Assembly: GCA_036795215.1 (NCBI GenBank)
Contig: DAIRFC010000004.1
Location: 4,822-68,821, forward strand
DNA: 64,000 bases
Source of the DNA: Actinomycetota bacterium
Lineage (GTDB): Bacteria > Actinomycetota > Thermoleophilia > RBG-16-64-13
Direction: 5' to 3'
Shown here: positions 1-64,000 of the stretch, piece after piece
Layout of the letters: each line of letters opens with the position of its first letter
How positions within the stretch are numbered: position 1 is the first letter of the stretch
Translations under genes and position numbers: made by a program
The notes under the pieces: generated by a model
What the model was told of the DNA's origin: nothing
The model's input: the letters and a program-made list of their open reading frames with translations, nothing else
Databases searched by the model: none

Positions 1-53
1 CCCGTTTGCCACTCCGCGGTTGATTTCTACCTCCGAAACGTTGTCCGAGGCGG

Positions 54-1223
54 CTACCAGGGGATCATGACCGGCAGCCCCGGCAGAGCAGTGGTCATCC
101 ACCGGGTGCGCTCCGCACCGATGAAGTACATGTCTCCGACCATGCTGAACGGCGCCACATAGCCCGGGCAGCGGACCATGGGGTGCACGGCGTACACCTC
201 GTCGGCCTGGATGGTCCACTCCATGAAGTCCTTCTCGTGCGGTCCGGCCGTGATGTAGGGCGCATCCCCATACGACAGGCCCACGGCATGCCCGAGCTTG
301 TCGCACTCGAACCCGTACCGGGCGACCAGATCTTCGATCATCTTCCCGGCCGCGGTTATCTCCACTCCGGGGCGGAACTCCTCCTGGATCATTTGGCGCA
401 TATCGCCCCACAGCTGGAACATCTTCTGGTACGTCCCCTTGGGCTGCTCCCACCAGTAGGAACGGATCATCTGGGCGCCGTATCCCACCTGCATGGTGAA
501 TTCGGGCGAGAACGTGACCGGATCCGGCCGATCGATCACCGCGGGGCCGGGGAAGTTGGGATAGACCGCTTCCGGGCTGCTGTGGATCAAAACGATCCGG
601 TCGCCGACGCCGTGGGTATCGAGGACTTCCACTGCCGGGGCGACTGCCTCGGCCTGGGTCATGCCCGGCCGCAGATTGGCCAGGAACACATGATGGGCCA
701 TATCCGAGATCTGTATGGCCCTGTCGATCATCGTCAGCTCCTCGGCGCTCTTGCGACCGCGGATCTCGCCGAACAGGCGGTGGCTCTCGACCAGGTGGGT
801 CTGCGGGCAGGCTTCCTGAAAGATCTGATGATCCAGCACCGGCCACCAGCGGAAGCTGTCGATGCCTATCCGGCTGGACTGCAGGTTGAGGCTCACGACC
901 TGCCGGGCCGCTTCCGCCGCCATGTGAGGGGTCGCCACGATGTTCTCTTCCTTCACCCAGCAGCCCTGCCGGGCCACGTCGGCGGCCGAATCGATGCTGT
1001 TGCTGGGAATCAGGAACACAGGTTCTCCCTGCACCGGGAAGATCAGCATGTTCATGCGCGTGCCCCAGACGCTGGTCAGGTAGTGCACCGGCACCCCCAG
1101 CTGACTGCCGCCGTAGACGATGATCCCGGCCAGGTCCGCCTGCTCAAGCCTGTCCCGCAGCAAAGACCAGCGGCGGTCCTTCTCTTGGAGGCTGATCCGG
1201 GGTTGTTGGTCTTGTTCAGGCAT
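54..1223 (-). CDS. M24 family metallopeptidase (Xaa-Pro aminopeptidase/creatinase-like)
   Basis: 403-aa ORF has creatinase/prolidase-like N-domain and M24 'pita-bread' core (..CDKLGHAVGLSYGD..HE..). Start moved to internal ATG 1223 (MPEQDQQ), which has GGAGGAGG 5 nt upstream. Confidence 0.8.
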   Translation of the reverse strand: MPEQDQQPRISLQEKDRRWSLLRDRLEQADLAGIIVYGGSQLGVPVHYLTSVWGTRMNMLIFPVQGEPVFLIPSNSIDSAADVARQGCWVKEENIVATPHMAAEAARQVVSLNLQSSRIGIDSFRWWPVLDHQIFQEACPQTHLVESHRLFGEIRGRKSAEELTMIDRAIQISDMAHHVFLANLRPGMTQAEAVAPAVEVLDTHGVGDRIVLIHSSPEAVYPNFPGPAVIDRPDPVTFSPEFTMQVGYGAQMIRSYWWEQPKGTYQKMFQLWGDMRQMIQEEFRPGVEITAAGKMIEDLVARYGFECDKLGHAVGLSYGDAPYITAGPHEKDFMEWTIQADEVYAVHPMVRCPGYVAPFSMVGDMYFIGAERTRWMTTALPGLPVMIPW

Positions 1224-1261
1224 TCTTCCTCCTCCACACGAGGTGTCTGCCGGCTTGGATC

Positions 1262-2362
1262 TCAATCAAACGAACCTTGACAGTCTGGATCAGCCGGCTG
1301 GGGTTGAGTAGTCGGCGTGGGGGTGAGGTCGCCGGTGCGAAGTAGGAGGTTGTGCAGCATCAGGCAGGCCTCCGACCGGCTGGCGGCCTGCGTGAACCTG
1401 TAGTGTGTGCCCGGATACAGGCGGTCCATAAGACCAGCGTAGTATGCCTTGACGCCATTCGCGCGGTGTTCTTCGGTCGAGAAGAGGCCGCGCGGCCCGA
1501 AACGAGGGACGTATGAATCTGGTGCGGCCGGAAGGTCAGCCGCTCGCGCCAGCATGGTTATCAACTGCTCCCTGGTGGTGACGTCGTCGGGGGCGAAGCT
1601 CGTTGGCGTCTTTCCGACGGTGATGAGTCGCGCTGCGCAAACAGCGACATAGTTGTCGGGGTAGAGCGGGTCGGGGTACCCCCCGGTCTGCACATCGGTA
1701 AACGGGCACACGTCGTGCTCCGAAACCGGGTATCCGAGGGTCTTCACTATCAGTTTGGCCAGCTGCTGGCGCGTGAGAGAGGCGTTGGGACGGAAGCTCC
1801 CATCCGGGTAGCCGCTCAGAATGCCGCGAAAGGCCAGGTCGTTTATCTGATTCACATAGGGGTGCGAGGCGGGCACATCACTGAAAGTCGGGCGGTAGGC
1901 GGTGGTCGGAGTCGTGCTGCCCTTAGACGAGAACCAGAGAGAGATGGAGTAGCTCACGGGTATCTCGCAACCAGGTGCGGGTGCCACTTCCACTTGCCAT
2001 CTTCCGCTCTGCTCGACCTTGTGAGTGATATGAGCCGGTTCTCTGCTTGTGCCCAGAGAGTTGCCCCCTGCGTCACCAAAGGGAAGGCCAACCAGGCTTA
2101 CGTATACCTGTGACTCGCCCAGGGGAGTTACCCGGACCTCGATCACGTCACCCCACTGGCAATCGAAACCGTACGCGTGGCCGATCGGCTCGATCGATTC
2201 GGTGACGGAGTAGGGGGGATTCACCAGTGTGGTGGGTGGTGGGCTGAGCGTCGTCGCCTGTCCCTCGGCGGGGGCAAGCAGCAGCACTGCCGCTCCCGCG
2301 AGCAAGGCCAAGGCGAGCAGAATGAAGGTATGCCTGCTTTCGGCCAGTGCCAGTCTCCTCAT
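1262..2362 (-). CDS. secreted S-layer-homology (SLH) domain protein
   Basis: Internal start MRRLALAE.. is followed by a hydrophobic signal peptide. C-terminal SLH-like repeats (FSDVPASHPY..GYPDGSFRP..TRQQLAKLIV; CPFTDV..YPDNYVAVCAA..) are paralogous to three other genes in the window. Confidence 0.7.
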   Translation of the reverse strand: MRRLALAESRHTFILLALALLAGAAVLLLAPAEGQATTLSPPPTTLVNPPYSVTESIEPIGHAYGFDCQWGDVIEVRVTPLGESQVYVSLVGLPFGDAGGNSLGTSREPAHITHKVEQSGRWQVEVAPAPGCEIPVSYSISLWFSSKGSTTPTTAYRPTFSDVPASHPYVNQINDLAFRGILSGYPDGSFRPNASLTRQQLAKLIVKTLGYPVSEHDVCPFTDVQTGGYPDPLYPDNYVAVCAARLITVGKTPTSFAPDDVTTREQLITMLARAADLPAAPDSYVPRFGPRGLFSTEEHRANGVKAYYAGLMDRLYPGTHYRFTQAASRSEACLMLHNLLLRTGDLTPTPTTQPQPADPDCQGSFD

Positions 2363-2465
2363 TTCTGATCTCCCTTCAACATTCGTCGCAGCAGACCAAT
2401 GTACTAAAGACAGAGCTCTCGTGCTTTGGAAGCGGCGCGTGCAGGCAGGTGTGCGTGCATCGAAC

Positions 2466-2876
2466 TCAGCGAGTCGCGCGAGGCCGCTTCGCAGTGTGCG
2501 CCCTGATCCAGCCGGCCAGTGCGTCCTCGTCGAGGTCGCCGGACGCGAGTTCCACGATGGTGGTGACGACCTCGGCTTCGCTCGCGTTGAACGCAAGGCC
2601 ATTGAGCCCCAGGAAGACGGCCATGACCATGAACGCGACACGCTTATTGCCGTCGTTGTAGGGGTGATTTCGGGCGAGGCCGAATCCGTAGGCGGCTGCG
2701 AGTGCCGCCACGTCCACTTGAGGTTCGTAGGTAAAGCGCTGCCGTGGGCGAGCCAGTGCGGATTCGAGCCCATTCTCGTCTCGCAGGCCCGGCATTCCTC
2801 CGTGCGTGAGTAGCATGTCGGTTTGGATGGCGTCCACGACCAATCGGGACACCCAGCGAGGCTCGAGGTCAGACAT
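2466..2876 (-). CDS. doc: Doc (death-on-curing) family toxin, Fic-fold
   Basis: Carries the Fic/Doc motif HPYNDGNKRVAF. The 136-aa size and an upstream partner gene ending 3 nt before its ATG fit a toxin-antitoxin pair. Confidence 0.8.
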   Translation of the reverse strand: MSDLEPRWVSRLVVDAIQTDMLLTHGGMPGLRDENGLESALARPRQRFTYEPQVDVAALAAAYGFGLARNHPYNDGNKRVAFMVMAVFLGLNGLAFNASEAEVVTTIVELASGDLDEDALAGWIRAHTAKRPRATR

Positions 2877-2879
2877 GAC

Positions 2880-3107
2880 CTACTTGGCGAGCTCGCGAAG
2901 CGCGTGGCGGTATGTGCGACCTACCTCCGCGGCGATAGAGAGGGCCTCTTCGGTCTCGGGGTCATATGGCGTGAGGAGTATCCCGCGGTCTGTCTCAATG
3001 GCCATCACGGTGTCGCCGGCAGCGAGCTTCAACCTGTCGGCCATGTCCTTGGGCAGGGTGGCGGCGATGGAGCCACCCGCTTTGCGCAGCTTGACGCCCT
3101 GGGTCAT
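2880..3107 (-). CDS. AbrB/MazE-fold antitoxin of the Phd/Doc pair
   Basis: SpoVT/AbrB-like swapped-hairpin signature VKLRKAGGSIAATLPKDMADRLKLAAGDTV. Internal ATG 3107 is preceded by GGAGG. The gene lies immediately upstream of doc. Confidence 0.7.
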   Translation of the reverse strand: MTQGVKLRKAGGSIAATLPKDMADRLKLAAGDTVMAIETDRGILLTPYDPETEEALSIAAEVGRTYRHALRELAK

Positions 3108-3269
3108 CTCTTCCTCCGGCGGTATGGGTTCATGACCAGGGTAGCACATATGTGCTACCTCGCCCAAGAGCTATGATAGGCCAACTTCTCGGGAACCGGC
3201 AATTCACTGGTTGTCGCCAGGGATGTCGCCAGAAGGATCGCAGCGAGACAGATCTCCATTCCGACCTCG

Positions 3270-3842
3270 ATGGACAAGGAGACCGTAGAGATCGACGCCG
3301 ACATGCCGGGAATCGTCTTACCGGCTTGCTACACGAGAATGCCCAGGATCGTCGAAGGCTTTGTCGGCAGAGTGACTCATCTGGAATCCAACTACATCCA
3401 CGATGCTGATGCCCTGCCTCCCTTTCTGCAGAAAAGGATGCTCCGCAGATGGGAGAAGAGAGCGGACAGGATCGCCGACTACGTGCTCAGCCATAGGACT
3501 GGTCGGATGGAGACATGCGGTGGTCTGATGGCGCTCCTGTTCTCGAGAGGTATCGAGAAACGGTACCTTCAAGGCGCGCTGAGTCCGGATATCGACGAGA
3601 ACCTCTGGACAGACGACAAGTGCAACGGATGCGCCATCTGCGCAGAGGTCTGCCCGGTCGGCAACATCGCGATGGTTGGCGATAGACCCAGCTGGCAGCA
3701 CCGGTGCGAGAAGTGCCTGAGGTGTATCCAATGGTGCCCAAAGGAGGCGATACAGTTCAAGGATGCGACGCTGGGACGAAAGAGGTATCGGCATCCGGAC
3801 GTGAAGCTGTCGGAGATGCTGAGGCGGGGTGCTGGTTCCTAG
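3270..3842 (+). CDS. 4Fe-4S dicluster domain protein (EFR1-like ferredoxin C-terminal region; possibly N-terminally truncated)
   Basis: Two CxxCxxC..CP motifs at the C-terminus (CNGCAICAEVCP, CEKCLRCIQWCP). No flavodoxin-like N-domain is present. The stop codon abuts a copy of the tRNA-Ser 3' end. Confidence 0.5.
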   Translation: MDKETVEIDADMPGIVLPACYTRMPRIVEGFVGRVTHLESNYIHDADALPPFLQKRMLRRWEKRADRIADYVLSHRTGRMETCGGLMALLFSRGIEKRYLQGALSPDIDENLWTDDKCNGCAICAEVCPVGNIAMVGDRPSWQHRCEKCLRCIQWCPKEAIQFKDATLGRKRYRHPDVKLSEMLRRGAGS

Positions 3843-4020
3843 CCGAGGGGGGGATTCGCGCATCTTGCTTCGCAAGCTGCCGTCCTCGCCTCGCCGTCCG
3901 GCTCGGCTCAGACCGCTCGCTGCTCGACAGTCCAAAGGGACTGTCTCGCTGACGCTCGCGCCCTCGCGGGTTCGGAATCCCCCCCAGACCCTGCTGGCAG
4001 CCATTTCTTGGTTTCATGCG

Positions 4021-4109
4021 GGAAACCCTACGGAGAGGGGGGGATTCGAACCCCCGGGACCGCTTGCGCGGCCCAACGGTTTTCGAGACCGCCGCATTCA
4101 ACCGCTCTG
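4021..4109 (-). tRNA. tRNA-Ser (anticodon CGA), class II with long variable arm
   Basis: Reverse complement folds as GGAGAGG-TG-GCAG..AGCGGTTGAA..anticodon loop CTCGAAA..long variable arm..GGTTCGAATCCCCCC-CCTCTCC-G. No encoded CCA. Confidence 0.85.
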
Positions 4110-4513
4110 CCACCTCTCCCTATCGACTCGGTTCAGAATGAAGCCGCGGCCGCCGAGTCTCCGCATTGAGCGGCACGATGCTACGTCCTCAGTCGCGTCC
4201 GTAGCGCTGCTACGCCCGTTCCTTGCGTCCTTGCCTCGCGCTTGCTCACTGCACCCTGGCGGCGAACCTTCATTCTAACCCGAGTCCTCTGGCGCGTCTG
4301 GCGAGGTCTTCCCGGGGAGCCCCGCGCAGCGCAACGAGGATTGTAGCCGATGGGGCCCTGCCCTGACAGGCACTGCTCCCGGGCGGCCCGTGTCGATAAG
4401 CGGATTCTCATCGCTCGCTCATGCTCGCCTCATGACACGCGGGTAGATTGCCCTCAGTGGAACGGTTCTGACGGTATGCGCCTGAGGGCGCAGGCTTTGA
4501 AAGGAGTAGCGAA

Positions 4514-5095
4514 ATGAAACCAAGATGGAAGTTGATCGTCTTCGGCGTTCTCGTGGTCGTGATCGTTGCGACGATGGCGGGCGTGGCCCTGGCCGGCAGA
4601 GGCCCGGGTGGAGAGCAGCCGGCGGGGGCAACGATGGCCAGAACGACCAGTGTGATGCCTCTGAGTTCCGAAGAGGCAGCTGAGTTGATCTACATGCGTG
4701 AAGAGGAGAAGCTCGCGCGCGATGTGTATCTGGTTCTCTACGAGAAGTGGGAGGTCGACGAGTTCGAGAACATCGCCACCTCCGAAAGCCGCCACATGGC
4801 AAGCGTGAAAAGACTGCTCGACCGGTATGGACTTGCCGATCCGGTGGGCGCGGATGCGCCCGGTGTCTTTGCCAACACCGACCTACAGGCGGCCTACGAC
4901 TCCCTGGTGGCCCAAGGCCTGCAGTCACTCGAAGACGCTTTCGAGGTGGGTGTAGCCATCGAGAAGCTGGACATCGCCGATCTCAAGGAGCTCATCGCCA
5001 TAAGCACGCACCGGGACGTGACTAGGGTGGCCGAGAACCTGCTACGGGGCTCGGAGAGGCACCTCGCGGCTTTCAAGAAGCTTCTGGAACAGTAA
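4514..5095 (+). CDS. DUF2202 ferritin-like domain protein with N-terminal signal/TM segment
   Basis: AAGGAG RBS upstream. N-terminal hydrophobic segment. Ferritin-like four-helix pattern with E..ESRH motifs (EEKLARDVY..ESRHMASVKRL). Confidence 0.65.
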   Translation: MKPRWKLIVFGVLVVVIVATMAGVALAGRGPGGEQPAGATMARTTSVMPLSSEEAAELIYMREEEKLARDVYLVLYEKWEVDEFENIATSESRHMASVKRLLDRYGLADPVGADAPGVFANTDLQAAYDSLVAQGLQSLEDAFEVGVAIEKLDIADLKELIAISTHRDVTRVAENLLRGSERHLAAFKKLLEQ

Positions 5096-5208
5096 CGGTG
5101 CGCGGATAGCTCCGGGTAGCAGATCGAATGGAACGGACGGGCGCTCCCAGCGGGAGCGCCCGTCCGGCGTTCGTCGTCAGACGGGCGTTCATCGTCAGAC
5201 GGGCGGCG

Positions 5209-6066
5209 TCATCCACCCAGTGCCGCTCTCAACCCCTCCTTGAACGGGGTGGTCGGGCGGCCGATGAGCCTGGAGAGGTCGCCGCTCGTCTCACCGAGCA
5301 GCCCCGCGGCGATGTTGGCGTCCAACGCAGCCGCGAACTCCGCGCCCGGTCCTGGGACACCCGCGCCGGTGAGGATCTCGATCAGGGCGGCGCCGTCCAC
5401 CGGTTGGTAGGTGATGGGCTTGCCGAGCAGCTCGGTGAGTGCGGCCGCCAACTCGTTGAAGTCCCAGGCGTAGTCGCCGGACAGCTCGTAGACCTTGCCC
5501 TCATGACCGTCGCCCAGCAGTACCGTGGCTGCCGCCGCCGCGTAGTCGGCGCGGCCGGCACTCGCCACCCGGCCGTCACCCGCCGCGGCGACGATGGTGC
5601 CGGTCTGCTTGGCGGTCTCGGCCGTGCGGACGTAGTTCTCGGTGTACCAGCCGTCGCGCAGGACGGTGTACGGCAGGCCGGAGGCGGCCAGATACTCCTC
5701 GGTAGCCTTGTGCTCGGGCGCGAGGACCAGCGCCGACGTCGTCGCCTTGGGGGCGCTGGTATAGATGAGGTGCTTCACCCCTGCAGACTTGGCCGCGTCG
5801 ATCACGTTCTTGTGCTGCGGGATGCGCTTGCCCACCTCACTGCCCGAGACGAGCAGCACCTTGTCGACGCCGCTTAGAGCCGCCTCGAGCGCGGGAGGGT
5901 CGTCGTAGGAGGCCACCCGCACCTGCGGGCCGCGCGCCGCAAGATCGGCAGCCTTCTCCGCGTCACGCACCACGGCCACGATTTTCTCGGGGGGTTGGGT
6001 CTTGAGGAGTTCCTCAACGACAAGGCGGCCAAGCTTGCCGGTCGCCCCGGTCACTGCGTAGTTCAT
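5209..6066 (-). CDS. NAD(P)H-binding NmrA/SDR-like oxidoreductase
   Basis: N-terminal Rossmann motif VTGATGKLG. Full-length similarity to the NmrA/YtfG quinone-oxidoreductase-2 family. Confidence 0.75.
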   Translation of the reverse strand: MNYAVTGATGKLGRLVVEELLKTQPPEKIVAVVRDAEKAADLAARGPQVRVASYDDPPALEAALSGVDKVLLVSGSEVGKRIPQHKNVIDAAKSAGVKHLIYTSAPKATTSALVLAPEHKATEEYLAASGLPYTVLRDGWYTENYVRTAETAKQTGTIVAAAGDGRVASAGRADYAAAAATVLLGDGHEGKVYELSGDYAWDFNELAAALTELLGKPITYQPVDGAALIEILTGAGVPGPGAEFAAALDANIAAGLLGETSGDLSRLIGRPTTPFKEGLRAALGG

Positions 6067-6124
6067 CTCGCCTCCCTCTCGCGATGTGTCACAGCGCTGT
6101 CGCGGCGGATTGTAGCCGAGTCAG

Positions 6125-6364
6125 GTGCGCGCCGGCATGGCGTACGCCCGCGTTCAGCTGACGGCCCAGAGTATGGGGCTCGCGGTGCAGCCGCTCAGCC
6201 AGATCCTCGAGGAATATCCGGAGATGGCGTCGCTCTACACCCAGGTCCACGCCGAGTACGCGCCGAACGGCGAGACCATCCAGATGCTGGTGCGGGTCGG
6301 CAGGCCCACCCAGGAGGTGCCGCGCAGCATGCGCCGCGATGCGGCCGACCTGCTCATGGAGTAG
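6125..6364 (+). pseudogene. C-terminal fragment of a nitroreductase-family (Acg-like) gene
   Basis: Only about 79 codons, resembling the C-terminal tail of large nitroreductase-family proteins (..TIQMLVRVGRPTQEVP..). No upstream N-terminal coding region; the space upstream is occupied by the divergent SDR gene. Confidence 0.4.
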
Positions 6365-6375
6365 GGCCGCCGCCG

Positions 6376-6972
6376 TCAGGCTCGTGGGAAACAGCGCGCG
6401 GTCATCTCGCCGGCTTCCCTCAGCCACTCGGCTCTCTGCTCGGGGGTGCTGGTGATGATGACTCCGAACATCCGGCGGTAGAACTCATTGACGCCGCACG
6501 AGACGAACATGTTGTTCTTCCAGAGCGATTCCAAGGGATCGCCGTAGAGGCTCGTCTCTCGCTCCACCGGCGTGTTCGACGTGTTCAGCACGAGGACGGC
6601 CCGCGCCTTGAGGAGCCCGATGAGCTCCCCGTCGCCCTGGTCGCCTTCGGCGAAGGTGTAGGCCACTCCCGGACGCAACACCCGATCCACCCAGCCCTTG
6701 AGGATGGCAGGCGGCTGTCCCCACCAATTGGGATGCACGATCACGATGCCCTCGGCGGCGGCGATCTCGGCGCAGTGCTTCCGGACGATCCGCGGCAGCT
6801 CCACATCCCTCGGGATCTCCCGAGCGGGCAGGATGGCGGGGAACCTCTCCTTGTAGAGGTCGTGGAACGCCACCTCGTGCCCGTTGGCTTGGAGCGCGTC
6901 CACCGCGGCGGCCGCGAGTGCATGATTGAAGCTCCCCGAATCGGGATGCGCAAGAATGACCGTTGCTCTCAT
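6376..6972 (-). CDS. flavodoxin-like fold NAD(P)H-dependent oxidoreductase (NQO1/Flavodoxin_2 family)
   Basis: MRATVILAHPDSGSFNHALA.. N-terminus and the overall pattern are typical of NAD(P)H dehydrogenase (quinone) / flavodoxin-like proteins. Confidence 0.75.
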   Translation of the reverse strand: MRATVILAHPDSGSFNHALAAAAVDALQANGHEVAFHDLYKERFPAILPAREIPRDVELPRIVRKHCAEIAAAEGIVIVHPNWWGQPPAILKGWVDRVLRPGVAYTFAEGDQGDGELIGLLKARAVLVLNTSNTPVERETSLYGDPLESLWKNNMFVSCGVNEFYRRMFGVIITSTPEQRAEWLREAGEMTARCFPRA

Positions 6973-7204
6973 GGTTCCCCCTGGGCCGCGGCGCCCCTCG
7001 TGGTTTGACTCGCCGGCGGTGCCGACTCCACAAGTATGGCAGACGGGTGGGTGCCGGTCCTTTGGCGAACAGGTTGGTCTCCCTCGAGAACGCCTTTAGG
7101 GTCGGAACCGCGATCGAGAAGAACGACAAGTCCACCCACCCTCTTGCGCCTGAGTACAACGAAGGTCGCAGAGCAATGCATTCGAGCCCGTCTATGCTCA
7201 AAGC

Positions 7205-7462
7205 ATGGAAGAACGACTCATACTTGGGATCCACGCTATGGAGGTCCTCGAGCAGCGCGAGATCAGGCTTGAGTGGGTGGCTCGTGTGCTCGCAGAGCCT
7301 CTATTGGTCCGAGACGACCCCAAGGACCCTTCCCTTGTCCAGGCGTTTGGTCGCATCAGGGAACGAGACGGAAGGGTCTTGAGGGTTGTGTATACTCAAA
7401 ATGAAGGTTCGATCTACTTGGTTACGGTGTTCTTCGACCGGTCCATGAAGGGGAAGCTGTGA
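7205..7462 (+). CDS. DUF4258 domain protein (putative toxin of a DUF4258/DUF2283 pair)
   Basis: HAMEVLEQREIRLEWVARVL matches the DUF4258 HA.ER..ERGI signature. Its stop overlaps the next start by GTGA. Confidence 0.6.
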   Translation: MEERLILGIHAMEVLEQREIRLEWVARVLAEPLLVRDDPKDPSLVQAFGRIRERDGRVLRVVYTQNEGSIYLVTVFFDRSMKGKL

Positions 7463-7659
7463 GAGTGACCTTCGATCAAGAGGCTGACGCCCTTTACGTG
7501 CGCTTGGACAAGTCCCACATCGTCGAGACGGAAGAAGTACGCCCGGGTGTGATGCTCGATTTTGACGAGCGGGGCGAGGTCGTGGGTCTGGAAGTCCTTC
7601 GTGCCGGGGAGAGGCTGTCCATCTCGGAACTCAAGCACATGGACTTTGAGTTGCTCTAG
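7459..7659 (+). CDS. DUF2283 domain protein (putative antitoxin partner)
   Basis: 66 aa with the DUF2283 signature (YDQEADALYVRL...E). Translationally coupled to the DUF4258 gene by a GTGA overlap. Confidence 0.6.
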   Translation: MRVTFDQEADALYVRLDKSHIVETEEVRPGVMLDFDERGEVVGLEVLRAGERLSISELKHMDFELL

Positions 7660-7864
7660 CCTGCGCGCTGCGTGTCCGGCCCACCCATGAGGGCCACTCT
7701 CCACCCAAAGTCCCTGTGAGCCGGCCTCCGGTCACCGTTATGCTCGCGTAGCTTCGCGGGCGACCAACCCCCGCCGGTCTTGACCTACATGGCCGCCGGC
7801 AGAAGACACAGTGAGGGTGTATCATGGAACCAATATGGTTGCAAAATGGTTTGGAGGCGGTAGT

Positions 7865-8108
7865 GCCGACCACACTCACACTCAAGAACATCCCCGATGA
7901 CGTGTACGAGCGACTGAAGGCGGCCGCGGCAGCACACCGCCGCAGTCTGAACAGTGAGGCCATCGTCTGCCTGGAAACTGTGCTGAAGCCGGTCAGGGTG
8001 AGCCCAGGTGAGCGCCTCGAACGCGTCAGACGGTTGCGCGCTGAACTGGAAGGGGTGGAGTTCCTCGCCGACGACATCGATGCCATGAAGCGTTGGGGGC
8101 GGCCGTGA
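7865..8108 (+). CDS. vapB: VapB/FitA-like ribbon-helix-helix antitoxin
   Basis: Start moved to GTG 7865 (GGAGG 5 nt upstream), giving an N-terminus (M)PTTLTLKNIPDDVYERLKAAAAAHRRSLNSEAI typical of RHH antitoxins. Overlaps the vapC start by GTGA. Confidence 0.75.
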
Positions 8109-8491
8109 TCGTGGTCGACACGAATGTGCTCGCGTACCTGTTTCTACCAAGCCAACACACACCGGCCGCCGAGTCGTTGCTCGAGCAGGACCCGGAGTGG
8201 GCAGCGCCAGTGCTGTGGCGGAGCGAATTCCGCAACGTGCTGGCTGGGGGCGTTCGGCGGGGCGACCTCGCTCTGGAGGAGGCCTGTCGTCTGCAGGCTG
8301 AGGCCGAGGACCACATGAGCGGCAACGAGTACGACGTGGATTCGATGCGGGTGCTGACGCTCGCGCACGAGAGCGGGTGCTCCGCGTATGACTGCGAGTA
8401 CGTTGCCTTGGCCATCACCCTGGGTACCAAGTTGGTCACGTGCGACAGGCAGGTGCTGAGCGCTTTTCCGGGGGTCGCGGTCGCACTCTAG
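8105..8491 (+). CDS. vapC: PIN-domain VapC toxin
   Basis: VIVVDTNVLAY.. N-terminus with conserved acidic residues (D..E..D..D) of the PIN fold. 4-bp GTGA overlap with vapB. Confidence 0.8.
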   Translation: MIVVDTNVLAYLFLPSQHTPAAESLLEQDPEWAAPVLWRSEFRNVLAGGVRRGDLALEEACRLQAEAEDHMSGNEYDVDSMRVLTLAHESGCSAYDCEYVALAITLGTKLVTCDRQVLSAFPGVAVAL

Positions 8492-8965
8492 CTAGTGCGC
8501 GTGCCCGGCGCGACCCGCGTGGCCGCTGCCGCGGCCATTCTCGCGAAGCTGCCCGGGCGGTAGATCGCAACTGCTGCTGGCGCACTCGCCTCCGGTCATC
8601 TCCAGTTCCAGCGTGACGTGGCCGATGCCGAAGCCGCGCGCCAAGGTCTCTTTGACCGCGGCCACGACTGATCCGGTCTGCGACAGAGCGGCGTCCTTGA
8701 CCTCGACGTGGGCCGAGAGGGCCAGGTCGCTCGACGAGATCGACCAGATATGCAGGTCGTGCACGCCCTCGACTCCCGGGATTGCCGGCATGGCATTCTT
8801 CACGTCGGCGAACTCCGTCACCTCCGGCGTTCCCTCCATGAGCACGTTCACTGTGCTTTGGACTATGGCGAACGCCTCCCGGCCGATCCACAGGGAGACG
8901 AGGATGGAGACGATCGCATCCGCGTAGCTCCAATCCCAGAGATAGACGTCAAGCCCGCTGAGCAT
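8492..8965 (-). pseudogene. truncated cation diffusion facilitator (CDF/CzcD-like) gene: only last TM helix plus cytoplasmic C-terminal domain
   Basis: The ORF covers only ..WSYADAIVSILVSLWI..MEGTPE..PGVEGVHDLHIWSISS..HVEV.. plus a His-rich tail, i.e. TM6 plus the C-terminal domain of a roughly 300-aa CDF. A TM-like stretch (IANLVLNLLI) sits upstream in a different frame, and no N-terminal region follows. Confidence 0.55.
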
Positions 8966-9095
8966 GACTCCGAAGCTGGTGTGATGAGCAGGTTGAGAAC
9001 GAGATTGGCTATCAGGCGCCTATCGGGCTCGAAGCCGCGGCCACGGTGGGGGTCGAGGGGCTCGAAGCCACGATCGTGGTCGGCAGCCGAACTCA

Positions 9096-10073
9096 TCACG
9101 CGATGACGATCTCCTCGCCGGCCTTCAACGTCCGGTAGCGCTCGCCGAGCGCTTCCTTGAAGACTCCAAGGCTCCAGTCGCAGCTGTCGTGGGCCGAGAG
9201 CGCCACCAGACTTAGATCGAGACCGGCCAGGAGCGCCGCGGCCGCGCGGGCCTCTTCCCGAGTGATGCGCTGCCAGGGCAGCTTCCCATTGCCGATGATG
9301 TTCTGCCCGCCTTTTCCCACCCGCGAGCCCGTGACGGGGAAGTGCAGCCCACCCACCACTGCGTAGAGCGGAAGACCTGTGACCGCGCGGGCCCGCTCGA
9401 TCATGCGCGATAAGGATGGATGTCCGCAACCCACGATCAGCACCACGCCCTTGCCGGCCACATTGACGAGCAGGTTCTGCTCGAACACGGGGCCACTCAG
9501 CCAGATGGCCCGCATCAGCGGGCCGCTGCTGGCTACGCCCGGCGCCAGCCGGCGCGGCGACTTGATGACCGTCACCCGCCCCGTGGGATAGGCAAGCGGC
9601 GGCGGCAGGAAGATCCGGACACCCTCTAGATCGACGGGCCGCGCCGAGAGGGTGAATGTCTTGTTGGCCTGGGCCTCGCGGCCGCCCACGTGGTCCAGAT
9701 GGCCATGGGAGATGAAGAGCTCATCTATCTCGTCCAGCGACACCCCCAGGATCTTCATGTTGCGCAGGAGGGGTGAGGGGTGCTCGTTCCGCACGTTCCA
9801 GCCGACGTCGAAGAGCAGTCTCTCGTCGTCGAAGGTCACCAGATAGGAGACGCCCGCCTCCGTCGCCAGACCTTCTACGGCGGAGTAGTACTCCACCAAG
9901 GGGAGGATGGAGAGGCGGGTGACGGCGCCAAGACCGGTGATGGCCGAGGGTCGCTCCGTCGCCCACAGCCGGTCGGCCTGTCGTTTGTCGCGCCAGAACT
10001 CAAGGACGGTGTTCGGCCGGGCCATCCCCGAAGCGGCCCAGTAAGCGGCGTATTTCTTCTCGGTGAGCGACAT
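9096..10073 (-). CDS. MBL-fold metallo-hydrolase
   Basis: HxHxDH motif (SHGHLDHVGG). GAGGTG RBS 5 nt before ATG 10073. Confidence 0.8.
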   Translation of the reverse strand: MSLTEKKYAAYWAASGMARPNTVLEFWRDKRQADRLWATERPSAITGLGAVTRLSILPLVEYYSAVEGLATEAGVSYLVTFDDERLLFDVGWNVRNEHPSPLLRNMKILGVSLDEIDELFISHGHLDHVGGREAQANKTFTLSARPVDLEGVRIFLPPPLAYPTGRVTVIKSPRRLAPGVASSGPLMRAIWLSGPVFEQNLLVNVAGKGVVLIVGCGHPSLSRMIERARAVTGLPLYAVVGGLHFPVTGSRVGKGGQNIIGNGKLPWQRITREEARAAAALLAGLDLSLVALSAHDSCDWSLGVFKEALGERYRTLKAGEEIVIA

Positions 10074-10104
10074 CTTTCACCTCGTCTCTGCTACACGGTG
10101 GAGG

Positions 10105-10584
10105 TCACAAGGGTTCCCTTTCCCGGCGTACTGAGAAGAACTGTCGGAGCAACTCGGAGGCTTCGCTTGCCATGACCCCCGCGCGGACCTCAGGATGATG
10201 GTTGAGCGCGGGATGCTCGACGATGTTGAAGATGCTGCCGGCCGCTCCGGCCTTGGGATCGTCGGCCCCGTACACCAGCCTCTTGATCCGTGCCAGCACG
10301 ATGGCGCCGGCGCACATGGCACAGGGCTCCAGGGTGACGTAGAGGGTGGCTTCTCTCAGGCGCCAACCTCCAGCGATAGCCGCCGCGTCGCGCAGCGCGA
10401 GCATTTCAGCGTGGGCGGTGGGGTCGTGTCGGCGTTCGCGTTCGTTGCCGCGGGAGGAGAGGATCGTCCCGTCGATCACCACCAGGGCGCCGACCGGGAC
10501 TTCGCCCTGGGCGGCGGCCCTCCGTGCCTCGTCAAGGGCCAGTGCCATCAGGCGGTGGTCGTCGCTCTCTGAAGAGAAGGCCAC
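10105..10584 (-). CDS. tadA: tRNA adenosine(34) deaminase TadA
   Basis: CMP/dCMP deaminase zinc motifs HAEMLAL and PCAMCAGA. TadA-like N-terminus (..EGEVPVGA). GTG start with GAGAGGA RBS. Confidence 0.9.
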   Translation of the reverse strand: MAFSSESDDHRLMALALDEARRAAAQGEVPVGALVVIDGTILSSRGNERERRHDPTAHAEMLALRDAAAIAGGWRLREATLYVTLEPCAMCAGAIVLARIKRLVYGADDPKAGAAGSIFNIVEHPALNHHPEVRAGVMASEASELLRQFFSVRREREPL

Positions 10585-10726
10585 GGCTCGTTCCTCTCAT
10601 CCAAGTGGTCCTCTCCATTCTACAAGGACGCGCCATCGAGGTAAGTCGCGTGGACGGAGCGGTCCGACAGCGCCGGGACTTTGCTGCCCCGGCCTTGCTG
10701 CCGCGGCTCTTTGTTCCGGAGGCGCC

Positions 10727-10945
10727 CTAGGCCCGCGGGGTGCGCACCTCGCTCATGGTGCCGTCGGAATAGAGGATGTGTAGACCCCGCACCGTGTCCT
10801 CCCGGATATCCAGGTAGATGGCCCTGACGCCGTCTTGGGGCGCTCCGAACTCTATCTCCTGCCTTGTGACCGAGAACTTGCGGAAGGCCACATATCCGAC
10901 GGCCGCCATGAGTATCACGACGCTGACGATGGCCGGCATTATCAT
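10727..10945 (-). CDS. small membrane protein (hypothetical, 72 aa)
   Basis: Internal ATG 10945 (MIMPAIVSVVILMAAVGYVAF..) with GGGAGGGG RBS, one TM helix. The rest of the 200-aa ORF lacks support. Confidence 0.35.
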   Translation of the reverse strand: MIMPAIVSVVILMAAVGYVAFRKFSVTRQEIEFGAPQDGVRAIYLDIREDTVRGLHILYSDGTMSEVRTPRA

Positions 10946-11095
10946 CGAACCCCTCCCGTACTCGTTATCTTGTTGCGACAGTGAGCATAGCGGGCGCACC
11001 GGACAGGAAACCGCACTCTTGACGCCGGCGGCCCGGCGCTGGTAGGTTGCGGCTAGGGTTATCTCTTCGCAACCACTCTCCTCCGGGGGTCGACC

Positions 11096-11728
11096 ATGGC
11101 TCATATCGATTTCACCGACAACTACGAAGACCTCTCGACCGAAAGCGGATACCAGTTCAAGTTCATGTGCGAGCGATGCGGCAACGGCTACATGTCCAGC
11201 TGGAAGGCCAGCAAGAGCGGTATGGCCACCGGGTTGCTCAGGGGCGCCGGTAGTCTGCTGGGGGGTTTCCTGGGGAGCGCCGCCGACAGCGCCGATGACC
11301 TGCGAGATTTGGTGCAAGGCCCCGCCCACGATCGGGCTCTACAGGAGGCCGTTGCTGAGATACGGCCGCTCTTCGTGCAGTGCAAGCGATGTGGTCAATG
11401 GGTGTGTCGCGAGGTCTGCTGGAACGCCGAGAGAGGGCTCTGCACGGAGTGTGCGCCCATCACGCAACGGGAGATCGGCTCCATGCAGGCCCACTACACC
11501 GTAGAGCAGGCCGGGGAGAAGCTCCGTGAGCAGGATCTCACGGCCGGTCTCAACCTGACTGCCAAGGCGGTCGTCATTTGTCCCGCATGCGGAACGGAGA
11601 ACGATGGGGGCAAGTTCTGCCAGGAGTGCGGCGCATCCCTGCTGCCAACGATCGAATGTCCGCGTTGCGGGGCCCAGCTCAAAGCGCGCGCGAAATTCTG
11701 TCCAGAGTGCGGGAACAAGCTGGTCTGA
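11096..11728 (+). CDS. multi-zinc-ribbon domain protein (hypothetical)
   Basis: Four CxxC-containing modules, including two classical zinc ribbons at the C-terminus (CPACG..CQECG; CPRCG..CPECG). No enzymatic domain recognised. Confidence 0.65.
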   Translation: MAHIDFTDNYEDLSTESGYQFKFMCERCGNGYMSSWKASKSGMATGLLRGAGSLLGGFLGSAADSADDLRDLVQGPAHDRALQEAVAEIRPLFVQCKRCGQWVCREVCWNAERGLCTECAPITQREIGSMQAHYTVEQAGEKLREQDLTAGLNLTAKAVVICPACGTENDGGKFCQECGASLLPTIECPRCGAQLKARAKFCPECGNKLV

Positions 11729-12930
11729 TGACCCGAAAAGCCCGCTACAGTCTCGAGGGACGTTCCGGTCAGGCGGAGTGGTCGTTCGATGGGTCGTATC
11801 TCGGCCTGGTACCCGACGCCGGGCCTCCCATGTCGTTCTCGGTCCCTGAGTTCACGGGTATCGCGGGCGACGACTACACTATCGCGCTCACTGTGGCAGG
11901 GGCAGCGCCGGAAGGCAAGCTGGTGCTCTCTCACCTCGGGGCGGACGGACCGACGCTCCTCGACGGGCTGCGGCGGGCCTGGTTACCCGCCCGCGCACAG
12001 GTCCTCCGCCTGAGCGGATCCGGGGAGGGTAGGCCCTTCTCGGGGCAGGTGGCAGGGCTCGAGGGGCGGCCGCCCGAACCCTTTCGGGGCCTACTTTTTG
12101 AGGAAGTGCTCGTGGTGGCCCGCGATGGGTTCGATCTGGATCCTCTCTTTCTGGCCCTCTTCGGGAGCGTGGAACACGACGAGTCCACCTATACCGTCAG
12201 GGTGCGGCAGTGGCCGGGTGAGCAGGTGGTGTTCTCGAAGATGGCGGGGCAGACCGACGAGTTTGCGAGATGGTTGCAGACCAATAGAGCAGAGTTGGCC
12301 GAGGAGTCGGCGGCGATCTTGGCCGCGGGGGCGCCGACGCTGCCGTTGGGTCCGAGAGGCATGCTCGCGGGGATGTGGCTGCCGGGACGGCTTATGGAGC
12401 TCGAGGCCATGGAGGCCGTGTGCCCGGGCGTCATCGAAGCCTTCCGGGGTGCGTGGCTTGCGAGCCTGCCCCGGCATGATGAAGGCGAACACCTGCTGGG
12501 GTGGGCGGCCGGCGGTTCGACGTGGGTGGGTTGCACACGCGGGTCGGGCGGCGGCGCACAGGATGGGGCCACCGCGGGGACCGCTCCGGGCGCGGGCGCG
12601 GAAGGTCACCTATGGCTTCTCTGCGGCAAGAACGGCGTGTGGTTCTTGGAAGCGTTGTCCATCGAAGACCGGGCCACGTACTGCTTCACCGGCGGTGAAG
12701 AGGTGCCGGCGCTGGTTTCACGGCTCCTTTGCGCGCCTCAGTTCTCTCGCGAGGCCCTGTACAGCCCGCTTGCCGAGCTGACCGGGGAGAGCGCCGATCT
12801 CGCGATCGCGGCTCAGGCCCTGGACTTCTTGGTGGAACTACGGCGCCGCTTCAAAGACCGGGTGATCCATCAGACCACAGAAGGCTGGAAACGAGACGTC
12901 GGAAGACTCGGCGACGACGCGCGAATTTGA
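11728..12930 (+). CDS. hypothetical protein (400 aa), translationally coupled to zinc-ribbon gene
   Basis: ATG 11728 overlaps the upstream stop (TGATG). No recognisable domain. Coding-like codon usage over the whole length. Followed by a bidirectional terminator. Confidence 0.55.
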   Translation: MTRKARYSLEGRSGQAEWSFDGSYLGLVPDAGPPMSFSVPEFTGIAGDDYTIALTVAGAAPEGKLVLSHLGADGPTLLDGLRRAWLPARAQVLRLSGSGEGRPFSGQVAGLEGRPPEPFRGLLFEEVLVVARDGFDLDPLFLALFGSVEHDESTYTVRVRQWPGEQVVFSKMAGQTDEFARWLQTNRAELAEESAAILAAGAPTLPLGPRGMLAGMWLPGRLMELEAMEAVCPGVIEAFRGAWLASLPRHDEGEHLLGWAAGGSTWVGCTRGSGGGAQDGATAGTAPGAGAEGHLWLLCGKNGVWFLEALSIEDRATYCFTGGEEVPALVSRLLCAPQFSREALYSPLAELTGESADLAIAAQALDFLVELRRRFKDRVIHQTTEGWKRDVGRLGDDARI

Positions 12931-12995
12931 CAGTGGGCGCCCGGGGGAGCCCCTTCGCCCCCGGCACTGAGAGGTAGCGACGCGCCCTTGCAGAC

Positions 12996-13027
12996 AAAAA
13001 GCGAGCCCCGAGCGAACTCGCTTTGCG
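12996..13027. terminator. bidirectional rho-independent terminator between convergent genes
   Basis: AAAAAGCGAG-CCCCGAGCGAA-CTCGCTTTG: a GC stem flanked by an A-tract on one side and a T-tract on the other. Lies between the hypothetical gene (+) and carB (-). Confidence 0.55.
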
Positions 13028-13273
13028 CCTTTCAACAGTTCTCACTTCGTCCCCGCTTCGCTGTAATCCGCGGTCATTTGTCTCCGCGTTTCCTCTGCGG
13101 GTCCCCTTGTAAGCACCTCAGACGCTGCGTCTGAACTCTCGGGACTCTGGTAATGATTCTAGACTTCTTTTCGAGGAAGTCAATGGACCTGCAGCCCTTC
13201 GCGAACAGGAAAACATCGCTCCCAGCGGGTGCCCGCAGCGGCCTCGATATTCGCTCAGAGCGGCCCCGTCTTC

Positions 13274-16582
<3,309 letters not shown>

Positions 16583-16764
16583 GCGAACTCCTCTCGACTG
16601 CACGGAACATGACGCGGGGCGCGGTCTCCAACCATGGACGCACCTGGGAGCGCGCGCGAGGACGCCTCACTCCGCCGACGATTCTACCGTGGGCGACGAC
16701 CTACGCATAGGCGGCCGCGAAGCCTTCGTGTTTTCCCGCCGACCGGCGGGAGAGGCTAGGAGCC

Positions 16765-17547
16765 TCAGCCTCCGCAACCCGCCGTCGTGGTGGTCGACTC
16801 CGTGGGGGGCGGTGGGTCGGTGACCGTCGTGGCGGCGGGCTGGGTGGTGGTCGTCTCGGGCCAGAGCAAGACCATGAGGTTGTAGAGCACCCGGGCGACT
16901 TCGCCACGGGTCATGCTCATGGTGGGGTCGAGCGTGTCGAGATCCAGCTCCTGGAGGAGCGAGTTGTACTCAGCTCTGGCCGCGTTGGCTCCGTGAGTGA
17001 CATCGTTGCCCCAGATGCCCGTCGCTCGCCAATCATCCGGTGGAGTGGCCAGGAGACCCGGCTGCAGATCGTCGGCTGCTCTCACAACCATACTGATCAC
17101 CTGATGGCGTGTGATGTTGCCGTAGGGGTCGAAGGTGGTCTGCGTCTTCCCGGTCGTTATGCCCTTGGCTGCGCATACCGCCACATAGTTGTCTGGGTAG
17201 AGCGTCTCGGGTCCGCCCTTGAGCACGTCGGCGAAGGGGCACTCGTCGGCTTCGGAGACCTGGTATCCACCGGCCAGCACGATCATCTTGGCGAACTGTT
17301 GCCGCGTCACCTCGCCGTCGGGACCGAATTCACCGGTCACATAGCCGTCGACGATCTGATGGAGCGCAAGGTAGCTTATGGCGTCGTGGTGCGGGTGAGT
17401 ATCCGGGACGTCGGGAAAACTGGGTGCAACGGCCAACGTGAACGGAGCCAGCGCCGCGACGAGTGCCAGCGCCAGGAGCACGGCGCATATCGCCCCCGTC
17501 AGGCGCCGGTGGGCTCTGCCCAACCTCTTGCGGCCGCTGAGTTTCAT
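16765..17547 (-). CDS. secreted SLH-domain protein
   Basis: Signal peptide MKLSGRKRLG..ALALVAALA followed by SLH repeats (FPDVPDTHPHH..; ECPFADV..YPDNYVAVCAAKGITTGKT..). Lies directly downstream of the kelch lipoprotein gene. Confidence 0.7.
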   Translation of the reverse strand: MKLSGRKRLGRAHRRLTGAICAVLLALALVAALAPFTLAVAPSFPDVPDTHPHHDAISYLALHQIVDGYVTGEFGPDGEVTRQQFAKMIVLAGGYQVSEADECPFADVLKGGPETLYPDNYVAVCAAKGITTGKTQTTFDPYGNITRHQVISMVVRAADDLQPGLLATPPDDWRATGIWGNDVTHGANAARAEYNSLLQELDLDTLDPTMSMTRGEVARVLYNLMVLLWPETTTTQPAATTVTDPPPPTESTTTTAGCGG

Positions 17548-17554
17548 CGCCGGC

Positions 17555-18634
17555 TCAACCTTCTCCATTCCAGCTCCATGTGTCGTTGAGATATTCGACC
17601 TCATTCCAACCTCCAAAAACCAGCGCCGTGTTGTTAGTGGAGTCGTACACCATCGAGTGGCCGTTGCGCGCGGGCGGTGTGGCGCCGGCCGGCTTCACGA
17701 GGGTCCATGTGTTGGTGTCGGGCTCGTACGATCGCAGATCGCCCAAGAAGCTGTCGCGCGTGTTGCCTCCGAAGAGGAGGAGGTCGCCGCTGCGGGAGTC
17801 GTACACCATGCGGTGGCCCGCCCGTGGCTGCGGCACGTCGCCGATGGTATCGAGGCTGGCCCAGGAGTCGGCAGTGGGGTCGAATACCCAAGTGCTGCTG
17901 AGGAACACGCGGCTGTCCCAGCCACCCGACACGAAGACCTTGCCGGAGGCTTCGTCGTAGACCATGGCGTGGCCATAGCGCTCCGTGGGGGTTTCTCCCG
18001 CGGTCTCGAGCAGAGCCCAGGTGTTCTGGGCGCTATCGTAGGCCCACGTGTCGTTCAGGAAGCTGTCTTGGTCTCTGCCTCCGAAGAGGATCACCATCCC
18101 GTGAGCGGAGTCATAGACCATGTTCTGTCCCACACGTTCGGAGGGAAGCGCGCCGCCCGGCCTGAGCTCCACCCAGGTGTTCGTCTCCCGGTCATACTCC
18201 CAGGTGTCGCTCAGGAAAGCCTCGGTGCTGGTGCCACCGTAGAGGACAGCCTTTCCTCTTGCCGAGTCGTAGACCATCGAGGCGGCGCAACGTTCGGGGG
18301 GCACGCTGCCCGTGGGCTGCAGTTCCATCCAGGTGTTGGTTGCCGCATCGTACTCCCAGGTGTCGTCGAAGAAGCTCTTGCTGTCGGTGCCCCCGAAGAG
18401 GAGCACCTTGCCGGTCTTCGAGTCGTACACCATGGCTTGGCCTGCGCGGGGCTCGGGCACATCACCCGTGGGAGCGAGATCAGTCCAGCCGGGCGATGAT
18501 CCTTCGCCTGCCGCGGGCCCGGGGGCTGCGGTCACGACGGTCGTGGTGGTGGCCGTCTCCGAGTCGCATGCTGCGCCGCTGAGGGCAAGGGCGCAACATA
18601 TAGCCAGAAGAACGGCGAAACGCAGCTTGTTCAC
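17555..18634 (-). CDS. kelch-repeat (beta-propeller) lipoprotein
   Basis: Lipobox ..LALSGAAC. Six kelch-type repeats (..PRAGQAMVYD..W.YD..). GTG start. Confidence 0.7.
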   Translation of the reverse strand: MNKLRFAVLLAICCALALSGAACDSETATTTTVVTAAPGPAAGEGSSPGWTDLAPTGDVPEPRAGQAMVYDSKTGKVLLFGGTDSKSFFDDTWEYDAATNTWMELQPTGSVPPERCAASMVYDSARGKAVLYGGTSTEAFLSDTWEYDRETNTWVELRPGGALPSERVGQNMVYDSAHGMVILFGGRDQDSFLNDTWAYDSAQNTWALLETAGETPTERYGHAMVYDEASGKVFVSGGWDSRVFLSSTWVFDPTADSWASLDTIGDVPQPRAGHRMVYDSRSGDLLLFGGNTRDSFLGDLRSYEPDTNTWTLVKPAGATPPARNGHSMVYDSTNNTALVFGGWNEVEYLNDTWSWNGEG

Positions 18635-18664
18635 GACGCGCTCTCTTTCCCCTAGGGAGAAACG

Positions 18665-18695
18665 CCGAGCCCCGCATGTTGCGGGGCTCTTTTCC
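18665..18695. terminator. GC-rich hairpin with T-run, terminator-like
   Basis: GAGCCCCGCATGTTGCGGGGCTC followed by TTTTCC. Lies between the kelch gene start and the tRNA-Arg 3' end. Strand assignment is ambiguous. Confidence 0.4.
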
Positions 18696-18697
18696 AG

Positions 18698-18771
18698 CGC
18701 GCCTGACGCGACTCGAACGCGTGACCTTTGGTTTCGTAGACCAACGCTCTATCCAACTGAGCTACAGGCGC
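18698..18771 (-). tRNA. tRNA-Arg (anticodon ACG)
   Basis: Reverse complement GCGCCTG-TA-GCTCAGTTGGATAGAGC-GTTGGTCTACGAAACCAAA(ACG loop)-GGTCACGCGTTCGAGTCGCGTC-CAGGCGC-G. Confidence 0.85.
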
Positions 18772-18808
18772 ATATTTCAGTCCGCCGACCCAGTCCCGGC
18801 AGCCCGAG

Positions 18809-18899
18809 CGGAGAAGGAGGGATTCGAACCCTCGGAAGGAGCATTCACTCCTTCACTCGCTTAGCAGGCGAGCGCCTTCAGCCTCTCGGCCACTTCTCC
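18809..18899 (-). tRNA. tRNA-Ser (anticodon GCT), class II
   Basis: Reverse complement GGAGAAG-TG-GCCGAGAGGCTGAAGGC..CTGCTAA loop..long variable arm..GGTTCGAATCCCTC-CTTCTCC-G. Confidence 0.85.
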
Positions 18900-19092
18900 A
18901 TCTGGCGACGAGGCTCGCCGCCTCAGCGAACGGATATTCTAGCAGAGCAGAACGGCAACGTCGCTCGGCGCGTGTGCGACCCAAGCGGTTCGGCATGTCC
19001 GTGGCCCGGGATGGGTATGTAGAAGCTGCACGGACACCCTCGTCCGACGTATAGCCATTGAGTCAGGATAGCCATACAGTCAGGAGAAGACC

Positions 19093-19302
19093 ATGAAGCT
19101 CAGCGCGAGAAACGTTCTGGAGGGGACCATCAAAAGCGTGGATCATGGAGCGGTCAATTCAGAGGTGGTATTGGAGTTGGCCGATGGAGTGCAGGTAGTC
19201 TCCATCATCACCAAGCACTCCGCGGAAGACCTCAAGCTGCAGCCGGGGTCCAAGGCATACGCCGTGATCAAGGCCAGCAACGTGATGATCGCCGTGGACT
19301 GA
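19093..19302 (+). CDS. molybdopterin/molybdate-binding Mop (TOBE) domain protein
   Basis: 69 aa. MKLSARNVLEGTIKSV..AVIKASNVMIAV is the Mop/TOBE signature. AGGAG RBS. Confidence 0.8.
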   Translation: MKLSARNVLEGTIKSVDHGAVNSEVVLELADGVQVVSIITKHSAEDLKLQPGSKAYAVIKASNVMIAVD

Positions 19303-19420
19303 GCAACTGCGGGAGCCGCACGGGCTTCAAACGGACGACCTACGGGACTCCGTGGGCAGGATGGGCTTTCCCGGCCGCGAATGTCAGTCCCAAAGGACCA
19401 CGGGTCGTTTGGAGGTTGAG

Positions 19421-19630
19421 ATGTCCGGATTGTTGAAGACCATCGAGGCGCTCGCAGTGGTTGCCGCGCTCGTTGCCGGCGGACTGGCCATATGGAACCG
19501 CCGGGACAAAGTGAAGGAGACGTTGGACTCTCTGGGAGGCGTCGAGGGGATCGCCAATACGGCGGGTAGGCTGGCCGAAAACGCCGGGCCGGTGCGGGAC
19601 TTTGTGAACCAGTTGACTCATTTGAAGTAG
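19421..19630 (+). CDS. small membrane protein (hypothetical, 69 aa)
   Basis: Internal ATG 19421 with GGAGG RBS. One TM helix (LAVVAALVAGGLAIW). Confidence 0.4.
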   Translation: MSGLLKTIEALAVVAALVAGGLAIWNRRDKVKETLDSLGGVEGIANTAGRLAENAGPVRDFVNQLTHLK

Positions 19631-19750
19631 AAGCACAACCGGAGCCGGGATCAGACCCGAGGGGTGGAGGCACCCCTCGCCGGTCTGTGGCTGCGGTATC
19701 CTTTCCGGCAGATGATGACTTCGCCATGATTTGTACGGAAGGACGTTCTG

Positions 19751-20899
19751 ATGAAACCTAGCACCCGCCCCGCCAACCCGTGTTTCTCCTCCGGCCCCAC
19801 CGCCAAGCGGCCTGGATGGAGCCCCGGGGTCTTGGAGGGCGCCTTGGTGGGCCGGTCGCACCGCTCGAAGGCCGGGCGGGCTCGTATCCAAGAGGTGATC
19901 GACCGGTCTCGTGCGCTGCTGGGAGTGCCCGACGACTACTACCTCGGTATCGTGCCTGCCTCCGACACCGGGGCCATGGAGATGGCCATGTGGTCGCTGC
20001 TGGGGGCACGCGGGGTGGACGCCCTTGCTTGGGAGAGTTTCGGTCAAGGCTGGGTGACCGACATCACCAAGCAGCTCAAGCTTTCCGACGCGCGCGTGCT
20101 CGCTACCGATTACGGCAAGCTCCCCGATCTGGCGCAGGTCGACTGGGACCGTGACGTGGTCTTCGCCTGGAACGGCACTACGTCTGGAGTCCGGGTCCCC
20201 GGCGCCGACTGGATCGCCGACGACCGCCGCGGTCTTGCCCTCTGTGACGCCACCTCCGCGGTCTTTGCCATGGATGTGCCCATCGCCAAGCTGGATGTGG
20301 TCACCTACTCCTGGCAGAAGGTGCTGGGTGGCGAGGCCCAACACGGCGTGCTGATACTCAGCCCCCGGGCGGTGGAGCGCCTGGAGACCTACACGCCTGC
20401 GTGGCCACTGCCCAAGATCTTTCGCATGACGAAGAGCGGCAAGTTCATGGAGGCCATCTTCCACGCCGACACCATCAACACACCGTCGATGCTGGTGGTC
20501 GAGGACGGCCTGGACGGCCTCAAATGGGCCGAGGGTCTGGGCGGCCTACCCGGACTGATACAGCGGAGCGAGGCGAACCTCGCGGCCGTGGCAGCCTGGG
20601 TGGAGCGCACTCCCTGGGTGGACTTCTTGGCGGAGGACCCCGCGACGCGGTCGTGCACGTCCATTTGCCTCAAGATCATCGACCCTTGGTTCGCCGAGCT
20701 CAGCGCCGAAGAACGGCCGGCCGCCGCGAAGAAGATAGCCTCGCTACTCGAGGGCGAGGGAGTGGCCTACGACGTCGCGCCCTATCGCGAAGCCCCTCCC
20801 GGCATCCGCATCTGGGGCGGAGCGACCGTGGAACGCTCCGATCTCGAAGCGCTCTTCCCGTGGCTCGACTGGGCCTACGCGGAGGTCAAGGGCAGCTAG
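19751..20899 (+). CDS. serC: phosphoserine aminotransferase (actinobacterial-type SerC)
   Basis: PLP class-V aminotransferase fold with ..FSSGPTAK.. N-terminus and the [10 protein letters not shown] lysine region. GGAAGGA RBS. Confidence 0.8.
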
Positions 20900-20934
20900 A
20901 GCGCCGACGAGCGTCTTCCACCGGCAGGTCTCTC

Positions 20935-23733
20935 CTAACAGGTCCCTCCTGACGGAGTATGCGTGCGCGTCCAGACGCGCCGGATCCACTTCTCGATCTC
21001 CACGATGACGTGGATGCCCACGGCCGATCCCAAGATCCAGGCCCACGCTATGCCATCCAGACCTGTGGTGCCGAACAGCTTGTTCATGCCGGGTAGATAC
21101 GTGAACAGCATCTGCAACCCGATCATGACGGCCACGCCGGCGAAGAGCAGGCGGTTGCTGAAGAAACTCCGGCTCCACGACGGACGTGTCAGCGAGCGGC
21201 AATTGAATAGGTAGAGCATCTCGCCGAAGACGAAGACGTTCACCGCCACGGTGCGCGCGTAGTCGAGACCGTGCCCTTCACGCTCGAAGTACTCGAAGAG
21301 CCCGAAAGCCGCCGCCAGCAGCAGCGCGCCAACTATCACGACCCGGCCCATGAGTACTCTGTCGAGGATGGGAGATTTCGGGGCACGGGGCGGTCTGTCC
21401 ATGATGCCTATCTCTTTGGGCTCGAAGGCAAGCATGAGGCCCAACAAGACCGCTGTGGTCATATTGACCCAGAGGATCTGCACAGGCAGGATCGGGAGGG
21501 CCACGCCGGCGAACACGGCGGCCAGGATCACCAAGCCCTCTCCTAGGTTGGTGGGGAGAGTCCAGGCGATGAACTTGGTCAGGTTGTCGAAAACCCCGCG
21601 GCCTTCTTCCACCGCGGCCTCTATGGAGGCGAAATTGTCGTCGGTGAGGATCATGTCGGCGGCTTCTTTGGCCACCTCCGTCCCCGTGATGCCCATGGCG
21701 ACGCCGATATCGGCCTGTCGCAACGCCGGAGCGTCGTTGACCCCGTCGCCCGTCATGGCGACCACATGACCCTGGTGTTGCAGTGCATCGACCAGGCGTA
21801 GCTTCTGCTCGGGTGTGACGCGGGCGAAGACGTAGGTCTTTTCGGCCGTCTGAACGAGATCGGCATCGTCAATGGCCTCCAGCTGGCTGCCGGTGAGAGG
21901 CTCGATCTCGGTGGTGGGGTCGCAGCCCGGCTCGCGCAGATTCAACTGTTGGGCTATGGCGAGTGCCGTCAAGGCATGGTCGCCGGTTATCATCTTCACC
22001 TGCACGCCTGCCCTGTGACAGGCCTCGATGGCCTGCAGGGCCTCTTGGCGCGGCGGGTCGATCATGCCCTGAAGGCCGAGGAAGAGAAGGCCGTCATCCA
22101 CGTCTTTGTGGGTGATCTCGTCGACGTCTTCCGATACAGCTTTTCGAGCGAAGGCAAGTACCCTCAGGCCCGACGAAGCCATGTCTCTGGCCAGCCGGTC
22201 TATCTTCTCGGCGTCCAGGGGTCTCGTGGAGCCATCCGTGGCGAGCTCGTTGGAGCACCGGGCGACTACCTTCTCAATAGCGCCCTTGACGTAGGCCACG
22301 TGCACGAAGACCGGCCCGTCGGTCTCTTTGACGGAGTGCAACGTCGCCATGTACTGATGCTCCGACTCGAACGGCACGGTGTCTAGGCGGGGGAAGCCAT
22401 GCCGCACCTCTTCGCGGTTCATCCCGGCCTTTGCCGCGGCCACGAGCAGAGCGCCCTCGGTGGGGTCTCCTTGCACACGCCACTGTCCGTCTTCGTGGTA
22501 GAGCGAGCTGTCGTTACAGAGCACCCCCGCACGTAGCAGTTCGGCGAGGGTCTCGTCTCTGCCGACCAGTGTGGAGGCCTCCAGAGCCTCGGAAGCCCCA
22601 GTGGCGTCGGCCGTCTCGGCTGCTTGGATGGTCCCCTCGGGTGAGTAGCCACCGCCGGTGAGCGTGTATGCGTGATCCTGGGTCACGACCCGCTGCACCG
22701 TCATCTGGTTCTCGGTGAGGGTGCCCGTCTTGTCGGAGCAGATGACGGTGGTGCTGCCCAGGGTCTCCACGGCGGGCAGTTTGCGGATGATGGCCCGGCG
22801 GTTCGCCATGCGGGATACCCCGATGGCCAGGGTGATGGTCACGGCGGCCGGCAGTCCTTCGGGTATGGCTCCGACGGCAAGCGCTACGGCTGCCATGAAC
22901 ATCTCCACGGCGCCCTCGCCCCGCAGGATGCCGACGACGGCGGTGACGATGGCGAGTCCCAGGATGACGAACAGCAGTACCTTGCTGAAATGGGCGATCT
23001 TGCGGGTGAGAGGCGTCTTGAGATCCTCGGCCTCGGCGATGAGATGAGAAATGCGGCCTACTTCGGTCTCGTCGCCGGTGGTCACCACAACGCCGGCTCC
23101 CTGGCCTCCGGTGACGAGCGCGGAAGCGTAGGCCATGTTGACACGGTCGGCCAGTGGCGTGTCTCCGTCGAGGGGCGCGGAGTGTTTCTCGACAGGGATG
23201 GACTCGCCGGTGAGCGCCGACTCGTCTATGCGAAGATCGCGGCTATACGTGAGGCGCATGTCGGCCGGCACTTTGTCGCCGGCATGTAGCACGACTACGT
23301 CACCAGGCACGAGTTCCACAGCCGAGAGGTGCACCCGCCGCGCGTCGCGTATCACCGTGGCTTCAGCGGTCATGGAGCGAGAGAGCGCGTCGATGGCCTT
23401 GACGGCCTTGGCCTCCTGCAGATAACCGATGATGGCATTGACGACGACCACCCCGAAGATGACCCCGGCGTCCACCCACTCTTGGAGTATCGCCGTGACC
23501 GCACCCGCGACGATGAGGATGATCACCAACGGCTGGTTGAACTGGGCCAAGGCCCGCTTCAGAGGGCCTGCGCTCTTCTGTGGGGTTATGGAGTTCGGTC
23601 CATACTCCTCAGACCGGGCCTTCACTGTTTCGGATGTGAGACCTCGGTCGAGGTCGGTATCGAAAAGGCCCACGATCTCGTCGGTCTTCAGTCGGTGCCA
23701 TTCCGATCCCGGTTGAGGCTGGGGCCCCGGCAT
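20935..23733 (-). CDS. cation-transporting P-type ATPase (P2/PMCA-SERCA-like)
   Basis: DKTGTLT phosphorylation motif, TGES, GDGVNDAPAL and about ten TM helices. Start set at internal ATG 23733 (GGGAGGA RBS). The upstream 221 codons of the ORF are Arg/Pro-rich and overlap the helicase gene. Confidence 0.85.
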   Translation of the reverse strand: MPGPQPQPGSEWHRLKTDEIVGLFDTDLDRGLTSETVKARSEEYGPNSITPQKSAGPLKRALAQFNQPLVIILIVAGAVTAILQEWVDAGVIFGVVVVNAIIGYLQEAKAVKAIDALSRSMTAEATVIRDARRVHLSAVELVPGDVVVLHAGDKVPADMRLTYSRDLRIDESALTGESIPVEKHSAPLDGDTPLADRVNMAYASALVTGGQGAGVVVTTGDETEVGRISHLIAEAEDLKTPLTRKIAHFSKVLLFVILGLAIVTAVVGILRGEGAVEMFMAAVALAVGAIPEGLPAAVTITLAIGVSRMANRRAIIRKLPAVETLGSTTVICSDKTGTLTENQMTVQRVVTQDHAYTLTGGGYSPEGTIQAAETADATGASEALEASTLVGRDETLAELLRAGVLCNDSSLYHEDGQWRVQGDPTEGALLVAAAKAGMNREEVRHGFPRLDTVPFESEHQYMATLHSVKETDGPVFVHVAYVKGAIEKVVARCSNELATDGSTRPLDAEKIDRLARDMASSGLRVLAFARKAVSEDVDEITHKDVDDGLLFLGLQGMIDPPRQEALQAIEACHRAGVQVKMITGDHALTALAIAQQLNLREPGCDPTTEIEPLTGSQLEAIDDADLVQTAEKTYVFARVTPEQKLRLVDALQHQGHVVAMTGDGVNDAPALRQADIGVAMGITGTEVAKEAADMILTDDNFASIEAAVEEGRGVFDNLTKFIAWTLPTNLGEGLVILAAVFAGVALPILPVQILWVNMTTAVLLGLMLAFEPKEIGIMDRPPRAPKSPILDRVLMGRVVIVGALLLAAAFGLFEYFEREGHGLDYARTVAVNVFVFGEMLYLFNCRSLTRPSWSRSFFSNRLLFAGVAVMIGLQMLFTYLPGMNKLFGTTGLDGIAWAWILGSAVGIHVIVEIEKWIRRVWTRTHTPSGGTC

Positions 23734-23879
23734 GTGTGTCCTCCCTCGTGGGTGTCGGTGTGCCGCCCTAGGGGGGCTTTGACGGTCGGTCCTGGTCAGC
23801 TCGGATATTCTATCTACCCGTCGGGTTCCCGATTTACGCACGGCTCCCACCCATCGGCGGGAGCCGCCCCGACTCTCTG

Positions 23880-26045
23880 CTAGAGCCACTCCTTGAGCCG
23901 CCGCCGGATGTCGTCGGTGGTGACGGGGCCTTGGGCCCCTGGCGTGCCGGGCCCGTCCGGAGGGCCCGTTGGTCCACCGATGAGGTCGGCCGCGGTGCAG
24001 AGATCCATGGTGTGCCGCACCCGGGCAGAGACGAAACGGGTGGGCTGCGAGTAGCCGTGGACGTCGCTGAAACTGCGCGGGTGGGTGTAGTAGCGCAACG
24101 GGTGGCAGACGTACAGCCAGTCTTTGGCGCGGGTGAGGGCCACGTAGAACAGACGGCGTTCTTCTTCGATCTCTTCGAGCCTGCCGGTGGCCATGTCCGA
24201 CGGGATGTTGCCGTCGGAAGCGTGGATGACGAAGACCACGTCCCACTCGAGGCCTTTGGCGGAATGCATGGTGGAGAGGATGAGGAAGTCTTCGTCGAGC
24301 AGTGGCGGTCCGGCAAGGTCTTCGGTGTATGCGGGGGGATCGAGGGCGATCTCGGCCAGGAACCGGGCGCGGTCGGGAAAGCGCCCGGCCATCCACTCGA
24401 GTTGCTCGAGATCCATGAGTCGTGCGCGTGAATTGTCGTAGAGGCGTTCAAGGAGGGGCGCGTAGAAGAGGCGGACGCGTTCGATCTGTGAGGCTAGGTC
24501 GCCCGGTTCACGCTCGGTAAGACCGGTCATGAGAGACACCAAGCCGGCCCAAGCTTCTGCCGAGGCAGGGGACGGGGCGGGGCAGCCGGTCCAGGCTGCG
24601 AAGCCGGCGGAGGCCCCGGAGGGATCTGCCTCCGGCGTGCCGCGCCCGGTGTTGCCTGTCAGGCGGTCCATGAGGCCCCGGGCCTTCTTGGGCCCGACGC
24701 CTGGGAGCAACATGAGGAGCCGCGTGCCGGCCATCAGATCGCGGGGGTTCTCCGCCAGGCGCAGGAACGCCATGAGGTCTTTTACATGGGCTGTCTCCAC
24801 GAAGCGCAGCCCTCCATACTTGCGGAAAGGGATGTTGCGTCGCGCGAGCTCCAGCTCCAATGTCAGACTGTGATGAGAGGCCCGGAAGAGCACGGCTTGG
24901 CGCCGCAGGGCCAGGCCGGACTCGCGGTGTTCGAGCACCTGATGGATGACGAACTCCGTCTGCTCGTCTTCGTCGTCACAGGTGACGAGCTGCGGCCTGG
25001 CGCCATCCGGCCGCTGCGACCACAGGTTCTTGGCGTGTCGCTCGGCGGCTTCCGAGATGACCCCGTTGGTGGTATCGAGGATGGGCTGGGTGCTGCGGTA
25101 GTTCTGCTCCAAGGTGACGACGCGGGTTTCCGGGAACTGTTGTGGGAAGTCGAGGATGTTGCGGACCGTCGCCGCCCGGAACGAGTAGATCGCTTGGGCA
25201 TCGTCGCCGACGGCGGTCAGGCGGATGCCACCCGGGCAGAGCATCTGGAGGATCTCGGCCTGCAGGCGGTTGGTGTCTTGGTACTCATCGACGAGAACGC
25301 AGTCGAACCGGCTTCTGATCGAGCGGGCCGCGGCGGCGTCGGTCAGCAGACCGTGCCAGAAGAGCAGCAGGTCGTCGTAGTCGAGCACGTTGTGGTCCGC
25401 CTTGTGATCCACATAGGCGGCGAAGAGACGGCGCAGGTCGTCGATGTCGTCTTTGCACCAGGGGAAGTCGGCCTCGACAGTCTGGTCGACAGGCTCGCGG
25501 GCGTTGACGCAGCGGCTGTAGATGTCCATACAGGTGCCTTTGAGTGGAAAGCGGCGGTCGCTCTTGGCTAGGCCCAGCTCGGTGCGGAGGACTCCCAGAA
25601 GATCTTCGGCGTCTCCGCGGTCGAGGATGGTGAACGAGGGCTCCAGGCCGATGGAGCGGCCATGGAGGCGCAGGAGTCGAGTGCCCACGGCGTGGAATGT
25701 GCCGCCCCAGACCCTGCCCGATGCCGGCGTCGTTGCGGTGTCTGTGCGACGCGATTCGGCCTCCAGACGCCTGAGTATGCCGTCCACGCGGCGGAGCATC
25801 TCGCTTGCCGCCCTGCGCGTGAAGGTGAGCAGCAGGATGCGGCCCGGGTCGGTGCCGGTGGCGATCTTGTACGCGACGCGGTGCGCGAGTGTGGCAGTCT
25901 TACCCGTGCCGGCTCCGGCGACGATGAGGAGCGGCTCACTACCGTGCAGCACCGCCTCACGTTGCTGCTGGTTGAGCTCGGCCAGGATCGCCCCGATGGC
26001 GGTCTCGTCGGTGCCCTTTCCCTTCCCGGTGGGGGTGCTGTCCAC
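23880..26045 (-). CDS. UvrD/PcrA/Rep-family ATP-dependent DNA helicase
   Basis: Walker A AGAGTGKT, TFH and QDTN motifs, and a UvrD C-terminal domain. GTG start. Confidence 0.85.
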   Translation of the reverse strand: MDSTPTGKGKGTDETAIGAILAELNQQQREAVLHGSEPLLIVAGAGTGKTATLAHRVAYKIATGTDPGRILLLTFTRRAASEMLRRVDGILRRLEAESRRTDTATTPASGRVWGGTFHAVGTRLLRLHGRSIGLEPSFTILDRGDAEDLLGVLRTELGLAKSDRRFPLKGTCMDIYSRCVNAREPVDQTVEADFPWCKDDIDDLRRLFAAYVDHKADHNVLDYDDLLLFWHGLLTDAAAARSIRSRFDCVLVDEYQDTNRLQAEILQMLCPGGIRLTAVGDDAQAIYSFRAATVRNILDFPQQFPETRVVTLEQNYRSTQPILDTTNGVISEAAERHAKNLWSQRPDGARPQLVTCDDEDEQTEFVIHQVLEHRESGLALRRQAVLFRASHHSLTLELELARRNIPFRKYGGLRFVETAHVKDLMAFLRLAENPRDLMAGTRLLMLLPGVGPKKARGLMDRLTGNTGRGTPEADPSGASAGFAAWTGCPAPSPASAEAWAGLVSLMTGLTEREPGDLASQIERVRLFYAPLLERLYDNSRARLMDLEQLEWMAGRFPDRARFLAEIALDPPAYTEDLAGPPLLDEDFLILSTMHSAKGLEWDVVFVIHASDGNIPSDMATGRLEEIEEERRLFYVALTRAKDWLYVCHPLRYYTHPRSFSDVHGYSQPTRFVSARVRHTMDLCTAADLIGGPTGPPDGPGTPGAQGPVTTDDIRRRLKEWL

Positions 26046-26150
26046 TGGGGCCGCGGTCTCCCTCGCTATCTGGCGCTGATCAGTCGCACCAAGGATACAG
26101 GCCGCGCCGGACAGAAGGAGGCTCCAGTGGCGGGATGCGCATGCGCCGGA

Positions 26151-26178
26151 TTGACCCCGGGTATGGCGGGCCTATAAT
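26151..26178 (+). promoter_or_regulatory. near-consensus sigma-70 promoter (TTGACC-16 nt-TATAAT) for the PPC-SLH gene
   Basis: TTGACC at 26151-26156 and TATAAT at 26173-26178 with a 16-nt spacer, about 50 nt upstream of ATG 26227. Confidence 0.55.
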
Positions 26179-26226
26179 CAAGGCGGGGCTTACCTCACGA
26201 AGCGGGCTCGACCATGGAGGTGCGCG

Positions 26227-27333
26227 ATGAACATCCGGTCCGGCATGAGCATCAGAAGCGTGGCCGCGCGCAGAGTGGGGCCGGTCACGGTCGTGGTCGG
26301 GATAGTCATGGCGCTGATCGTTTGCGCCATGATGCTTCTGGGGGTCTCATCCGCCCAGGCCCTGGTCCCGCTCCTCAACCCTGACGAGCCGAACGACAGT
26401 TTTCCTGCCGCGACGCAGCTCCAGAACGGGTTGGAGATCTGGGGCGCTATCCCCGAGGCAGGCGACGAAGACTTCTTCTATCTGGATATCCCGAGCCGGA
26501 GCCGGGTCACCGTGGAGTTCAACACTCAGGGTGTGCCCAGGGAGTGCGGGCTGGCCTTCATGGCCAAAGGCGGCGATGTGATCGCCGACCTCGCCTGGGA
26601 GAAGCGCTATGACGACGACGGGAGCTTCCTCGCCGACGGGATCGTCGGACCCGGACGGCTCTTCGCTATGGTCTCAGCGGGCAGCGGGCAGGCCGGTGTA
26701 GAGGTCTATACGATCGAAGTGACATACGAAGCCGCGGGAACTACCGCCTCCTTCCCCGATGTGCCGGTAGGATCGCCATACTACGAGGCCGTGATAGGTC
26801 TGGCGGGCGAGGAGGTGGTCTCCGGATACAAGGACGGCCGGTTCGGCCCCAGCGATTTCGTGACCCGCCAGCAGTTCGCCAAGATGATCGTGCGGGCGGT
26901 GGGCTACCCGGTCTTCACCAGCGACGTGTGCCCGTTCACCGATGTCTCCAAGAGCTACCCCGGCCACTACGTGGACCCCAACGATCCTCTCTACCCTGAT
27001 CACTACATCGCCGTCGCAGCCGAGCATCACATCACGGTAGGTTTGGATCCCACCACCACCACGTTTGGACCGTACCGGAACATCACGATGGCTCAGGTCG
27101 TCACCATGGTGGTCCGCACGGGTATCGACCTCGGCCTGTGGGACTCTCCTCCCCACGCGTTCGAGCCCCCGTTCGAGGACTTCGGGGAGCCCCATTACCC
27201 TTACGCGCGCATGGGCGCGGCGCACGGCCTCTTCAACGGCTACCCGGGGCCGTGGGGCTGGTTCGCACCGGCGACCAGAGGCCAATGCGCCTTCTTCATC
27301 TGGAAGCTCATGGGCGCCTACAACGTTGACTGA
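26227..27333 (+). CDS. secreted PPC (pre-peptidase C-terminal)-like domain + SLH domain protein
   Basis: Signal peptide. PPC-like beta-sandwich (..DSFPAATQL..GDEDFFYLDI..RVTVEF). SLH repeats (FPDVPVGSPYYEAV..; CPFTDV..YPDHYIAVAAEHHITVG..). Confidence 0.7.
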   Translation: MNIRSGMSIRSVAARRVGPVTVVVGIVMALIVCAMMLLGVSSAQALVPLLNPDEPNDSFPAATQLQNGLEIWGAIPEAGDEDFFYLDIPSRSRVTVEFNTQGVPRECGLAFMAKGGDVIADLAWEKRYDDDGSFLADGIVGPGRLFAMVSAGSGQAGVEVYTIEVTYEAAGTTASFPDVPVGSPYYEAVIGLAGEEVVSGYKDGRFGPSDFVTRQQFAKMIVRAVGYPVFTSDVCPFTDVSKSYPGHYVDPNDPLYPDHYIAVAAEHHITVGLDPTTTTFGPYRNITMAQVVTMVVRTGIDLGLWDSPPHAFEPPFEDFGEPHYPYARMGAAHGLFNGYPGPWGWFAPATRGQCAFFIWKLMGAYNVD

Positions 27334-27351
27334 GGCCGTTGGTCCCGTCGT

Positions 27352-28893
27352 TTATTCGTAGGTGATGTCGTACGTGTTGTCGTGCAGGGCGTTTGAGCCG
27401 ATGATGGGGTACGAATCGGCGCCCACGTAGATGCCCCAGTGGTTGTCATAGCACTCGTTATCGTAGACGGCGCCGTCCGATTGGTCGGCAAAGTAGATGC
27501 CGGCGTCACCGTTGGAGCTGCATTCGTTGCCGATGAGCTCGCCGTACGAGTATCCGAACAGGGCGATCCCGTCAGCCCCGTTGTCTGCCAGCGTGCAGTC
27601 CTCGATGGTGACCTGGGCGGCATCGGCGACTGCGATACCATCGTTGCCGTTGGAATCGCAGGTGCAGCTCATGATGGTCCCGGTCGATTCATCCCAGAAA
27701 CATATACCGCTTTGTACGTTCTCCGAACATACGCTGTTGGCTATCTGCAGATCCGATGCTTCTTCGACGTCGATGCCGTGCAGGCCGTTCTGTGCGAACA
27801 CGCTGTCGATCACCTCGCCGAAGGAGTATCCGTAGAGGTATAGACCGGCTCCTTGCAAGTCATTCTGCCGCGAGCCCCCCGTCACATAGCAGCGTCGCAG
27901 ACCGAGATCGGCGTCGCAGGCCACGATAACGTTGGACGGACCGCTTGTGACGGTGCTCACGAACCGGATGTCTTCTGCGTAGAAGGCGCATTGGTAGACA
28001 TCTAGCACGTCGCCCGCGAACTGTATCGTCGTGCTGTTCGGCCCCTGCATGGCGTAGCCGATGAGCGCCAGATCGTAGTCGACCATGAGCGTGCTTGTGA
28101 GAGTGAAGGTACCGGCGCCCAGATAGATGGTCGCACCCGGGGCGACCGCGGCGACGGCTGCCTCGAGGGTGGGATAGTCGCCGCTGCCGTCGGGATAGAT
28201 CCAGACTTCATCGGACGGCTGCACGGGCGCTCCCTCCAGCAGGTCGAGCAGGTTCCAGAGTATCTGGGCGACCTCCCCGCGCGTGGCGTTGGCGGTGACG
28301 TTCCAGCCGAGGCCCATGCCGATGAGGCCATCGAGTAGTCCATTGTATTCGGCTATGCGCAGGTTCTCGCCATGAGGTTCACCGACGTTGTCGAAGACCA
28401 GTGGAGCACCGGGGGAAGGATCCCAGAGCGCCCCCGGGTACAGACTCTCGGCGCCGTGGACTACCATGCTCACAACCTGGTCGCGGCGGATGGAGTCCCA
28501 GGGCGCGAACAGAGTCTGAGTGGCATTGGTGCCGTAGGTGATGCCGTGTTCATAGGCCGCCTGCACGTACTTGTGCGGATAGCCGTTGGCGTCGGGCGAC
28601 CCGAGGTCGGTGAAGCACGTTGCGGTGGAGGGATCCGGGATGATGTCCAGCGTTCCTATGATCATCTTGGCGAACTGGGCGCGTTTCACCGAGTCGTCGA
28701 GGCCGAACCTCCCGTCGCGATACCCGCCGATGACCCCCAGGTACGAAAGAACGTCGATGGCCTTCTTGTATTCGTGCTCGTTCGGGACATCGGGAAAGGC
28801 CGAAGCGGGGTTGCCCATCGCGAGCAGGATGATCACCGTGAGCACGATGGCGCCCAAGACGGCCGGCCGGGCCTTGGCTTTGCGACACGACAT
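27352..28893 (-). CDS. secreted SLH-domain + right-handed parallel beta-helix (PbH1) protein
   Basis: Internal ATG 28893 gives a signal peptide MSCRKAKARPAVLGAIVLTVIILLA. SLH repeats follow, then at least eight GxxGIxxxxxSxxxxNxxC-type beta-helix rungs in the C-terminal half. Confidence 0.7.
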   Translation of the reverse strand: MSCRKAKARPAVLGAIVLTVIILLAMGNPASAFPDVPNEHEYKKAIDVLSYLGVIGGYRDGRFGLDDSVKRAQFAKMIIGTLDIIPDPSTATCFTDLGSPDANGYPHKYVQAAYEHGITYGTNATQTLFAPWDSIRRDQVVSMVVHGAESLYPGALWDPSPGAPLVFDNVGEPHGENLRIAEYNGLLDGLIGMGLGWNVTANATRGEVAQILWNLLDLLEGAPVQPSDEVWIYPDGSGDYPTLEAAVAAVAPGATIYLGAGTFTLTSTLMVDYDLALIGYAMQGPNSTTIQFAGDVLDVYQCAFYAEDIRFVSTVTSGPSNVIVACDADLGLRRCYVTGGSRQNDLQGAGLYLYGYSFGEVIDSVFAQNGLHGIDVEEASDLQIANSVCSENVQSGICFWDESTGTIMSCTCDSNGNDGIAVADAAQVTIEDCTLADNGADGIALFGYSYGELIGNECSSNGDAGIYFADQSDGAVYDNECYDNHWGIYVGADSYPIIGSNALHDNTYDITYE

Positions 28894-29063
28894 GGCGCAC
28901 CTCTCACTTCTGCCGATCCCGGCGATGATAGTGGGATCTGGTTGCATGGGCACTTGCTGGATTTGAGCGTAGAGCCAGTATGGCGAAATCGCAAGCGCCC
29001 TGACTCTCGTCTTGTCGTATTCTCCTTGGTTTGAGTCATCCCAGTCACGGAGACATTCCTCGT

Positions 29064-30746
29064 ATGACACACACCGATACCAGTGAGCGGCGCGGGGCTC
29101 GCGGAGCTGCGTCTTCCGTGGCGGCATCGACTAGGGTGGCGGTCGCAGCCGCCATTCTGTGCGGAGTCTTGTTTGCCGGCCTTCTGCTGGTGGGTTGCGG
29201 AGACTCCGGTCTTGAGGAAGTGCAACTCGAGAGCGGACCCGTCATTGGGCTGGTCGAAGAGGTGGACGGGCAGGAGATCTGGGTCTTCAAGGGCATCCCC
29301 TATGCCGCCCCGCCGGTGGGCGGGCTCCGCTGGAAGCCGCCTCAACCCGTGGAACCCTGGACGGAGCCCCTCGTCTGCACGGAGCCTGGGCCGGCGTGTC
29401 CACAGGCGGGTGGAGAGGGTCTGTTCAATATCGCGGCCCTCGCCGTCGGGGAGATGGACGAAGACTGCCTGTACCTGAATGTGTGGTCGCCGGTGGAGTC
29501 CGCTGATGAGGCGCTACCCGTCATGGTATGGATCCATGGGGGGAGCTTTGAGAGCGGGTCGGGCGCTATGGGCGTGTACAACGGCGCTAGGTTGGCCACC
29601 AAGGGTGTGGTGGTGGTGAGCATCAACTACCGTTTGGGGCCGCTCGGCTTTCTGGCGCATCCCGCTCTCTCGGCCGAGTCGCCGGAGGGCGTGTCCGGCA
29701 ACTATGGGCTTCTCGACCAGGTAGCCGCTCTCCGGTGGGTCCGGGCGAACATCGCGGGTTTTGGGGGCGACGCGGCCAACGTCACGGTGTTCGGGGAGTC
29801 GGCGGGGGCCATCAGCATCCTGGGTCTTCTGGTGAGCCCGCTGGCTGAGGGCCTCTTCGACCGAGCCATACCGCAGAGTGGCATCCTCCTTGACCATGGT
29901 TTCGGAGTGTCGACCGCGGTGACCCTCGATGCCGCGGAGGCGGCCGGGGAGGACTACGTTTCGTACTTGGAGATAGATCTTGCCGGTGATGTGCTTGCTC
30001 AGATGCGGTCGAAGACGGCGGGCGCGCTCGTTGAGGCGGCCGGCAAGTACGCACGTGGGCTTGGCCTTCTGGAGAAAGGTCTGACCTGGACGCCCGTGGC
30101 CGACGGGTATCTGCTGCCCGATCTGCCCGGCAAGCTCTGGGCCGAGGGCAGGTGCCACAGCGTTCCGTTGCTCATCGGTTCGAACGCCGATGAAGGGAAC
30201 CTCTTCGTAGCCGGCATGACCGTGGAGCCCGATCAATACGAGGCCCAGATGCGGAAGATCTTCGGGCTCTACGCCGAGGAGGCGCTGGCGCTCTATCCCA
30301 ATGACGGGAAGCAGGGTCTGGACTCCAGTCTCAGCCGCATGCTCACCGAGGTCGGTTTTGCCTCCACGGCCCGGCTTGCGGCCGGTTGCATGGCCGGATC
30401 CACGGATTCACCGGCGTATCTCTATCAGTTCACGCGCGTCCCCGTGGTGTTGAGTACACTCGGGGCCATCCATTCCATCGAGATCCCCTATATGACCGGT
30501 AACACCGGTCTCTTCTCGAGTCTGGGAGCCATCACAAAGACCGACCTCGAGCTGTCCGAAACCATGATGGGCTACTGGACCCGTTTCGCGGCCACAGGTG
30601 ATCCGAACGGTGAAGGAGCTCCGCAGTGGCCACGGTATGACGCGGCGTCCGACCAGCATCTCGAGCTGGGCGACGACATCCGCGTGGGCAGCGGTCTCTA
30701 CCGTGAAGCCTGCGATCTGGCCGACCGGTTGAGAGGGATCGAGTAG
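29064..30746 (+). CDS. type-B carboxylesterase/lipase family lipoprotein (para-nitrobenzyl-esterase-like)
   Basis: Lipobox LLLVGC. Oxyanion-hole motif HGGSF and nucleophile elbow GESAGA. Length and pattern fit the COesterase family. Confidence 0.8.
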   Translation: MTHTDTSERRGARGAASSVAASTRVAVAAAILCGVLFAGLLLVGCGDSGLEEVQLESGPVIGLVEEVDGQEIWVFKGIPYAAPPVGGLRWKPPQPVEPWTEPLVCTEPGPACPQAGGEGLFNIAALAVGEMDEDCLYLNVWSPVESADEALPVMVWIHGGSFESGSGAMGVYNGARLATKGVVVVSINYRLGPLGFLAHPALSAESPEGVSGNYGLLDQVAALRWVRANIAGFGGDAANVTVFGESAGAISILGLLVSPLAEGLFDRAIPQSGILLDHGFGVSTAVTLDAAEAAGEDYVSYLEIDLAGDVLAQMRSKTAGALVEAAGKYARGLGLLEKGLTWTPVADGYLLPDLPGKLWAEGRCHSVPLLIGSNADEGNLFVAGMTVEPDQYEAQMRKIFGLYAEEALALYPNDGKQGLDSSLSRMLTEVGFASTARLAAGCMAGSTDSPAYLYQFTRVPVVLSTLGAIHSIEIPYMTGNTGLFSSLGAITKTDLELSETMMGYWTRFAATGDPNGEGAPQWPRYDAASDQHLELGDDIRVGSGLYREACDLADRLRGIE

Positions 30747-30763
30747 GCGGGACTCCCCATCCG

Positions 30764-31429
30764 CTATTCGGAGAGCGTGAACGGCGGGTACTGGTCGGTG
30801 ATCAGGAGGAACGCGTATGCCTCCACCCTCATCGTCCAGCGGTAGACCCCCACCACGTAATCGAAGAGCCCGCGCGGGTAGCGTGTCGTGAACAGGATGG
30901 CGAACCAGGCGATGATCACGCAGACGCAGACACCGATCCATAAGAAGGCGAGCACGATCCAGTGGGGGATCGCCAAGAGCCACTTGAAGATGGGCAAGAC
31001 CCTGTTCAGCTGCCGGGCGTCCGGATAGGAGAAATCCAGATGTACAGCCTGTTCCTCATCGGTGGAGGGGTACTCGTCGCGCAAGAGCAGAGCGTACGCT
31101 CCAACGCGGGCAAGGAACCGGGATAGATTGAGGTTCCAATCGAACCACCACCGCGGGTACTTCTGACGGAAAAGGAGCATCAGCAACACAGGGACGAAGA
31201 GGATGCCTCCCGCAGCCCACGACCAAGAATAGTCGTTGCCTTCCGCGGAGATGGTGCCCGAGCCGATGAGCGCCGCTATCACGCCGATAGGGATTATCCA
31301 CAGAAAACGGAAGAAGCTGGACAGTCGATCGAGGGGGCGGTCTGGATAATCGACCGTGAACGTGAGGGGGTACGAAGTCGTTGGTGGGCCGGTCTCGGTC
31401 GAGGGATAGCGATCTGCCGGTTCTTCCAT
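30764..31429 (-). CDS. DUF4389 domain membrane protein
   Basis: Duplicated DUF4389 pattern (..YPDRPLDRLSSFFRFLWIIP..; ..YPDARQLNRVLPIFKWLLAIP..). GGAGG RBS. Confidence 0.65.
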   Translation of the reverse strand: MEEPADRYPSTETGPPTTSYPLTFTVDYPDRPLDRLSSFFRFLWIIPIGVIAALIGSGTISAEGNDYSWSWAAGGILFVPVLLMLLFRQKYPRWWFDWNLNLSRFLARVGAYALLLRDEYPSTDEEQAVHLDFSYPDARQLNRVLPIFKWLLAIPHWIVLAFLWIGVCVCVIIAWFAILFTTRYPRGLFDYVVGVYRWTMRVEAYAFLLITDQYPPFTLSE

Positions 31430-31585
31430 GACCTACCTCCGTGGAGAAGACGTTGCAGGGGACTGCACACCACTCGTGAAAAGGTACCAGAACCTGGTTG
31501 CGGAGTCTCTGCGCTAACATAGAAGCGTCGTACTAGGGCCGAGGGGGTGAACGTTCGTGCCTGCGCATCTGATCAGAGGCGTGTC

Positions 31586-33391
31586 ATGACAGCGCCGGTG
31601 GCCCCGGCGGCCGAACGCGAGTCGGTCAAGAAGCTGTTCACCCGTCTCCATCAGGCGTATCGAGGTCTTCGGCTCTACCCACCCGCTCACCCTTCGGTCC
31701 GCACTGCTCTAGCGGACTTCTCACAGTCGGTGGCCGCCCATCTGGAGACCTGGGGTCCCATCCCGCTGGTGGTCGAGGAGGACCAGATACTCTTCCACGA
31801 CCAGTCGGTCTACTACCACGAGGACACCAGGAACAACCTGGCGTTCATGATGTTCCGCGACGGGATCCGGTTCCTTCTGTTCCAGCCCGGCATCATGCGC
31901 GAAGAGGTGGAGGCCTTCGTGGAGTGCCTCTCGCAGGCCGACGATCTGGCGGACATCGAGTACGACCTGACCACTGCTCTGTGGGAGCGCGATCTCCAGC
32001 ATATCGAGTATGAGGTGATCGATCCGTTTCTCGGCGCCGGCGGCGAGGCTATGCGTAACGACGCTATGACCGATCTGCGTGAGACCGTGGTCCGCCGTTT
32101 GGGTGAGCTCAAACCTGGCACTACCTCCGTGCAGGTAGTCAACCCTCCGGCCGGCGGCGATTCTCAGCCGGGAGGTAGGATCGTCGGGATAGGCGAAGAT
32201 GGTGCGAAGGGTGAGGAGCAGGGTGACGCCTCCCCACACTATGAGGAGGAAGACACCGGCGAGGACGACCAGGCTGAGGCCGGGAACGTGCTCGACACTG
32301 CTCTCATCACTCTCACCGACGAAGAGATCGAGCAAGGGGAGCAGGCTGTCGCCGAGCTCGCACAGACCACGCTGTCGGACTTCGCGGTGGTGGTGCTTGA
32401 GATCGCGGGCAATCCGGACGATCCACCGGGGGGAGAGGACGTGCTGGCCCGCTCCATCGGCCTCGTGGTCGAACAGTATCTCGACACGCTCGATGTGGAT
32501 GGTCTCGCCCTCGTGGTAGACCGTCTTCAGAGTCTGCGTGATCAGGGACGTAGGTCATCGGACTTCGGGCGCCTTGCTTTCGGTCGGGCTATGAGCGCCG
32601 AGCGCCTTACCCGGTTGATCGACCACGGCAACCAGAAATCCGCGGATGAGACTGCTCGGGTAGAGGGGCTTCTTGCCCGAATACGCGAATGGATATACCC
32701 CGGCCTGCTGGATGCCCTCGCGGAAAGCGCGGACAAAGGGGTGCGAAAGACCGTGCTGGCTCTGCTGAACATGGAAGGCGGGGTGCCGGCGCGCTACCTC
32801 TGGCCTCTCATGGACGATGCACGGTGGTTCGTGGTCCGCAACGCGGTGCAGCTGGCCACGCGTTCGGGCGACCCGGAGCTTGTGGGCCATCTCAGCCGGT
32901 TGCTCTCTCACCCCGACGCCCGGGTCCGGCGGGAAGTCGTACGCAGTCTGGACACGGTGGGCGGCAGCCAAGCGGCGGCACTGTTGGCCAAGGCTCTGGC
33001 CGACGATGACTCTTCAGTGCGGACTCTCACGGCGTACGCACTGGCGCGCCATGGCAACCGCGGCCAGGCCGCTGCTCTTGAAGCGCAGGTGGGGTCCCGC
33101 GACCTGGACGGCCGTTCGTCTGAGGAAGTGAACGCTCTCCTCTTTGCCTACGCGAGTCTGGGCGGAGAGACCACGGTGGAAGTCCTCAACAAGATGTGGA
33201 AGCGCCGGTTGTTCGGCACCCGTTCCATGACGGTCCGGATGGCGGCGGTACAGGCCCTGGCCGCCGTGGACACACCGGCTGCCCGGGCGGCGTTGGAGTC
33301 GGCCGCCAAGACGGGAGACGCTCAGTTGCAGAGGGTGGCTGCGCGCGCTCTGAATGCGGTGCGGACCGGTGCAAAGGGGGTGGGGGCGTGA
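31586..33391 (+). CDS. hypothetical protein with C-terminal HEAT (PBS-lyase-type) repeats
   Basis: C-terminal roughly 200 aa has repeated ..D..VR..A..AL..G motifs. Acidic low-complexity linker around residues 200-260. N-terminal roughly 190 aa unassigned. Start at ATG 31586 (AGAGG RBS). Confidence 0.6.
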   Translation: MTAPVAPAAERESVKKLFTRLHQAYRGLRLYPPAHPSVRTALADFSQSVAAHLETWGPIPLVVEEDQILFHDQSVYYHEDTRNNLAFMMFRDGIRFLLFQPGIMREEVEAFVECLSQADDLADIEYDLTTALWERDLQHIEYEVIDPFLGAGGEAMRNDAMTDLRETVVRRLGELKPGTTSVQVVNPPAGGDSQPGGRIVGIGEDGAKGEEQGDASPHYEEEDTGEDDQAEAGNVLDTALITLTDEEIEQGEQAVAELAQTTLSDFAVVVLEIAGNPDDPPGGEDVLARSIGLVVEQYLDTLDVDGLALVVDRLQSLRDQGRRSSDFGRLAFGRAMSAERLTRLIDHGNQKSADETARVEGLLARIREWIYPGLLDALAESADKGVRKTVLALLNMEGGVPARYLWPLMDDARWFVVRNAVQLATRSGDPELVGHLSRLLSHPDARVRREVVRSLDTVGGSQAAALLAKALADDDSSVRTLTAYALARHGNRGQAAALEAQVGSRDLDGRSSEEVNALLFAYASLGGETTVEVLNKMWKRRLFGTRSMTVRMAAVQALAAVDTPAARAALESAAKTGDAQLQRVAARALNAVRTGAKGVGA

Positions 33392-34794
33392 ACACCGCGC
33401 CCGAACAACAGACCAGCGCGCGGCAGCAGCAGGCGCTGGTCTTGGCGCTCGCCTCGGCCGTGCGCACCGCCGGCTACTACGACGAGGGCAACGTCGTGAT
33501 GCAACAAGTGTGCGCGGCGCTGAACTCGATGCTCGGGCGACATGTTGGCGAGGACGGGGTGACCAAGATCTCGGCCTATAGCCATTCCATCTACATCAAT
33601 TCCAGCCGGGTGCCGAATTCTGTCAGCACATACGAGCGGTTCAGCTATCTCATCGAGTCGTTCGAGACCTGGAGGATCGTCTCGCTGTCTTTCTTGCCTG
33701 GACTCACCGAGGAAGAGCTGATGAAGTCCCTGGTACTTCTGGCCGGCGTCCAGCCGGACGAAGCTCTAGAGCTCGAGAAGATGCTTCGCGCTGCCGGCGT
33801 GGAACGCGTCACCGTAGAGCGGGGCGTGCCCGGGCAGACCGCACGGGCGACCGCCGTGACGCCCGTGGTCGCGTACACCGCGGCCATGCAACTCAGCACC
33901 GAGCTGGGCCAGATGAGCGGGTCGTTCGAGACGGGTGTCATCCGGCGTGTGCGCCATGTGACCCAGGCTGTTGTAGACCAGATCATGCGCGACCCGACGT
34001 CTTTGCTGTCTCTCACCACCATCAAAGACTACGACCGGTACCTGGTGCTGCACTCCACCAATGTGGCGGTACTCTCAACCTTGCTCGGGCGGCGTCTGGG
34101 CTTGGACAAGCCGAAGCTGGGCGAGCTTTGCCTGGCCGGCTTCTTGCACGACGCGGGCAAGCTGGGCGTCGATCCGGACGTGCTCAACAAGCCCGGTGCC
34201 CTGGATGACAAGGAGTGGAAGGAGATGCGGCGGCATCCGGTGCTCGCAGCCTACACTCTCCTTGGTGGCCAGCGTCTCAACCCCTCCAACATGCGCGCGG
34301 TGGTGGTGGCCTTCGAGCATCATCTCAACTACGACCTTTCGGGCTACCCCCGCGTGGAGCTCCGCGACAGGCTGTCGCTCTTCGGCAGTATCGTGGCGAT
34401 AGCCGATGTCTTTGACGCGCTCACCACAGCCCGCGTATACCGCAAGGTGAATCCCACGCCTCCCGAGGCCATCTCTGTTCTCATCAAAGAGCGGGGCACG
34501 AGCTTCAATGCGACCTTGGTGAAGCTCTTTGTGGAGGTGATGGGCATATATCCCGTGGGAACAGTGGTGGCGCTCACCGGCAAACAAGCGGGGGTAGTGT
34601 GCCAGCCACCGGCCATCGGCACACCGGTCGATCGTCCGCGGGTGCGAGTGGTGGTCGGAGAAGACTCGGGCAAGATCGTCGACCTGAACCGGCGGGTCGG
34701 GGGTAAGTATCTGCGCAGCGTGGTGGCCGTGCTCAATCCCAGTAACGCAGGTCAGATCCCCGCGGTCGATCCGGCGACCCTGGCCACCTTCTAG
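33388..34794 (+). CDS. HD-GYP domain phosphodiesterase-like protein (probable c-di-GMP hydrolase) with uncharacterised N-terminal domain
   Basis: HD motif (GFLHDAGKL), downstream HH..GYP motif (EHHLNYDLSGYP) and D..D pair. GTG start overlaps the upstream stop as GTGA. Confidence 0.75.
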   Translation: MNTAPEQQTSARQQQALVLALASAVRTAGYYDEGNVVMQQVCAALNSMLGRHVGEDGVTKISAYSHSIYINSSRVPNSVSTYERFSYLIESFETWRIVSLSFLPGLTEEELMKSLVLLAGVQPDEALELEKMLRAAGVERVTVERGVPGQTARATAVTPVVAYTAAMQLSTELGQMSGSFETGVIRRVRHVTQAVVDQIMRDPTSLLSLTTIKDYDRYLVLHSTNVAVLSTLLGRRLGLDKPKLGELCLAGFLHDAGKLGVDPDVLNKPGALDDKEWKEMRRHPVLAAYTLLGGQRLNPSNMRAVVVAFEHHLNYDLSGYPRVELRDRLSLFGSIVAIADVFDALTTARVYRKVNPTPPEAISVLIKERGTSFNATLVKLFVEVMGIYPVGTVVALTGKQAGVVCQPPAIGTPVDRPRVRVVVGEDSGKIVDLNRRVGGKYLRSVVAVLNPSNAGQIPAVDPATLATF

Positions 34795-34829
34795 ATGTGG
34801 CCGTCGCTCGCTCCCGGCGGGCGTTACAG

Positions 34830-35206
34830 CTAGCGGCGCTTCTTGTCTCCTACGAACAAGGACACGATCGTCGAGACCACACTGATGATGAGCGCCCCAA
34901 GAAACGCGCTCCAGAAGCCGTCCACGTGGAACTCGAGACCGATCAAGTCCACCGTGATCCAGGAGGCCAGCCATAGCATCAGACCGTTGATGACCAGCGT
35001 GAAGAGCCCCAGCGTAAGGACGATGAGCCCGCACGAGAAGGCGCGGATGACCGGCCGTATGAAGGCGTTGATCAAGCCGAGAACCAGAGCGACCAGCAGC
35101 ACCGTCCATATGCGGTGAGGCTCGTTGACGTAGATACCCGGAACGAGCCATGCCGCCACTGCCACGGCGGCGGCCGTGATGCCCCAACGGGTGATGAACT
35201 TGGTCA
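34830..35206 (-). CDS. DUF360 (phage-holin-4_2-like) family membrane protein
   Basis: GTG start with AAGGAGG RBS gives (M)TKFITRWGITAAAVAVAAWLVPGI.., the DUF360 N-terminal signature. Four TM helices. Confidence 0.6.
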
Positions 35207-35341
35207 CGGTCCTCCTTGTCGCATACGGCTGGGAACGAGCCCGGGCCGGGCGTTGGGCCGGGCGCAGAGGGCAGACTAGCATGCGCATACGGCCGCCGGT
35301 AGTATGGCGCGGGGGACCGGCTGCCCGCAGATCCGGGGCAG

Positions 35342-36628
35342 GTGGCTGAGGCGACACCATGGCGGAAAGGATCCGGAAGAGGCGTGAAAAGGGCTGAGAC
35401 GGCATCATCTCCGAGCGGGCGGCCGCGGAGCGCCGACACGCTGGCGTTCGCTCTGATGCTCTTCTATCTCCTCTCGACGCTCGCCCTAGCTCTCATGGCC
35501 GTGGTCACCACCGAGCTTCAGCAGAGGTTCGCTCTTTCTGGGTCGCAGCTTGGGCTGCTGACCTCCGTTTTCATGTTCGCCTACGGAGCCATCGGGATCC
35601 CGGCGGGGACCATGGCGGCTCGTTGGGGAGGCCGGGTGCTCGCGGTGAGCGGCGTGTTGCTCGTGGCGGGCTCCCTGGTCTTCGGTCTGAGTTCGTCGTA
35701 CGGCGGTTTTTTGATCGGACGCATCCTGCAAGGTCTGGGTGGCGGGATGGTGCTACCGGTCAGCAGTCCGGTGATAGCGCGGAATCTCGTGCCGGAGGCG
35801 CGCAACAGAGGGTGGGGTATCTTCGCCATCGGCAAGGGACTGGGGGCGCTTGTAGCTCTACTGCTGATGCCCAGTGTCGCTTCGCTGGGGGGCTTCCGCG
35901 CCGTGTTCTTGACGACCGCGGCGATGGCGCTCGTCATCGGGGTGTTGGTGTTCGCGCAACGGCCGGTCAGGGCGTTGCCGGACGAGGTGTCTGAGCCTCC
36001 CTCAGTACGCGGTCTGGCGCGTACGCTGGGCGCTGTCTCTCTCAACAGGAGGGTGTTGCTCCTGGGTCTGTTCAACGCGGCCTCGCTGGCGGTCGGGACG
36101 GGTGTGTTGACCTGGAGCCCCGACTTCCTTCAAGGTGAGTACGGTTCGAACGCAGGTGTGGCGGCCTATCTCACGGCGGGACTGGCTGTGGCCCAGGTGA
36201 TCGGAGCGCCGACCGGCGCGGCAGCCGCGATCCGTTGGGGCAGGATGCCCATCATCACCGGGTCGATGGTCGCCATGTCGGTGGTTACCGGCTTGGTCCC
36301 CGTGGCGTCCGGACGGGTGTTTGTGTTCGTGCTGGTAGCTCTTGTGGGGTTCTTCAGCTTCACCTACTTCTCCCCGCGCTTCGCCATGATCCCGGAGGTC
36401 GTGGCCAGGCCCGAGCAGGTGGGGCCCGCCTCGGGACTCATCAACCTCTTGGGTTTCGGGATAGCGACCTTGGCTCCGTGGTTGTTCGGTTTGGCTCTGG
36501 ACGGTGGGGCCGGCTATGGGGCGGGCTATCTGATCCTGGGGGCGTTCGGCATGGCGGGGGCTGTCGGATCGCTTTTCTTCAGGGTGTCCGGACGGTCGGA
36601 AACCGGAGAGGCGGGCGGCCGAGGCTGA
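35342..36628 (+). CDS. MFS transporter
   Basis: Twelve predicted TM helices. MFS motif A-like G.ILQGLGGG. Start codon uncertain (GTG 35342 or in-frame downstream starts). Confidence 0.7.
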   Translation: MAEATPWRKGSGRGVKRAETASSPSGRPRSADTLAFALMLFYLLSTLALALMAVVTTELQQRFALSGSQLGLLTSVFMFAYGAIGIPAGTMAARWGGRVLAVSGVLLVAGSLVFGLSSSYGGFLIGRILQGLGGGMVLPVSSPVIARNLVPEARNRGWGIFAIGKGLGALVALLLMPSVASLGGFRAVFLTTAAMALVIGVLVFAQRPVRALPDEVSEPPSVRGLARTLGAVSLNRRVLLLGLFNAASLAVGTGVLTWSPDFLQGEYGSNAGVAAYLTAGLAVAQVIGAPTGAAAAIRWGRMPIITGSMVAMSVVTGLVPVASGRVFVFVLVALVGFFSFTYFSPRFAMIPEVVARPEQVGPASGLINLLGFGIATLAPWLFGLALDGGAGYGAGYLILGAFGMAGAVGSLFFRVSGRSETGEAGGRG

Positions 36629-36652
36629 CTTGCACTCGGATCGAGCCCGGGG

Positions 36653-37537
36653 TCAGGATCCCGTCGTCCCCAACGGGTCAGCCGGCGCGCTCGCCCTCTC
36701 GACGAGGCTGTCGAGCTTGAAGCGAGCGACGCGCGGTGCCTCCAGAGACTCCCATCGACCTGCGGCGCCCAGCGAGCGGGCGCCGACCTCGAAGTGCAAC
36801 ATGGCTATGCCGCAGTCGAGCCTGCGCGAGATGCCGCTTTCGGGCCCGCTCTCCGTCGTCCAGACAACCACGGCGCCGGGCTCGAACGCGAAGCGCCAGG
36901 GCTGCCTGTTGACCGCGGAGGGAGAGATCCTGACGAGCTGCAGGCCCTTCATGGCCCAGGCCGGCCACGTCTCTAGGTCGGACCCTGGGGCGAGCTCTTC
37001 CAGAGGTTTGCGACCATGCGCCCTCATCGCACGTTTGAACAGGCGGTCTCGCGCAGGCGGCCGGACGGCCGCGTGGCCAAGGGGAGAAACGGCCAGGACG
37101 CGCTCCCCCTTGTCGAGTGTCACGAGGTGTGCCGCAACGTGGCGGTCGAAAAAACCTGCCACCCAGCAGGTCGCCAGTCCCAGCGAGGTCGCCTCGAGGA
37201 TGACGGCCTCGCCGAGGTACCCCACGCTCTCTTGAACAGCCGGATGATTCTCGGCGCCCACGAAGACGAGGGCGGCTGGTGCTCCCCGCACCCGGCCATA
37301 GCTACCCACGATGCCTGTGAAGAGCCCGTCCGGCAGTGTGCGGATCACGACGACCCGGGCCACTTCACTGGCGGGCAGGCCGGTGCAGAACGATTCCAGA
37401 CGATCGAGCAACGCCGGGTCGACGGGTGTCCCATCGAGCGTCCGGCTGGAGTGCCGCGCCGTGATGGCGGCGGTCCACTCCTCAACGGGCATCTCGGCAA
37501 GCGCTGCCGGGAAGCCCGGGCTCTCGGAGGCGATCAT
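36653..37537 (-). CDS. nitroreductase-family protein (extended, 294 aa)
   Basis: Nitroreductase-like core (..RHSSR..; ..GLATCWVAG..) with a C-terminal extension. GGAG RBS. Directly downstream of the flavin reductase gene. Confidence 0.6.
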   Translation of the reverse strand: MIASESPGFPAALAEMPVEEWTAAITARHSSRTLDGTPVDPALLDRLESFCTGLPASEVARVVVIRTLPDGLFTGIVGSYGRVRGAPAALVFVGAENHPAVQESVGYLGEAVILEATSLGLATCWVAGFFDRHVAAHLVTLDKGERVLAVSPLGHAAVRPPARDRLFKRAMRAHGRKPLEELAPGSDLETWPAWAMKGLQLVRISPSAVNRQPWRFAFEPGAVVVWTTESGPESGISRRLDCGIAMLHFEVGARSLGAAGRWESLEAPRVARFKLDSLVERASAPADPLGTTGS

Positions 37538-37550
37538 GTTCTCCTCGGTG

Positions 37551-38123
37551 TCATTGCTCGGACTTGATGAGCGCCCTGCCTATGCTCCAAGCATCGCCCA
37601 CGCGCTCGCCCAGCGACCAATAGCTGTTGTCCGGCATGGTGAGGACGAACGGCCGCAGTTTGGTGACGTCTATCTGGCCGTCGGTCATGATGGCCTCAGT
37701 GGCGTATACGCCGGCCACCTCGCCGATGAAGAGATAGTCCTTGGGGAGTTCCACAGTCTGGACGAGACGGCACTCGGCGGTGAGGGGGCATTCCCTGACC
37801 ATGGGGGCCGATTCGAGGGAGCCCCGGAAGATATCGACGTGAGCCGATTTGTCCACCTGATACCCGTGGACGAGGCCGCAGTAGTCTACGAGTTCCGCCT
37901 GGTCGACGCTGGGCACGTTCACGCTGAATTGGCGGGTCTGCTGTATGCCCTTCGCGGTATGTTGCTTGAGGCCCATCGAGACGGCTATGAGCGGAGGCTC
38001 GGTATTCACCCTGGTTACCCAGGCGGCGGTCATGAAGTTCGGCTTGCCGTCGGTGGTGGTACCGACCATGACCACCGGCATGGGATAGACGTTGAAGTTC
38101 TTTCCGATGTTCTTCTTAGCCAT
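37551..38123 (-). CDS. flavin reductase-like FMN-binding domain protein
   Basis: YPMPVVMVGT..NFMTAAW.. split-barrel flavin reductase signature. GGGAGGGA RBS. Confidence 0.75.
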   Translation of the reverse strand: MAKKNIGKNFNVYPMPVVMVGTTTDGKPNFMTAAWVTRVNTEPPLIAVSMGLKQHTAKGIQQTRQFSVNVPSVDQAELVDYCGLVHGYQVDKSAHVDIFRGSLESAPMVRECPLTAECRLVQTVELPKDYLFIGEVAGVYATEAIMTDGQIDVTKLRPFVLTMPDNSYWSLGERVGDAWSIGRALIKSEQ

Positions 38124-38140
38124 CGTCCCTCCCTACGGGT

Positions 38141-38821
38141 CTATGAGTCGAGCACGATCTCACCGTCGAGACCGATCATCACGGTGCGGACGGGAACATC
38201 CACCCCCGAGCATGCGACGGCCTCCTCGACCAGCCGGCTCAATCCCCCGCAGCAGGGCACGGTCATGCGGGCGATGGTGATGGACTTGGGACGATTGGCC
38301 GCTATCAGGTCGACCAGCTTCTTGAGATAGGGACCGGTATCGTCCAACTTGGGGCAGGCGACCACGATCTTGCGGTCCCTCAATAGGTCGGCGTGAAAGC
38401 TCCCCCGGGCGAACGCGGTACAGTCGGCCGCCACCAAGAGGTCGGCCTCCTGGAAGTACGGAGCCTCGGGCGAGATGAGATGTAGTTGCACCGGCCACTG
38501 TGTGAGTTCCGAGGGCGCAGGCGCGGATGACGCCCCAGGGCCCTGGTGCACCGCGGCGGCCGCCTCGGCTCCCCGGGTGTGCACGACATGCTCGCGTGCG
38601 GCCTCGCAGTCGTACTCCTCGCCCTCGCGCTCGACGATAGTGAGGGCGCCTGTCGGGCACACGTCGAGGCAGACCCCCATGCCATCGCAATACAAGTCTC
38701 GCACCAAAACGGCCTTACCTTCTTCGTCCAAGGCCAGTGCTCCCTCGGCGCAGGCAGTGGTGCAAAGACCACAGCCGTCGCACAGGTCGCGATCTATCTG
38801 GATGATTTTTCTGATGCCCAT
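38141..38821 (-). CDS. 4Fe-4S dicluster protein with additional C-terminal Cys-rich domain
   Basis: Internal ATG 38821. CDGCGLCTTACAEGA and CDGMGVCLDVCPTGA ferredoxin motifs, plus a C-terminal CPKLDD...VPCCGG region. Confidence 0.6.
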   Translation of the reverse strand: MGIRKIIQIDRDLCDGCGLCTTACAEGALALDEEGKAVLVRDLYCDGMGVCLDVCPTGALTIVEREGEEYDCEAAREHVVHTRGAEAAAAVHQGPGASSAPAPSELTQWPVQLHLISPEAPYFQEADLLVAADCTAFARGSFHADLLRDRKIVVACPKLDDTGPYLKKLVDLIAANRPKSITIARMTVPCCGGLSRLVEEAVACSGVDVPVRTVMIGLDGEIVLDS

Positions 38822-38931
38822 CGACGGCTCTGGCCTCCTCTTGTGGTCACGGCTCCGGTCTAGGGCGGTTATCGCCCCGGATGCGGCTAGTTGAAACACT
38901 CTCGAGGTGCGACCGGCGGTATAGTGTGGCG

Positions 38932-39879
38932 ATGACATCCGAGCCTCTAGCCAAAGTCTTGGACGATGCCCTCACCCCGGCCGGTTACCGTCACAAAACC
39001 GCGCCGGTGGGTATCGCGCAACAGCTTGCCTCCGATATGGAGGAGTTGCGCGATAAGGGCTTGCTCAGCAACGACTACTGGCAGAGGTATGGGCGGGCGT
39101 TTCGGTTCGATCCTCCCCCTGAGGTCCCCGAACCGCGCACCCTCATCGTGGTCGCCTGGGCATCTCCGGCCGTAAAGGTCGTCTTCCACACAGATGCGGG
39201 CCCGCTGGAGACGGTGTTGCCTCCCACCTATTTCTCGCAGGCCGGTCAGGCGCGTTGTCTGGAGATCTTGCGGGAGGTTCTCGGAGGGGCCGGTCACTCG
39301 GTGGCGCGCGTGCGGGCTCCCAACAAGCTCTTGGCGGTCCGCACCGGCCTCGCCCGGTATGGGCGGAACAACCTGGCCTACGTGGACAACATGGGTACCT
39401 ACGCCCGGCTGGACGTCTACTGCACCGACGCCGATCTGCAGGCTCGGGAGCCCGACGCCAAGAGGAACATGATGCTGAGTACGTGCTCGTCTTGTCATGC
39501 CTGCCACTTCAGCTGTCCGACAGGCGCGATACCGTATGACGGTACGGTCATCGACGCTCTGCGTTGCCTCACCCATCTGAACGAGAACGAAGGCCCGTGG
39601 CCCGATTGGGTGGATCCTCAAGACCACAACGGCTTACTGGGCTGCATGCGCTGCCAGGAGACGTGCCCGGCCAACAGGAGCTTCTTGCGGTTGAAGGCCG
39701 TGGTGGCCGAGTTCGACAGGGATGAGACCGCGATCATTCTCGAGGGCCGCACGCCTGAATGTCTGCCGGCCGGCCTGCGGGCCAAGCTCGACCGCATCGA
39801 TCTGGGCAACGACTCAGTCATCCTGGGCAGGAACCTTCGTGCGCTGTGCGATGCCGCAAGGCCGGTCTTGCCTGCGTGA
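38932..39879 (+). CDS. QueG/reductive-dehalogenase-like 4Fe-4S protein (family uncertain)
   Basis: C-terminal CSSCHACHFSCPTGA ... CMRCQETCPAN two-cluster arrangement, as in epoxyqueuosine-reductase / RdhA-type C-termini. Start could also be ATG 38881. Confidence 0.5.
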   Translation: MTSEPLAKVLDDALTPAGYRHKTAPVGIAQQLASDMEELRDKGLLSNDYWQRYGRAFRFDPPPEVPEPRTLIVVAWASPAVKVVFHTDAGPLETVLPPTYFSQAGQARCLEILREVLGGAGHSVARVRAPNKLLAVRTGLARYGRNNLAYVDNMGTYARLDVYCTDADLQAREPDAKRNMMLSTCSSCHACHFSCPTGAIPYDGTVIDALRCLTHLNENEGPWPDWVDPQDHNGLLGCMRCQETCPANRSFLRLKAVVAEFDRDETAIILEGRTPECLPAGLRAKLDRIDLGNDSVILGRNLRALCDAARPVLPA

Positions 39880-39912
39880 GATCCGTTATCCGGCCGGCCC
39901 GGCACGGACCTC

Positions 39913-39941
39913 TTGACTTGCCCATCCGCATCATGTATATA
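39913..39941 (+). promoter_or_regulatory. AT-rich sigma-70-like promoter driving a leaderless arsR-hdr operon
   Basis: TTGACT at 39913-39918, 17-nt spacer, TATATA at 39936-39941. The arsR ATG at 39949 is about 7 nt after the -10 element, implying a leaderless transcript. Only strongly AT-rich patch for kilobases. Confidence 0.5.
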
Positions 39942-39948
39942 AGTAATC

Positions 39949-40332
39949 ATGCAAATAAAGGATAAAAGCGCGACCGATGCTCCATCGTCCATGCCGGGCG
40001 ACATGCGCCCGCTGTTCGTGCTTCACGCAGAGATGTGCCAGGCTTTGGCGAACGAGCATCGCGTGGCCATCATCTACGCTCTCAAGGATGGGGAGAAATG
40101 CGTCGGCGAGTTGGCTGCGGAGCTGGGCATATCTGTGCACAACGTGTCGCAGCATCTCCGAGTCCTCCGTCAGCGTTCGTGCGTGCGCGCGCGCAAGGAG
40201 GGACAGACGGTCTACTACTCCATCACCAATCCCAAGTTCATGCAGGCCTGCGCGTTGATCCGCGAGGCCTTACTCGAAGAGCACCGGGCCGAAGAGGAAT
40301 CTCTCCGCGCCGCCGGGCTCGCGGACCTGTAG
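39949..40332 (+). CDS. arsR: ArsR/SmtB-family transcriptional regulator
   Basis: Winged-HTH of the ArsR family (..ALANEHRVAIIYAL..GEKCVGELAAELGISVHNVSQHLRVLR..). Confidence 0.8.
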   Translation: MQIKDKSATDAPSSMPGDMRPLFVLHAEMCQALANEHRVAIIYALKDGEKCVGELAAELGISVHNVSQHLRVLRQRSCVRARKEGQTVYYSITNPKFMQACALIREALLEEHRAEEESLRAAGLADL

Positions 40333-40362
40333 AGAATCACCCATCGAGAGGAAGAAGACAGG

Positions 40363-40638
40363 ATGCATACAGCAGACGGCGGTGGTGGACCGGTGGACCT
40401 CAGTTCGCTACACGGAGACAAGGTGGTGGATGCGAGGGGTACCTCGTGCCCCGGACCTATCCTAGCGGCCAAGAAGGGCATGCCCGAGGTGAAAGTGGGC
40501 GAGATCATGGAAGTGCTGTCCACCGACTTGGGGACGCAGAAAGACCTCCCGGCCTGGGCCAAGAAGATGGGCCATGAGTACCTCGGCTTCGTGGATGATG
40601 CGGGCTACGCGAGGCTGTTCGTCAGACGGTTGAAGTAG
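40363..40638 (+). CDS. tusA: TusA-like sulfurtransferase
   Basis: CPxP active-site motif (GTSCPGP). 91 aa, two-layered alpha/beta TusA fold pattern. GAGAGGAAG RBS. Confidence 0.8.
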   Translation: MHTADGGGGPVDLSSLHGDKVVDARGTSCPGPILAAKKGMPEVKVGEIMEVLSTDLGTQKDLPAWAKKMGHEYLGFVDDAGYARLFVRRLK

Positions 40639-40655
40639 GCGGCGGAGTACTCCAC

Positions 40656-41114
40656 TTGAGCGAGGGCTTCGTTCCGAAGATATTGGTCTTCTCGACCAAC
40701 AACATCTCCGACCCGGGCATAGATCTGGCCGGCAGTTCGCACATGCACTACTCGCCGGGCGTGGTGGTGATCAGCATCCCGTGTACCAGCGGCATCAAGC
40801 CTGAGTGGGTCTTGTATGCCGTGCAGCAAGGTTTTGACGGGGTGTTCGTCGCCGCCGACGGTGAGGAGTGCGCCTACCTGCCCGACTGTAGCGAGCGTAC
40901 GGCGAAGATCATGTCAGACGCGCAGGCGCTGCTCCAAGAGCGAGGTCTCGAGCCCCGGCGGGTGAAGATGGCGGCTGTCTGCTCGGTGTGCGCCGAGCCT
41001 TTCGCCAACTATATGAACGAGTTCTCCAGGGCGCTCACCGACATGGGGCCTTCGGGAGCCGCGGCAGGCGACGCTTCGGGCTCTGCGGGTCTGGACCCTG
41101 GGAGCGCGGCATGA
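40656..41114 (+). CDS. mvhD: MvhD-like (methyl-viologen-reducing hydrogenase delta subunit family) protein, degenerate
   Basis: MvhD family pattern (KILVFSTNNIS..IDLAG..VVVISIPCTSGI..GFDGVFVAA..EEC.YL), but the usual N-terminal CxWC pair is replaced by STNNIS. TTG start. Stop overlaps the next ATG (ATGA). Confidence 0.65.
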   Translation: MSEGFVPKILVFSTNNISDPGIDLAGSSHMHYSPGVVVISIPCTSGIKPEWVLYAVQQGFDGVFVAADGEECAYLPDCSERTAKIMSDAQALLQERGLEPRRVKMAAVCSVCAEPFANYMNEFSRALTDMGPSGAAAGDASGSAGLDPGSAA

Positions 41115-43873
41115 AATACGACGCGCTCGTCGTGGGTGGCGGCATCGGGGGCATGGAGTCGGCCCTCAAGCTTGGCGACATGGGTTACAAGGTCCTCTTG
41201 ATCGAGAGAGAGGCCAGTGTCGGTGGCAAGATGGTGCTTCTCAGCAAGGTGTTCCCCACCCTTGATTGCGCGAGCTGTATCTCTACGCCCAAGATGGGGG
41301 CCACCATCCATCATCCCAACATCACTGTGCTCACGTATGCCGAAGTGGAGAGCATCCGGCGCGGCGAGAGCGGGGATTTCGACGTCCGGGTGAGACAGAA
41401 GTCTCGGTTCGTGGATGAAGCGGCCTGCACAGGGTGCCGTCTATGCGAGGTGGTCTGCAATGTCGCGGTGCCCGATGACTTCGACGGTGGGCTGATCGCC
41501 CGGCGGGCTGCCTACATCCCTTTCCCACAGGCGGTGCCCAAGAAGGCGGTCATCGAGCGGGAGGGGACGTCCCCGTGCACCGCGGCGTGTCCCGCCGGGA
41601 TCAAGCCGCACGGCTACATCGCCCTCATCCGCAGTGGCGAATACGAGAAGGCGTTCCAGCTGGTATGCGAGGCGACTCCCATGGTGGCCAGTCTGGGGCG
41701 GGCCTGCTACGCCCCGTGTGAATCCGAATGCACTCGGGGCCGCCTCGAAGGTCCCGTGCCTATCCGGAGACTGAAGCGTTTCATCGCCGACGTGCACCAC
41801 GCCAAGGAAAGTGAAGCGGTCGAAGCGCCTGCACGCAACGGCAAGAAGGTCGCCATAGTCGGTGCGGGCCCTGCGGGTCTTACGGCTGCCTGGCAGCTCG
41901 CGCGCCGCGGATATCAGGTGAAGGTCTTCGAGGAGGCGGCTCGTCCTGGTGGGATGCTGAGCCTGGCTCTGCCGGCCTTCCGGTTGCCGGACGAGGCCGT
42001 TGACCAGGATGTTTCCAACGTGACGGCTCTGGGAGTGGAGATCGAGACCGGTTCGCGAGTGGACGATCTGGAAGCGCTCGCGCAGGCGGGCTATGACGCG
42101 GTGTTGTTGGCCACGGGCACGCACCGCAGCGCAGAACTGCACATGCCGGGCGAGGAGCTGCCTGGGGTATTGAAGGCCCTGGAGTTTCTGCGGGCGGCTA
42201 GGACGGGACAAGAGATCGATTTGCGTGGCAAGACGGTGGCCGTCGTGGGTGGCGGGAATGTGGCTATCGACGCGGCTCGTGTCGCGTTGCGCTTGGGCGC
42301 CGCCGGCGTGCAGGTGGTCTACCGCCGAACGCGTGACGAGATGCCCGCCAACGCCTGGGAGATAGAGGAAGCCGAGCAAGAGGGAGTGGAGTTCCTCTAC
42401 TTGGCGGCGCCGGTGGCCTGTACGGGCCAAGCCGGCGTCGAGTCGTTGGTCTGTCAGCCGATGGAGCTCGGCGAGCCTGACGAGAGTGGCCGTCGCAAGC
42501 CTATCCCCACCGACTCGGCTCCCCTTGAGGTCAGGGCCGAGAACAATGCGGCCTCTGGTGGGGTGGCCGCCGATCTGCAGGAAGCCCTCGGTGAGCGCCC
42601 AAAGGGGCTCGTGGTCATAGTGGCCGCGGGTCTTCGCCCGGATGCGGACGCCTTTGGGCTGCCGCTGAACAACGATGGCACGATCCAGGTAGACCCCATC
42701 ACCCTGCAGACGAGCATCCCGCACGTTTTCGCAGCGGGCGACGTGGTGGATGGTCCTTCGTCCATCACCGAGGCGGCCGGCAAAGGCCGGCGGGCAGCCT
42801 TAATGATCGACAAGTGGCTCCGGGGCGAGCCTCTGGATGCCGCAGGACTGGACGATGTGCTGCCGGTGGTGGACAAGGACGCGGTGTTGGCCAGGCAGGC
42901 CTCCTACACCGTCATAGAGCCTTGGCCCAACGGTATGGCCTCGTCCGGAGGTCCGCTGGATTTCAGCGAAGTCGAACCGCCCATGACCGAGGAAGAGGCG
43001 CTGCAGGGCGTGAGCCGCTGCCTGGATTGCGGGGTCTGTTCTGAGTGTGGAGCATGTGTGGCCGTGTGTCCGGCCGATTGCATCCATCTCGACATGGCCG
43101 GCTATGAGATGCAGGCCGAGGTCGGGACGGTCATCCTTGCCACGGGCTTCGAGCTCTTTGCTGCCGACGCCAAGCCTCAGTACGGGTATGGGCGCTACAA
43201 GAACGTCATCGGCGGCATGCAGATGGACCGTCTGCTTGCTCCCACCCGGCCCTACAACGCCGTGGTACGCCCCGGCGACGGCAGGATCCCCGACAACATC
43301 GCCTACATCCTCTGCACGGGGTCGCGCGACGATACCGTGGGCAATCCCCTATGCTCCAAGATCTGCTGCATGTATTCCATCAAGCAGAACCAGTTGATCA
43401 TGGGGACTCTGCCGCTGGCCGACGTCACTGTGTACTACATGGATATCCGGTCGGTCGGCAAGGGCTACGACGAGTTCTACGAGCAGGCCAAGGACATGGG
43501 CGCCAACTTCGTGCGGGGGAGGATCTCTGAGATCACTGAGACTCCAGAGGGCAATCTGATCCTTTCATACGAGGACATCGAGAACGGTGGGGGTCTGGTC
43601 CAGACCGAGCACGATCTGGTGGTGCTGGCCGTGGGCGTTCAACCGAGCGCTGAACTCGAGCGTATGTTCCCCGACGGCGGGCCCTCGCTCGACGAGCACT
43701 TCTATGTGGGCGAGGTCAACGAAGACCTCGATCCCGGTCGCACCGACATGCCCGGCGTCTTCGTGGCGGGCGCTGCCGCGGGAGCCAAGGACATCCCCGA
43801 CTCGATACTCCATGCCGGCGCCGCTGTCGCTCAGGCGGCCGCCTACCTCGAGAAAGCGAAGGTGACGGCGTGA
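41111..43873 (+). CDS. hdrA: HdrA-like FAD/Fe-S oxidoreductase with inserted GltD/NfnB-like NAD(P)H-binding module
   Basis: N-terminal HdrA FAD domain (VVGGGIGGMESAL). 4Fe-4S motifs. Central glutamate-synthase-small-subunit-like block (KKVAIVGAGPAGLTAAWQL ... second GGGNVAIDAAR Rossmann). C-terminal HdrA half with the CCMYS motif and ferredoxin domains. Confidence 0.75.
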   Translation: MKYDALVVGGGIGGMESALKLGDMGYKVLLIEREASVGGKMVLLSKVFPTLDCASCISTPKMGATIHHPNITVLTYAEVESIRRGESGDFDVRVRQKSRFVDEAACTGCRLCEVVCNVAVPDDFDGGLIARRAAYIPFPQAVPKKAVIEREGTSPCTAACPAGIKPHGYIALIRSGEYEKAFQLVCEATPMVASLGRACYAPCESECTRGRLEGPVPIRRLKRFIADVHHAKESEAVEAPARNGKKVAIVGAGPAGLTAAWQLARRGYQVKVFEEAARPGGMLSLALPAFRLPDEAVDQDVSNVTALGVEIETGSRVDDLEALAQAGYDAVLLATGTHRSAELHMPGEELPGVLKALEFLRAARTGQEIDLRGKTVAVVGGGNVAIDAARVALRLGAAGVQVVYRRTRDEMPANAWEIEEAEQEGVEFLYLAAPVACTGQAGVESLVCQPMELGEPDESGRRKPIPTDSAPLEVRAENNAASGGVAADLQEALGERPKGLVVIVAAGLRPDADAFGLPLNNDGTIQVDPITLQTSIPHVFAAGDVVDGPSSITEAAGKGRRAALMIDKWLRGEPLDAAGLDDVLPVVDKDAVLARQASYTVIEPWPNGMASSGGPLDFSEVEPPMTEEEALQGVSRCLDCGVCSECGACVAVCPADCIHLDMAGYEMQAEVGTVILATGFELFAADAKPQYGYGRYKNVIGGMQMDRLLAPTRPYNAVVRPGDGRIPDNIAYILCTGSRDDTVGNPLCSKICCMYSIKQNQLIMGTLPLADVTVYYMDIRSVGKGYDEFYEQAKDMGANFVRGRISEITETPEGNLILSYEDIENGGGLVQTEHDLVVLAVGVQPSAELERMFPDGGPSLDEHFYVGEVNEDLDPGRTDMPGVFVAGAAAGAKDIPDSILHAGAAVAQAAAYLEKAKVTA

Positions 43874-45696
43874 GCGGGCGAAGGATCGGTGTCTACGTGT
43901 GCGGCTGCGGCGGCAACATATCCGACTACGTCTCCATTGACGACGTGGTGACGGCCGTCAAAGACGAGCCCGACGTGGTCGTGGCCCGCACCGCCATGTT
44001 CACCTGCTCCGACACGACTCAACAAGAGATCATCCAGGACATCGAGGAGCAACAGCTCGACGGCATAGTGGTCGCTTCGTGCTCGCCGAAGCTGCATACC
44101 TTCACTTTCCGCGAGATGTCAAAACGCGCCGGACTGAATCCTTACGAGTACACGCAGGTGAACATCCGCGAGCAGTGCTCGTGGACCCACACCGACGACA
44201 CGGCGGGCGCCACCGAGAAGGCCGCCCGTTTGGTCCGGGCCGGCATAGCACGCACCCGGCTCACAGAGCCTCTGGAGCCCATCGTCGTGGAGACGGTGCC
44301 CAAAGCGGTGGTCATCGGGGGCGGCATCGCCGGTCTGCGGGCGGCACTGGGGTTGGCCGAGATAGGTATCGCAGTGTTCGTGGTGGAGAAAGAGCCCGAG
44401 CTGGGCGGCTGGGTGGGCGGATTCGGCGAGATGTATCCCCATGGCAAGAACGGCCGCGAGTTAGTGGCCGGGCTTGTGGACCAGGTCCGGGGGCGCTCTG
44501 ACATCACCATCTTCACGGATTCAGAGGTGGTCGGCAAGTCGGGGAGCTTCGGCAACTACGAGGTCGCCATCAGGGTGAACGGTGCTTCTGCCGAGACCCT
44601 CACCGTGCAGGCCGGCTCCATCGTCGTTGCGACGGGATTCGACTCATATGCGCCCGAGCCCGGCGAGTTCGGCTACGGCCTCGAGGGCGTGGTGACGCTG
44701 CCTGAGTTCAAACGTCTGCTGGACGCATCCGAAGGACCTCTGGAATACGCCGGCAGGCCGGTCAGGAGCATTGTGTACATATACTGCGTGGGGAGCCGGC
44801 AGTCCGAGGGCAACGAGTATTGCTCGCGGTACTGCTGCACCGCGGCGGTCCACGCGTCACTGCAGGCGACCGGGCTGGCGACCGGCGTGCAGTCGGCCGG
44901 TGCACCGGGCGCCGGTTCACGTGGCGCCGCCGAACACGGCGCTGCTCCCATACGCCAGTACCACCTCTACCGCGACATGCGCTCCTATGGCAAATATGAG
45001 CTCCTCTACAACGAGTCGCGGCAGAAGGGCGCCATGTATCTGCGCTTCCCCGACGACGAGCCTCCGGTGGTCACCCCGGCGGACGGCACGGCCACTGTCG
45101 CGGAGCAGGAGACCGGATACCGTCTGACGGTCACATCGAAGGATCTGCTCACGGGCGGAGCCGAACTGGCCATCCCCGCCGACCTGGTTGTGCTGGTCAC
45201 CGGTATGGTGCCGCGCGAGAACGGCGATCTGATCGGGACTCTCAAGCTGCCTGTGGGCAACGATGGTTTCTTCAACGAGATCCATCCCAAGTTACGGCCC
45301 GTCGAAACCGTGGTGGACGGCGTGTTCATCTGCGGCGCCTGCCAGAGCCCCAAGAATTCAGCGGAGGCGGTCGCGTCCGGTCTGGCGGCCGTCACGCAGA
45401 GTGCCGCCATCCTCAAGCGTGGATACGCCGAGCTCGACCCGCTCATCGCCGTGGTCGACACCGATGCGTGCGAGTGGTGCGGGCTGTGTTTAGAGGCCTG
45501 TCCGTACGGCGCTCCCCGGGATGCCGAGGAGGACGGCAAGGGGGTGGCCGTCATCGACCGGGCGGCCTGCAAAGGCTGCGGTGGCTGCGTCCCGGTCTGC
45601 CCCAAGAACGCCATAGATCTGCTTGGCTATACCGACGCGCAGATGCGGGCCATGATCGACGGTCTACTCCAGGAGCTGACACCATGCCAGACGTGA
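43870..45696 (+). CDS. hdrA: HdrA/QmoB-like heterodisulfide-reductase subunit A homologue
   Basis: N-terminal Cys-rich domain (IGVYVCGCGGNISDY..). FAD domain VVIGGGIAGLRAAL. C-terminal two 4Fe-4S motifs (CEWCGLCLEACP, CKGCGGCVPVCP). ATGA overlap with the upstream gene. Confidence 0.75.
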   Translation: MSGRRIGVYVCGCGGNISDYVSIDDVVTAVKDEPDVVVARTAMFTCSDTTQQEIIQDIEEQQLDGIVVASCSPKLHTFTFREMSKRAGLNPYEYTQVNIREQCSWTHTDDTAGATEKAARLVRAGIARTRLTEPLEPIVVETVPKAVVIGGGIAGLRAALGLAEIGIAVFVVEKEPELGGWVGGFGEMYPHGKNGRELVAGLVDQVRGRSDITIFTDSEVVGKSGSFGNYEVAIRVNGASAETLTVQAGSIVVATGFDSYAPEPGEFGYGLEGVVTLPEFKRLLDASEGPLEYAGRPVRSIVYIYCVGSRQSEGNEYCSRYCCTAAVHASLQATGLATGVQSAGAPGAGSRGAAEHGAAPIRQYHLYRDMRSYGKYELLYNESRQKGAMYLRFPDDEPPVVTPADGTATVAEQETGYRLTVTSKDLLTGGAELAIPADLVVLVTGMVPRENGDLIGTLKLPVGNDGFFNEIHPKLRPVETVVDGVFICGACQSPKNSAEAVASGLAAVTQSAAILKRGYAELDPLIAVVDTDACEWCGLCLEACPYGAPRDAEEDGKGVAVIDRAACKGCGGCVPVCPKNAIDLLGYTDAQMRAMIDGLLQELTPCQT

Positions 45697-45968
45697 GCCA
45701 GGCCGCCGGCCGGGCCGCGGAGCGTCCCGCCGGCCGGGACCTACGGGAAGTCATCCGCGATGAACATCTCATGCGCCGCCGCATCCTGGAAGTGCTTGGA
45801 GAGGGGCCCCTGACCATCCCCGAGATCGCCGAAGCCCTGGAGAGGCCTTCGCATGAGGTCCTCCTGTGGGTCATGGGAATGCGCAAATACGGTCACGTCG
45901 CCGAGATCAAAGAAGCCACCGACGAGGGCTTCTACCAGTACCAGGCCGTGAAGAGGGAGGAGGCATGA
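45684..45968 (+). CDS. small winged-helix-like protein (hyp between hdrA and hdrC)
   Basis: 94 aa. ..RRRILEVLGEGPLTIPEIAEALERPSHEVLLWVMGMRKYGHV.. resembles a wHTH. Overlaps both neighbours. GGAG RBS. Confidence 0.5.
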   Translation: MPDVSQAAGRAAERPAGRDLREVIRDEHLMRRRILEVLGEGPLTIPEIAEALERPSHEVLLWVMGMRKYGHVAEIKEATDEGFYQYQAVKREEA

Positions 45969-46288
45969 ACGCTCCAGCAGACGGCGTCATCCTCGTCAGG
46001 CCGGGACTTGCGGCCGAGGTGGGGACGCACGACGAGTTCGATGCCTCTGCCTGCATGAACTGTGGAGTCTGCACCGCCGTGTGCCCCATGGGTATCGAGA
46101 TATTGCCTCGCAGGCTGTTCCGCTATGTGCTCTTGGGCATGGAGGAGCAGGTGTTCGACGAGACCGAGAGCATCTACTCGTGCCTCCTCTGCAAGATGTG
46201 TGAGGTCAACTGCCCCGTGGGCGTGCATATCGCCGAGAACGTGCGGGCGCTGCGCCATCACATCAATCGCAAGGTCTTCGGGCTTTAG
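45965..46288 (+). CDS. hdrC: HdrC-like 4Fe-4S subunit
   Basis: Two ferredoxin-type motifs (CMNCGVCTAVCP, CLLCKMCEVNCP) in about 107 aa. ATGA overlap with the upstream gene. Confidence 0.7.
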   Translation: MNAPADGVILVRPGLAAEVGTHDEFDASACMNCGVCTAVCPMGIEILPRRLFRYVLLGMEEQVFDETESIYSCLLCKMCEVNCPVGVHIAENVRALRHHINRKVFGL

Positions 46289-46298
46289 GAGACAGGCC

Positions 46299-47309
46299 AT
46301 GTCTTTACCAACAGGCGACGTCATCGGCATCCTGGCGGACAATCTCCGTCTGCGTAGGTCGGTGTTGCCTATATCGGGCCGCAATGCCACTCGCTGGGCC
46401 CGCGGGCTCGATCTGAAGAGCGGTGGCGAGACCGTCCTCTACACGGGCATGATGTACCAGCTCATCCCCTATATCGAAGGCCTCGTGAACGCCGTGTCGA
46501 GGTTAGGCGACTCGCCCCTGGCCCGATTCACCCCTCTTGGCCGCAGGATCAACCGGCTGGTGAACATCAGTGCCTTCATGGTCCGGCCGCCTGCCCGAGT
46601 GAAGGCGGAATACGATCAGGTCCCCAGGGATGTGGCCCGGCTGCTGCAACAGGCCGGCGTGGAGTTCGGCTATCTCTACAAAGACGATCTGTACTCGGGG
46701 GCGCTCGCCTACGATCTGGGCGCCGATGAGGTCGTGACCGAGCATGCGCGCAGAGTCCATGAGGTGCTCAAGAGACGCGGCGTCAAGACGCTCATCACCA
46801 TAGACCCACATACCACCAACATGATGCGCTCGGTGTATCCCAGACTGATCCCCGAATACGACATCCAGGTTAAAAGCTATCTGGAAGTCCTTGTCGAGAG
46901 GGGATTCGGGGCCGCGGACGGGGCCGCGGGGCAGGCGGTCACCGCGGGGCAGGCGGTCGCGACTGGCAAGAAGCTCGCAGGCGAGGTCGTCATCCACGAC
47001 CCGTGCGTCTTCGCCCGTTACGAGGGCATCTTGGACGAACCACGAGTGCTTCTTGCCGCTACCGGGCTGATGGTCAGAGAGCCGGAAAAGTCAGGCAAGA
47101 TGACCTGGTGTTGCGGCGGACCGGTCGAAGCGCTCTACCCCGAGAAGGCCCGAGCCAACGCCGAGAAACGGGCGGGGCAGCTCACAAACGTGTGCAGCGA
47201 CGTGGTCACCATGTGTCCCATGTGTTTCGTCAACCTGAGCACGGCCGCTCCTGAGGGCGTCGCCTTTCACGATATCTCCCACTACTTGGCCCGCGCGTTC
47301 GTATCCTGA
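46299..47309 (+). CDS. hdrB: HdrB/HdrD-like CCG-domain subunit
   Basis: Two cysteine-rich CCG domains, including KMTWCCGGP and C-terminal CPMCFVN. GGAGA RBS. Confidence 0.7.
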   Translation: MSLPTGDVIGILADNLRLRRSVLPISGRNATRWARGLDLKSGGETVLYTGMMYQLIPYIEGLVNAVSRLGDSPLARFTPLGRRINRLVNISAFMVRPPARVKAEYDQVPRDVARLLQQAGVEFGYLYKDDLYSGALAYDLGADEVVTEHARRVHEVLKRRGVKTLITIDPHTTNMMRSVYPRLIPEYDIQVKSYLEVLVERGFGAADGAAGQAVTAGQAVATGKKLAGEVVIHDPCVFARYEGILDEPRVLLAATGLMVREPEKSGKMTWCCGGPVEALYPEKARANAEKRAGQLTNVCSDVVTMCPMCFVNLSTAAPEGVAFHDISHYLARAFVS

Positions 47310-47334
47310 TCCGCGTTTTCAGAGGAGAAGCAGA

Positions 47335-47814
47335 GTGGACACCACCAAGAAGACCATCATCGTATTCAGCGGCGATCTGGACAAAGCCATGGCTGCTTTC
47401 ATCATCGCCAACGGCTCGGCGGCGATGGGCGACCAGGTCACTATGTTCTTCACCTTCTGGGGGCTCAGCGTGATCCGGAAGCCCAGCAAGGTCAAGACCG
47501 CGGGCAAGACCTTTCTACAGACCATGTTCGGCAAGATGATGCCTCGCGGTACGGCAAGGCTGGGTCTCTCCAAGATGAACTTCGCCGGCATGGGCGCTCC
47601 CCTCATGAAGAAGGCCATGAAGGCCAAGAATGTCATGACTTTGGATGAGCTCATAGCCAGCGCGCGTGAGGAAGGGGTGAGGCTCGTGGCATGCACCATG
47701 TCCATGGACGTGCTCGGTTTCACCAAAGAAGAGCTACTGGACGACATCGAGTACGGGGGCGTCGGCTCCTACCTAGGCCACGCCGACGAGGCGAACGTCA
47801 ACCTCTTCATCTAG
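47335..47814 (+). CDS. dsrE: DsrE/DsrF (YchN-like) family sulfur-relay protein
   Basis: DsrE-fold pattern (IIVFSGDLDKAMAAFIIANGSAAMG..VTMFFTFWGL..VACTMSMDV). GTG start with AGGAG RBS. Last gene of the operon. Confidence 0.7.
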   Translation: MDTTKKTIIVFSGDLDKAMAAFIIANGSAAMGDQVTMFFTFWGLSVIRKPSKVKTAGKTFLQTMFGKMMPRGTARLGLSKMNFAGMGAPLMKKAMKAKNVMTLDELIASAREEGVRLVACTMSMDVLGFTKEELLDDIEYGGVGSYLGHADEANVNLFI

Positions 47815-48326
47815 GGGTTGTCGGCTCGCGCTTTCGCGGCGGCTTTCGCGGCGTGGTCGGCCAACCTCTGCATGGCCGAGGCTCTGGCCGCGAGAGATGC
47901 GGCCGCCATTTCCAGCGCCTCGATACCCGCCTGCGTGATCACGTAGACCCGTCGGCTGGGACCCGCCTCGGGGGTCTGCCATGTGGAGCTGACCAATCCC
48001 TGCTCTTCGAGTTCGCGGAGCAGACGATACATGCTCCCCGGGTCGATGCACACCAGGTCTGAGGCAAGCCCGCCTATCTGCTCGACCAGGTCATACCCAT
48101 GGGTCGTCGTCTCTGCCAGCGAGGCCAGTATGGAGGTCTCGAGCACGGCGCGCCGGTAACGGCCTCCACCGGCGCCACCACCCGGTCCGCCGCCCGCAGC
48201 GCGTCTCGTGCCCCCGAAGAAGCCCGGACCTGTGTCTGGACCTGTGCCGGCTCCCCCGGCCTGTCCCGCTGCCGCTCCGGCGCCTCTTCGGCCTCTGCCC
48301 TGGGGATTCCCGCTGCTCTTACCCAT
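47811..48326 (-). CDS. PadR-family transcriptional regulator with Gly/Arg-rich N-terminal extension
   Basis: PadR wHTH (..ILASLAETTTHGYDLVEQIG..MYRLLRELEEQGLV..RVYVITQAG). About 60-aa G/R-rich low-complexity N-terminus. Its stop shares the CTAG tetranucleotide with the dsrE stop. Confidence 0.7.
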   Translation of the reverse strand: MGKSSGNPQGRGRRGAGAAAGQAGGAGTGPDTGPGFFGGTRRAAGGGPGGGAGGGRYRRAVLETSILASLAETTTHGYDLVEQIGGLASDLVCIDPGSMYRLLRELEEQGLVSSTWQTPEAGPSRRVYVITQAGIEALEMAAASLAARASAMQRLADHAAKAAAKARADNP

Positions 48327-48714
48327 GGTCGCTCTCGACCTCGTCTCTCGTCACTCGCCCCAGCATGAAGTCATCGATCGCCTTGTGGAGGGCGGTCGCG
48401 GCGTGATTGGAGCAGTGCTGTTTTGGCTCAGGCAGACCACCGAGAGCGACCATGATGTCAATGTCGTCGAGCATAGAGGCCTCCTCCATCGTCATGCCGG
48501 TCGCCAGCTCGCTCATCATGCTGCAGGTGGCGATGGCAGCCGGGCAGCCGAACACCTTGTACTTCACCTCCGCCAGCAGATCGCCTTCAACTCGGATCCA
48601 GACCTTGAAGTAGTCTCCGCATTCGGGGTCGCCCACTGTTCCCACGCCGTCGGGGTTCTCGATCTCCCCGACGTTGCGTGGGTTCAGGAAGTGCTCGACG
48701 CTCAGTGGTCGCAC
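48319..48714 (-). CDS. IscU/NifU-N-like Fe-S cluster scaffold protein
   Basis: ..HFLNPRNVGEIENPDGVGTVGDPECGDYFKV..GCPAAIATCSMMSEL.. is the ISCU signature with its three Cys. Start uncertain (GTG 48714 proposed). Confidence 0.65.
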   Translation of the reverse strand: MRPLSVEHFLNPRNVGEIENPDGVGTVGDPECGDYFKVWIRVEGDLLAEVKYKVFGCPAAIATCSMMSELATGMTMEEASMLDDIDIMVALGGLPEPKQHCSNHAATALHKAIDDFMLGRVTRDEVESDHG

Positions 48715-49985
48715 ACGTTGTCCCCGGTCACAAGCGTCCCACTCAGGTACTGCCGCACCACCGCCTCGGGCTCTGCCGAGGGAGCTCCGATGATGACGCT
48801 GACTCCTTGTTCTGTGAACAACTGCTGAGCCCGTGAACCCATGCCACCGGCGATGATGAAACCGGCTCCCTTGTCGGCCAACCATGCGGGCAGCAGACCG
48901 GGCTCGTGTTCCGGGGCCGGGATGGTGGTCTTGTTCAGGATCTGCTTCGACTGTGGGTCGACGTCCACAAGCGTGAATTCTTGGCAGTGGCCGAAGTGGG
49001 CGCACAGGACGCCGTCACTCGTGGGCACGGCGAACCGCTGCACGGCGTCGATGTCCGCGGCCGGAGACGCTCCTGCGGCCGCCGCTGCGGAGCAAGACGC
49101 CGTCGCTGCGGGGCAGGATGCCGCTCCGGGGCAGGATGCCGCCACCGCGTCGTCGGCGGGCTCGTCCTCGAGTGCGAGGATGAACGGCAAGGCCTTCGCG
49201 AACTCCTGAGCCGCCGGGCTCTTGGAGTAGTGGTATATGTACGGACGGCCGGAGTCACCCGCTTCAACGATCGCGGGGTCGAGGGGGACGCTGGCCAACA
49301 GCGGCACTCCGGCCTTGGCTGCCATATCGGCGCCGCCGCCCTTGCTGAAGACGTTCGTCACCTCACCGCACTTCGGGCAGACGAACCCGGCCATGTTCTC
49401 GATCACGCCCAGCACCCTGAGGTCCAGAAGGGAACAGAAACTGATGGACCGTCGGACATTGTTGAGGGCCGTCTGCTGCGGGGTGGTCACGATGATCGCG
49501 CCGGCCATCTTGCCGATGGCCTGGCAGACCGCCAGTGGCTCGTCGCCCGTGCCGGGCGGCGAGTCGATGATCAGGTAGTCGAGTTCGCCCCATTCGACCT
49601 CGCCCAGGAACTGCTCGATAGCGACCGCCTTCATAGGGCCGCGCCACACGACGGCGGCGTCCTCTTCGCCGAGCAGAAAGGCGATGGACATCACCTTGAG
49701 GTTCTCGCCCACTTCCACGGGATGAAGCGTCTCTCCTTCGATCGTGACGGGCGAGCCGTTCAGGCCGAGCAGTTGGGGGACCGTGGGCCCGTGTAGATCG
49801 ACATCGAGAAGACCCACGCGCTTGCCCTCGAGGGCAAGCGAGGTGGCCAGATTGACCGAGACGGTGCTCTTGCCAACACCGCCCTTGCCCGATAGGACTA
49901 TGATCTTATGCTTGATCTGGCTCATCTTCTCCCGCACCGCGGGCGCCCGATCGTTGCCTTGCTGTGATTGGTGCGCGCAATCCAT
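48702..49985 (-). CDS. Mrp/NBP35 (ApbC) P-loop ATPase fused to C-terminal NifX/NifB-like cofactor-binding domain
   Basis: Deviant Walker A SGKGGVGKST and CPxC-like CPKC motif of Mrp/NBP35. Ala/Ser/Cys-rich linker. C-terminal domain ..VLCAHFGHCQEFTLVDVD..GFIIAGGMGSRAQQLF.. of the dinitrogenase FeMo-cofactor-binding (NifX/NafY) family. Start chosen at ATG 49985 (AGAGG RBS); alternatives are GTG 50030 and ATG 49925. Confidence 0.75.
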   Translation of the reverse strand: MDCAHQSQQGNDRAPAVREKMSQIKHKIIVLSGKGGVGKSTVSVNLATSLALEGKRVGLLDVDLHGPTVPQLLGLNGSPVTIEGETLHPVEVGENLKVMSIAFLLGEEDAAVVWRGPMKAVAIEQFLGEVEWGELDYLIIDSPPGTGDEPLAVCQAIGKMAGAIIVTTPQQTALNNVRRSISFCSLLDLRVLGVIENMAGFVCPKCGEVTNVFSKGGGADMAAKAGVPLLASVPLDPAIVEAGDSGRPYIYHYSKSPAAQEFAKALPFILALEDEPADDAVAASCPGAASCPAATASCSAAAAAGASPAADIDAVQRFAVPTSDGVLCAHFGHCQEFTLVDVDPQSKQILNKTTIPAPEHEPGLLPAWLADKGAGFIIAGGMGSRAQQLFTEQGVSVIIGAPSAEPEAVVRQYLSGTLVTGDNVCDH

Positions 49986-50237
49986 GCTTATGCCTCTGCT
50001 TTCTTTAACATCTCGTCGAGTCTTTGCCACATGTCTCGTATCTGATCGGCGGCCTGACTGCCGCCGTACTCCACAGGAGCTCGTGTGCGGCGCACAGGTA
50101 CAGAGCCACCCGGGCCGTCAACGAGCGCGAGGTCGAGCCCCGATCACGGGGGCCAGAGCCGAAGCCTCGTTCCTCATCGGAGTGACGAGTTTACCCGAGT
50201 TCTCGCTGCCGATGTACACGCCTCGCACCTACGACCC

Positions 50238-50480
50238 TCATAGTCCCTCGAGCTCTCTGATTCGCTGCTCGATAGTCTCCAGCACCGACTTCAACCGTTC
50301 GGATTCGCTCTTGAGAAGGGCGACCTCCTCGTCGGGTCCAAGGATGTTGTCGGGTCCCGGCGGTTCATGTGTGGCCGGTGCCCCTTCGGCGACGCAGATA
50401 CGGTCACAGCAGCCGTAGCCGCCCCCCGTCTTGCACCCACACTTGGCACCGAGTGGGCCGGTCACATCTCCTTTGGGCAT
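50238..50480 (-). CDS. DUF5320 family protein
   Basis: MPKGDVTGPLG..CGC..GGGYGCC N-terminus and a C-terminal coiled coil (LKSESERLKSVLETIEQRIRELEGL), as in DUF5320. ATG 50480 with GGAG RBS. Confidence 0.7.
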   Translation of the reverse strand: MPKGDVTGPLGAKCGCKTGGGYGCCDRICVAEGAPATHEPPGPDNILGPDEEVALLKSESERLKSVLETIEQRIRELEGL

Positions 50481-50540
50481 CTTGAGTCTCCTTGATACAC
50501 GCCGGTGCGTCGACGGCCGGCACCGCATATGAGCCACGGT

Positions 50541-50900
50541 CTACCAGTGGCCGTCCACGTCGGCGGCCGGGGCCTGCTCGAGACTTCCCGCCTCGAATCG
50601 GTCGATCGCTTCCGCAACGGTTCCCGCCGGGGCCAGATAGACTTCGACGCCGGCGGCGTTGAGCGCCCTGAAGGCCTTCGGGCCGCAGTGCCCGGTAAGA
50701 AGCACGGTGGCTTCGTTGTCGATGACTCTCTGGGCTGCCTGGATCCCCGCACCCTGTTCGGCGTTCATGCCGGCCAGGTTGTCAACAGGGAGTACGGTCC
50801 GCTCCGGGAGGTCCACCACGAGCAGGTAGTGCGCCCGCCCGAAGCGCTGATCCACAGCGCTCGAAAGATCAGGGCCTGCCGATGTCACGGCTATTCTCAC
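50541..50900 (-). CDS. NifX/NifB-like dinitrogenase FeMo-cofactor-binding family protein (stand-alone)
   Basis: MRIAV.S.G..L.S.VD.RFGRA.Y.L.VD.. and ..VLLTGHCGPKAFRAL..AGVEVY.. pattern. GTG start with AGAGGAG RBS. Confidence 0.7.
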   Translation of the reverse strand: MRIAVTSAGPDLSSAVDQRFGRAHYLLVVDLPERTVLPVDNLAGMNAEQGAGIQAAQRVIDNEATVLLTGHCGPKAFRALNAAGVEVYLAPAGTVAEAIDRFEAGSLEQAPAADVDGHW

Positions 50901-50917
50901 GTCGTTCTCCTCTCTTC

Positions 50918-51481
50918 TCAGGGTGCACGGTAACGGCCGCGCGTCCCACTTCGATCACTCCGTCCACGGCCGCCGCCCGCGCCACCGCCGCCTCCGCACC
51001 CCGGACCCTGGCCGCCTCGCGGGCCTTGTCCCTTCCCTTGGCCTCTTCCTCCTCCACGACCTTGTCCAGCTCCGCGACCTGGACCTCTACCAAGGCCGGA
51101 TGCCGCAGAGCCGTCGCGGCTATCGGTCGGCGGCGTATCAGGTGCGAAGCTTCGTTTGACGTCAAGGGCGAATCCCACCAGACTCAGGAGCCCTGAAAAG
51201 AATCTCTGGGCGGGTGTGATAGAGCTCTGGGCGGGCGCGACAAGGGGAGGTGCAACGTCGGGGATGATGGCCGGCAGTCCGGCCTTCTCCGTGCGAACGG
51301 GAAGCTCGTCAGGCTCCATGATGATAGCGCTCGTGAGACACGCATCCACGCATCGTCCACACGAGGTACAGAGGTTTTCGTCGATGAAGGCGGTGTCACC
51401 GCGCATGGTGATCGCCTCGCGGTTGCAGCTGTCTATGCAGACCCCGCAGCCTGTACAGAGGTTCTCGTCGACGTACACCAT
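50918..51481 (-). CDS. 2x[4Fe-4S] ferredoxin with about 60-aa Gly/Arg-rich C-terminal tail
   Basis: CTGCGVCIDSCNREA and CTSCGRCVDACLTSA motifs. Tail GRGPGRGAGQGRGGGRGQGKGQGPRGGQGPGCGGGGGAGGGRGRS. ATG 51481 with GAGG RBS. Confidence 0.7.
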   Translation of the reverse strand: MVYVDENLCTGCGVCIDSCNREAITMRGDTAFIDENLCTSCGRCVDACLTSAIIMEPDELPVRTEKAGLPAIIPDVAPPLVAPAQSSITPAQRFFSGLLSLVGFALDVKRSFAPDTPPTDSRDGSAASGLGRGPGRGAGQGRGGGRGQGKGQGPRGGQGPGCGGGGGAGGGRGRSDRSGTRGRYRAP

Positions 51482-51540
51482 GTCAGCCTCACATCTATAT
51501 GCAGTTAGCATCTATATGAAAACATCATCAGTTCCCAACG

Positions 51541-52512
51541 TCAAGGGGCCGGCTTATCCGTGGAGCCGGTAGGCGCATAGAAAGTGCGGCCTGCCAGCGT
51601 CTCCGGGCTGATCTGCTTCTCCGCGAGGAGGATGTCCAGGCGCTTCAAGACATCCAGCACGTGCAGGCCAAGCCCGGCCGCGATATCGTCGGCCGTGCAC
51701 GGACGCCTGGCCAGTAGGGCAAGGATGCCGGCATCGTCGGTCGCTCCGGCGGCGTGGTGTTCCGACCTGCTCTTGGTGAAGTCGCAGATGACCTCGACAT
51801 CACGCGAGAACAGGCCTGCGAGGGCGTGCATGCGCTCTTCCGGCAATGCGTGCACGAAGCCCTCGACCGGAGGGCGGCTGGCCGTGTTCAGCTGGACCCG
51901 GGTCGGAGCGATCTGCTCAACCAGCTGCGCGATTTTCTCGACCTGCGAGGGCGTGTCGGTCAAACCTGCCAACAGCATGACTTCCAGCCACACTTGCCCG
52001 TCGAAGCGCCCGGTGAAGGCGGCGAGCCCGTCGACCATGAGATCGAAGGAGATCGACGGGTCGGGACGGTTGACCTGCTCGAACATCTCCGCGTCACCAG
52101 CGTCGAGCGACGGGAGTACCAAGTCTGCCTCCGAGAGCTCTTCCTGTACTTCTTCCATCCACAACAGCGAACCGTTGGTGATCATCGCCACAGGAATGTC
52201 GGTCATCCCTTTGATGAGCCGGATGAGCCGGCCGATCCCGGAATGCAGCGTGGGCTCGCCCGACCCGGCAAGGCTTATGTAGTCGGGAGTGTCTCCCGCC
52301 GCCAGATGGCGCGCGATCCCGGCCTGCACCGCGTCGACAGGGACGTATTCGCGTCGCTCGGTCGTCTTGTTGGTCGTACGCCCAAGCTGGCAGTAGACGC
52401 AATCGTAGGTGCACGTCTTATAGGGTACGAGGTCTACGCCCAGTGACCGGCCCAGCCGCCTTGACGGGACCGGTCCGTAGATGTAGTCGTCGACGTGTTG
52501 TGTCGTGCTCAC
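51541..52512 (-). CDS. radical SAM protein (subfamily not assignable)
   Basis: CxxxCxxC motif CTYDCVYC preceded by YGPVPSRRLGRSLGVDL. GTG 52512 (GGGAGAGG RBS) overlaps the TAG stop of the upstream CoADR gene by 1 nt. Confidence 0.7.
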   Translation of the reverse strand: MSTTQHVDDYIYGPVPSRRLGRSLGVDLVPYKTCTYDCVYCQLGRTTNKTTERREYVPVDAVQAGIARHLAAGDTPDYISLAGSGEPTLHSGIGRLIRLIKGMTDIPVAMITNGSLLWMEEVQEELSEADLVLPSLDAGDAEMFEQVNRPDPSISFDLMVDGLAAFTGRFDGQVWLEVMLLAGLTDTPSQVEKIAQLVEQIAPTRVQLNTASRPPVEGFVHALPEERMHALAGLFSRDVEVICDFTKSRSEHHAAGATDDAGILALLARRPCTADDIAAGLGLHVLDVLKRLDILLAEKQISPETLAGRTFYAPTGSTDKPAP

Positions 52513-54209
52513 TACCTCTCCCGGGAGTACGGCCAGGCCATGATGCCACCCTCCATGACCCGCACGTTCTTCCAACCATTCGCCTCGAGAACCAGCGCGG
52601 CTTCGTAACCTCGCAGGGAGATCTTGCAGAAGCAGATGATCTCGGCGTCTTTGTCCTCGGGTAGTTCGTGCAGGCGTTTACGCAATGCACCAAGCGGTAT
52701 CAGCGTCTCGCCGATACCCAACCGCATGGCCTCGAACTCGTCGGGATTGCGTACGTCAAGAAGGAAAACGGGCGCCTTCGAATCGATCTTGCTCTTGACC
52801 TCGACCGATGAGATGCCCTTGAGCCGGCCTTTCAACTTGTTTTGCATCAGGTGGGCCGTAGCGATGAAGTGGTCTATGGCCAGCGAGAACGGTGGCGCGT
52901 ACGGTAGGTCGGAGTTGACGAGGTCTTCGACCGTGAGCCCGCCCTGGATAGCCATGGCCCACTGCGCGATCTGTTTAGATACCGCGCCTGGGCCGACACA
53001 CTGGGCGCCCAATACACGTCCGGTGGAGCGGTCGGCGATCATCTTGGTGACCAACAGCTTGCCTTCCATGAAGCCCGGTTTGTCAGGGCTTGCGTTGATC
53101 ACGGTCATGATGTCATCAAAGCCGTTGGCGCGGGCTGTGCGCTCGGAAAGCCCCGTGGTGCCCGCGGCGTAGTCGAATATCTTGCAGATGCCGGTGCCGA
53201 TACTCCCTGGGAAGGTCACGGTGTTGCCGAGCACGGCGTTCTCGCCGGCCACGCGTCCCTCGAGATTCGCCAAGTCTCCGTAGGGGGCGTGCACCTGCTT
53301 GCCGGTGATCAGGTTCTTGATCTCCACGCAGTCGCCGGCCGCGTAGATACTGGGGTCAGACGTCTGCATGTACTCGTTGACGACGATGCCCCCGGTAGCG
53401 CCGATGTCCAGGCCCGTTTCGCGCGCCAGCTTGCTGTTCGGCTTCACGCCGATGGCGATCACAGCGAGCTCGCAAGGGAGCTCGGTCCCGTTGGCCAGCT
53501 TGACTCCCACCAGCTTGCCGTTCTCACCCAGGAAAGCCGCCAGGCCGTTGTCGGTGAAGACGTTGATCGACTGGCCCAAGTGCATCTCGATGAGCTTGGC
53601 CATCTCCCAGTCGAGAAAGGTGAGCAGCTGAGGCAGGAGCTCGACCACGGACATCTCGATACCGGCCAGATGCAGCGCCTCGCATGTCTCGATGCCGATA
53701 AGACCGCCGCCGATGACCACCGCCTTCGTGATGGTCTTGTCGTCGCGTATCTTGCGCAGATAATCGGCATCGCGGATGGTCTGAAGAGTCGTGATGCCCT
53801 CAAGGTCGCTTCCAGGCACCGGTGGGATGTTGGGGAGCGCGCCGGTCGCCAAGACCAGCGAGTCATACGGAACCTCGTCGGTCGCGCCGGTTCTGAGATC
53901 GCGGCAGAGCACGGTCTTCTTCGTCCGGTCGATGGAGAGCGCCTCGGTCTCGGTACGTGCCACGACGTTCTTGGCGTTCATATAGTAGATGGGGTCGCGG
54001 ACAACTCCGGTCGCGCTACAGAGCAGCGCATTGCGGTCGTCGAAGAAACCGCCCACATAGTAGGGGTAACCGCACGAAGCCATCGAGAGCTCAGGGATCT
54101 TCTGTATGAGAGTGATCTCCGCGTTCTCGTCGATGCGCCTGGCTTTCGCGGCGGCCTTGGGGCCGGCCGCAGAACCGCCGATGACTACTATCTTCTTTCG
54201 GTCGCTCAT
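52512..54209 (-). CDS. CoA-disulfide reductase / NAD(P)H-dependent persulfide reductase-like flavoprotein with C-terminal rhodanese domain
   Basis: FAD motif IVVIGGSAAGPKAA. CoADR-type active Cys (SMASCGYPYYVGG). Second NAD(P)H Rossmann. C-terminal rhodanese with catalytic loop CFCKISLRG. ATG 54209 with AAGGA RBS. Confidence 0.8.
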   Translation of the reverse strand: MSDRKKIVVIGGSAAGPKAAAKARRIDENAEITLIQKIPELSMASCGYPYYVGGFFDDRNALLCSATGVVRDPIYYMNAKNVVARTETEALSIDRTKKTVLCRDLRTGATDEVPYDSLVLATGALPNIPPVPGSDLEGITTLQTIRDADYLRKIRDDKTITKAVVIGGGLIGIETCEALHLAGIEMSVVELLPQLLTFLDWEMAKLIEMHLGQSINVFTDNGLAAFLGENGKLVGVKLANGTELPCELAVIAIGVKPNSKLARETGLDIGATGGIVVNEYMQTSDPSIYAAGDCVEIKNLITGKQVHAPYGDLANLEGRVAGENAVLGNTVTFPGSIGTGICKIFDYAAGTTGLSERTARANGFDDIMTVINASPDKPGFMEGKLLVTKMIADRSTGRVLGAQCVGPGAVSKQIAQWAMAIQGGLTVEDLVNSDLPYAPPFSLAIDHFIATAHLMQNKLKGRLKGISSVEVKSKIDSKAPVFLLDVRNPDEFEAMRLGIGETLIPLGALRKRLHELPEDKDAEIICFCKISLRGYEAALVLEANGWKNVRVMEGGIMAWPYSRER

Positions 54210-54323
54210 GTGAGGTCCTTTCGTCATGGAAATTCATTACAGCCGGTACCCCGTTTTGCGCAAATGTACTACTATCTAGATGCAGTTACCAGTTAGATTA
54301 TCTCCGCACCTATGGAGGCTCCT

Positions 54324-55067
54324 ATGATCATCGACGATCTGCGAGACTACCTCGCGTCCGCCTTTGCCGAGCAGCGTCTGGCCGATGTCCGCATAGGCCT
54401 GGGCTACACGGCCGTGATGCTTGAAGACGGCAACGTGGGTGTCGCCTATACGGCAAGAGAGAACGCCTCTCCCGGGTGCTCGGTCTTCATGGGGCGGCGG
54501 CCCCTGGTCGGCAGGAGCACCACGGAGATCCTGGAATACCTGGGGTCTGACGACGGAGTGGAGCGTACTGTGGGCTTGGCTGTCGGCAACGCGCTCGCGA
54601 ACAGGCCGGGAGCGGGGCAGCAGGCGGGGGATATCCTCGAGACCCTCTCCGTTGGTTTTCTCGACCGGGTGGGCATGGTCGGCTTCTTCGGTCCTCTCGT
54701 GTCTCCTATCGAGAAACGCGCCCGCGAACTGGTCATCTTCGAGCGCACCATGACCCGCTCAGAACGCGTACTACCGGCGGAGAAGGCTCTCGAAGAGCTG
54801 CCCCGGTGTGACGTTGCGGTGATCACCTCCACGGCGTTCATCTTCGGCGGCATGGATGGTCTGCTCGAGGCGGCCTCGTCGTGTCGGGATGTGGCGCTGG
54901 TCGGAGCTTCGACCCCGCTCGTGCCCGATTTCTTTGCGCCGCTGGGAGTCAAGCTCCTCTCCGGCATCACCGTCACCGATCCGTCCAGCATCCTGCAGAT
55001 CGTGAGCGAGGGCGGCGGGATGGGGTTCTTTGGGCGGCACATAAAGAAGGTGAACATGCGGCTCTGA
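54324..55067 (+). CDS. DUF4213/DUF364 (putative heavy-metal chelation, Rossmann-like) domain protein
   Basis: Typical DUF4213 N-terminus (..VRIGLGYTAVMLEDGNVGVAYT..) and DUF364 C-terminus (..DVAVITSTAFIFGGMDGLLE..). Start moved to ATG 54324 (GGAGG 5 nt upstream). Confidence 0.65.
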   Translation: MIIDDLRDYLASAFAEQRLADVRIGLGYTAVMLEDGNVGVAYTARENASPGCSVFMGRRPLVGRSTTEILEYLGSDDGVERTVGLAVGNALANRPGAGQQAGDILETLSVGFLDRVGMVGFFGPLVSPIEKRARELVIFERTMTRSERVLPAEKALEELPRCDVAVITSTAFIFGGMDGLLEAASSCRDVALVGASTPLVPDFFAPLGVKLLSGITVTDPSSILQIVSEGGGMGFFGRHIKKVNMRL

Positions 55068-55201
55068 GACGTCCCAGTTGGGATACAGAATGCCCTGAAG
55101 AACTTGACTGGCGGCGGCGCCTCGTGATACATCTATATATCTAGATGAAGCGGGCCTGTCTAGGTTATCGATTCCAGGGCTACGTATCTACAAGGAGCAC
55201 G

Positions 55202-56446
55202 ATGGTCTCATCGTCGGGGGGTCTGGCCGAGGAGCGTCGCAAGCGGTTCGATGACGCCATCCGTCTTGACGTACCCGATAGAGTGCCGCTTGAGATCAAC
55301 TTCGGCTACTTTCCAGCCAAGTACTGTGGCATCAGTTACTCGGCGTCCTATTACGACTACGACGCATGGCTGTCGGCGTGCAAGAAGACCGTGCTCGACT
55401 ATGGCGCTGATATCAGCAGCGTGCAGCAGTTCTTCCCCGGGGTCATCCTGGAACAGATCGATCCTCACGTCATAAGATGGCCGGGCCGGGGCGGTTCGCC
55501 CATTCAGTCTCACCAGATAATCGACGGCGAGTACATGCTCGAAACCGAGTATCCCCACCTCATCGCCGACCCTACCGACTTCGTGTTCCGGCGTTACATG
55601 CCACGCATGTCTGGGGCCATGAAGGCGTTCGCCTCGGCTCCACCTCTGCCCGCCGCGGAGATGGGCCATCGTACCGTTCTTGGCTTGGCCGAAATACTGA
55701 CCGCTCCTGAGTTGGCGCCCACCATCGAGAAGCTTCAGAGCATCGGACGGGAGTATCGCGAATGGAGTCCCAAGCTGGCTGCCTTCAACCAGGAGATCGA
55801 AGATCTGGGCTTTCCTCCCCTGGCCGACCGTCTGACGTTGGCTCCCTACGATGTGATAGCGGACAACCTCCGGGGTATGCGGGGCACCATGATGGATCTG
55901 TACAGACGCCCCGACGAACTGGCCGACGCGTGCAGGACTGTTCTGAAGGTCGTGCTCGATCGCATCGGCGGGCCGGTCGAGGGCGGAGTGAACAGGGTGG
56001 CCATCCCGTTGCACTTCGGCTCGGAGGGCTTCTGTTCTCGCGAGCAGTTTGAGACTGTCTACTGGCCTACCCTTAGAGATCTGATCCTGGGGCTCATCGA
56101 TAAGGGCCTCACACCTCTTGTCATGACAGAAGGCGATTACACCTCCCGGCTCGAGTATTTGCTGGAGATACCGAAAGGGAAGGCCTTCGTGCACTTCGAC
56201 AGCACCGACATGTTCAGGGCCAAGGATGTCCTTGGCGGGCACCTGTGCATCAGTGGGAACGTACCGGTGTCGATCCTTCTCGGAGGGACGCCCGACGAGG
56301 TGAGAGAGGTGGCCAAGAAGCTCATCGATCACTGCGGTCGCGACGGTGGGTTCGTCATGTCTACGCGCACCCCGGTGGACGACGCGCGGCCCGACAACCT
56401 GAAGGCGTTGATAGACTTTACTGTAGAGTATGGCGCATATGCCTGA
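55202..56446 (+). CDS. uroporphyrinogen-decarboxylase (URO-D)-like / MtaA-CmuA-type methyltransferase family protein
   Basis: TIM-barrel URO-D family pattern over about 415 aa. ATG 55202 with AAGGAG RBS. Confidence 0.6.
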   Translation: MVSSSGGLAEERRKRFDDAIRLDVPDRVPLEINFGYFPAKYCGISYSASYYDYDAWLSACKKTVLDYGADISSVQQFFPGVILEQIDPHVIRWPGRGGSPIQSHQIIDGEYMLETEYPHLIADPTDFVFRRYMPRMSGAMKAFASAPPLPAAEMGHRTVLGLAEILTAPELAPTIEKLQSIGREYREWSPKLAAFNQEIEDLGFPPLADRLTLAPYDVIADNLRGMRGTMMDLYRRPDELADACRTVLKVVLDRIGGPVEGGVNRVAIPLHFGSEGFCSREQFETVYWPTLRDLILGLIDKGLTPLVMTEGDYTSRLEYLLEIPKGKAFVHFDSTDMFRAKDVLGGHLCISGNVPVSILLGGTPDEVREVAKKLIDHCGRDGGFVMSTRTPVDDARPDNLKALIDFTVEYGAYA

Positions 56447-56499
56447 CGGACTGCTACAGTGCGGCTGAACTCTGGCCCCGCGGCTTTGGGAGACGCGAG

Positions 56500-57459
56500 A
56501 TGACTTCCTACATAATCCGGCGAGTCCTCTGGGGAGTGTTGGTCCTATTCCTCGTGTCGGTGATCGTGTTCTTCTCGGTCCGTCTGCTGCCGGGCGATCC
56601 GGTGCTCATGTTCGTGGCGCAGCAGTCAAGCGGTTCGGGGATGACCGAGGAGCATCTCGAGAAACTGCGGATAGAGCATGGCTTGGACAAGCCGGTCGTG
56701 GTGCAGTTCGGAAACTGGATCAAGGGGATCGTCACCGGAGACCTGGGCAAATCGATTCGCTACAGGACGGATGTTGCTTCACTGCTCACGGACTTTTTAC
56801 CTGTGACGCTCATCTTGGGCTTGATTTCTGTTGTCCTCAGTACCGTCTTGGGGGTCTTTCTGGGGTTGATGGCCGCCATACGACGAAGTACGTGGGTCGA
56901 CACGGTGGTGACCATCATCTCGTACATAGGGCTTGTCATCCCCGTCTTCATGTTGGGCTTCATCCTGATCTACGTGTTCGGGCTCAAGTTGGGTTGGCTG
57001 CCTATCGCCGGCTACAAGCTCCCGTGGGTGGACTTCGGGGCCAGCGTGAAATACAGCGTCATGCCCGTGGCGTGTCTGGCCGTGACGCCTTTGGCCGTCA
57101 CGGCTCGCCAGATGAGGTCGAGCGTGCTCGAGGTCAACAACATGGACTACGTGCGCACCGCGTGGTCGAAGGGTCTTAGGGAGCGGCTCGTGGTCACCAG
57201 ACATATCCTCAAGAACAGCCTCGTACCGGTTATCACGCTTCTAGGTATCAGCATCGGCATCATCTTCGGTGGGTCGGTCATTGTCGAGAGCATGTTTGCC
57301 ATCCCCGGCATGGGCCGGCTCCTCGTGCAGAGCGTGTTCAACCTCGACTACGTAGTCATCCAGGGCGGCACTCTCATCATCGCCGCTATGATCATTCTGG
57401 TGAACCTGATAGTCGATATCTCGTACGGTTGGTTCGACCCGAGGATCCGCTATGAGTGA
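56500..57459 (+). CDS. ABC transporter permease (DppB/OppB-type)
   Basis: N-terminus MTSYIIRRVLWGVLVLFL.., six TM helices and an EAA-like loop (..YVRTAWSKGL..). Confidence 0.85.
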   Translation: MTSYIIRRVLWGVLVLFLVSVIVFFSVRLLPGDPVLMFVAQQSSGSGMTEEHLEKLRIEHGLDKPVVVQFGNWIKGIVTGDLGKSIRYRTDVASLLTDFLPVTLILGLISVVLSTVLGVFLGLMAAIRRSTWVDTVVTIISYIGLVIPVFMLGFILIYVFGLKLGWLPIAGYKLPWVDFGASVKYSVMPVACLAVTPLAVTARQMRSSVLEVNNMDYVRTAWSKGLRERLVVTRHILKNSLVPVITLLGISIGIIFGGSVIVESMFAIPGMGRLLVQSVFNLDYVVIQGGTLIIAAMIILVNLIVDISYGWFDPRIRYE

Positions 57460-58348
57460 TATCTCCACCGTCCAAGAACCCGAGGTCACCGTTCCCCCAC
57501 GCATAAGCGAGTGGAAGCGTTTCCGCCGCATCTTCTTCCAGCGCAAGTTGGTGACGTTCGGGCTCGTCGTTCTGGTGATCCTGGTGTTGGTGGCGATCTT
57601 CGCCCCCCTCATCGCTCCTAGCGACCCATACAAGAACGAGATGTCGCAGTCTTTGCAGGATCCGAGTTGGAACCACCTCCTCGGTACCGACAACCTTGGC
57701 CGGGACACGCTCAGTCGCCTGATCTATGGGGCGAGGACCGCGCTTTACGTAGGTTTCGGAACGGTGCTCGTATCGGCCGTGATCGGCATGATCCTCGGAC
57801 TGCTCGCCGGCTACCTTGGCGGTGTCGTCAACGGAATCATCATGCGTGTCATGGACGCCTTGATGGGTTTCCCGATGCTCGTTCTCGCCTTGTTGCTGGC
57901 CGCGGTGCTCGGGGGAGGTCTTCAGAATGTCGTCATTGCTCTGGCCATCGCGACTTTGCCCGGCTACGTCCGGTTGATGTGCGCCGAGACCATGAGTGTG
58001 AAAGAGAACGAATACATCTTGGCTCAACGCGCTATCGGCGCGAAGGGTTTTCGCACGATGATGAAACACGTGTTGCCCAACGCCTTCCAGCCGAGCTTGG
58101 TCTTGATCACCACCATGTTGGGGAATGTAATCCTGGCGGAAGCCGGCCTCAGTTTCATCGGCATCGGTATCCAGCCGCCCGGGGTGGCATGGGGCAGTAT
58201 GGCCGCCGACGGCTATAGGTCTCTGGCCTCTCATCCGTTGCTCTCGTTCTCACCGTCGATAGCCATCATGATCGTGGTGTTCGCATTCAACATGGTCGGC
58301 GACGGTCTCCGCGATGCACTCGACCCGAAACTCAGGGGTACGCTGTGA
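57452..58348 (+). CDS. ABC transporter permease (DppC/OppC-type)
   Basis: Six TM helices. Conserved ..LGTDNLGRD.. N-terminal motif of OppC/DppC. Overlaps neighbouring genes. Confidence 0.85.
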   Translation: MSDISTVQEPEVTVPPRISEWKRFRRIFFQRKLVTFGLVVLVILVLVAIFAPLIAPSDPYKNEMSQSLQDPSWNHLLGTDNLGRDTLSRLIYGARTALYVGFGTVLVSAVIGMILGLLAGYLGGVVNGIIMRVMDALMGFPMLVLALLLAAVLGGGLQNVVIALAIATLPGYVRLMCAETMSVKENEYILAQRAIGAKGFRTMMKHVLPNAFQPSLVLITTMLGNVILAEAGLSFIGIGIQPPGVAWGSMAADGYRSLASHPLLSFSPSIAIMIVVFAFNMVGDGLRDALDPKLRGTL

Positions 58349-59385
58349 GCACCCAGACAGGAATCCAGACACCCGCGTGCGACATAAGGCCGGCCGGCGA
58401 ATTGCTGCGCGTGAACGACCTTCAGACCGAGTTCAAGGTGGAAGGGGGCATAGTCCACGCGGTGAATGGGGTGTCTTACACGGTCAATGAGAGGGAGATC
58501 GTGGGCATCGTGGGCGAGAGCGGTTGCGGCAAGTCGGTCTCCCAGTTGTCGGTCATCCAGCTCATCCGGAGACCCGGCCGGATCGTCGGAGGTGAGGTCT
58601 GGTTCGAAGGCGACAATCTGCTGAAGTACGATTCCAAGGGCGCTGAGATGCGCGCCATCCGTGGTGCGAAGATCGGCATGATCTTTCAAGAGCCCATGAC
58701 CTCGTTGAACCCGGTTCTGACGATCGGCCGCCAGTTGACCGAGTCGCTCGAGTTGCACTTGGATATGAAGAGGAAGGAATCAAGGAAGAGAGCCGCGGAG
58801 CTACTGAACCTGGTAGGTATTCCAAGTGCCGAGACGCGGTTGGACGACTATCCCCACCAGTTCAGCGGTGGCATGAGGCAGCGGGTCATGATCGCCATAG
58901 GAGTAGCGTGCCAGCCCAGGATGCTCATCGCCGATGAACCTACCACGGCGCTGGACTGTACCACCCAGGCGCAGTTACTCGAGCTGATGCTCTCGATGAT
59001 CGAGGGCTGCCGTGGGTCGTTGGTGTTGGTTACGCACAACCTTGGAGTGGTGGCCCGGTACGCCAATCGCATCTACATCATGTACGCAGGCAAGATCGTC
59101 GAACAGGGACTCTGCCGGGATATCTTCTACCGGCCGCAGCACCCTTATACCGTTGGTCTCTTGAACAGCGTCCCGCGTCTGGACGAGGAGCGGGGCAGGC
59201 GCTTGGTGCCCATCGAGGGCACGCCGCCCAATCTCATCGGTATGCCCGACAGGTGCGCGTTCTATCCTCGCTGCCCCGAACGGGGTGAGCAGTGCCGTCT
59301 GCAGCCCTGGCCCGAACTTGAGCCAGTGGAGGGCGAAGGGCACATGGCGCGTTGCTACATGCGCGCGGGGAGGGCCGAAGAATGA
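58345..59385 (+). CDS. ABC transporter ATP-binding protein (OppD/DppD-type)
   Basis: Walker A GESGCGKS, signature LSGGMRQRV, Walker [14 protein letters not shown]-terminal oligopeptide-transporter extension. Confidence 0.85.
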
Positions 59386-60407
59386 CGACCGCCACAGAAA
59401 CGCCGCAGGTTGTCACGACCGCGCGTTCGAAGGAATTGGTCCTCGATGTCGACGGACTCAAGATGTACTTTCCCATAACCAGGGGGCTGCTGAAGAGAAA
59501 GGTCGGTGAGGTCAAGGCCGTCGACGGCGTGTCTTTCAAGATGCGGCGCGGAGAGACCCTTGGTCTGGTCGGAGAGAGCGGTTGCGGCAAGACAACCGTG
59601 GGGAGGTGCATCAGCCGGCTCTACAAACCCACGGCGGGCACCATCCTGTTCAACGGCGAAGACATCACCACTATGCCCGAGAAGGAGTTCCGGCCGCGCC
59701 GCCGTGACATCTCCGTGATATTCCAAGACCCGTACGGCTCCCTCGATCCGCGGCAGTCGGCCGGGAGCATCGTGGGCGAACCCCTCAAGATCCAGAGTAT
59801 GGTCGAAACCAAGGAAGACTATCTTGAGAGGGTCGAAGCACTTTTCGGCAAGGTGGGTCTTGATCCCGACCTCATGGGACGGTACCCACACGAGTTCAGC
59901 GGGGGGCAGCGGCAGCGCATCGGCATCGCGCGGGCCCTGGCCAACGACCCAAGCCTAGTGATCTGCGACGAGCCTGTCTCGGCGCTGGACGTTTCCATCC
60001 AGGCTCAGATCATCAACCTCCTCATGGATCTGCGCGAGGGGTCTTCGGGGCTCAGCTACATCTTCATCGCGCACGACCTGTCTGTGGTAAAACACTTCAG
60101 CGATCGCATCGCCGTGATGTATCTGGGGCGCATCGTGGAGATAACGACTCCGGAAGAGCTCTACGATAATCCTCTGCACCCGTACACGCGGGCCCTCTTG
60201 TCGGCGGTCTGCGTACCCGACCCGGACATCGAGGCTGCTCGGGAGAGGATCGTGCTTCAGGGCGAGGTCCCAAGCCCGGTCAACCCGCCGTCGGGCTGCA
60301 CTTTCCATGCGAGGTGCCCCATCGCTACACCCGAATGTCGAACGACTATCCCTACACTCAAAGAGCTGGGGGATGACCATGAGGTCGCCTGCCTCCATAT
60401 CCAGTGA
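59382..60407 (+). CDS. ABC transporter ATP-binding protein (OppF/DppF-type)
   Basis: Walker A GESGCGKT, signature FSGGQRQRI, Walker [16 protein letters not shown] 59382 overlaps the upstream stop. Confidence 0.85.
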
Positions 60408-60434
60408 CCGTGACGGTCTGAGCGCGGTGGAGAT

Positions 60435-61106
60435 GTGGTCTTGAACGTGATCGAAGCCATCGAGTCTCGCAGGTCCGTCCGGGCCTTCAAGCCGGAGCCT
60501 GTTCCTCGAGAGGTGATCTCGAAGATCGTTGGAGCTGCCAACTGGTCGCCTTCGTGGGCCGACACGCAGCCCTGGGAGGTCTTCGTAGCGGGCGGTGATG
60601 TCTTGGGCCGCATCCGCGAACGTTTTCTCGCCCGATACAAGGACGGCGTGCCGCCTGCTAACGATCTGCCACGGCCCGGAGGCTGGCCCGAAGGTCCGAA
60701 GCGGCGGATGCTCGATTTCGTCAACGCCCGGTGTTCGGCATTGGGGGTCGTCCCAGGCGACGAGGCTGAGCGCGAGACGAGCATGAAGCGCAATTACGAG
60801 TTCTTCGACGCGCCCGTGGTCGTCTATCTGTGCCTGCACAGGGACCTCTCTCCTTGGTCCTATTTCGACATGGGCCTCTACGCTCAGAGTCTCATGCTGG
60901 CGGCCATGGAGTACTCGGTGGGGTCGGTGGTCGCCGTCAATCTGACCGCGTACCCCGACATCATCCGCGAAGAACTGGGCGTGCCCCAGGAGTACAGCGT
61001 CCTCATCGGTGTGGCCCTCGGCTACGAAGATCCCGACGATATGGCCAACACAGTCCGGAGCATCCGCCGGCCTGTTGAGGACGCCGTCACCATCAGCGGC
61101 CTGTAG
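60435..61106 (+). CDS. nitroreductase-family protein
   Basis: ..IESRRSVRAFKPEPVP.. N-terminus plus the ..NWSPSWADTQPWEVFV.. core. GTG start. Confidence 0.75.
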   Translation: MVLNVIEAIESRRSVRAFKPEPVPREVISKIVGAANWSPSWADTQPWEVFVAGGDVLGRIRERFLARYKDGVPPANDLPRPGGWPEGPKRRMLDFVNARCSALGVVPGDEAERETSMKRNYEFFDAPVVVYLCLHRDLSPWSYFDMGLYAQSLMLAAMEYSVGSVVAVNLTAYPDIIREELGVPQEYSVLIGVALGYEDPDDMANTVRSIRRPVEDAVTISGL

Positions 61107-61119
61107 AGGAAGGAGCGAG

Positions 61120-61542
61120 ATGGCCGACGCGAAGACCTACAAGGACAATATCGTCACCCGCTATCTGGCCGATACGACCAAGTTCGAGGGGACGACCATA
61201 CGCCCGGTCGCCTTCATCGATTCCAGGTTCGTCCCAGGGTCGTTCTACGCCGAGTGCGTTTGGTTCAGCGAGCCATCCGAGGGATCTCCCCCGGAGCACT
61301 GCCACGACGAAGCCGATGAGATCCTCATGTTCTTCGGGTCAGACTCGGAGCATCCGCACGATCTGGGCGGCGAGGTGGAGTTGTGGGTGGAGGGCGAGAA
61401 GCTGACCATCACGGAGAGTTCCATGGTCTTCATACCCAAAGGCGTGAAGCACTGCCCCATGTACTTTCGGAGAGTAGACAGACCCATCATCCACCTATCG
61501 ACCATGCCGTCGCAGGGCTATAGCCGGGACGGCATGGAATAG
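61120..61542 (+). CDS. cupin-domain protein
   Basis: Cupin motifs (..EHCHDEADEILMFFG.. and ..MVFIPKGVKHCP..). AGGAAGGAG RBS before ATG 61120. Confidence 0.6.
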   Translation: MADAKTYKDNIVTRYLADTTKFEGTTIRPVAFIDSRFVPGSFYAECVWFSEPSEGSPPEHCHDEADEILMFFGSDSEHPHDLGGEVELWVEGEKLTITESSMVFIPKGVKHCPMYFRRVDRPIIHLSTMPSQGYSRDGME

Positions 61543-61597
61543 AAGACCGAGCAACGAGGGCGACCAAGGGCCGTCGCAACAGGAGGGAGTGTCGATC

Positions 61598-62056
61598 TTG
61601 GACAAGCTGGAGAATTCACCCTACAGGAAATACTTCAAAGTCGGCGATGAGATAAAGATCCCGCAGCACCCGCACGAACACGAGGTGCCTTGGCCCGCGA
61701 TCTATCTCCTCGGCACTGATGTGCCGGCTACGCAGGGATTTCGTATCGCGACATTCGCCATAACCGAACCGTTCGAGATGGTCTCGCACACCCATTCACA
61801 CGACTTCGACCAGTACCTGTCGTTCTATGGCGGCGCGCCCGACATGTTGGACCTGGGTGGCGAGGTGGAGTTCACTATCGGCGAGGTCGGCAAGGAGCTC
61901 CAGACCATCGTGTTCACCAAACCGTTCATGTGCCATGTACCCCCGGGAGTGTTGCATTGCCCGCTTCGGTACACCAAGATCAACGACCCCGCGAAGCCGA
62001 TGATCCACCAGGATCTGGTTTTCACGGGTGAATACATCCGCAAGCCGGCCAGTTGA
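61598..62056 (+). CDS. cupin-domain protein (paralog of preceding gene)
   Basis: Same architecture as the upstream cupin (..SHTHSHDFDQYLSFYGG..GGEVEF..). TTG 61598 is preferred for RBS spacing; GTG 61589 also possible. Confidence 0.55.
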   Translation: MDKLENSPYRKYFKVGDEIKIPQHPHEHEVPWPAIYLLGTDVPATQGFRIATFAITEPFEMVSHTHSHDFDQYLSFYGGAPDMLDLGGEVEFTIGEVGKELQTIVFTKPFMCHVPPGVLHCPLRYTKINDPAKPMIHQDLVFTGEYIRKPAS

Positions 62057-62217
62057 AAAGGCCGAATCGACTGTCACAGCGGTAGGTGAGGGAGACGTTG
62101 GAAGGGGGTGCGTATCGCAGGGTTCACAAAGGAGGGACAGGATTCTTCCAGATGCACGACCATCGAAAGAGCGTGTGTGACTCAAGGCAAACAATGTCCC
62201 GCAGAGGGGGTAGTGAA

Positions 62218-63906
62218 GTGAGAGGAAAAACCACGAGAAGGACCATATGGAGCCTCGGCATCCTGGTGTTGGTCGCGATGCTGATGGTCTTCATGGTCGG
62301 TTGCGGCGAAGAAGAGCCGCCGGCTACTACTGCAGCGCCTGCCACCACGGCGACAACGGCTGGGGGCACCGACACCACGGCGCCGCCGGCCACGGAAACC
62401 ACTGCCGCTCCGAGCACCGACACCACCGCCGCGCCGGCCGACCAGCCGGTCTCCGGTGGCGTTCTGAGGCTCATCCACAACGCCGGCCCTCAGAGCGTCG
62501 GCTGGTGGTCCAGCATGGGTCCGACCGATGAAGGCGCCATCTTCCCCGGTGTGGAGAGGACTATGAAATTCGCTCCCGGCCGGAAGCTGGTTCCCTGCTT
62601 GGCCAAGACCGTGACTGAGGACCCGGATGCTCTTACCATCACGTTCGAGCTCGAAGAGGGTGTCCTCTTCCATGACGGCACCGAGCTTACCGCCGAAGTG
62701 GCGAAGTGGAACTACGATATCGGCGCGGCCAACGGCAAGCTACAGTTCGCCGACTCCATCAAAGAGTTCGAGATCACCGGTCCGTACAGCTATGTGTTGC
62801 ATCTGAACTACTGGCATAACCAGCTGCTGCAGGCCGTCGGGTGGGTGCCCATGCTCTCACAGGCCGCCTACGAGGCCAACGGTGGCGAGAACGGCGGCAT
62901 GGAATGGTGCTCCGAGAACCTCGTGGGTACCGGTCCGTTCCTGCTCAAGGAGTTCAACCGCGACCAGTCGCTGGTGTGGGAGAAGAACCCCAACTACTGG
63001 GGTGGCGAGGTCTATCTCGACGGTATCGAGGTCCAGATCATCCCCGACAACACCACTGCTTCAGCCATGATGCAGGCCGGCCAGGCCGACATCTGGCAGA
63101 GTGCCGATGCTCAGGGCCAGAAGGAGATGCAGGATATGGGCTACACCCTCCAAGAGGGTTGGGCCGGATTCCAGTATCATCTTATGCCGAACACCATGGA
63201 CGAGACCGGCCCGATGGCTGATCAGAGGGTCCGTGAGGCCGTTGAGTACGCTCTCGACAAGGAAGCCATCCACGCCGCCATCGGTTATGGCCGCGGCTTC
63301 CCGCTCTACGCTGTCTCTCCTCCTGGTGAGTGGGGCGGCGAGGCTATCGCTGTCAAGCGCACCTACGATCTCGAAAAGGCCAAGGCCCTCCTTGCTGACG
63401 CCGGCTATGCCGATGGTTGCCCCATCACCATCCTTGCTGTTGCCGAGACGGGCGGTCGTAGCACCGGCGCCGAGGCCGTCAAGGGTTATCTGGATGAGGC
63501 AGGCTTCATCACCACTCTCGACATCGCCGATGCCGGTCGCTTCTACGGTTCGGTGTTCGGCACCGGATGGGACGATCTAGCCCTCATGTTCTCGGGTAAC
63601 GACGTCGTGTACCTGATGTCTTGCGCGGCTTGGTGGGGTCCGACTCCGAAGACCAACCTCGCAAGCTTCAAGCGTCCCGACGATTTCGTTGCTCTCTTCG
63701 AGCCGGCCCTGAACGCCCGTACCGAAGAAGAGCAGATCGCCAAGACCGAGGACATCGTCCGCTACATGAACGAGCATGCCCTCATGATCCCGCTGTGGCA
63801 ATCGCCGGCGACCCTGGTCATCCAAGACTATGTCCACTGCGATTACCCGATGGAAGCCGGGTTCGTGGGCTGGTCCTGGGAGAAGACCTGGATGGGCGAG
63901 CACTAG
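62218..63906 (+). CDS. ABC transporter substrate-binding lipoprotein, family 5 (peptide/nickel-binding type)
   Basis: Lipobox LMVFMVGC, Thr/Ala/Pro-rich linker and an SBP_bac_5 body. GTG 62218 (GAGGGGG RBS) preferred; ATG 62194 is the alternative. Confidence 0.8.
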   Translation: MRGKTTRRTIWSLGILVLVAMLMVFMVGCGEEEPPATTAAPATTATTAGGTDTTAPPATETTAAPSTDTTAAPADQPVSGGVLRLIHNAGPQSVGWWSSMGPTDEGAIFPGVERTMKFAPGRKLVPCLAKTVTEDPDALTITFELEEGVLFHDGTELTAEVAKWNYDIGAANGKLQFADSIKEFEITGPYSYVLHLNYWHNQLLQAVGWVPMLSQAAYEANGGENGGMEWCSENLVGTGPFLLKEFNRDQSLVWEKNPNYWGGEVYLDGIEVQIIPDNTTASAMMQAGQADIWQSADAQGQKEMQDMGYTLQEGWAGFQYHLMPNTMDETGPMADQRVREAVEYALDKEAIHAAIGYGRGFPLYAVSPPGEWGGEAIAVKRTYDLEKAKALLADAGYADGCPITILAVAETGGRSTGAEAVKGYLDEAGFITTLDIADAGRFYGSVFGTGWDDLALMFSGNDVVYLMSCAAWWGPTPKTNLASFKRPDDFVALFEPALNARTEEEQIAKTEDIVRYMNEHALMIPLWQSPATLVIQDYVHCDYPMEAGFVGWSWEKTWMGEH

Positions 63907-63953
63907 TCATCCGCGACGTTTAGACGTGTAGCCGACACACCCGGCTGCATTGC

Positions 63954-63998
63954 CCGGCCCGCCCCAGACTCCGGTCTGGGGCGGGCCGGGTCTCCTTT
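63954..63998 (+). terminator. rho-independent terminator-like perfect hairpin after the SBP gene
   Basis: CCCGGCCCGCCCCAGAC-TCCG-GTCTGGGGCGGGCCGGG is a 17-bp perfect stem with a 4-nt loop, followed by TCTCCTTT. Confidence 0.6.
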
Positions 63999-64000
63999 GA

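Follow-up and report, generated by a model that had tools for sequence, protein, structure and literature searches.

Four old paralogues with a triple SLH module probably anchor varied cargo at the cell wall of an uncultured Thermoleophilia-type actinobacterium

Four genes in the 64,000-nucleotide stretch of DNA analyzed here (the window) encode proteins that share a genuine triple-repeat S-layer homology (SLH) module, which structure prediction folds as a three-pronged spindle. The explanation that we consider likely is that the four proteins are Sec-exported by an uncultured Thermoleophilia-type actinobacterium and held at its cell wall by this module, which would act in each of them as a non-covalent anchor. 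The grooves between the repeats would bind a negatively charged secondary cell-wall polymer, probably pyruvylated, through the Arg of each TR(Q/A/G)(Q/E) motif and the last Gly of each GIIxG-type motif. What each protein displays on the wall would differ from one to the next, being a PPC-type beta-sandwich, a parallel beta-helix, a beta-rich domain or a Thr/Pro-rich tail alone, and the genes themselves would be old paralogues of a family with many members per genome. An SLH anchor joined to variable cargo is an ordinary and known design. A large SLH family in uncultured Thermoleophilia has not been described before, and a literature search on S-layer homology in Thermoleophilia found no papers.

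The four open reading frames, referred to below as genes A (1262-2362, minus strand), B (16765-17547, minus strand), C (26227-27333, plus strand) and D (27352-28893, minus strand), have a block of about 185 residues in common. They were found where the initial annotation had placed them, with intact frames, no frameshifts and high GC3. The Pfam SLH family (PF00395; PS51272 in PROSITE) matched all four proteins with E values of 1e-11 to 8e-18 and scores of 44.9-64.6 bits, above the gathering score of 20.8 in every case. A profile of the block, run against the six-frame translation of the window, returned exactly four copies (E 1e-89 to 1e-98) and no further one in the window. Pairwise identity among the four blocks was 37-47% over about 180-190 residues, which amounts to clear paralogy; the earlier description of the block as unusually conserved was an overstatement. 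Rfam and tRNA scans gave nothing bearing on the SLH genes.

In searches of PDB sequences, the block profile matched SbsB, Sap and SpaA, with SbsB as the best match (E 1e-16) and Sap aligned across positions 1-179 of 185. The AF2 model of gene B (pLDDT 89.8) consists of six helices forming three helix-loop-helix units. Over ~180 columns, Foldseek placed this model on Sap (3PYW; E 4e-9, TMt 0.77) and on the SLH module of SpaA in complex with pyruvylated ManNAc (7SV4; TMt 0.80), and comparison of the block model with the whole SLH trimers of Sap and SpaA gave TM values of 0.77-0.85.

Export of all four proteins is what we infer from their N-termini, in which, as judged by eye, positive charge is followed by a hydrophobic stretch and last by an AxA-like site. 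The parts outside the SLH module are mutually unrelated, which agrees with the earlier statement that the passengers differ among the four genes. When the passenger domains were run by local jackhmmer against the relatives examined, none proved to be shared.

Gene A encodes 366 aa, as read from its open reading frame and translation (Pfam SLH, E 7.9e-18), beginning at ATG 2362 behind a plausible ribosome-binding site, AAGGGAG. Its putative signal peptide is followed by a beta-rich orphan N-domain (residues ~30-158), the triple SLH block (1334-1885, minus strand; residues 160-343; block profile E 3e-89) and a short Thr/Pro-rich tail. The N-domain matched no Pfam family even at E 10. Compared with the PPC-like family of gene C, it gave an hhalign probability of 42% and an hmmsearch E value of 0.63, a weak resemblance that is only suggestive of a PPC relative.

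Gene C (368 aa; Pfam SLH) starts at ATG 26227 behind a plausible GGAGG ribosome-binding site and carries a putative signal peptide, a divergent PPC-type beta-sandwich (26374-26736, plus strand; residues ~50-170) and the triple SLH block (26752-27321, plus strand; residues 176-365; block profile E 8e-92). The PPC domain that had been claimed for this protein holds through intermediate homologues and not as a direct Pfam match, for no Pfam family was reported for the N-domain at E values up to 10. A phmmer search of 1.84 billion representatives yielded 433 homologues of this domain, many of them as tandem repeats, and PF04151 (PPC) scored above its gathering threshold in six of the ten that were scanned. 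In one homologue (P0150) the PPC match (residues 39-108) falls within the stretch to which gene C aligns (residues 6-114). Another (P0123) is an ortholog of gene C, with 364 aa, an N-domain 57% identical and an SLH module. The single-sequence AF2 model of gene C (pLDDT 40) is too poor to use; it is all-beta across the PPC-like region. A search for k-mer-seeded protein matches in a collection made without the window's source assembly returned nothing for the N-domains of A and C, themselves included. The near-consensus promoter reported ahead of gene C was confirmed as a sequence-based prediction: a sigma-70-like TTGACC-16 nt-TATAAT match at 26151-26178 (plus strand) agrees with the consensus at 11 of 12 positions, ends 48 nt upstream of the start codon and is the sole such site in 16.5-29.4 kb, where shuffled sequence gave a mean of 2.1.

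Gene D (513 aa; Pfam SLH, Beta_helix and NosD), preceded at ATG 28893 by a plausible GAGAGG ribosome-binding site, has its module next to the putative signal peptide (cleavage ASA/FPDVP), with the triple SLH block at 28237-28797 (minus strand; residues 33-219; block profile E 4e-98) and a right-handed parallel beta-helix at 27355-28176 (minus strand; residues ~240-513). The fold of this passenger, which had been described as pectate-lyase-like, follows from direct Pfam matches to Beta_helix (PF13229; 2.9e-30, 105 bits), NosD (PF05048; 1.4e-17, 64 bits) and Pect-lyase_RHGA_epim (8e-07), of which the first two exceed their thresholds.

Gene B codes for 260 aa, or for 267 aa if it begins at ATG 17568, an alternative start with a better-placed GGAG that is also used in the JGI gene call P0001 (267 aa; one residue different from gene B). 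It consists of a putative signal peptide, the triple SLH block (16864-17418, minus strand; residues 44-228; block profile E 2e-96) and a Thr/Pro-rich tail, and has no passenger domain; residues 10-33 form a helix in the AF2 model. Directly upstream on the same strand lies the gene of a kelch beta-propeller protein (17555-18634, minus strand; 359 aa) with a predicted signal peptide and, possibly, a lipobox (LSGAAC). The protein matched Kelch_KLHDC2_KLHL20_DRC7 at 233 bits and several further kelch families, with E values down to 4e-69.

The initial annotation presented this kelch protein as the partner of the SLH protein. Adjacency was borne out, and the two genes are probably co-transcribed, being 7 nt apart when B starts at ATG 17547 and overlapping by 14 nt when it starts at 17568. 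The pair recurs on an independent JGI contig, and SLH-kelch fusions occur among the relatives (P0098, L034 at 5842-7554 and L008). On these grounds gene B might be seen as a dedicated adaptor that tethers the kelch lipoprotein to the wall, as a two-part version of the fusions. The specific partnership did not hold up equally well, and we regard such an adaptor as unlikely. The fusions run from SLH to kelch, the reverse of the gene order here, and the closest relatives of B elsewhere have other passengers or none, with no kelch neighbor beside them in the related loci examined. Since 36 of 110 family proteins are passenger-less, the form of B can be explained without a partner, and as almost all sorts of exported domain are found joined to the SLH block, a fusion says little for a specific partnership. 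Additionally, the kelch protein has a predicted signal peptide and a possible lipobox of its own.

The signature that had been proposed for the second repeat, (D/E)CPF(T/A)DV ... LYPD(N/H)Y ... IT.G, was present in three of the four genes and failed in the beta-helix protein. The SLH block of gene D is the most divergent copy, without the CPF and LYPDNY motifs, and reads TCFTDL ... GYPHKYVQAAYEHGITYG at these positions. SbsB of Geobacillus stearothermophilus (4AQ1) has the same repeat-2 style, 'PFTDV ... YV.A....(V/I)T.GKT.T.F...NITR', which leaves the Cys and the LYPxxY insert as the sole features peculiar to the family. At the Cys position SbsB has Leu, the insert is missing from it, and it is a true lattice-forming S-layer protein of 892 residues. 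Residue conservation was counted in 212 non-identical family blocks. The Cys of the CPF motif, two residues before FxDV and correctly noted as atypical of SLH domains, is conserved in 77%. Together with the Cys of AVCAA it is found in 100 blocks, whereas 63 have the first Cys only, 16 the second only and 33 neither (odds ratio for co-occurrence 3.3, kinship ignored). An obligate disulfide between the two was rejected. Ser, Val or Ala replaces the first and Ala the second, and the two sites are more likely to be small buried positions.

The ligand contacts described for SpaA are SLH-Arg43 and SLH-Gly29 (PMC6081394). At the position of SLH-Arg43, Arg was counted in 212/212, 207/212 and 207/207 blocks for repeats 1, 2 and 3, and at that of SLH-Gly29, Gly was counted in 211/212, 211/212 and 186/212. 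The stacking Trp (SLH-Trp13), which in SLH domains follows FxDV..H, has given way to Tyr or Phe in the first two repeats and has no counterpart in repeat 3, so an aromatic residue is kept in repeats 1 and 2 only. The corresponding motifs are H-P-Y in repeat 1 (Tyr in 185/212), (L/F)YPxx(Y/F) in repeat 2 and H-G in repeat 3. The L-Y-P-x-x-Y insert of repeat 2 is family-specific, with its Pro in 211/212 blocks. With Trp13 replaced and this insert present, the groove may differ from those characterized so far.

These substitutions bear on the nature of the ligand. We consider it rather unlikely that the proteins are wall anchors for something other than a CsaB-pyruvylated polymer, be it another anionic wall glycopolymer or a modified peptidoglycan, the latter as proposed for the polyamine-binding SLH of OmpM in Negativicutes, which according to a preprint use cadaverinated peptidoglycan instead. 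The insert, almost invariant, and the change from Trp to Tyr would then mark an altered specificity. In a published survey the SLH+CsaB pair was scored as absent from cultured Thermoleophilia, Gaiella and Rubrobacter, which also favors another ligand. The CsaB-type pyruvyl transferase (PF04230), which the initial annotation had proposed to look for, was not found by Pfam scans of the called ORFs of at least about 130 aa in the window. Neither was a pyruvyl transferase found in 861 kb flanking the 106 related SLH genes with three weak tests, namely a jackhmmer run started from E. coli WcaK, a scan for the N-terminal GxxNxGD motif and a 7-seed pyruvyl-transferase profile whose seeds came from plasmids and E. 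coli. As csaB and SLH genes can lie apart, this negative result in the flanks carries little weight. Against another ligand, the Arg and Gly that hold the pyruvate carboxylate in SpaA show almost no variation in any of the three repeats, and the few Actinobacteria surveyed for both SLH and CsaB have the two together (preprint). The best PDB sequence match also argues for pyruvate. The SLH module of SbsB binds a pyruvylated polymer.

A more far-reaching possibility, to which we give little credence, is that the surface proteome of the lineage is founded entirely on an altered SLH module (with LYPxxY, Tyr for Trp, and a frequent Cys) that might recognize a non-CsaB ligand, or that the family is a relic of an ancestral SLH tether left after outer-membrane loss in Actinobacteria. 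Such a ligand, if real, would add a second class to those bound by triple-SLH anchors. The diderm Terrabacteria hold an envelope layer to the wall with SLH in OmpM/Slp-type tethers, and the same ancient SLH/CsaB system is the origin of both. OmpM, however, combines one SLH with a coiled coil and a beta-barrel porin, and an OmpM-type tether was rejected for the proteins described here, whose chains carry three SLH repeats each and in which neither Pfam nor the model shows a porin domain.

The search for further copies that had been suggested was carried out as a genome scan and returned 335 relatives. The best 80 of these all come from uncultured Thermoleophilia, Gaiellales or 'Actinobacteria RBG_16_64_13' MAGs. 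In the related loci examined, 106 distinct copies were found in 28 MAGs, with at least nine in the richest, and the passengers of the family include peptidoglycan amidases, proteases, solute-binding proteins, cupredoxins, cytochromes and kelch propellers. The proposal of a lineage-specific expansion is supported by these numbers and hosts, but the expansion is neither local nor recent. The paralogues of the window rank 67th to 202nd of 211 in mutual similarity, and every one of them is nearer to copies in other genomes than to the others in the window, from which we conclude that the family is old. A recent local duplication was rejected, as the four are far from being mutual nearest relatives.

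The anchor carries varied cargo elsewhere in the family, and the system would thus be analogous in its working to the 'S-layer-associated proteins' that Bacillus anthracis anchors by SLH. Sap, EA1 and the BSL proteins of that organism have a signal peptide, like the one predicted here, and likewise three tandem SLH repeats folded as a three-pronged spindle. The module can stand before or after its cargo, which is of unrelated kinds, amidases among them, and is present in many paralogues per genome; the gene B model matches 3PYW and 6BT4. The differences are that the host here is an uncultured Thermoleophilia-type actinobacterium and not a Firmicute, that TRAE reads TRQQ, TRAQ and TRGE in the three repeats, that Tyr or Phe stands for Trp13 and that repeat 2 has the LYPxxY insert and a frequent Cys before FxDV. 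Additionally, csaB is not adjacent to the SLH genes here, whereas in B. anthracis csaAB adjoins sap and eag. SpaA/SlhA of Paenibacillus alvei (6CWC, 7SV4) has the same fold (TMt 0.80-0.85), shares the pyruvate-binding SLH-Arg43 and the flipping SLH-Gly29, and also shows a variant fourth motif residue, as in TRAQ (PMC6081394). It differs in that its repeat 2 reads TVEE where all three repeats here have Arg, in its stacking Trp, which is missing here, and in sequence, with an identity of only 16-17%.

The anchoring module is typical of the S-layer proteins Sap, SbsB and SpaA, and the four proteins could on that account be taken for lattice-forming S-layer subunits themselves. We find this very improbable: the four proteins are of small size (260-513 aa), no relationship links the domains outside their SLH modules, which are of ordinary enzyme or adhesin type, and dozens of paralogues with enzymatic cargo per lineage fit S-layer-associated proteins and not a lattice subunit. 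That the block is some other repeat, or a chance match, or that the genes are decaying pseudogenes has a negligible probability, for although the third repeat is too degenerate for a Pfam call, the Pfam scores are 2-3 times the gathering score, the full-length fold agrees with solved SLH trimers, the frames are intact with high GC3, and purifying selection acts strongly on the key residues in the 212 sequences.

In Firmicutes the workings of SLH anchoring are well known, and a published survey reports only 'a few examples within Actinobacteria'. The proteins described here would make it the main means of surface display in an entire lineage of uncultured Thermoleophilia, in which the anchor is joined to wall hydrolases, proteases, nutrient-binding proteins and redox proteins. 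The view of SLH function itself would stay unchanged unless csaB proves absent from these genomes. The compact, well-folding anchor module would offer a means to test for pyruvylated wall polymers in this class, and the family as a whole helps to predict the exposed proteome and the type of envelope in organisms that have so far escaped cultivation.

Translation and ORF listing of the window (GC ~64%) confirmed four intact SLH reading frames where the initial annotation had placed them: gene A at 1262-2362 (-), gene B at 16765-17547 (-), gene C at 26227-27333 (+) and gene D at 27352-28893 (-). Ribosome-binding sites precede the ATG codons of gene A (AAGGGAG, ATG 2362), gene C (GGAGG, ATG 26227) and gene D (GAGAGG, ATG 28893). 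For gene B, the ATG at 17568 has a better-placed GGAG than that at 17547 and is also the start in the JGI gene call; the mature protein is unaffected by this choice. Judged by eye, the N-termini of all four proteins are charged, then hydrophobic, and end at an AxA-like site. The scattered genes have housekeeping neighbours, including genes for an M24 peptidase, carB, tRNAs, a P-type ATPase, a UvrD helicase and a carboxylesterase. The near-consensus promoter reported ahead of gene C, TTGACC-16-TATAAT, is present at 26151-26178, matching 11 of 12 consensus positions, and is the sole such site in 13 kb (shuffles average 2.1); it is to be read as a consensus match rather than as evidence of function.

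A longer ORF for gene A, at 1262-2773, was rejected as an artefact: a Fic/Doc-family toxin gene (2466-2876 (-); Pfam Fic, 4e-16) runs into it, and ATG 2362 has its own AAGGGAG. The toxin gene and a small ORF upstream of it (2880-3167 (-)), probably its antitoxin, form a pair directly upstream of gene A. A second likely toxin-antitoxin pair occupies 7824-8108 (+) and 8093-8491 (+), with counterparts on a JGI contig (L087) annotated as FitA-like RHH and PIN.

The block shared by the four proteins is SLH, as the initial annotation had proposed, and more precisely a standard triple module; this assignment follows from profile and structural comparisons together. The Pfam SLH scores of all four proteins are two- to threefold the gathering threshold, with the third repeat simply too degenerate for a Pfam call. 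Run against the window translated in all six frames, a profile of the block (~185 residues) recovered these four copies and no others, with pairwise identities of 37-47%. Among PDB entries it matched the SLH region of SbsB at E 1e-16, that of Sap over positions 1-179 of 185, and that of SpaA. The AlphaFold2 model of the gene B protein, built on a 65-sequence alignment, is confident (mean pLDDT 89.8) and contains six helices forming three helix-loop-helix units. In Foldseek it matched whole SLH trimers, that of Sap (3PYW) with E 4e-9 and TMt 0.77 and those of SpaA (7SV4 and others) with TMt 0.80-0.85; no other match fell below E 0.1.

The repeat-2 signature that had been described was assessed in 212 non-identical blocks gathered from relatives. 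The cysteine two residues ahead of FxDV is real and occurs in 77% of the blocks, and that of AVCAA in 55%. Their co-occurrence is loose (both in 100 blocks, the first only in 63, the second only in 16, neither in 33), and they are replaced by Ser, Val or Ala and by Ala, respectively. These patterns spoke against an obligate disulfide, and both sites read as small buried positions. The general 'PFTDV ... YV.A....T.GKT.T.F...ITR' style is also that of SbsB repeat 2, which has Leu at the Cys position. The features truly peculiar to the family are the Cys and an (L/F)-Y-P-x-x-(Y/F) insert, whose Pro is found in 211/212 blocks; gene D lacks both.

The cargo carried by the module differs among the four proteins. 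The beta-helix passenger assigned to gene D was borne out by direct Pfam matches to Beta_helix and NosD. The PPC-type domain proposed for gene C found no Pfam family even at E 10 and no match in a k-mer-seeded protein search, but phmmer, run over all 1.84 billion representatives, yielded 433 homologues, many of them repeated in tandem within giant proteins. PF04151 (PPC) was matched in six of ten homologues scanned, overlapping the matched region in one of them (P0150), and an ortholog of gene C (P0123) has the same PPC-like plus SLH design; a PPC-type assignment is therefore supported by transitive homology. The N-domain of gene A is an orphan in the Pfam and k-mer searches; it resembles the PPC-like family only weakly, though in register (hhalign probability 42%). 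Gene B carries a Thr/Pro-rich tail and no passenger, and 36 of 110 family proteins are likewise passenger-less.

The kelch gene adjoining gene B (17555-18634 (-)) ends 7 nt before ATG 17547, and its product has a signal peptide and possibly a lipobox. The pair also occurs on an independent JGI contig, and SLH-kelch fusions, with the SLH block first, were found in three relatives. Co-transcription is likely, but across the family the block is fused to almost any exported domain type, which makes the fusions weak evidence for the specific partnership proposed initially. Just upstream of the pair lie tRNA-Arg(ACG) (18697-18771 (-)) and tRNA-Ser(GCT) (18808-18899 (-)), with a GC-rich hairpin and T-run (~18650-18690) between them and the kelch start; a tRNA-Ser(CGA) lies at 4031-4119 (-).

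When one genome per species was scanned, 335 relatives emerged, and the MAGs with the best 80 of them all bear the labels Thermoleophilia, Gaiellales, Actinomycetes or 'Actinobacteria bacterium RBG_16_64_13'. For carB of the window and a gene beside it, the best matches also lie in MAGs with these labels. In the loci sampled around relatives alone there are 106 distinct full-length copies from 28 MAGs, with as many as nine per MAG and some in tandem. Each window block is nearer to blocks of other genomes than to the other three in the window, its paralogues there ranking only 67th to 202nd of 211; the family is therefore old, and the expansion in one lineage recognized initially stands as an old one.

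Family passengers include a recurrent Amidase_2-Big-SLH autolysin, matrixin, CARDB, BNR propellers, cytochrome c7, SBP_bac_5, cupredoxin, Amidase_3, YkuD, CAP, LTD and RCC1. An Amidase_2 - Big_3_5 - RGI_lyase-like beta-sheet - triple SLH protein of ~740-820 aa is conserved in at least five MAGs (loci L018, L019, L020, L027, L033 and L024, all with the end of the SLH block near 6549) and is probably the lineage's wall-anchored autolysin. At another locus of a Thermoleophilia-type MAG (L038, 5839-8043 (+)), the block is fused to a cytochrome c7-type multihaem domain, and the product would be a wall-anchored extracellular electron-transfer protein.

Elsewhere in the window, an Fe-S/flavin oxidoreductase cluster at 38141-47814 includes Fer4 proteins, a CCG-domain protein, a DsrE-like protein and two large Pyr_redox_2/Fer4 proteins. 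Its similarity to electron-transfer modules of the heterodisulfide-reductase type suggests that the organism lives anaerobically. The stretch 55145-63906 holds a URO-D-like (methyltransferase-type) gene and, after it, a complete Opp/Dpp-type ABC transporter. At its N-terminus the SBP_bac_5 binding protein of this transporter (62086-63906) has a Thr-rich, low-complexity region in place of an SLH anchor; by contrast, relatives fuse SLH to SBP_bac_5-like domains (P0057). A metallo-beta-lactamase-fold protein (9096-10073 (-)) has a JGI-contig counterpart also annotated by Pfam as Anti-Pycsar Apyc1, and a Phage_holin_4_2 (mycobacterial 4-TMS holin superfamily IV) membrane protein (34830-35408 (-)) has no further phage genes nearby. 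Two sizeable high-GC3 ORFs have no Pfam family: 11578-12930 (+) matches a 400-aa JGI-contig gene likewise without a Pfam match, and 19751-20899 (+) has a close homologue in a MAG locus (L031, 681 bits).

CsaB, the pyruvyl transferase (PF04230) of canonical SLH wall anchoring to which the initial annotation had pointed, was not found in the window or around related SLH genes. Pfam scans detected no PF04230 protein in the 64-kb window, and 861 kb around related SLH genes gave no match to jackhmmer seeded with E. coli WcaK, an N-terminal motif scan or a 7-seed pyruvyl-transferase profile; the latter three are weak tests that cover linkage to SLH genes only. A published survey reported SLH/CsaB in 'a few examples within Actinobacteria' and scored cultured Thermoleophilia, Gaiella and Rubrobacter genomes as lacking the pair; another paper reported SLH in 33 actinobacterial species. 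Our literature search found no paper linking SLH with Thermoleophilia.

In SpaA structures, 4,6-pyruvyl-ManNAc is contacted by SLH-Arg43, SLH-Gly29 and SLH-Trp13 (PMC6081394). In repeats 1, 2 and 3 of the family blocks, the first position is Arg in 212/212, 207/212 and 207/207, and the second is Gly in 211/212, 211/212 and 186/212. At the Trp13 position, repeats 1 and 2 have Tyr or Phe instead, and repeat 3 lacks the residue altogether. This pattern indicates strong purifying selection on the charged pocket, together with an altered stacking platform.

Altogether, the finding is real and its initial reading essentially correct. The device is a known one, the same triple SLH wall anchor with interchangeable cargo seen in Bacillus anthracis S-layer-associated proteins, here found in a large undescribed family of an uncultured actinobacterial lineage. 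The ligand is the sole point that could lift this family above the ordinary: should these genomes prove to lack csaB, the modified groove would signal a new specificity.

Follow-up and report, generated by a model that had tools for sequence, protein, structure and literature searches.

Positions 2466-9100 of the window, by which we mean the whole 64-kb stretch of DNA analysed, contain three intact toxin-antitoxin (TA) pairs, a tRNA-Ser(CGA) gene and three broken genes, without an integrase. This raises the question whether the region is a single eroded island, as the original prediction proposed, or the product of several separate events. The TA pairs, the tRNA gene and the gene fragments were all recovered by profile matches and ARAGORN (Table 1). 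A tRNA integration site, a 14-nt copy of its 3' end and divergence between strains agree with the predicted eroded hot spot; one island spanning 2466-9000 is not supported. Rather, the locus, which belongs to an uncultured actinobacterium with a Thermoleophilia MAG as its closest named relative, is probably a mosaic in which the TadA-MBL-CDF operon and tRNA-Ser(CGA) are the two fixed anchors. This mosaic would combine an integration site on the tRNA 3' side, gains independent of att sites on its 5' side, decay by small deletions, and retained TA modules. Features of this kind are already known, and the region is an ordinary strain-variable stretch that illustrates bacterial genome erosion, not a new kind of system. 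The comparisons were drawn from short metagenomic contigs of six relatives. In base composition the patch is not clearly foreign, with the GC3 of its genes (0.66-0.94) bracketing that of the flanking genes.

Table 1. Features of the locus, with positions in the window
Feature	Position	Strand	Basis or remark
Doc (Fic/DOC) toxin, intact, 136 aa	2466..2876	-	PF02661 E=4e-16; TIGR01550 positions 18-121/122
AbrB/MazE-fold antitoxin (doc_partner), 75 aa	2880..3107	-	TIGR02609 positions 2-74/74, PF04014
Antitoxin-Doc operon, putative regulatory region	3139..3202	-	
Perfect 20-nt palindrome GGTAGCACATATGTGCTACC, operator-like	3139-3158	-	read from the sequence; putative regulatory function
Promoter-like site TTGCCG-18-TATCAT, antitoxin-Doc operon	3202-3173	-	promoter scan; putative function
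EFR1-family flavodoxin-ferredoxin pseudogene	3173..3842	+	NF038196; alignments to P0130/L063
Att-like direct repeat, 14-nt copy of tRNA-Ser 3' end (= 4035-4048)	3845..3858	-	
Hairpin-rich 172-nt spacer, tRNA 3' end to att-like repeat	3859..4030	-	RNA fold z = -3.1
tRNA-Ser(CGA)	4031..4119	-	ARAGORN; Rfam RF00005, 57.7 bits
~160-nt insert, MITE-like long hairpin	4124..4286	-	fold z = -4.7
DUF2202 (ferritin-like) protein, intact	4514..5095	+	PF09968 E=4e-47
NmrA-like NAD(P)-binding protein, intact	5209..6066	-	PF13460, PF05368
Acg-family nitroreductase 3' stub, last ~80 of ~390 codons	6116..6364	+	NF047509
Flavodoxin_2 / NAD(P)H-dependent FMN reductase-like protein, intact	6376..6972	-	PF02525 E=4e-32
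DUF4258 protein, putative BECR-fold toxin, intact	7205..7462	+	PF14076 positions 4-70/71
DUF2283 protein, putative cognate antitoxin	7459..7659	+	PF10049 positions 1-48/49
VapB antitoxin (FitA-like ribbon-helix-helix)	7824..8108	+	PF22513
VapC PIN-domain toxin	8105..8491 (alternative TTG start 8093)	+	PF01850 positions 1-113/120
CDF metal-efflux pseudogene	8492..9096	-	surviving ORF 8492-8965
MBL-fold hydrolase; conserved anchor, upstream operon partner of CDF gene	9096..10073	-	

Inactivation of the CDF gene within its operon

The surviving CDF ORF matches only positions 157-282 of 285 in TIGR01297, and no PF01545 membrane domain was found in it, in line with the predicted reduction to the last TM helix plus the C-terminal domain. 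This gene is not cargo but a conserved operon partner of MBL, to which it is translationally coupled, and it has been inactivated in place. The MBL stop codon and the CDF ATG at 9096 share bases (TGATG), and the order TadA-MBL-CDF, with a full-length CDF protein of 319-333 aa, is found in L011, L012, L013, L014 and L065.

What is left of the CDF sequence begins with 37 N-terminal codons, joined across a deletion at the 17-mer 8981-8997 to TM6 and the cytoplasmic domain, which are in another frame. In L004 and L010, which belong to the same species and encode an identical MBL protein, the gene is 366 bp longer, and this additional segment lies between two copies of CTCAACCTGCTCATCAC, a sequence present only once in the intact L011 gene. 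Compared with L011, this long allele encodes aa 1-156 in one frame and aa 169-329 in another, and 35 nt are replaced by 7 nt copying the TM1 repeat. We infer that the long allele preceded the short one: a templated 35-to-7-nt replacement would have given rise to the 17-nt direct repeat while abolishing the HxxxD metal site in TM5, and a 366-nt deletion between the two repeat copies, possibly by slippage or template switching, would have followed. The intermediate is still carried in the same population.

The 12-nt duplication reported near this fragment is real, although its first copy starts at 9025 and not at 9024. The 12-mer GGGCTCGAAGCC occurs there and at 9058, compared with 0.02 occurrences expected by chance, as part of an imperfect 33-nt tandem repeat at 9025-9083 (family D4). 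It was rejected as an att remnant, being coding sequence of the CDF N-terminal tail.

Ferredoxin and nitroreductase remnants

The ferredoxin ORF (3270-3842) matches only positions 113-242 of 242 in the EFR1 profile NF038196, and intact homologues have 261-270 aa. The gene had been thought to lack its N-terminal domain, but it is not truncated at the 5' end. Protein and DNA alignments with an intact 266-aa homologue showed that the ancestral ATG is kept at 3173 and that two internal deletions followed it: one of 11 nt in codons 3-7, causing a frameshift with stop codons at 3174-3179, and one of 123 nt, in frame, at 3389/3390 between CCAA(A/C)TACAT repeats (10/11-nt).

The nitroreductase fragment is a true 3' stub, as had been proposed. 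Its ORF (6125-6364) matches only positions 246-319 of 319 in NF047509 and corresponds to the C-terminal ends of proteins of ~380-410 aa. Upstream of the stub there is an in-frame stop, tblastn found no other nitroreductase remnant, and the NmrA-like gene stands where the 5' part would be expected; about 80% of the gene has been lost. Because a longer nitroreductase of the same family stands directly beside the CDF gene in L064, the gene may be a long-standing resident and not cargo.

Small deletions between short direct repeats are probably eroding genes of both kinds, resident and acquired. Slipped-strand or microhomology-mediated deletion between such repeats forms pseudogenes, and bacterial genomes show a deletional bias. 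The 366-nt CDF deletion between exact 17-nt repeats and the 123-nt ferredoxin deletion between 10/11-nt repeats resemble this known process. The CDF case differs from it in that the 17-nt repeat was apparently not pre-existing, an earlier templated replacement having copied TM1 into TM5, and in that both stages of decay are still present in one population.

An integration site on the 3' side of the tRNA gene

tRNA-Ser(CGA), which is syntenic with TadA-MBL-CDF in L012, L013 and L014, is a genuine and repeatedly used integration site in this lineage, and the real site lies only on its 3' side. The 14-nt 3'-end sequence is present in two exact copies (0.08 expected), the second located 2 nt from the ferredoxin stop codon. 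At the equivalent position L063 has a perfect 18/18 copy, and downstream of the tRNA gene in relatives lie direct repeats of its 3' part measuring 27-47 nt. Two co-occurring strains of the same species, L006 and L008, part from the window exactly at the att-like repeat, their match ending at 3836, and contigs from the M24 side end at 2531-2577. The alternative haplotype, known for only ~1 kb past the repeat, encodes a PF00589 tyrosine recombinase that is a pseudogene with a stop codon and a frameshift. In L006, a variant identical to the L012 sequence takes the place of the tRNA 3' half.

The original prediction of no integrase held: tblastn with the relevant recombinase family found none in the 64-kb window, and no called gene within ~10 kb on either side matched an integrase Pfam. 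The 14-nt copy and the sister-strain recombinase pseudogene represent att and integrase remnants, but no distal border (attR) was located for the 3'-side segment. The only attR candidate, at 2206-2223 (15/18 match, inside the SLH gene), was rejected because chance matches at other places in the window are at least as good. The 172-nt spacer is ~92% identical to the sequence following tRNA-Ser in another species, L012, and together with the second core copy it does not fit the simplest attL/attR scheme.

The 3' side is probably a classical tyrosine-recombinase integration site, with a decayed integrase at the same scar in sister strains. Its remnant here would comprise the 172-nt arm, the 14-nt scar and a 1.3-kb strain-variable segment carrying the ferredoxin pseudogene and antitoxin-Doc; the first ~99 Doc codons (2578-2876) fall within this segment. 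In the pSAM2/SLP1-type integrative elements and tRNA-linked islands of Actinobacteria, a tyrosine recombinase is used and the att identity segment covers the 3' part of a tRNA gene. Judged by the general description of those elements, the locus shares with them integration on the tRNA 3' side, content varying between strains, the exchanged tRNA 3' half of L006, a tyrosine recombinase beside the att site in sister strains, and direct repeats of the tRNA 3' part, which measure 14 nt in the window and 27-47 nt in relatives. In contrast to them, this strain lacks an integrase, a recognisable distal att site and genes for transfer or replication, what remains measures only ~1.3-1.6 kb, and the sister-strain recombinase is a ~190-aa, catalytic-domain-only protein and itself a pseudogene.

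On the other side of the tRNA gene, the ~160-nt insert has 19-nt terminal inverted repeats (4125-4143 and 4268-4286) and separates a conserved tRNA promoter block from the mature tRNA; alignment showed that it is absent in L012 and L013. A promoter scan located a promoter-like site, CTGTCA-18-TACAAT, at 4369-4340.

Probable gains on the 5' side

The DUF2202 gene is the ancestral divergent neighbour of the tRNA gene, and L013 conserves both the region upstream of it and its first 8 codons. In L065, the DUF2202 ortholog directly abuts the intact CDF gene, and relative to L065 the CDF-DUF2202 stretch of the window is extra DNA. VapBC and DUF4258/DUF2283 lie in this stretch, on the tRNA 5' side, where tRNA-targeting integrases do not insert. 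Both are shared with the sister species L011, in which VapC-VapB-DUF2283-DUF4258 follow the CDF gene. L013 has an ORF fusing the DUF2202 N-terminus to the C-terminal half of DUF4258, and therefore a deletion occurred there. The convergent CDF-DUF2202 gap would thus have gained VapBC, DUF4258/DUF2283, the flavodoxin-like reductase, the nitroreductase and the NmrA-like gene through non-att events, some of them presumably predating the split from L011.

Alternative explanations

If one old element of ~2466-9000 had entered at the tRNA gene and lost its integrase and cargo, with the CDF, nitroreductase and ferredoxin genes as leftovers, the dense TA modules, the three broken genes, the tRNA gene within the region and the absence of an integrase from the window would be explained together, at a tRNA that is indeed an integration site in the lineage. 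We consider this highly unlikely, since the CDF gene is a conserved MBL operon partner in five relatives, VapBC and DUF2283 occupy the same place in L011, the tRNA gene lies mid-region with att-type repeats on its 3' side only, and the 12-mer repeat is CDF coding sequence. Artefacts of sequencing, assembly or annotation are a negligibly probable source of the broken genes. The source is metagenomic, and relatives with intact genes in the same order, which the original prediction took as a sign of artefacts, do exist for the CDF gene, but not for the rest. However, >20 contigs show identical lesions although they come from independent ENA and JGI assemblies made at different centres, from different samples and with different assemblers, so that sequencing and annotation errors are excluded, and each of the two CDF alleles, long and short, is present in several assemblies.

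It is also improbable, though somewhat less so than a single element, that the fragments are alive as shortened functional proteins, the 157-aa CDF product (cytoplasmic domain plus TM6) as a stand-alone metal-binding domain and the 190-aa product as a stand-alone ferredoxin. Both ORFs are open and begin with ATG, gene finders call them in every assembly, both ferredoxin 4Fe-4S motifs (CxxCxxCxxxCP) are intact, and ferredoxin homologues of 176 and 211 aa exist in the database. The dN/dS ratios are below 1 (0.24 for the CDF C-terminal part; 0.35-0.51 for the ferredoxin against L063, with 0.35 for its C-terminal part), but ratios against a distant relative mostly reflect the time before inactivation. 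Moreover, the CDF lesions are polymorphic within the population and therefore recent, the internal Met that opens the CDF ORF is out of frame with the native MBL-coupled start, and two stop codons follow the native ferredoxin start. Decay of both genes remains our preferred reading.

Retained toxin-antitoxin pairs

The three TA modules are intact in sequence and under purifying selection while adjoining genes decay. Doc carries the Fic motif HPYNDGNKR, and VapC keeps all four PIN acidic residues (D9, E45, D100 and D118). Orthologs in L011 share 77% (VapB) and 69% (VapC) identity, and DUF2283 at the same position is 91% identical in L011 and 61% in L013. The dN/dS ratios against L011 were 0.10 for VapB, 0.23 for VapC and 0.12 for DUF2283, with 0.135 for MBL and 0.08 for TadA. 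Most plausibly, the putative TA modules persist because their loss is counter-selected (addiction) or because they have defence value. The predicted retention of TA modules with loss of cargo thus agrees with intact TA genes beside decaying neighbours, but the CDF gene is not cargo.

Coupling overlaps had been predicted for all three pairs. DUF4258/DUF2283 and vapB/vapC each overlap by 4 nt, whereas Doc and its antitoxin gene are separated by a 3-nt gap. The Doc partner, called at 75 aa in independent assemblies as well, has an AbrB/MazE fold and is not the Phd that had been predicted. In domain content, small gene size, antitoxin-toxin coupling, purifying selection, clustering in variable regions and the operator-like palindrome ahead of the Doc operon, the pairs resemble chromosomal type II modules, namely Doc with an AbrB-type partner, VapBC/FitAB-like pairs and BECR-fold DUF4258 toxins. 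They differ from known Doc modules in the non-Phd partner. DUF4258 has been placed among BECR-fold toxins (PMC11980606; bioRxiv 10.64898/2026.08.28.747851); its pairing with DUF2283, not characterised in these papers, is a putative TA pair here. Unlike the DUF4258 modules listed there, with antitoxin-toxin order and no assigned activity, this one has the DUF4258 toxin gene first and its partner second.

Gene content of the tRNA-Ser(CGA) locus

Genes around tRNA-Ser(CGA) were mapped by ORF listing, a tRNA search, and Pfam/NCBIfam scans (table below). The original prediction had described the region 2466-9000 as one eroded island with three toxin-antitoxin (TA) pairs, gene fragments, a tRNA, and no integrase in the window. 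These observations were confirmed and the gene inventory was right except for small details, but the single island was borne out only in part. The locus is a mosaic of a scarred integration site 3' of the tRNA and an accretion zone on its 5' side; the CDF gene is a core gene, and the 5'-side modules have no associated att repeats. Resident and acquired genes alike decay in place by short-repeat deletions, and three intact predicted TA modules persist among them. A comparison of the patch with its flanks, proposed together with the original prediction, gave no clear foreign signal in GC, GC3 or skew. Loci of this kind are a well-known genome feature, and the present one is valuable mainly as a clean documented example rather than as a discovery. 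It shows that a tRNA amid gene fragments and TA modules need not mark a single degraded island. In this locus, genuine remnants of an island decay next to old residents and a gene of a core operon. For annotation, three ORFs (CDF, ferredoxin, and nitroreductase) should be flagged as pseudogenes, and the 3' flank of tRNA-Ser(CGA) annotated as an integration site that varies among strains.

Predicted features of the tRNA-Ser(CGA) locus (window coordinates)
Feature	Position	Strand
M24 peptidase	54-1223	-
SLH protein	1262-2362	-
Doc toxin	2466-2876	-
AbrB/MazE-type 'doc_partner' antitoxin	2880-3107	-
EFR1-family ferredoxin ORF	3270-3842	+
tRNA-Ser(CGA)	4031-4119	-
DUF2202	4514-5095	+
NmrA-like	5209-6066	-
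Nitroreductase stub (ORF)	6125-6364	+
Flavodoxin_2	6376-6972	-
DUF4258	7205-7462	+
DUF2283	7459-7659	+
VapB	7824-8108	+
VapC	8105-8491	+
CDF C-terminal ORF	8492-8965	-
MBL (metallo-β-lactamase-fold) hydrolase	9096-10073	-
TadA	10105-10584	-

The original prediction had allowed that the fragments might be annotation artefacts or sequencing frameshifts, should relatives carry the same genes intact and in the same order. For the CDF gene such relatives exist, with the full-length gene following TadA and MBL in loci L011, L012, L013, L014 and L065. More than 20 contigs, drawn from independent metagenome assemblies at ENA and JGI, encode identical MBL and M24 proteins and share the gene order and the broken genes of the window; this recurrence excludes sequencing and annotation artefacts. 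The closest named relative is the sister-species Thermoleophilia MAG GCA_016929985.1 (L011), whose MBL is 86% identical. In a contig scan of genomes using the MBL alignment and the pattern HxHxDHVGG, the best relative among the matches listed was 50% identical. About 8 kb past tadA, the window carries a second tRNA pair, tRNA-Arg(ACG) and tRNA-Ser(GCT) (18697-18899); tRNA-Arg(ACG) is a known substrate of TadA.

Stepwise loss of the CDF gene

The most instructive feature of the locus is the coexistence of two CDF alleles. In the five relatives retaining the TadA-MBL-CDF order, the CDF proteins comprise 319-333 aa with both PF01545 and PF16916, and in many of them the CDF start overlaps the MBL stop codon. 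This overlap (TGATG) is still present at the window ATG at 9096, and the frame opened there runs through the N-terminal tail of CDF into the beginning of TM1. In profile searches, the window ORF matched only PF16916 and positions 157-282 of 285 of TIGR01297. Part of TM1 through TM5, including the HxxxD motif, has been deleted. The window gene is therefore a pseudogene and not a member of the CDF transporters, which combine a six-helix PF01545 domain bearing the TM2 and TM5 metal-site residues with a cytoplasmic dimerisation domain.

The same-species contigs L004 and L010, as well as three similar places, contain 366 extra bp encoding TM1-TM4. This stretch is bordered by two exact copies of CTCAACCTGCTCATCAC, of which the window has one (8981-8997). 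The long allele is also dead, as its reading frame changes between the parts that align to aa 1-156 and to aa 169-329 of the intact L011 protein. The 35 nt that specify RSAFLHLVGDA, the HxxxD metal site of TM5, have given way to 7 nt in this allele, and with them the TM5 site matches the 17-mer of TM1 exactly. In L011, the 17-mer occurs solely at TM1. The long allele would have arisen by a templated replacement, with template switching as the probable mechanism, and a deletion between the newly made 17-nt repeats would then have given the window allele. Such a two-step history is parsimonious, and we infer the order of the steps from the shared junction. CDF belongs to the core genes and was inactivated where it stands, and it offers an unusually direct look at stepwise gene loss, with two successive alleles coexisting in natural populations and the first lesion making the repeat that enables the second.

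The 12-nt duplication that had been noted near the CDF fragment starts at 9025 (not 9024) and is ruled out as an att remnant, since it is coding sequence of the CDF N-terminal remnant. It encodes GFEP twice and belongs to an imperfect 33-nt repeat within the CDF tail, which differs among relatives. In L064, another relative, CDF directly follows TadA (1203-2695), and the MBL gene that lies between them in all other relatives is missing.

Integration site 3' of the tRNA

In L012, L013 and L014, synteny between tRNA-Ser(CGA) and the TadA-MBL-CDF operon is kept. Direct repeats of the tRNA 3' part, the hallmark of integrase-mediated insertion, were found downstream of the tRNA in the relatives L013 (27 and 37 nt), L014 (31 nt) and L027 (47 nt). 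The window has a 14-nt exact copy of the tRNA 3' end at 3845-3858; the tRNA is 190 nt away and the ferredoxin stop codon 2 nt. In L006 and L008, two contigs of the same species, the match to the window extends only down to 3836 and is followed by a gene for a PF00589 tyrosine recombinase. A metagenome contig scan extended this haplotype by about 670 nt (L029), where the recombinase gene is disrupted by a frameshift and an in-frame stop; in all three contigs a PF00589 pseudogene occupies the tRNA 3' site. Contigs from the M24/SLH side end at 2531-2577, and two contigs of one megahit assembly (L003 and L022) overlap by exactly 141 nt (2437-2577), which places the other haplotype boundary inside Doc. 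Together with the divergence at 3836, this defines a strain-variable segment of approximately 2578-3836. As in an island, the segment 2578-3858 lies directly 3' of the tRNA, and close relatives differ in content there. No integrase or recombinase of the PF00589-pseudogene family was detected by tblastn in the 64-kb window, and no convincing distal att repeat of the 3'-side segment was found. The candidate at 2206-2223, a 15/18 match inside the SLH coding sequence, is not supported: other places in the window give higher-scoring matches by chance.

L006 has a spacer and a tRNA variable arm of the L012 type, as expected if an element supplied the tRNA 3' half at integration. Locus L063 has a perfect 18-nt core and 60 nt of the spacer beside an intact ferredoxin gene in an otherwise unrelated context, linking the ferredoxin to the mobile arm. 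Within the species, tRNA-Ser(CGA) occurs with two compensatory variable arms, GGGCCGCGCAAGCGGTCCC and GTGCTCGCAAGAGCACC (L006 15955-16041 versus L001 and L008), the latter identical to that of L012, and L008 looks like a recombinant of the two spacer types. The family of ~190-aa tyrosine recombinases consisting of the catalytic domain only is represented mostly by fragments in related MAGs (94 and 73 aa in L026, 3804-4376; 123 aa in L027, 10001-10372), the L027 fragment lying 5 kb downstream of the tRNA-Ser(CGA) with the 47-nt att repeat.

Non-coding segments flanking the tRNA

The 172-nt spacer (3859-4030) is ~92% identical to L012 13141-13295, with the MBL protein of L012 being only 72% identical. 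At its far end the tRNA 3' end is present a second time, and the arrangement does not fit a simple attL/attR scheme. On the other side, a ~160-nt insert (4124-4286) with 19-nt terminal inverted repeats and a long hairpin fold (z = -4.7) separates the tRNA-Ser promoter block (TACAAT, 4345-4340) from the mature tRNA. The insert is present in all conspecific contigs and missing in L012 and L013; it may be MITE-like, lengthening the tRNA leader to ~215 nt. Apart from the spacer in L012 and L063, no further copies of either segment were found in the window or in non-conspecific loci. An Rfam scan of 1-13000 returned only the tRNA, with sub-threshold sX4 and psbI-rps4 matches overlapping the tRNA itself. 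It seems quite improbable that the spacer and the hairpin are small non-autonomous mobile elements riding on tRNA-Ser integration or altering tRNA expression; as such they would be a hitherto undescribed class of miniature elements associated with tRNAs of Thermoleophilia-like actinobacteria.

Ferredoxin remnant

Intact EFR1 homologues of the ferredoxin have 261-270 aa, the closest being P0130 from L063 (~92% DNA identity). Relative to P0130, an 11-nt deletion in codons 3-7 creates two stop codons behind the ancestral ATG at 3173, and a 123-nt in-frame deletion at 3389/3390, between CCAA(A/C)TACAT repeats, shortens the flavodoxin-like domain by 41 aa. The lesions leave the 2x[4Fe-4S] domain untouched. 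The ORF, in which EFR1 profile positions 1-112 have no match, departs from the ~242-270-aa EFR1 architecture of an N-terminal flavodoxin-like domain followed by a C-terminal 2x[4Fe-4S] domain. The gene is not 5'-truncated by the adjacent TA module, as the start codon is kept and the two deletions are internal. Insertion of the MazE-Doc module as the cause of the truncation is ruled out by the same start codon, which persists 64 nt from the antitoxin start, the two transcription units being divergent neighbours.

Module turnover on the 5' side

The segment 4120-8491 lies on the 5' side of the tRNA rather than directly 3' of it. In L065, an intact CDF gene directly adjoins DUF2202, so that 5096-8491 of the window is extra relative to this locus, and L011 has VapC-VapB-DUF2283-DUF4258 behind the CDF gene. 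In L013 (4603-4770), DUF2283 is followed by a 55-aa fusion ORF in which the DUF2202 N-terminus (MKPRWKLI) runs into the C-terminal half of DUF4258; it is the scar left in that lineage by a deletion of all the intervening sequence. These arrangements indicate that the gap between the convergent CDF and DUF2202 genes has gained and lost modules repeatedly, and some of the gains are older than the divergence from L011. Neither att repeats nor a recombinase were found in association with this gap.

Approximately 80 C-terminal residues of a ~390-aa Acg-family nitroreductase are left (6116-6364), matching only the last 74 profile positions, with an in-frame stop upstream and no other nitroreductase remnant within the window. 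The stub thus falls short of an Acg-family (Rv3131-like) protein of ~320-400 aa. Because a 266-aa copy in L064 (81% identical across the stub) is directly convergent to an intact CDF gene, the nitroreductase may be an old resident of the neighbourhood. DUF2202 and NmrA are convergent, and the perfect 15-nt inverted repeat around a 3-nt loop that separates them (5134-5166) is probably a bidirectional terminator, despite lacking a T-run.

Toxin-antitoxin modules

Doc matches PF02661 and TIGR01550, and its motif HPYNDGNKR has Tyr for the Phe of HxFx(D/N)(A/G)NKR. Its partner had been predicted to be Phd with a coupling overlap; it is instead a TIGR02609 'doc_partner' antitoxin located 3 nt upstream in the same operon. 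With a Fic/Doc domain and motif and a small upstream antitoxin, the pair is a predicted type II TA module. A perfect 20-nt palindrome, GGTAGCACATATGTGCTACC (3139-3158), flanked by a promoter-like site and by the start codon of the antitoxin gene, is the likely operator of this operon, and the two elements in the 64-nt spacer probably form an autoregulated promoter.

VapC covers positions 1-113 of 120 of PF01850 and has the acidic residues D9, E45, D100 and D118, whereas VapB is a PF22513 RHH antitoxin overlapping it by 4 nt. With a PIN domain bearing the four conserved acidic residues and an overlapping upstream RHH antitoxin, this pair is likewise a predicted type II module (VapBC). The DUF4258 and DUF2283 domains (putative BECR-fold toxin and antitoxin) are both full length, their genes overlap by 4 nt, and the pair is conserved in L011 and L013.

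Between the window and L011, dN/dS was 0.10 for VapB, 0.23 for VapC and 0.12 for DUF2283, as compared to 0.135 for MBL, 0.08 for TadA, and 0.24 for the C-terminal part of CDF; in their conservation the TA genes resemble core genes. The ferredoxin, with a dN/dS of 0.35-0.51 against L063, appears to be under relaxed selection, although the counts are small. In L011 (6093-6346), DUF4258 matches occur in two overlapping frames (residues 1-47 and 39-85) next to an intact DUF2283, which could reflect pseudogenisation of the toxin or an error in a single-MAG contig.

Follow-up and report, generated by a model that had tools for sequence, protein, structure and literature searches.

An overlapping bacterial gene pair encoding a conserved zinc protein with a putative FYVE/RING-like finger and a partner with predicted tandem PH-like domains

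Proteins with PH/PTB-like folds are typically adaptors for peptides, proteins or lipids. Eukaryotic tandem PH and PH-PTB proteins (centaurin alpha-1, Dok7, IRS-1, Rtt106 and Spt16M/Pob3M) are the nearest known counterparts of the tandem described here, while FYVE-type fingers (CARP2 1y02, RUFY1, endofin, Hrs and EEA1) are among the closest known systems to its zinc-finger partner, as are the fingers of the Rab effectors rabphilin, RIM2 and melanophilin. PH domains are already known in bacteria (PMC2817789), and binuclear treble clefs have been described in prokaryotes, at least in work cited in PMC4506424. Searches of the available literature returned no description of a bacterial pair that brings together a FYVE-like and a PH-like protein.

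We analysed two adjacent genes, ORF1 and ORF2, in the window, the whole 64,000-nucleotide stretch of DNA under study. The coordinates of both genes and their overlap are exactly those of the original prediction, and they lie among the following features:

11096..11728, plus strand: ORF1, ATG at 11096 to TGA at 11726-11728, 210 aa, 16 conserved Cys, predicted four-zinc protein
11728..12930, plus strand: ORF2, ATG at 11728 to TGA at 12928-12930, 400 aa, acidic (pI 4.9), without a sequence-family match
11726..11730, plus strand: TGATG stop/start overlap of ORF1 and ORF2
10105-10584, minus strand: tadA, upstream of ORF1 on the opposite strand (Pfam deaminase, E 1e-37)
just upstream of ORF1, between ORF1 and tadA, minus strand: membrane ORF of ~72 aa, on the opposite strand
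12941..12964, plus strand: GC-rich hairpin directly 3' of the ORF2 stop, without a U-tail and no more stable than shuffled sequence

The TGATG overlap points to translational coupling of the two genes. The upstream genes are on the opposite strand and the downstream gene, carB, is convergent toward the pair. Therefore, ORF1 and ORF2 constitute their own transcription unit, which agrees with the proposal that tadA and the small membrane gene flank a self-contained module. The GC-rich hairpin may mark the end of the operon transcript.

Both genes are genuine, conserved and coding. Their GC contents by codon position (0.61/0.50/0.77 in ORF1 and 0.71/0.53/0.78 in ORF2) follow the same pattern as those of the neighbouring genes. 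The original prediction had allowed that ORF2 might be non-coding; it is clearly coding, with 134 homologues, codon-position GC like that of its neighbours and a confident AF2 model (pLDDT 92.8, pTM 0.91). Public databases contain the exact proteins, derived from an Actinomycetota MAG; ORF1 is listed there as "zinc ribbon domain-containing protein" (NLE11139.1), and a partial member of the ORF2 cluster as "hypothetical protein" (NLE11138.1). All of the records seen are MAGs. Pfam, NCBIfam, PADLOC and PHROG contain no match to ORF2, either as a whole protein or by domain, and none of their models covers ORF1 residues 1-160. The pair is uncharacterised, as had been supposed. Searches of PDB sequence profiles with both proteins returned generic ribbon matches only.

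ORF1 is divided into the following parts, all on the plus strand:

11096..11215, plus strand: residues 1-40, strongly conserved N-terminal beta-hairpins, carrying C25xxC28 as the first zinc knuckle
11216..11302, plus strand: residues 41-69, conserved segment rich in Gly, Ala and Leu, showing the pattern GxxxGxxxG
11318..11458, plus strand: residues 75-121, helix with invariant H78/D79, then C96xxC99-x4-C104xxxC108-x7-C116xxC119
11450..11530, plus strand: residues 119-145, long helix after the finger
11576..11713, plus strand: residues 161-206, double zinc ribbon (Pfam DZR, PF12773)

Four CxxC...CxxC modules had been predicted in ORF1. The 16 cysteines (C25/C28, C96/C99, C104/C108, C116/C119, C162/C165, C175/C178, C188/C191 and C202/C205) are all invariant or almost invariant across 79 aligned homologues; their pattern is therefore not due to chance. 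However, only seven of the eight pairs are CxxC, while C104-C108 is CxxxC, and the first eight cysteines probably form one cross-braced binuclear FYVE/RING-like finger rather than two ribbons. The prediction of classical zinc ribbons at the C-terminus holds, with DZR matching residues 162-206 across profile positions 1-45 of 45 (40.9 bits; gathering score 27.3). Altogether, ORF1 would bind four zinc ions.

The AF2 model of ORF1 has a mean pLDDT of 74, rising above 90 for residues ~80-135, and lays out the N-terminal hairpins, a segment of low confidence (42-69), a helix (76-92), the knuckles, a second helix (119-145) and the ribbons. Cysteine pairs 1 and 2 are separated by a 67-residue insertion that contains the Gly-rich segment. 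The putative finger thus appears to be interrupted by a conserved, amphipathic Gly-rich loop, with the double zinc ribbon coming after it. The Gly-rich segment (28% Gly, 16% Ala and 14% Leu) is almost uncharged, has low AF2 confidence (about residues 41-69) and includes the invariant residues G42, R49, G56 and G57; upstream of it, F6, T7, N9, S14, T15, G18, Q20 and F23 are invariant within residues 1-40. Provided that it is helical, the stretch 41-64 has the top hydrophobic moment of the protein (0.44-0.48). The suggested search for amphipathic or membrane-binding segments thus returned an amphipathic candidate, but no transmembrane segment in either ORF1 or ORF2. Both proteins are acidic, and these two observations count against a membrane model. 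The pI of ORF1 is 5.5 overall and 8.2, slightly basic, in the ribbon part.

The Prok-RING_2 family (PF14445) matches ORF1 residues 94-122 with 19.7-20.5 bits, below its gathering score of 22.4, and 12 of 150 representatives of the ORF1 family match it at E <= 1e-4 (best 1.3e-6). Three of the 150 carry a Pro-rich linker and the two-TM domain DUF4190 in place of the ribbons. HSP20 is matched in a single representative of the 150 scanned, which may be a miscalled ORF.

ORF2 had been described as a protein without domains or motifs. The absence of a sequence-family match stands, but the protein is not domain-less. In its AF2 model, it is composed of two PH-like domains and a C-terminal alpha/beta domain:

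11728..12012, plus strand: PH-like domain 1, residues 1-95, seven-stranded sandwich with a C-terminal helix (AF2)
12019..12336, plus strand: PH-like domain 2, residues 98-203, seven-stranded sandwich with a helix cap, an internal duplicate of domain 1
12337..12927, plus strand: residues 204-400, four-helix linker followed by an alpha/beta C-terminal domain (264-397)
12550..12597, plus strand: residues 275-290, disordered insertion whose length varies across the family, often acidic

Profile-profile comparison detects PH-like domain 2 as a duplicate of domain 1 (91%, E 1e-6). The model gives them the seven strands and helix cap by which the PH-like fold is recognised, with the capped sandwiches at residues 3-92 and 102-201, and the Foldseek matches of ORF2 include tandem-PH proteins; ORF2 is thus predicted to consist of two duplicated PH-like domains and a conserved alpha/beta domain. 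The C-terminal domain is unrelated to the two, and its interpretation as a further PH copy was rejected (hhalign probability < 10%). The isolated PH-like domains have pI values of 5.7 and 4.5, and where we looked for a K-Xn-K/R-X-R pocket, in the beta1-beta2 region, the conserved columns contain no basic residues.

The C-terminal region (residues 204-400) carries the motif LLCAPQFSREALY. In a broad alignment reaching down to 18-25% identity, all of the invariant or nearly invariant residues of ORF2 (G220, R249, E308, A316, T317, Y318, F320, F339, R372, R378, H381 and W387) fall in the C-terminal half, and they include no catalytic-looking set of Ser, Cys, Lys or His except H381. This pattern of conservation suggests a binding pocket over an obvious catalytic centre. 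We infer that a ligand exists, and the polar residues E308, Y318, R372, R378, H381 and W387 are its putative pocket, or that of a client.

All 134 detectable homologues of ORF2 (41-99% identical) are unnamed or "hypothetical" and lack a Pfam domain; a broadened profile recovered this set unchanged, without any fusion or Pfam domain. One homologue (L065) has a zinc ribbon inserted between its PH domains. A 602-aa protein (P0115) was rejected as a genuine fusion of ORF1 and ORF2, because the sequence in its middle is out of frame, most likely through an assembly frameshift. Four loci with a split ORF2 (L005, L007, L011 and L028), several of which are long-read MAGs, were likewise rejected as a natural two-gene form, since the break falls inside PH domain 2.

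We found that the two genes accompany each other in unrelated genomic contexts. An iterated HMM search over ORFs detected ORF2 beside ORF1 in 46 of the 77 genome loci with enough downstream sequence, nearly always immediately downstream and on the same strand. The genes that follow ORF1 in the other 31 are unrelated (NIL domain, TPR-LuxR, histidine kinase, SnoaL and glycosyltransferase). In the reverse test, 28 metagenome loci were fetched through ORF2, of which 22 had enough upstream DNA; ORF1 was directly upstream and on the same strand in all 22, with a tight or overlapping junction in ~14. The proposed check for a conserved neighbourhood therefore came out in favour of the pair (46/77 and 22/22). 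ORF1 clearly functions without an adjacent ORF2, while ORF2 is rarer and appears never to occur without ORF1. This asymmetry indicates that ORF1 is the core component and ORF2 the accessory one.

At one locus (L001), on a 3.3-Mb contig, the pair adjoins an IS21 element, and its ORF2 is just 44% identical. Clustering all neighbours at 83 genome loci revealed no third conserved gene; the large neighbour clusters were rejected because they are shadow ORFs of ORF1. No convincing ORF1 positions are specific to genomes with an adjacent ORF2, and thus the interface between the two proteins is invisible in sequence.

ORF1 itself belongs to a large family that is unusually well conserved. Scanning one genome per GTDB species revealed relatives in no fewer than 531 species genomes, spread over about ten phyla. 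The best 80 of these, 50-81% identical to ORF1, span Actinomycetota, Acidobacteriota (many), Armatimonadota, Eremiobacterota/Vulcanimicrobiota, Gemmatimonadota, Chloroflexota, Betaproteobacteria, Symbiobacteriaceae, WS1 and Verrucomicrobiota. The 90% clusters contain over 2,000 homologues, nearly all of 209-211 aa, and the 120 listed are 62-88% identical. Across phyla, the full-length identity of ORF1 to its relatives is 50-88%. An exhaustive phmmer search with residues 1-150 produced 755 representatives at 50% clustering.

Beyond the operon, the original prediction had placed a bidirectional terminator. A hairpin with a T-run is present there, but it folds well on the minus strand only (-22.4 kcal/mol, z -2.84, compared to -9.5 kcal/mol, z 0, on the plus strand) and belongs to a convergent candidate sRNA gene, a boundary feature outside the module:

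12996..13149, minus strand: candidate sRNA gene, convergent on ORF2, ~155 nt, conserved and structured
13183-13156, minus strand: sRNA promoter TTGACT-N16/17-TAGAAT, invariant in the syntenic loci

The transcript would run from roughly 13149 to 12996 and end in this strong intrinsic terminator. RNAalifold gives a rod-like fold of 39 pairs, with 98.7% of all cells paired and compensatory changes in six pairs; 0 of 500 shuffles reach the observed values, and slid controls are 29-47% paired. Searching the region against Rfam 15 returned nothing at the gathering threshold and, at E <= 10, a single hit of chance level (E 9.5), which lies outside the transcript and on the plus strand. A coding interpretation of the element was rejected, as the length of its short ORF is not conserved and the substitutions in its helices are compensatory. 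The 270-nt gap between ORF2 and carB is 74-84% identical in ten syntenic loci, where the ORF2 proteins are ~52-60% identical.

We propose a stoichiometric, non-enzymatic complex as the most likely arrangement of the two products of the coupled chromosomal operon. Translational coupling, together with the strict dependence of ORF2 on ORF1, makes a 1:1 physical complex the most economical interpretation, and the adaptor habit of PH/PTB-like folds fits it. The complex would act as a peripheral-membrane adaptor on the cytoplasmic face of the membrane, with ORF1 docking at the membrane through its amphipathic loop and finger, and with ORF2 binding ORF1 and recruiting or sensing a partner. Because ORF2 appears always to accompany ORF1, it should be the ORF1-binding subunit, a hypothesis that can be tested. 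The membrane placement is drawn from the amphipathic Gly-rich loop, the TM-anchored (DUF4190) relatives and the position of the loop, which we take to be that of the membrane-insertion loop of FYVE fingers. Fold resemblance by itself carries no information on lipid binding. The missing FYVE lipid-binding signatures, the lack of an evident basic pocket in the PH-like domains, the low AF2 confidence of the loop and the absence of convincing partner-specific positions in ORF1 weigh against the model. We are largely confident that the operon is real and encodes interacting zinc-finger and tandem-PH proteins, while the membrane part of the adaptor model is doubtful; the model as a whole is tentative and has somewhat less than an even chance of being correct. 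From the roles first suggested for the pair, a membrane-related one is plausible.

The nature of the partner that such proteins contact could also be different. Nucleic acids or proteins are frequent targets of zinc ribbons (PMC3581485), and the ribbons and finger of ORF1 could bind the ribosome, RNA polymerase or DNA, with ORF2 as a modulator or as a chaperone like the tandem-PH histone chaperones. The 50-88% cross-phylum identity of ORF1 is typically seen in factors that contact universal machinery, its ribbon part is mildly basic, Rtt106, Spt16M and Pob3M are among the Foldseek matches of ORF2, and ORF2 is acidic with a variable insertion that is often acidic as well. However, ORF1 is acidic overall and lacks an HTH or known RNA-binding motif, it matches bL32 and other ribosomal ribbons only weakly (E 0.05-0.8), its patchy phyletic distribution speaks against a core housekeeping factor, and the TM-anchored relatives point to the membrane; we regard this explanation as unlikely, though with an appreciable chance. 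A zinc or redox switch or holdase, unfolded by oxidation or zinc loss and with its state read or buffered by ORF2, would account for 16 invariant cysteines in 210 aa beside a conserved, flexible Gly-rich segment, and the HSP20 match in one of the 150 representatives would suit it. Yet that match is a single case, possibly a miscalled ORF; thioredoxin, peroxiredoxin and zinc-homeostasis genes are not conserved neighbours in the 83 clustered loci; and structural zinc is the default reading of ribbons, which leaves the switch improbable.

The original prediction had also named defence among the likely roles, and an uncharacterised two-gene unit with a patchy distribution, in one case next to an IS21 element, has the outward appearance of an anti-phage or toxin-type module. 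The evidence argues the other way. PADLOC-DB 2.0 yields no match and PHROG matches cover the generic ribbon only; a tblastn search with the ORF1 N-domain found the family absent from 72,556 plasmids and 50,697 phages, as did an IMG/VR scan; the flanks are housekeeping genes (tadA and carB), with no recurring defence neighbours; nuclease, NTPase and effector domains are absent; and the very high conservation of ORF1 is atypical of defence genes. We therefore set the defence proposal aside as very improbable. An assignment of ORF1 as the RING-type, E3-like part of a ubiquitin-like conjugation system in prokaryotes, in which ORF2 would bind Ubl through a GLUE-like PH domain, draws on the similarity to Prok-RING_2 and on the zinc ribbon between the PH domains of one ORF2 homologue, but genes for E1, E2, Ubl and JAB are absent from all 83 clustered genome loci, the His ligand of RING fingers is missing and 67 residues separate the first two cysteine pairs, so that it is scarcely credible.

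A more specific form of the membrane-adaptor model is a bacterial membrane-recognition complex, in which a FYVE-like finger with an ALPS-like loop that senses curvature or packing would join a tandem PH protein in peripheral targeting or remodelling. We consider it a long shot. If true, it would be a widespread and previously unrecognised system in the soil phyla Acidobacteriota, Actinomycetota, Armatimonadota, Eremiobacterota and Gemmatimonadota, built from the same two fold types as phosphoinositide-guided trafficking in eukaryotes. The pair combines a large, unusually conserved family with a structurally confident family that has no sequence annotation, and defining its function would provide an annotation for thousands of genes labelled "zinc ribbon" or "hypothetical" in poorly cultured, dominant soil phyla. 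It could also inform on the use of adaptor folds (FYVE/RING-like and tandem PH) before eukaryotes.

Compared to known families, ORF1 would be FYVE-like by fold only. FYVE fingers are followed by a helix, and the AF2 model of ORF1 places a long one (119-145) after the putative finger. The FYVE signatures WxxD, R(R/K)HHCR and RVC are absent: in the alignment, ORF1 reads F93-x-Q95-C96-K97-R98-C99-G100, with no His or Arg before C96 and no WxxD before C25. Unlike FYVE proteins, it is bacterial, carries a double zinc ribbon on the same chain and has 67 residues, including the Gly-rich loop, inserted between its first and second cysteine pairs. Prok-RING_2 is a prokaryotic binuclear treble-clef finger with which ORF1 residues 94-122 align over half of the model only, below the gathering score, and its ubiquitin-system neighbours (E2, Ubl and JAB) are absent from the 83 clustered loci. 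Consequently, the ORF1 finger resembles both FYVE and Prok-RING_2 while lacking the sequence features that define either. The C-terminus contains the two consecutive CxxC-x(n)-CxxC ribbons of DZR above its gathering score, but DZR is a generic module that accounts for the last 50 residues only.

ORF2 is 8-13% identical in sequence to the eukaryotic tandem PH proteins, and its whole-chain TM-scores of 0.2-0.3 indicate a different inter-domain geometry. Unlike them, it is acidic, has no evident phosphoinositide pocket and carries an extra conserved C-terminal domain. It has a PH-like fold in common with the bacterial PH domains (PHb: PF08000, PF03703 and others; Xu et al. 2010, PMC2817789), which are ring-forming single domains, whereas ORF2 is a tandem with a C-terminal domain; its isolated domains match none of the Pfam families bPH_1 to bPH_6 even at E <= 10. 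Phafin-type PH + FYVE proteins (PMC9324892) likewise combine a PH-like module with a FYVE-like finger and are a functional analogue only: ORF1 and ORF2 are separate bacterial polypeptides without the lipid-binding signatures, and we claim no homology. Standing outside any described sequence family, ORF2 belongs by its predicted structure to the PH-like fold class.

Between ORF2 (the 400-aa partner of the 210-aa zinc protein ORF1) and carB, the minus strand carries a candidate small RNA that is conserved, about 155 nt long and convergent with ORF2. The features of this region are:

12996-13183, minus strand: candidate small RNA together with its promoter
13183-13156, minus strand: candidate promoter, sigma-70-like and invariant
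about 13149 to 12996, minus strand: candidate transcript, ending in a strong intrinsic terminator
about 13195-13273, minus strand: conserved hairpin-rich stretch, 3' end GATGTTTTCC, seen in alignment A5

Across 10 syntenic loci, the candidate small RNA retains 74-84% nucleotide identity and is more conserved than the neighbouring ORF2. Its predicted fold is rod-like and contains 6 covarying pairs, a level reached by none of 500 shuffles. A search of Rfam 15 returned no match at the gathering threshold and a single chance-level match (E 9.5) outside the transcript. The hairpin-rich stretch occupies the space between the candidate promoter and the carB stop, beginning immediately after the latter, and is probably carB's own terminator.

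Three tRNA genes were identified in the window:

4031-4119, minus strand: tRNA Ser-CGA
18697-18771, minus strand: tRNA Arg-ACG
18808-18899, minus strand: tRNA Ser-GCT

The genes flanking the ORF1-ORF2 pair differ among relatives. In the window, tadA (10105-10584) adjoins an MBL-fold gene (9096-10073) and is a separate gene, unlike in the syntenic relative L003, where a tadA-like deaminase and a cation-efflux (CDF) transporter are called as one fused 485-aa product (L003:5064-6521). On the 3.3-Mb contig of locus L001, an IS21-type transposase/IstB pair (L001:10042-12068) is found about 850 nt downstream of the pair.

The order and domains of the two genes also vary. A diverged second ORF1 paralogue, ZnR2, is present in loci L036, L038, L039, L040, L046, L050 and L063, from Armatimonadota, 'Zipacnadia' and WS1. 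In all except L036, the genes are arranged ZnR-ORF2-ZnR2 (ZnR being the ORF1 homologue), with ZnR2 immediately 3' of the ORF2 homologue; in L036, ZnR2 immediately follows ZnR and ORF2 was not detected. An Acidobacteriaceae MAG encodes a further variant:

L065:3524-4954, minus strand in the locus: ORF2 homologue with an inserted zinc ribbon

This CxxC...CxxC ribbon sits between the protein's two PH-like domains, and the gene lies on the strand opposite to ORF1, upstream rather than downstream of it. P0341 and P0343, two family representatives related to the ORF1 N-terminal domain, carry a Pro-rich linker and the two-TM domain DUF4190 in place of the double zinc ribbon. The 602-aa protein P0115, from a 90-kb ENA contig, resembles an ORF1-ORF2 fusion; its middle section is out-of-frame sequence, and an assembly frameshift is therefore most likely, rather than a natural fusion.

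JGI's automatic names for the 210-aa ORF1 homologues disagree with one another, ranging over "membrane protease subunit (stomatin/prohibitin family)", "ribosomal protein L32", "eIF-2beta" and "RNA polymerase subunit M/TFIIS"; all of them seem to be triggered by generic zinc ribbons.

Follow-up and report, generated by a model that had tools for sequence, protein, structure and literature searches.

The analysed window, a 64,000-nucleotide stretch of Actinomycetota DNA, contains two overlapping genes, the products of which, a HEAT-repeat protein (ORF1) and an HD-GYP protein (ORF2), both open with one common domain of about 140 residues that is previously undescribed. On the basis of comparative sequence analysis, we somewhat favour the view that the locus is a two-gene operon encoding a two-subunit c-di-GMP phosphodiesterase module with the HEAT protein as partner. 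Nothing else in the locus is as informative as the common identity of the two N-termini, which was missed in the first-pass annotation of this DNA. Among c-di-GMP phosphodiesterases, the HD-GYP enzymes form the class that has been studied less. According to a published census, most HD-GYP proteins have undefined N-terminal regions (10.1101/2021.11.05.467447); one of these regions could here be recognised as a genuine domain, which comprises about 5,400 clusters (50% identity) and which many phyla also carry in a second copy, on a dedicated HEAT partner from the same operon. The conservation of the pair across phyla points to an unstudied and widespread way of c-di-GMP control, and no publication on a pairing of HEAT and HD-GYP proteins came up in a literature search. 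Should the two proteins form a complex, local control of a second messenger by a dedicated scaffold subunit would be widespread, and two soluble proteins would offer a testable handle on HD-GYP regulation.

Organization of the locus

ORF1 (31586–33391 including the stop codon) encodes a 601-aa protein in which an acidic linker connects the N-domain to a HEAT solenoid, while ORF2 (33388–34794 including the stop codon) encodes a 468-aa protein with the N-domain followed by a putative HD-GYP phosphodiesterase. Both genes and all features located below within or directly before them are on the plus strand. Direct reading of the sequence identified a Shine–Dalgarno-like AGAGG at 31575–31579, and the ATG at 31586, 6 nt downstream of it, was preferred as the start of ORF1 over the in-frame GTG at 31547 (which would give a 614-aa product), since the homologues begin at the equivalent MTAPV… position and AGAGG lies at this distance. 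The full-length homologues of ORF1 share 36–79% identity with it, and ORF2 has homologues at 49–99%. At the 3′-end of ORF1, the coupling site (33374–33391) is formed by the purine-rich AAGGGGGTGGGGG and the subsequent GTGA (33388–33391), where the GTG start of ORF2 (33388) overlaps the TGA stop of ORF1 (33389–33391), and the overlapping stop and start codons reported in the first-pass annotation were thus confirmed by direct reading. Among 57 related loci, 40 have a candidate start with a 4-nt overlap of the stop and eight more have some other short overlap, that is, a stop/start overlap is available in 48/57, and the homology to ORF2 begins, from its residue 1, at the overlap point in many loci. 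Such overlapping codons would allow the two proteins to be made together. Neither a sigma-70-like promoter nor an intrinsic terminator was found in the 31300–35000 region.

The divergent intergenic region contains a 5-bp inverted repeat, ACCAG-AAC-CTGGT, at 31486–31498 (without strand assignment), which is probably outside the module. This sequence, ACCAGAACCTGGT, had been described as a perfect palindrome, a description that did not hold up, as the ACCAG and CTGGT arms of 5 bp are separated by a 3-nt spacer and related loci show no conservation of the repeat ahead of the gene pair. By our own estimate, about 60 inverted repeats of any 5+3+5 type are expected per 64 kb, and two further copies of the string occur in the window, both inside coding regions. 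Given the short arms and the lack of conservation upstream in relatives, its role as an operator was rejected.

The HEAT-repeat protein

ORF1 gave a HEAT_2 match in Pfam (7.7e-22, 77.8 bits against a cut-off of 27.7), and the HEAT_2/HEAT profile matches together with the alpha-solenoid fold identify it as a protein with PBS-type HEAT repeats. The alpha-solenoid covers residues 245–597 (32318–33376), and its C-terminal half is built up from HEAT repeats of the PBS type, among them RWYVVRNA and D-RVRREV. It is preceded by an acidic linker predicted to be disordered (residues 177–243, 32114–32314) with 15 D+E versus 2 K+R residues and an AF2 pLDDT below 50, the length of which varies among the homologues. 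The Pfam match, the residue counts and the pLDDT values agree with the layout proposed earlier, namely an unassigned N-terminus, an acidic linker and C-terminal HEAT repeats. The solenoid, lying behind a flexible acidic linker, would likely serve as a protein-binding platform, and ORF1 may be the non-catalytic partner in the module, acting as a regulatory or adaptor subunit; a role as sensor or adaptor had been suggested in the first-pass annotation.

The known PBS-type HEAT proteins (CpcE/CpcF bilin lyases, NblB and the alphaRep consensus designs) differ from ORF1: a phycobilisome context is absent here, and the ORF1 family alone has the conserved N-domain and an HD-GYP partner. The assignment of ORF1 as NblB or a CpcE-type bilin lyase was rejected, as the NblB model reached only 25.8 bits against a cut-off of 300.

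The N-terminal domain common to both proteins

The N-domain of ORF1 (residues 12–150, 31619–32035) is characterized by the motifs LYPxxHP, NLAFxMFRDGIR, DLxTALWE and DPF, in which H35, R91, D92, G93, W133 and D146 are invariant. It was modelled by AF2 with pLDDT above 90, with the secondary-structure order H H E E E H E H H E. The N-domain of ORF2 (residues 12–150, 33421–33837) is a paralogue of it with the same order of AF2 secondary-structure elements, in which the YPxxHP motif has degenerated to YYDEGN; the motif is also degenerate in the actinobacterial HD-GYP copies of the domain. Comparison of the two N-termini by hhalign resulted in a probability of 96.4% (E 1.2e-9), colinear across 147 columns, and the score of 65 was not approached by 20 column shuffles and the reversed alignment used as controls (17.6 at most). 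In addition, a plain HMM of the actinobacterial HEAT N-domains recognised HD-GYP proteins of other phyla by their N-termini (1e-10 to 1e-12). The homology is visible only with profile methods, as pairwise BLASTP of the two N-termini gave a weak 44-residue match (E 0.047).

Neither N-terminus matched any family in Pfam (E up to 10) or NCBIfam, and when the N-domain was searched as a profile against the PDB, nothing real was returned, the top match being the de novo designed protein Octarellin. In the first-pass annotation, the N-terminus of ORF1 had been called unassigned and that of ORF2 unrecognised. We propose that the domain defines a new family (“YPxxHP” domain), where membership means a colinear profile–profile or HMM match over ~135 residues, located at the extreme N-terminus or directly before HEAT/HD-GYP; both proteins belong to it. 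The N-domain was found in 5378 representative proteins at E ≤1e-3 (clusters at 50% identity), and more than 1,500 N-domain matches were strong. A word-indexed homologue search with the N-domain profile returned only 10 short proteins, and those inspected were fragments or frameshifted/pseudogenised copies of the pair.

The HD-GYP domain and its predicted activity

ORF2 matched the Pfam families HD_5 (3.6e-18, residues 212–376, 66.3 bits against a cut-off of 27.2) and HD (4.9e-9, 36.9 bits against a cut-off of 22). Its catalytic domain (residues 212–386, 34021–34545) is connected to the N-domain by a helical linker (residues about 159–211, 33862–34020; AF2 helices 159–175, 182–201 and 203–211) and is followed by a beta-rich C-terminal tail (residues 390–468, 34555–34791; AF2 strands 393–449) with the motif GIYPVGTVV...G..GVV, which is kept in the homologues and has no Pfam family. 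The residues of the domain are H222, H254-D255, K258, K268-P-G270, H283, H311-H312, G319-Y-P321, D340 and R349-x-Y-R352. The metal ligands H222, H254-D255, H283, H311-H312 and D340 do not vary among 60 close and 62 cross-phylum sequences, and their spacing agrees with that of PmGH; K258 is likewise invariant in the ORF2 family alignments. The HHExxDGxGYP-type motif is EHHLNYDLSGYP, and its G319, Y320 and P321 are invariant. Degeneracy of the catalytic residues had been named beforehand as one of the observations that would overturn the proposed signalling module, and they proved to be intact.

In PmGH (Persephonella marina GAF–HD-GYP, PDB 4MCW), the third metal is bound by E185, while its counterpart in ORF2, four residues before the first His, is Tyr218, an equivalence set by position, as E185 falls just outside the printed alignment; Tyr is found here in 56 of 63 aligned sequences, ORF2 included. 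ORF2 was therefore not assigned to the trinuclear, PmGH-like subgroup that converts c-di-GMP to GMP, since the required acidic residue is replaced by Tyr218, and it is predicted to belong to the binuclear subgroup. Thus, ORF2 appears to be an active HD-GYP enzyme, catalytically competent and of the binuclear-metal class, and is predicted to convert c-di-GMP to pGpG and, different from PmGH, to stop there. The two enzymes also differ in their N-termini, as the N-domain of ORF2 is not GAF, and in the obligate-looking HEAT partner encoded alongside ORF2, the like of which has not been described for PmGH.

The choice of c-di-GMP as the predicted substrate rests on the motifs regarded as specific for it, KPG and RxY[K/R], while RxxQ/RxxN is tied to cGAMP preference (preprint 10.1101/2021.11.05.467447). 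Both c-di-GMP motifs are present in ORF2 as K268-P-G270 and R349-V-Y-R352. It seems improbable that the substrate is 3′3′-cGAMP or some other nucleotide instead. The cGAMP phosphodiesterase V-cGAP3 was the second-best PDB sequence match to ORF2 (6.5e-23), and the HD-GYP/HEAT family is present in Desulfuromonadales, where cGAMP signalling is known; however, the RxYR motif of ORF2 is of the c-di-GMP type and not RxxQ/RxxN, and the GGDEF fusions and GGDEF/EAL neighbours described below also point to c-di-GMP.

Several other affiliations of ORF2 were considered. The Bd1817 family (including PA4108, VC2497 and BB_0374) has DUF3391–HD-GYP architecture and a degenerate GYP, whereas GYP is intact in ORF2. 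DUF3391 begins with four beta-strands followed by two long helices (preprint 10.1101/2021.11.05.467447), whereas in the N-domain two long helices come first and a mixed alpha/beta part follows. Since ORF2 did not match DUF3391 (PF11871) at E up to 10 and the predicted topology differs, this identity of its N-terminus was rejected; in distant homologues, only positions 89–135 of the profile (its helical tail) matched, on the linker helix, with 14.8–16.6 bits against a cut-off of 27.8. REC and GAF N-termini, as in the RpfG and PmGH architectures, were dismissed as well, because no REC or GAF match was obtained, and a NosR-type response-regulator model matched only the HD-GYP part of ORF2 (63 bits against a cut-off of 400). 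RpfG (REC–HD-GYP) resembles ORF2 in being an HD-GYP enzyme, and its function needs protein–protein contacts besides hydrolysis (10.1101/2021.11.05.467447), but the REC domain and the two-component kinase of the RpfG system are both absent here, and the partner is a HEAT solenoid that carries the enzyme's own domain and comes from the same operon rather than being recruited from elsewhere. Membership in an anti-phage defence system was rejected using PADLOC, which matched only generic HEAT-ARM and Cas3 HD fragments (15–27 bits).

Conservation of the gene pair

An HD-GYP gene was found directly downstream, on the same strand and in the same order, in 68 of 78 related loci, and three more loci stop at the contig edge. 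The pair occurs in Actinomycetota, Ignavibacteria, Zixibacteria, Eisenbacteria, Acidobacteriota, Gemmatimonadota, Desulfuromonadales, Nitrospirota and Methylomirabilia, that is, in at least nine phylum-level groups, while all other neighbours change and only the HEAT and HD-GYP genes are conserved across the related loci. Look-ups from the HD-GYP side found a HEAT gene upstream with a 4-nt overlap in all three cases. The two genes had been regarded from the outset as a translationally coupled module, a claim that was to fall if they were not neighbours in other genomes; its conservation in so many loci and phyla sustains it. An incidental adjacency of two genes with no functional relation can practically be dismissed, as it is contradicted by the number of phylum-level groups with changing neighbours, by the fusions and by the common domain. 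HEAT homologues without the N-domain (L044, L048, L052, L063 and L066) have no HD-GYP neighbour, and one locus (L039) carries an N-HEAT gene without a downstream HD-GYP gene. Many of the lineages with the pair are uncultured and poorly studied, but Desulfuromonas sp. CSMB_57 (locus L047) is a cultured carrier.

Fusions and signalling context

The two proteins are also found as single N-HEAT-N-HD fusions (P0305, P0314, P0318, P0352 and P0360), the first of which was called as a gene on a MAG contig from NCBI, and a fusion of reverse order is represented by P0291. The GYP motif is absent from P0305 and P0314, so some members of the family may be non-enzymes. P0300 resembles a frameshift artefact. 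Tandem N-N arrangements occur in P0253, P0307 and P0349, and N-N-HEAT proteins also precede a 469-aa HD-GYP gene. The number of N-domains per system thus varies, which is a poor fit to a simple 1:1 heterodimer.

Fusions of the N-HEAT module to a GGDEF-STAND ATPase and to a Ser/Thr kinase also exist, in the latter case with the overlapping HD-GYP gene still downstream, and one of the pair loci is flanked by PAS-GGDEF-EAL and GGDEF-HD-GYP genes. In the 64-kb window itself, a regex scan of the six-frame ORFs found no GGDEF motif. The fusion to a GGDEF cyclase, by which the N-HEAT module accompanies both synthesis and breakdown of c-di-GMP, might be taken to mean that the HEAT protein is a c-di-GMP/pGpG receptor or downstream target that is set locally by the phosphodiesterase, and so is an output and not a regulator. 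An RxxxR-like string, R91-DGI-R95, can indeed be read by eye within the most conserved motif, but the resemblance is weak and its structural context is different, and none of the known c-di-GMP-binding domains (PilZ, MshEN, degenerate GGDEF or EAL) was detected in ORF1 with Pfam and NCBIfam. We consider such a receptor role quite unlikely.

As for the two-subunit module, ORF1 and ORF2 are supposed to associate, and the genomic data suggest that this would most plausibly occur via the common N-domains and the helices after them. The HEAT subunit could then control the phosphodiesterase activity or tether the enzyme to a target, where the direction of regulation is our supposition. Alternatively, the common N-domain may be a small-molecule or nucleotide sensor, each protein reading the signal independently, with the HEAT protein as a separate co-regulated effector and no stable complex. 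HD-GYP proteins usually have a sensor as their N-terminal domain (preprint 10.1101/2021.11.05.467447), the N-N tandems recall PAS-PAS or GAF-GAF arrays, domain tandems being typical of ligand sensors, and the strongly conserved polar residues of the HEAT N-domain (R91, D92, R95, W133, E134 and D146) could line a pocket. Nevertheless, the fusions in both orders, the kept stop/start overlap and the loss of the partner where the N-domain is missing fit a physical complex better, and the degenerate YPxxHP of the actinobacterial HD-GYP copies makes it less likely that the two proteins have an identical ligand site. Independent sensing is thus a possible but rather unlikely explanation.

Returning to association of the two proteins, a broader reading is doubtful, namely that the N-domain is the hallmark of bacterial signalling hubs that make up a large class not yet described, HEAT scaffolds using it to capture HD-GYP enzymes, GGDEF proteins and Ser/Thr kinases in dedicated local complexes; the N-domain could act there as a heterodimerisation switch, possibly ligand-gated. 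Such hubs, if they exist, would correspond in bacteria to the HEAT scaffolds of eukaryotes, for example the PP2A A subunit. The analogy would be functional only, with no homology beyond the repeat fold, and docking is proposed here to occur via the duplicated N-domain and not via the solenoid surface.

Conservation of the HEAT/HD-GYP gene pair

In this gene pair a known class of enzymes, HD-GYP, stands in a new and widespread arrangement: it has a HEAT partner dedicated to it, and the two have a common, previously undescribed N-terminal domain. A description of such a HEAT plus HD-GYP pair was not found by literature search. When the HEAT alignment was run against one genome for each species, 326 encoding stretches were obtained; the 78 loci kept from these span Actinomycetota (including Gaiellales), Ignavibacteria, Zixibacteria, Eisenbacteria, Acidobacteriota, Gemmatimonadota, Desulfuromonadales (among them the cultured Desulfuromonas sp. 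CSMB_57), Nitrospirota and Methylomirabilia. In 68 of the 78 loci the next gene downstream, on the same strand, was an HD-GYP homologue, and in 53 of these homologues the match extended into the N-terminal domain; three further loci stop at a contig edge, one of them showing the beginning of an ORF with this domain. From the HD-GYP side, all three homologues checked are preceded by a HEAT gene that overlaps them by 4 nt, so the conservation of the two genes as neighbours, on which the first-pass annotation had made its proposal depend, was borne out. ORF clustering revealed that only the HEAT and HD-GYP genes are common across the loci, other neighbours being kept among close relatives only. 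The finding is real, and it is more structured than first seen.

Three MAGs carry two copies of the pair on separate contigs (L005 and L015, L008 and L030, L016 and L025), thus partner pairing may need specificity. The pairs of L015 and L016, which belong to different bins, look near-identical (same tblastn values, same junction sequence), and this may reflect binning overlap. In low-coverage long-read assemblies (L079/L080, 3274-5438; L090, 1106-4004), HEAT genes are split and an HD-GYP remnant is cut down to 145 aa; these represent either pseudogenes or frameshift errors.

Gene structure and translational coupling

The window carries two same-strand ORFs with overlapping stop and start codons, exactly as originally described. 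ORF1, the HEAT-repeat protein gene, is located at 31586-33391 (+) and encodes 601 aa from its ATG; starting at a GTG further upstream in the same frame (31547), it would encode 614 aa. We prefer the shorter form, since the homologues start at the ATG-equivalent 'MTAPV...' in the alignment and AGAGG lies 6 nt 5′ of the ATG. ORF2, the HD-GYP gene (33388-34794, +; 468 aa), begins with a GTG, which overlaps the TGA of ORF1 as GTGA (33388-33391) and is preceded by the purine-rich AAGGGGGTGGGGG. A candidate start overlapping the stop of the ORF1 equivalent was present in 48 of 57 loci (40 NTGA, four 1-nt and four 8-nt overlaps), a bare count to be read in the light of the fact that a TGA stop makes an NTG start likely by chance. 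The meaningful evidence for coupling is the conserved frame relation together with the homology to residue 1 of ORF2, which starts at the overlap.

The HD-GYP enzyme

Pfam matched ORF2 to HD_5 (3.6e-18, residues 212-376) and HD (4.9e-9). In the alignment of 60 full-length homologues, H222, H254-D255, K258, H283, H311-H312, G319-Y320-P321, D340, R349, Y351 and R352 were invariant or nearly so, and the 62 HD-GYP proteins of the cross-phylum loci retain R349 together with the GYP and the core catalytic positions; the catalytic residues, whose degeneracy had been raised as a possible objection, are therefore intact. Substrate and metal classes were assigned by the criteria of an HD-GYP census (10.1101/2021.11.05.467447), according to which KPG (268-270) and RxYR (349-352) are c-di-GMP-type substrate motifs; cGAMP as the substrate is the rival possibility to be weighed against these motifs. 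By position, E185 of PmGH (the Persephonella marina GAF–HD-GYP protein, PDB 4MCW) corresponds to Tyr218, which precedes the first His by four residues; thus the enzyme is predicted to belong to the binuclear group, in which hydrolysis typically stops at pGpG (10.1101/2021.11.05.467447).

A domain common to both N-termini

The same census noted that many N-terminal regions of HD-GYP proteins remain undefined. The N-termini of ORF1 and ORF2 had both been left unassigned in the first-pass annotation; Pfam indeed assigned neither and NCBIfam added nothing specific, but their kinship had been overlooked. A common pattern is visible by eye, and pairwise BLASTP barely detected the similarity. Profile–profile comparison of the N-terminal 185 and 210 residues of the two families gave 96.4% probability (E 1.2e-9) over 147 colinear columns from residue 1 in both, with a score of 65 versus ≤17.6 for 20 column-shuffled templates and a reversed one; cross-comparisons with the other domains were negative. 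A plain HMM built only from actinobacterial HEAT-protein N-domains matched the HD-GYP N-termini of other phyla colinearly (1e-10 to 1e-12), the reverse search also succeeded, and in distant pairs such as that of the Methylomirabilia locus L053 the likeness is obvious by eye. The predicted order of secondary structure is identical in both (two long helices, beta-hairpin, helix, strand, helix, helix, strand), and the consensus reads L..A.K...LYP..HP ... LA..LF.R.I..L.F..G....EL..F. The two N-termini are one previously undescribed domain (N-domain).

ORF1 has a HEAT_2 match (Pfam, 7.7e-22) and full-length homologues of 36-79% identity in MAGs labelled Actinobacteria or Thermoleophilia. Its AF2 model (pLDDT 86.4) has four parts: the compact N-domain (residues 8-150, pLDDT above 90), a helix (153-175), an acidic linker predicted to be disordered (177-243; 15 acidic versus 2 basic residues) and a continuous alpha-solenoid (245-597). 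HEAT homologues lacking the N-domain (L044, L048, L052, L063 and L066, mostly Gemmatimonadota) also lack an HD-GYP neighbour; the exception is L039, where an N-HEAT gene is present with no HD-GYP partner. The N-less relatives keep an RWYVVRNA-type solenoid, and the N-terminal region of L044 (about 5900-7657) contains acidic 'DLAPDE'-type repeats.

Fusions and a proposed two-subunit module

The N-domain profile retrieved 5378 representative proteins from 1.84 billion at E<=1e-3, and 1552 at <=1e-10. Among the best 150 matches, besides the two canonical forms, N-HEAT-N-HD single proteins (P0305, P0314, P0318, P0352, P0360) and the reverse-order fusion N-HD-N-HEAT (P0291) were found. P0305 was called as a gene on a 48-kb NCBI MAG contig (L081 4001-7360), and an Ala/Pro-rich linker joins its halves. 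In P0305 and P0314 the GYP motif is lost and HD and HH are retained; these two proteins may be receptor-like derivatives with no catalytic activity. P0300 looks like a frameshift artefact. After the gene of an N-N-HEAT protein (P0253), and overlapping it, comes an HD-GYP gene of 469 aa. The gene of a 943-aa Ser/Thr kinase-N-HEAT protein (P0329, L083 5001-9268) overlaps the HD-GYP gene behind it by 4 nt, and a second kinase gene comes next. GGDEF-AAA_16 (STAND)-N-N-HEAT proteins of about 1,400 aa, with a GGDEF diguanylate cyclase, an ATPase and two tandem N-domains (P0307; P0349, L082 582-4835), link the N-HEAT module to c-di-GMP synthesis. In L089 (1-9392), one side of the pair is taken by a PAS-GGDEF-EAL gene, with its end 7 nt ahead of the HEAT start, and the other by a GGDEF-HD-GYP gene. 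A rival reading takes the HEAT protein as a c-di-GMP receptor or output.

We lean slightly towards the pair being a physical two-subunit module, in which the HEAT subunit would modulate or tether the HD-GYP enzyme, because of the operon's conservation, the coupling, fusions found in either order and the co-presence of N-domain and partner, a link seen in the five N-less HEAT homologues without partner. The HEAT subunit would pair with the regulatory end of the enzyme by N-domain docking, and could then modulate it or, by way of the solenoid, tether it. The simplest docking surface would be the duplicated N-domain and the helix following it in both proteins; direct contact between N-domains is a tentative suggestion, to which we give somewhat less than an even chance. 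The N-domain may instead be an independent, possibly ligand-binding sensor domain, and our confidence in the two-subunit module is held at its modest level by this possibility and by the varying number of N-domains. The observed parts of the proposal merit much higher confidence than the whole.

Genomic surroundings

The 'perfect palindrome' reported at 31486-31498 is in fact ACCAG-AAC-CTGGT, with 5-bp arms, and it showed no conservation upstream of the pair in relatives. Strings of the class ACCAGNNNCTGGT occur three times in the window (31486-31498, 62007-62019, 62963-62975) versus 0.04 expected from dinucleotide shuffles. Since the two distal copies belong to coding sequence (ORFs 61589-62056 and 62086-63906) and consist of common CAG/CTG codons, the excess is probably a codon-usage effect, not a regulator site. 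A search of 31300-35000 revealed neither a sigma-70-type promoter nor an intrinsic terminator, and PADLOC gave no match to an anti-phage defence system.

The pair is flanked by genes for a carboxylesterase (29031-30746, +; 5e-117), a divergent DUF4389 membrane protein (30764-31429, −), a convergent Phage_holin_4_2-family membrane protein (34830-35408, −) and an MFS transporter (35342-36628, +), which adjoin it only in close actinobacterial relatives, such as L090. Two convergent genes encode surface proteins with S-layer-homology (SLH) domains (26227-27333, +; 27352-29127, −), the latter with a right-handed beta-helix/NosD-like region. A redox-looking cluster at 36653-40332 comprises a TM1586-type nitroreductase, a flavin reductase, two 4Fe-4S proteins and an ArsR-family regulator.
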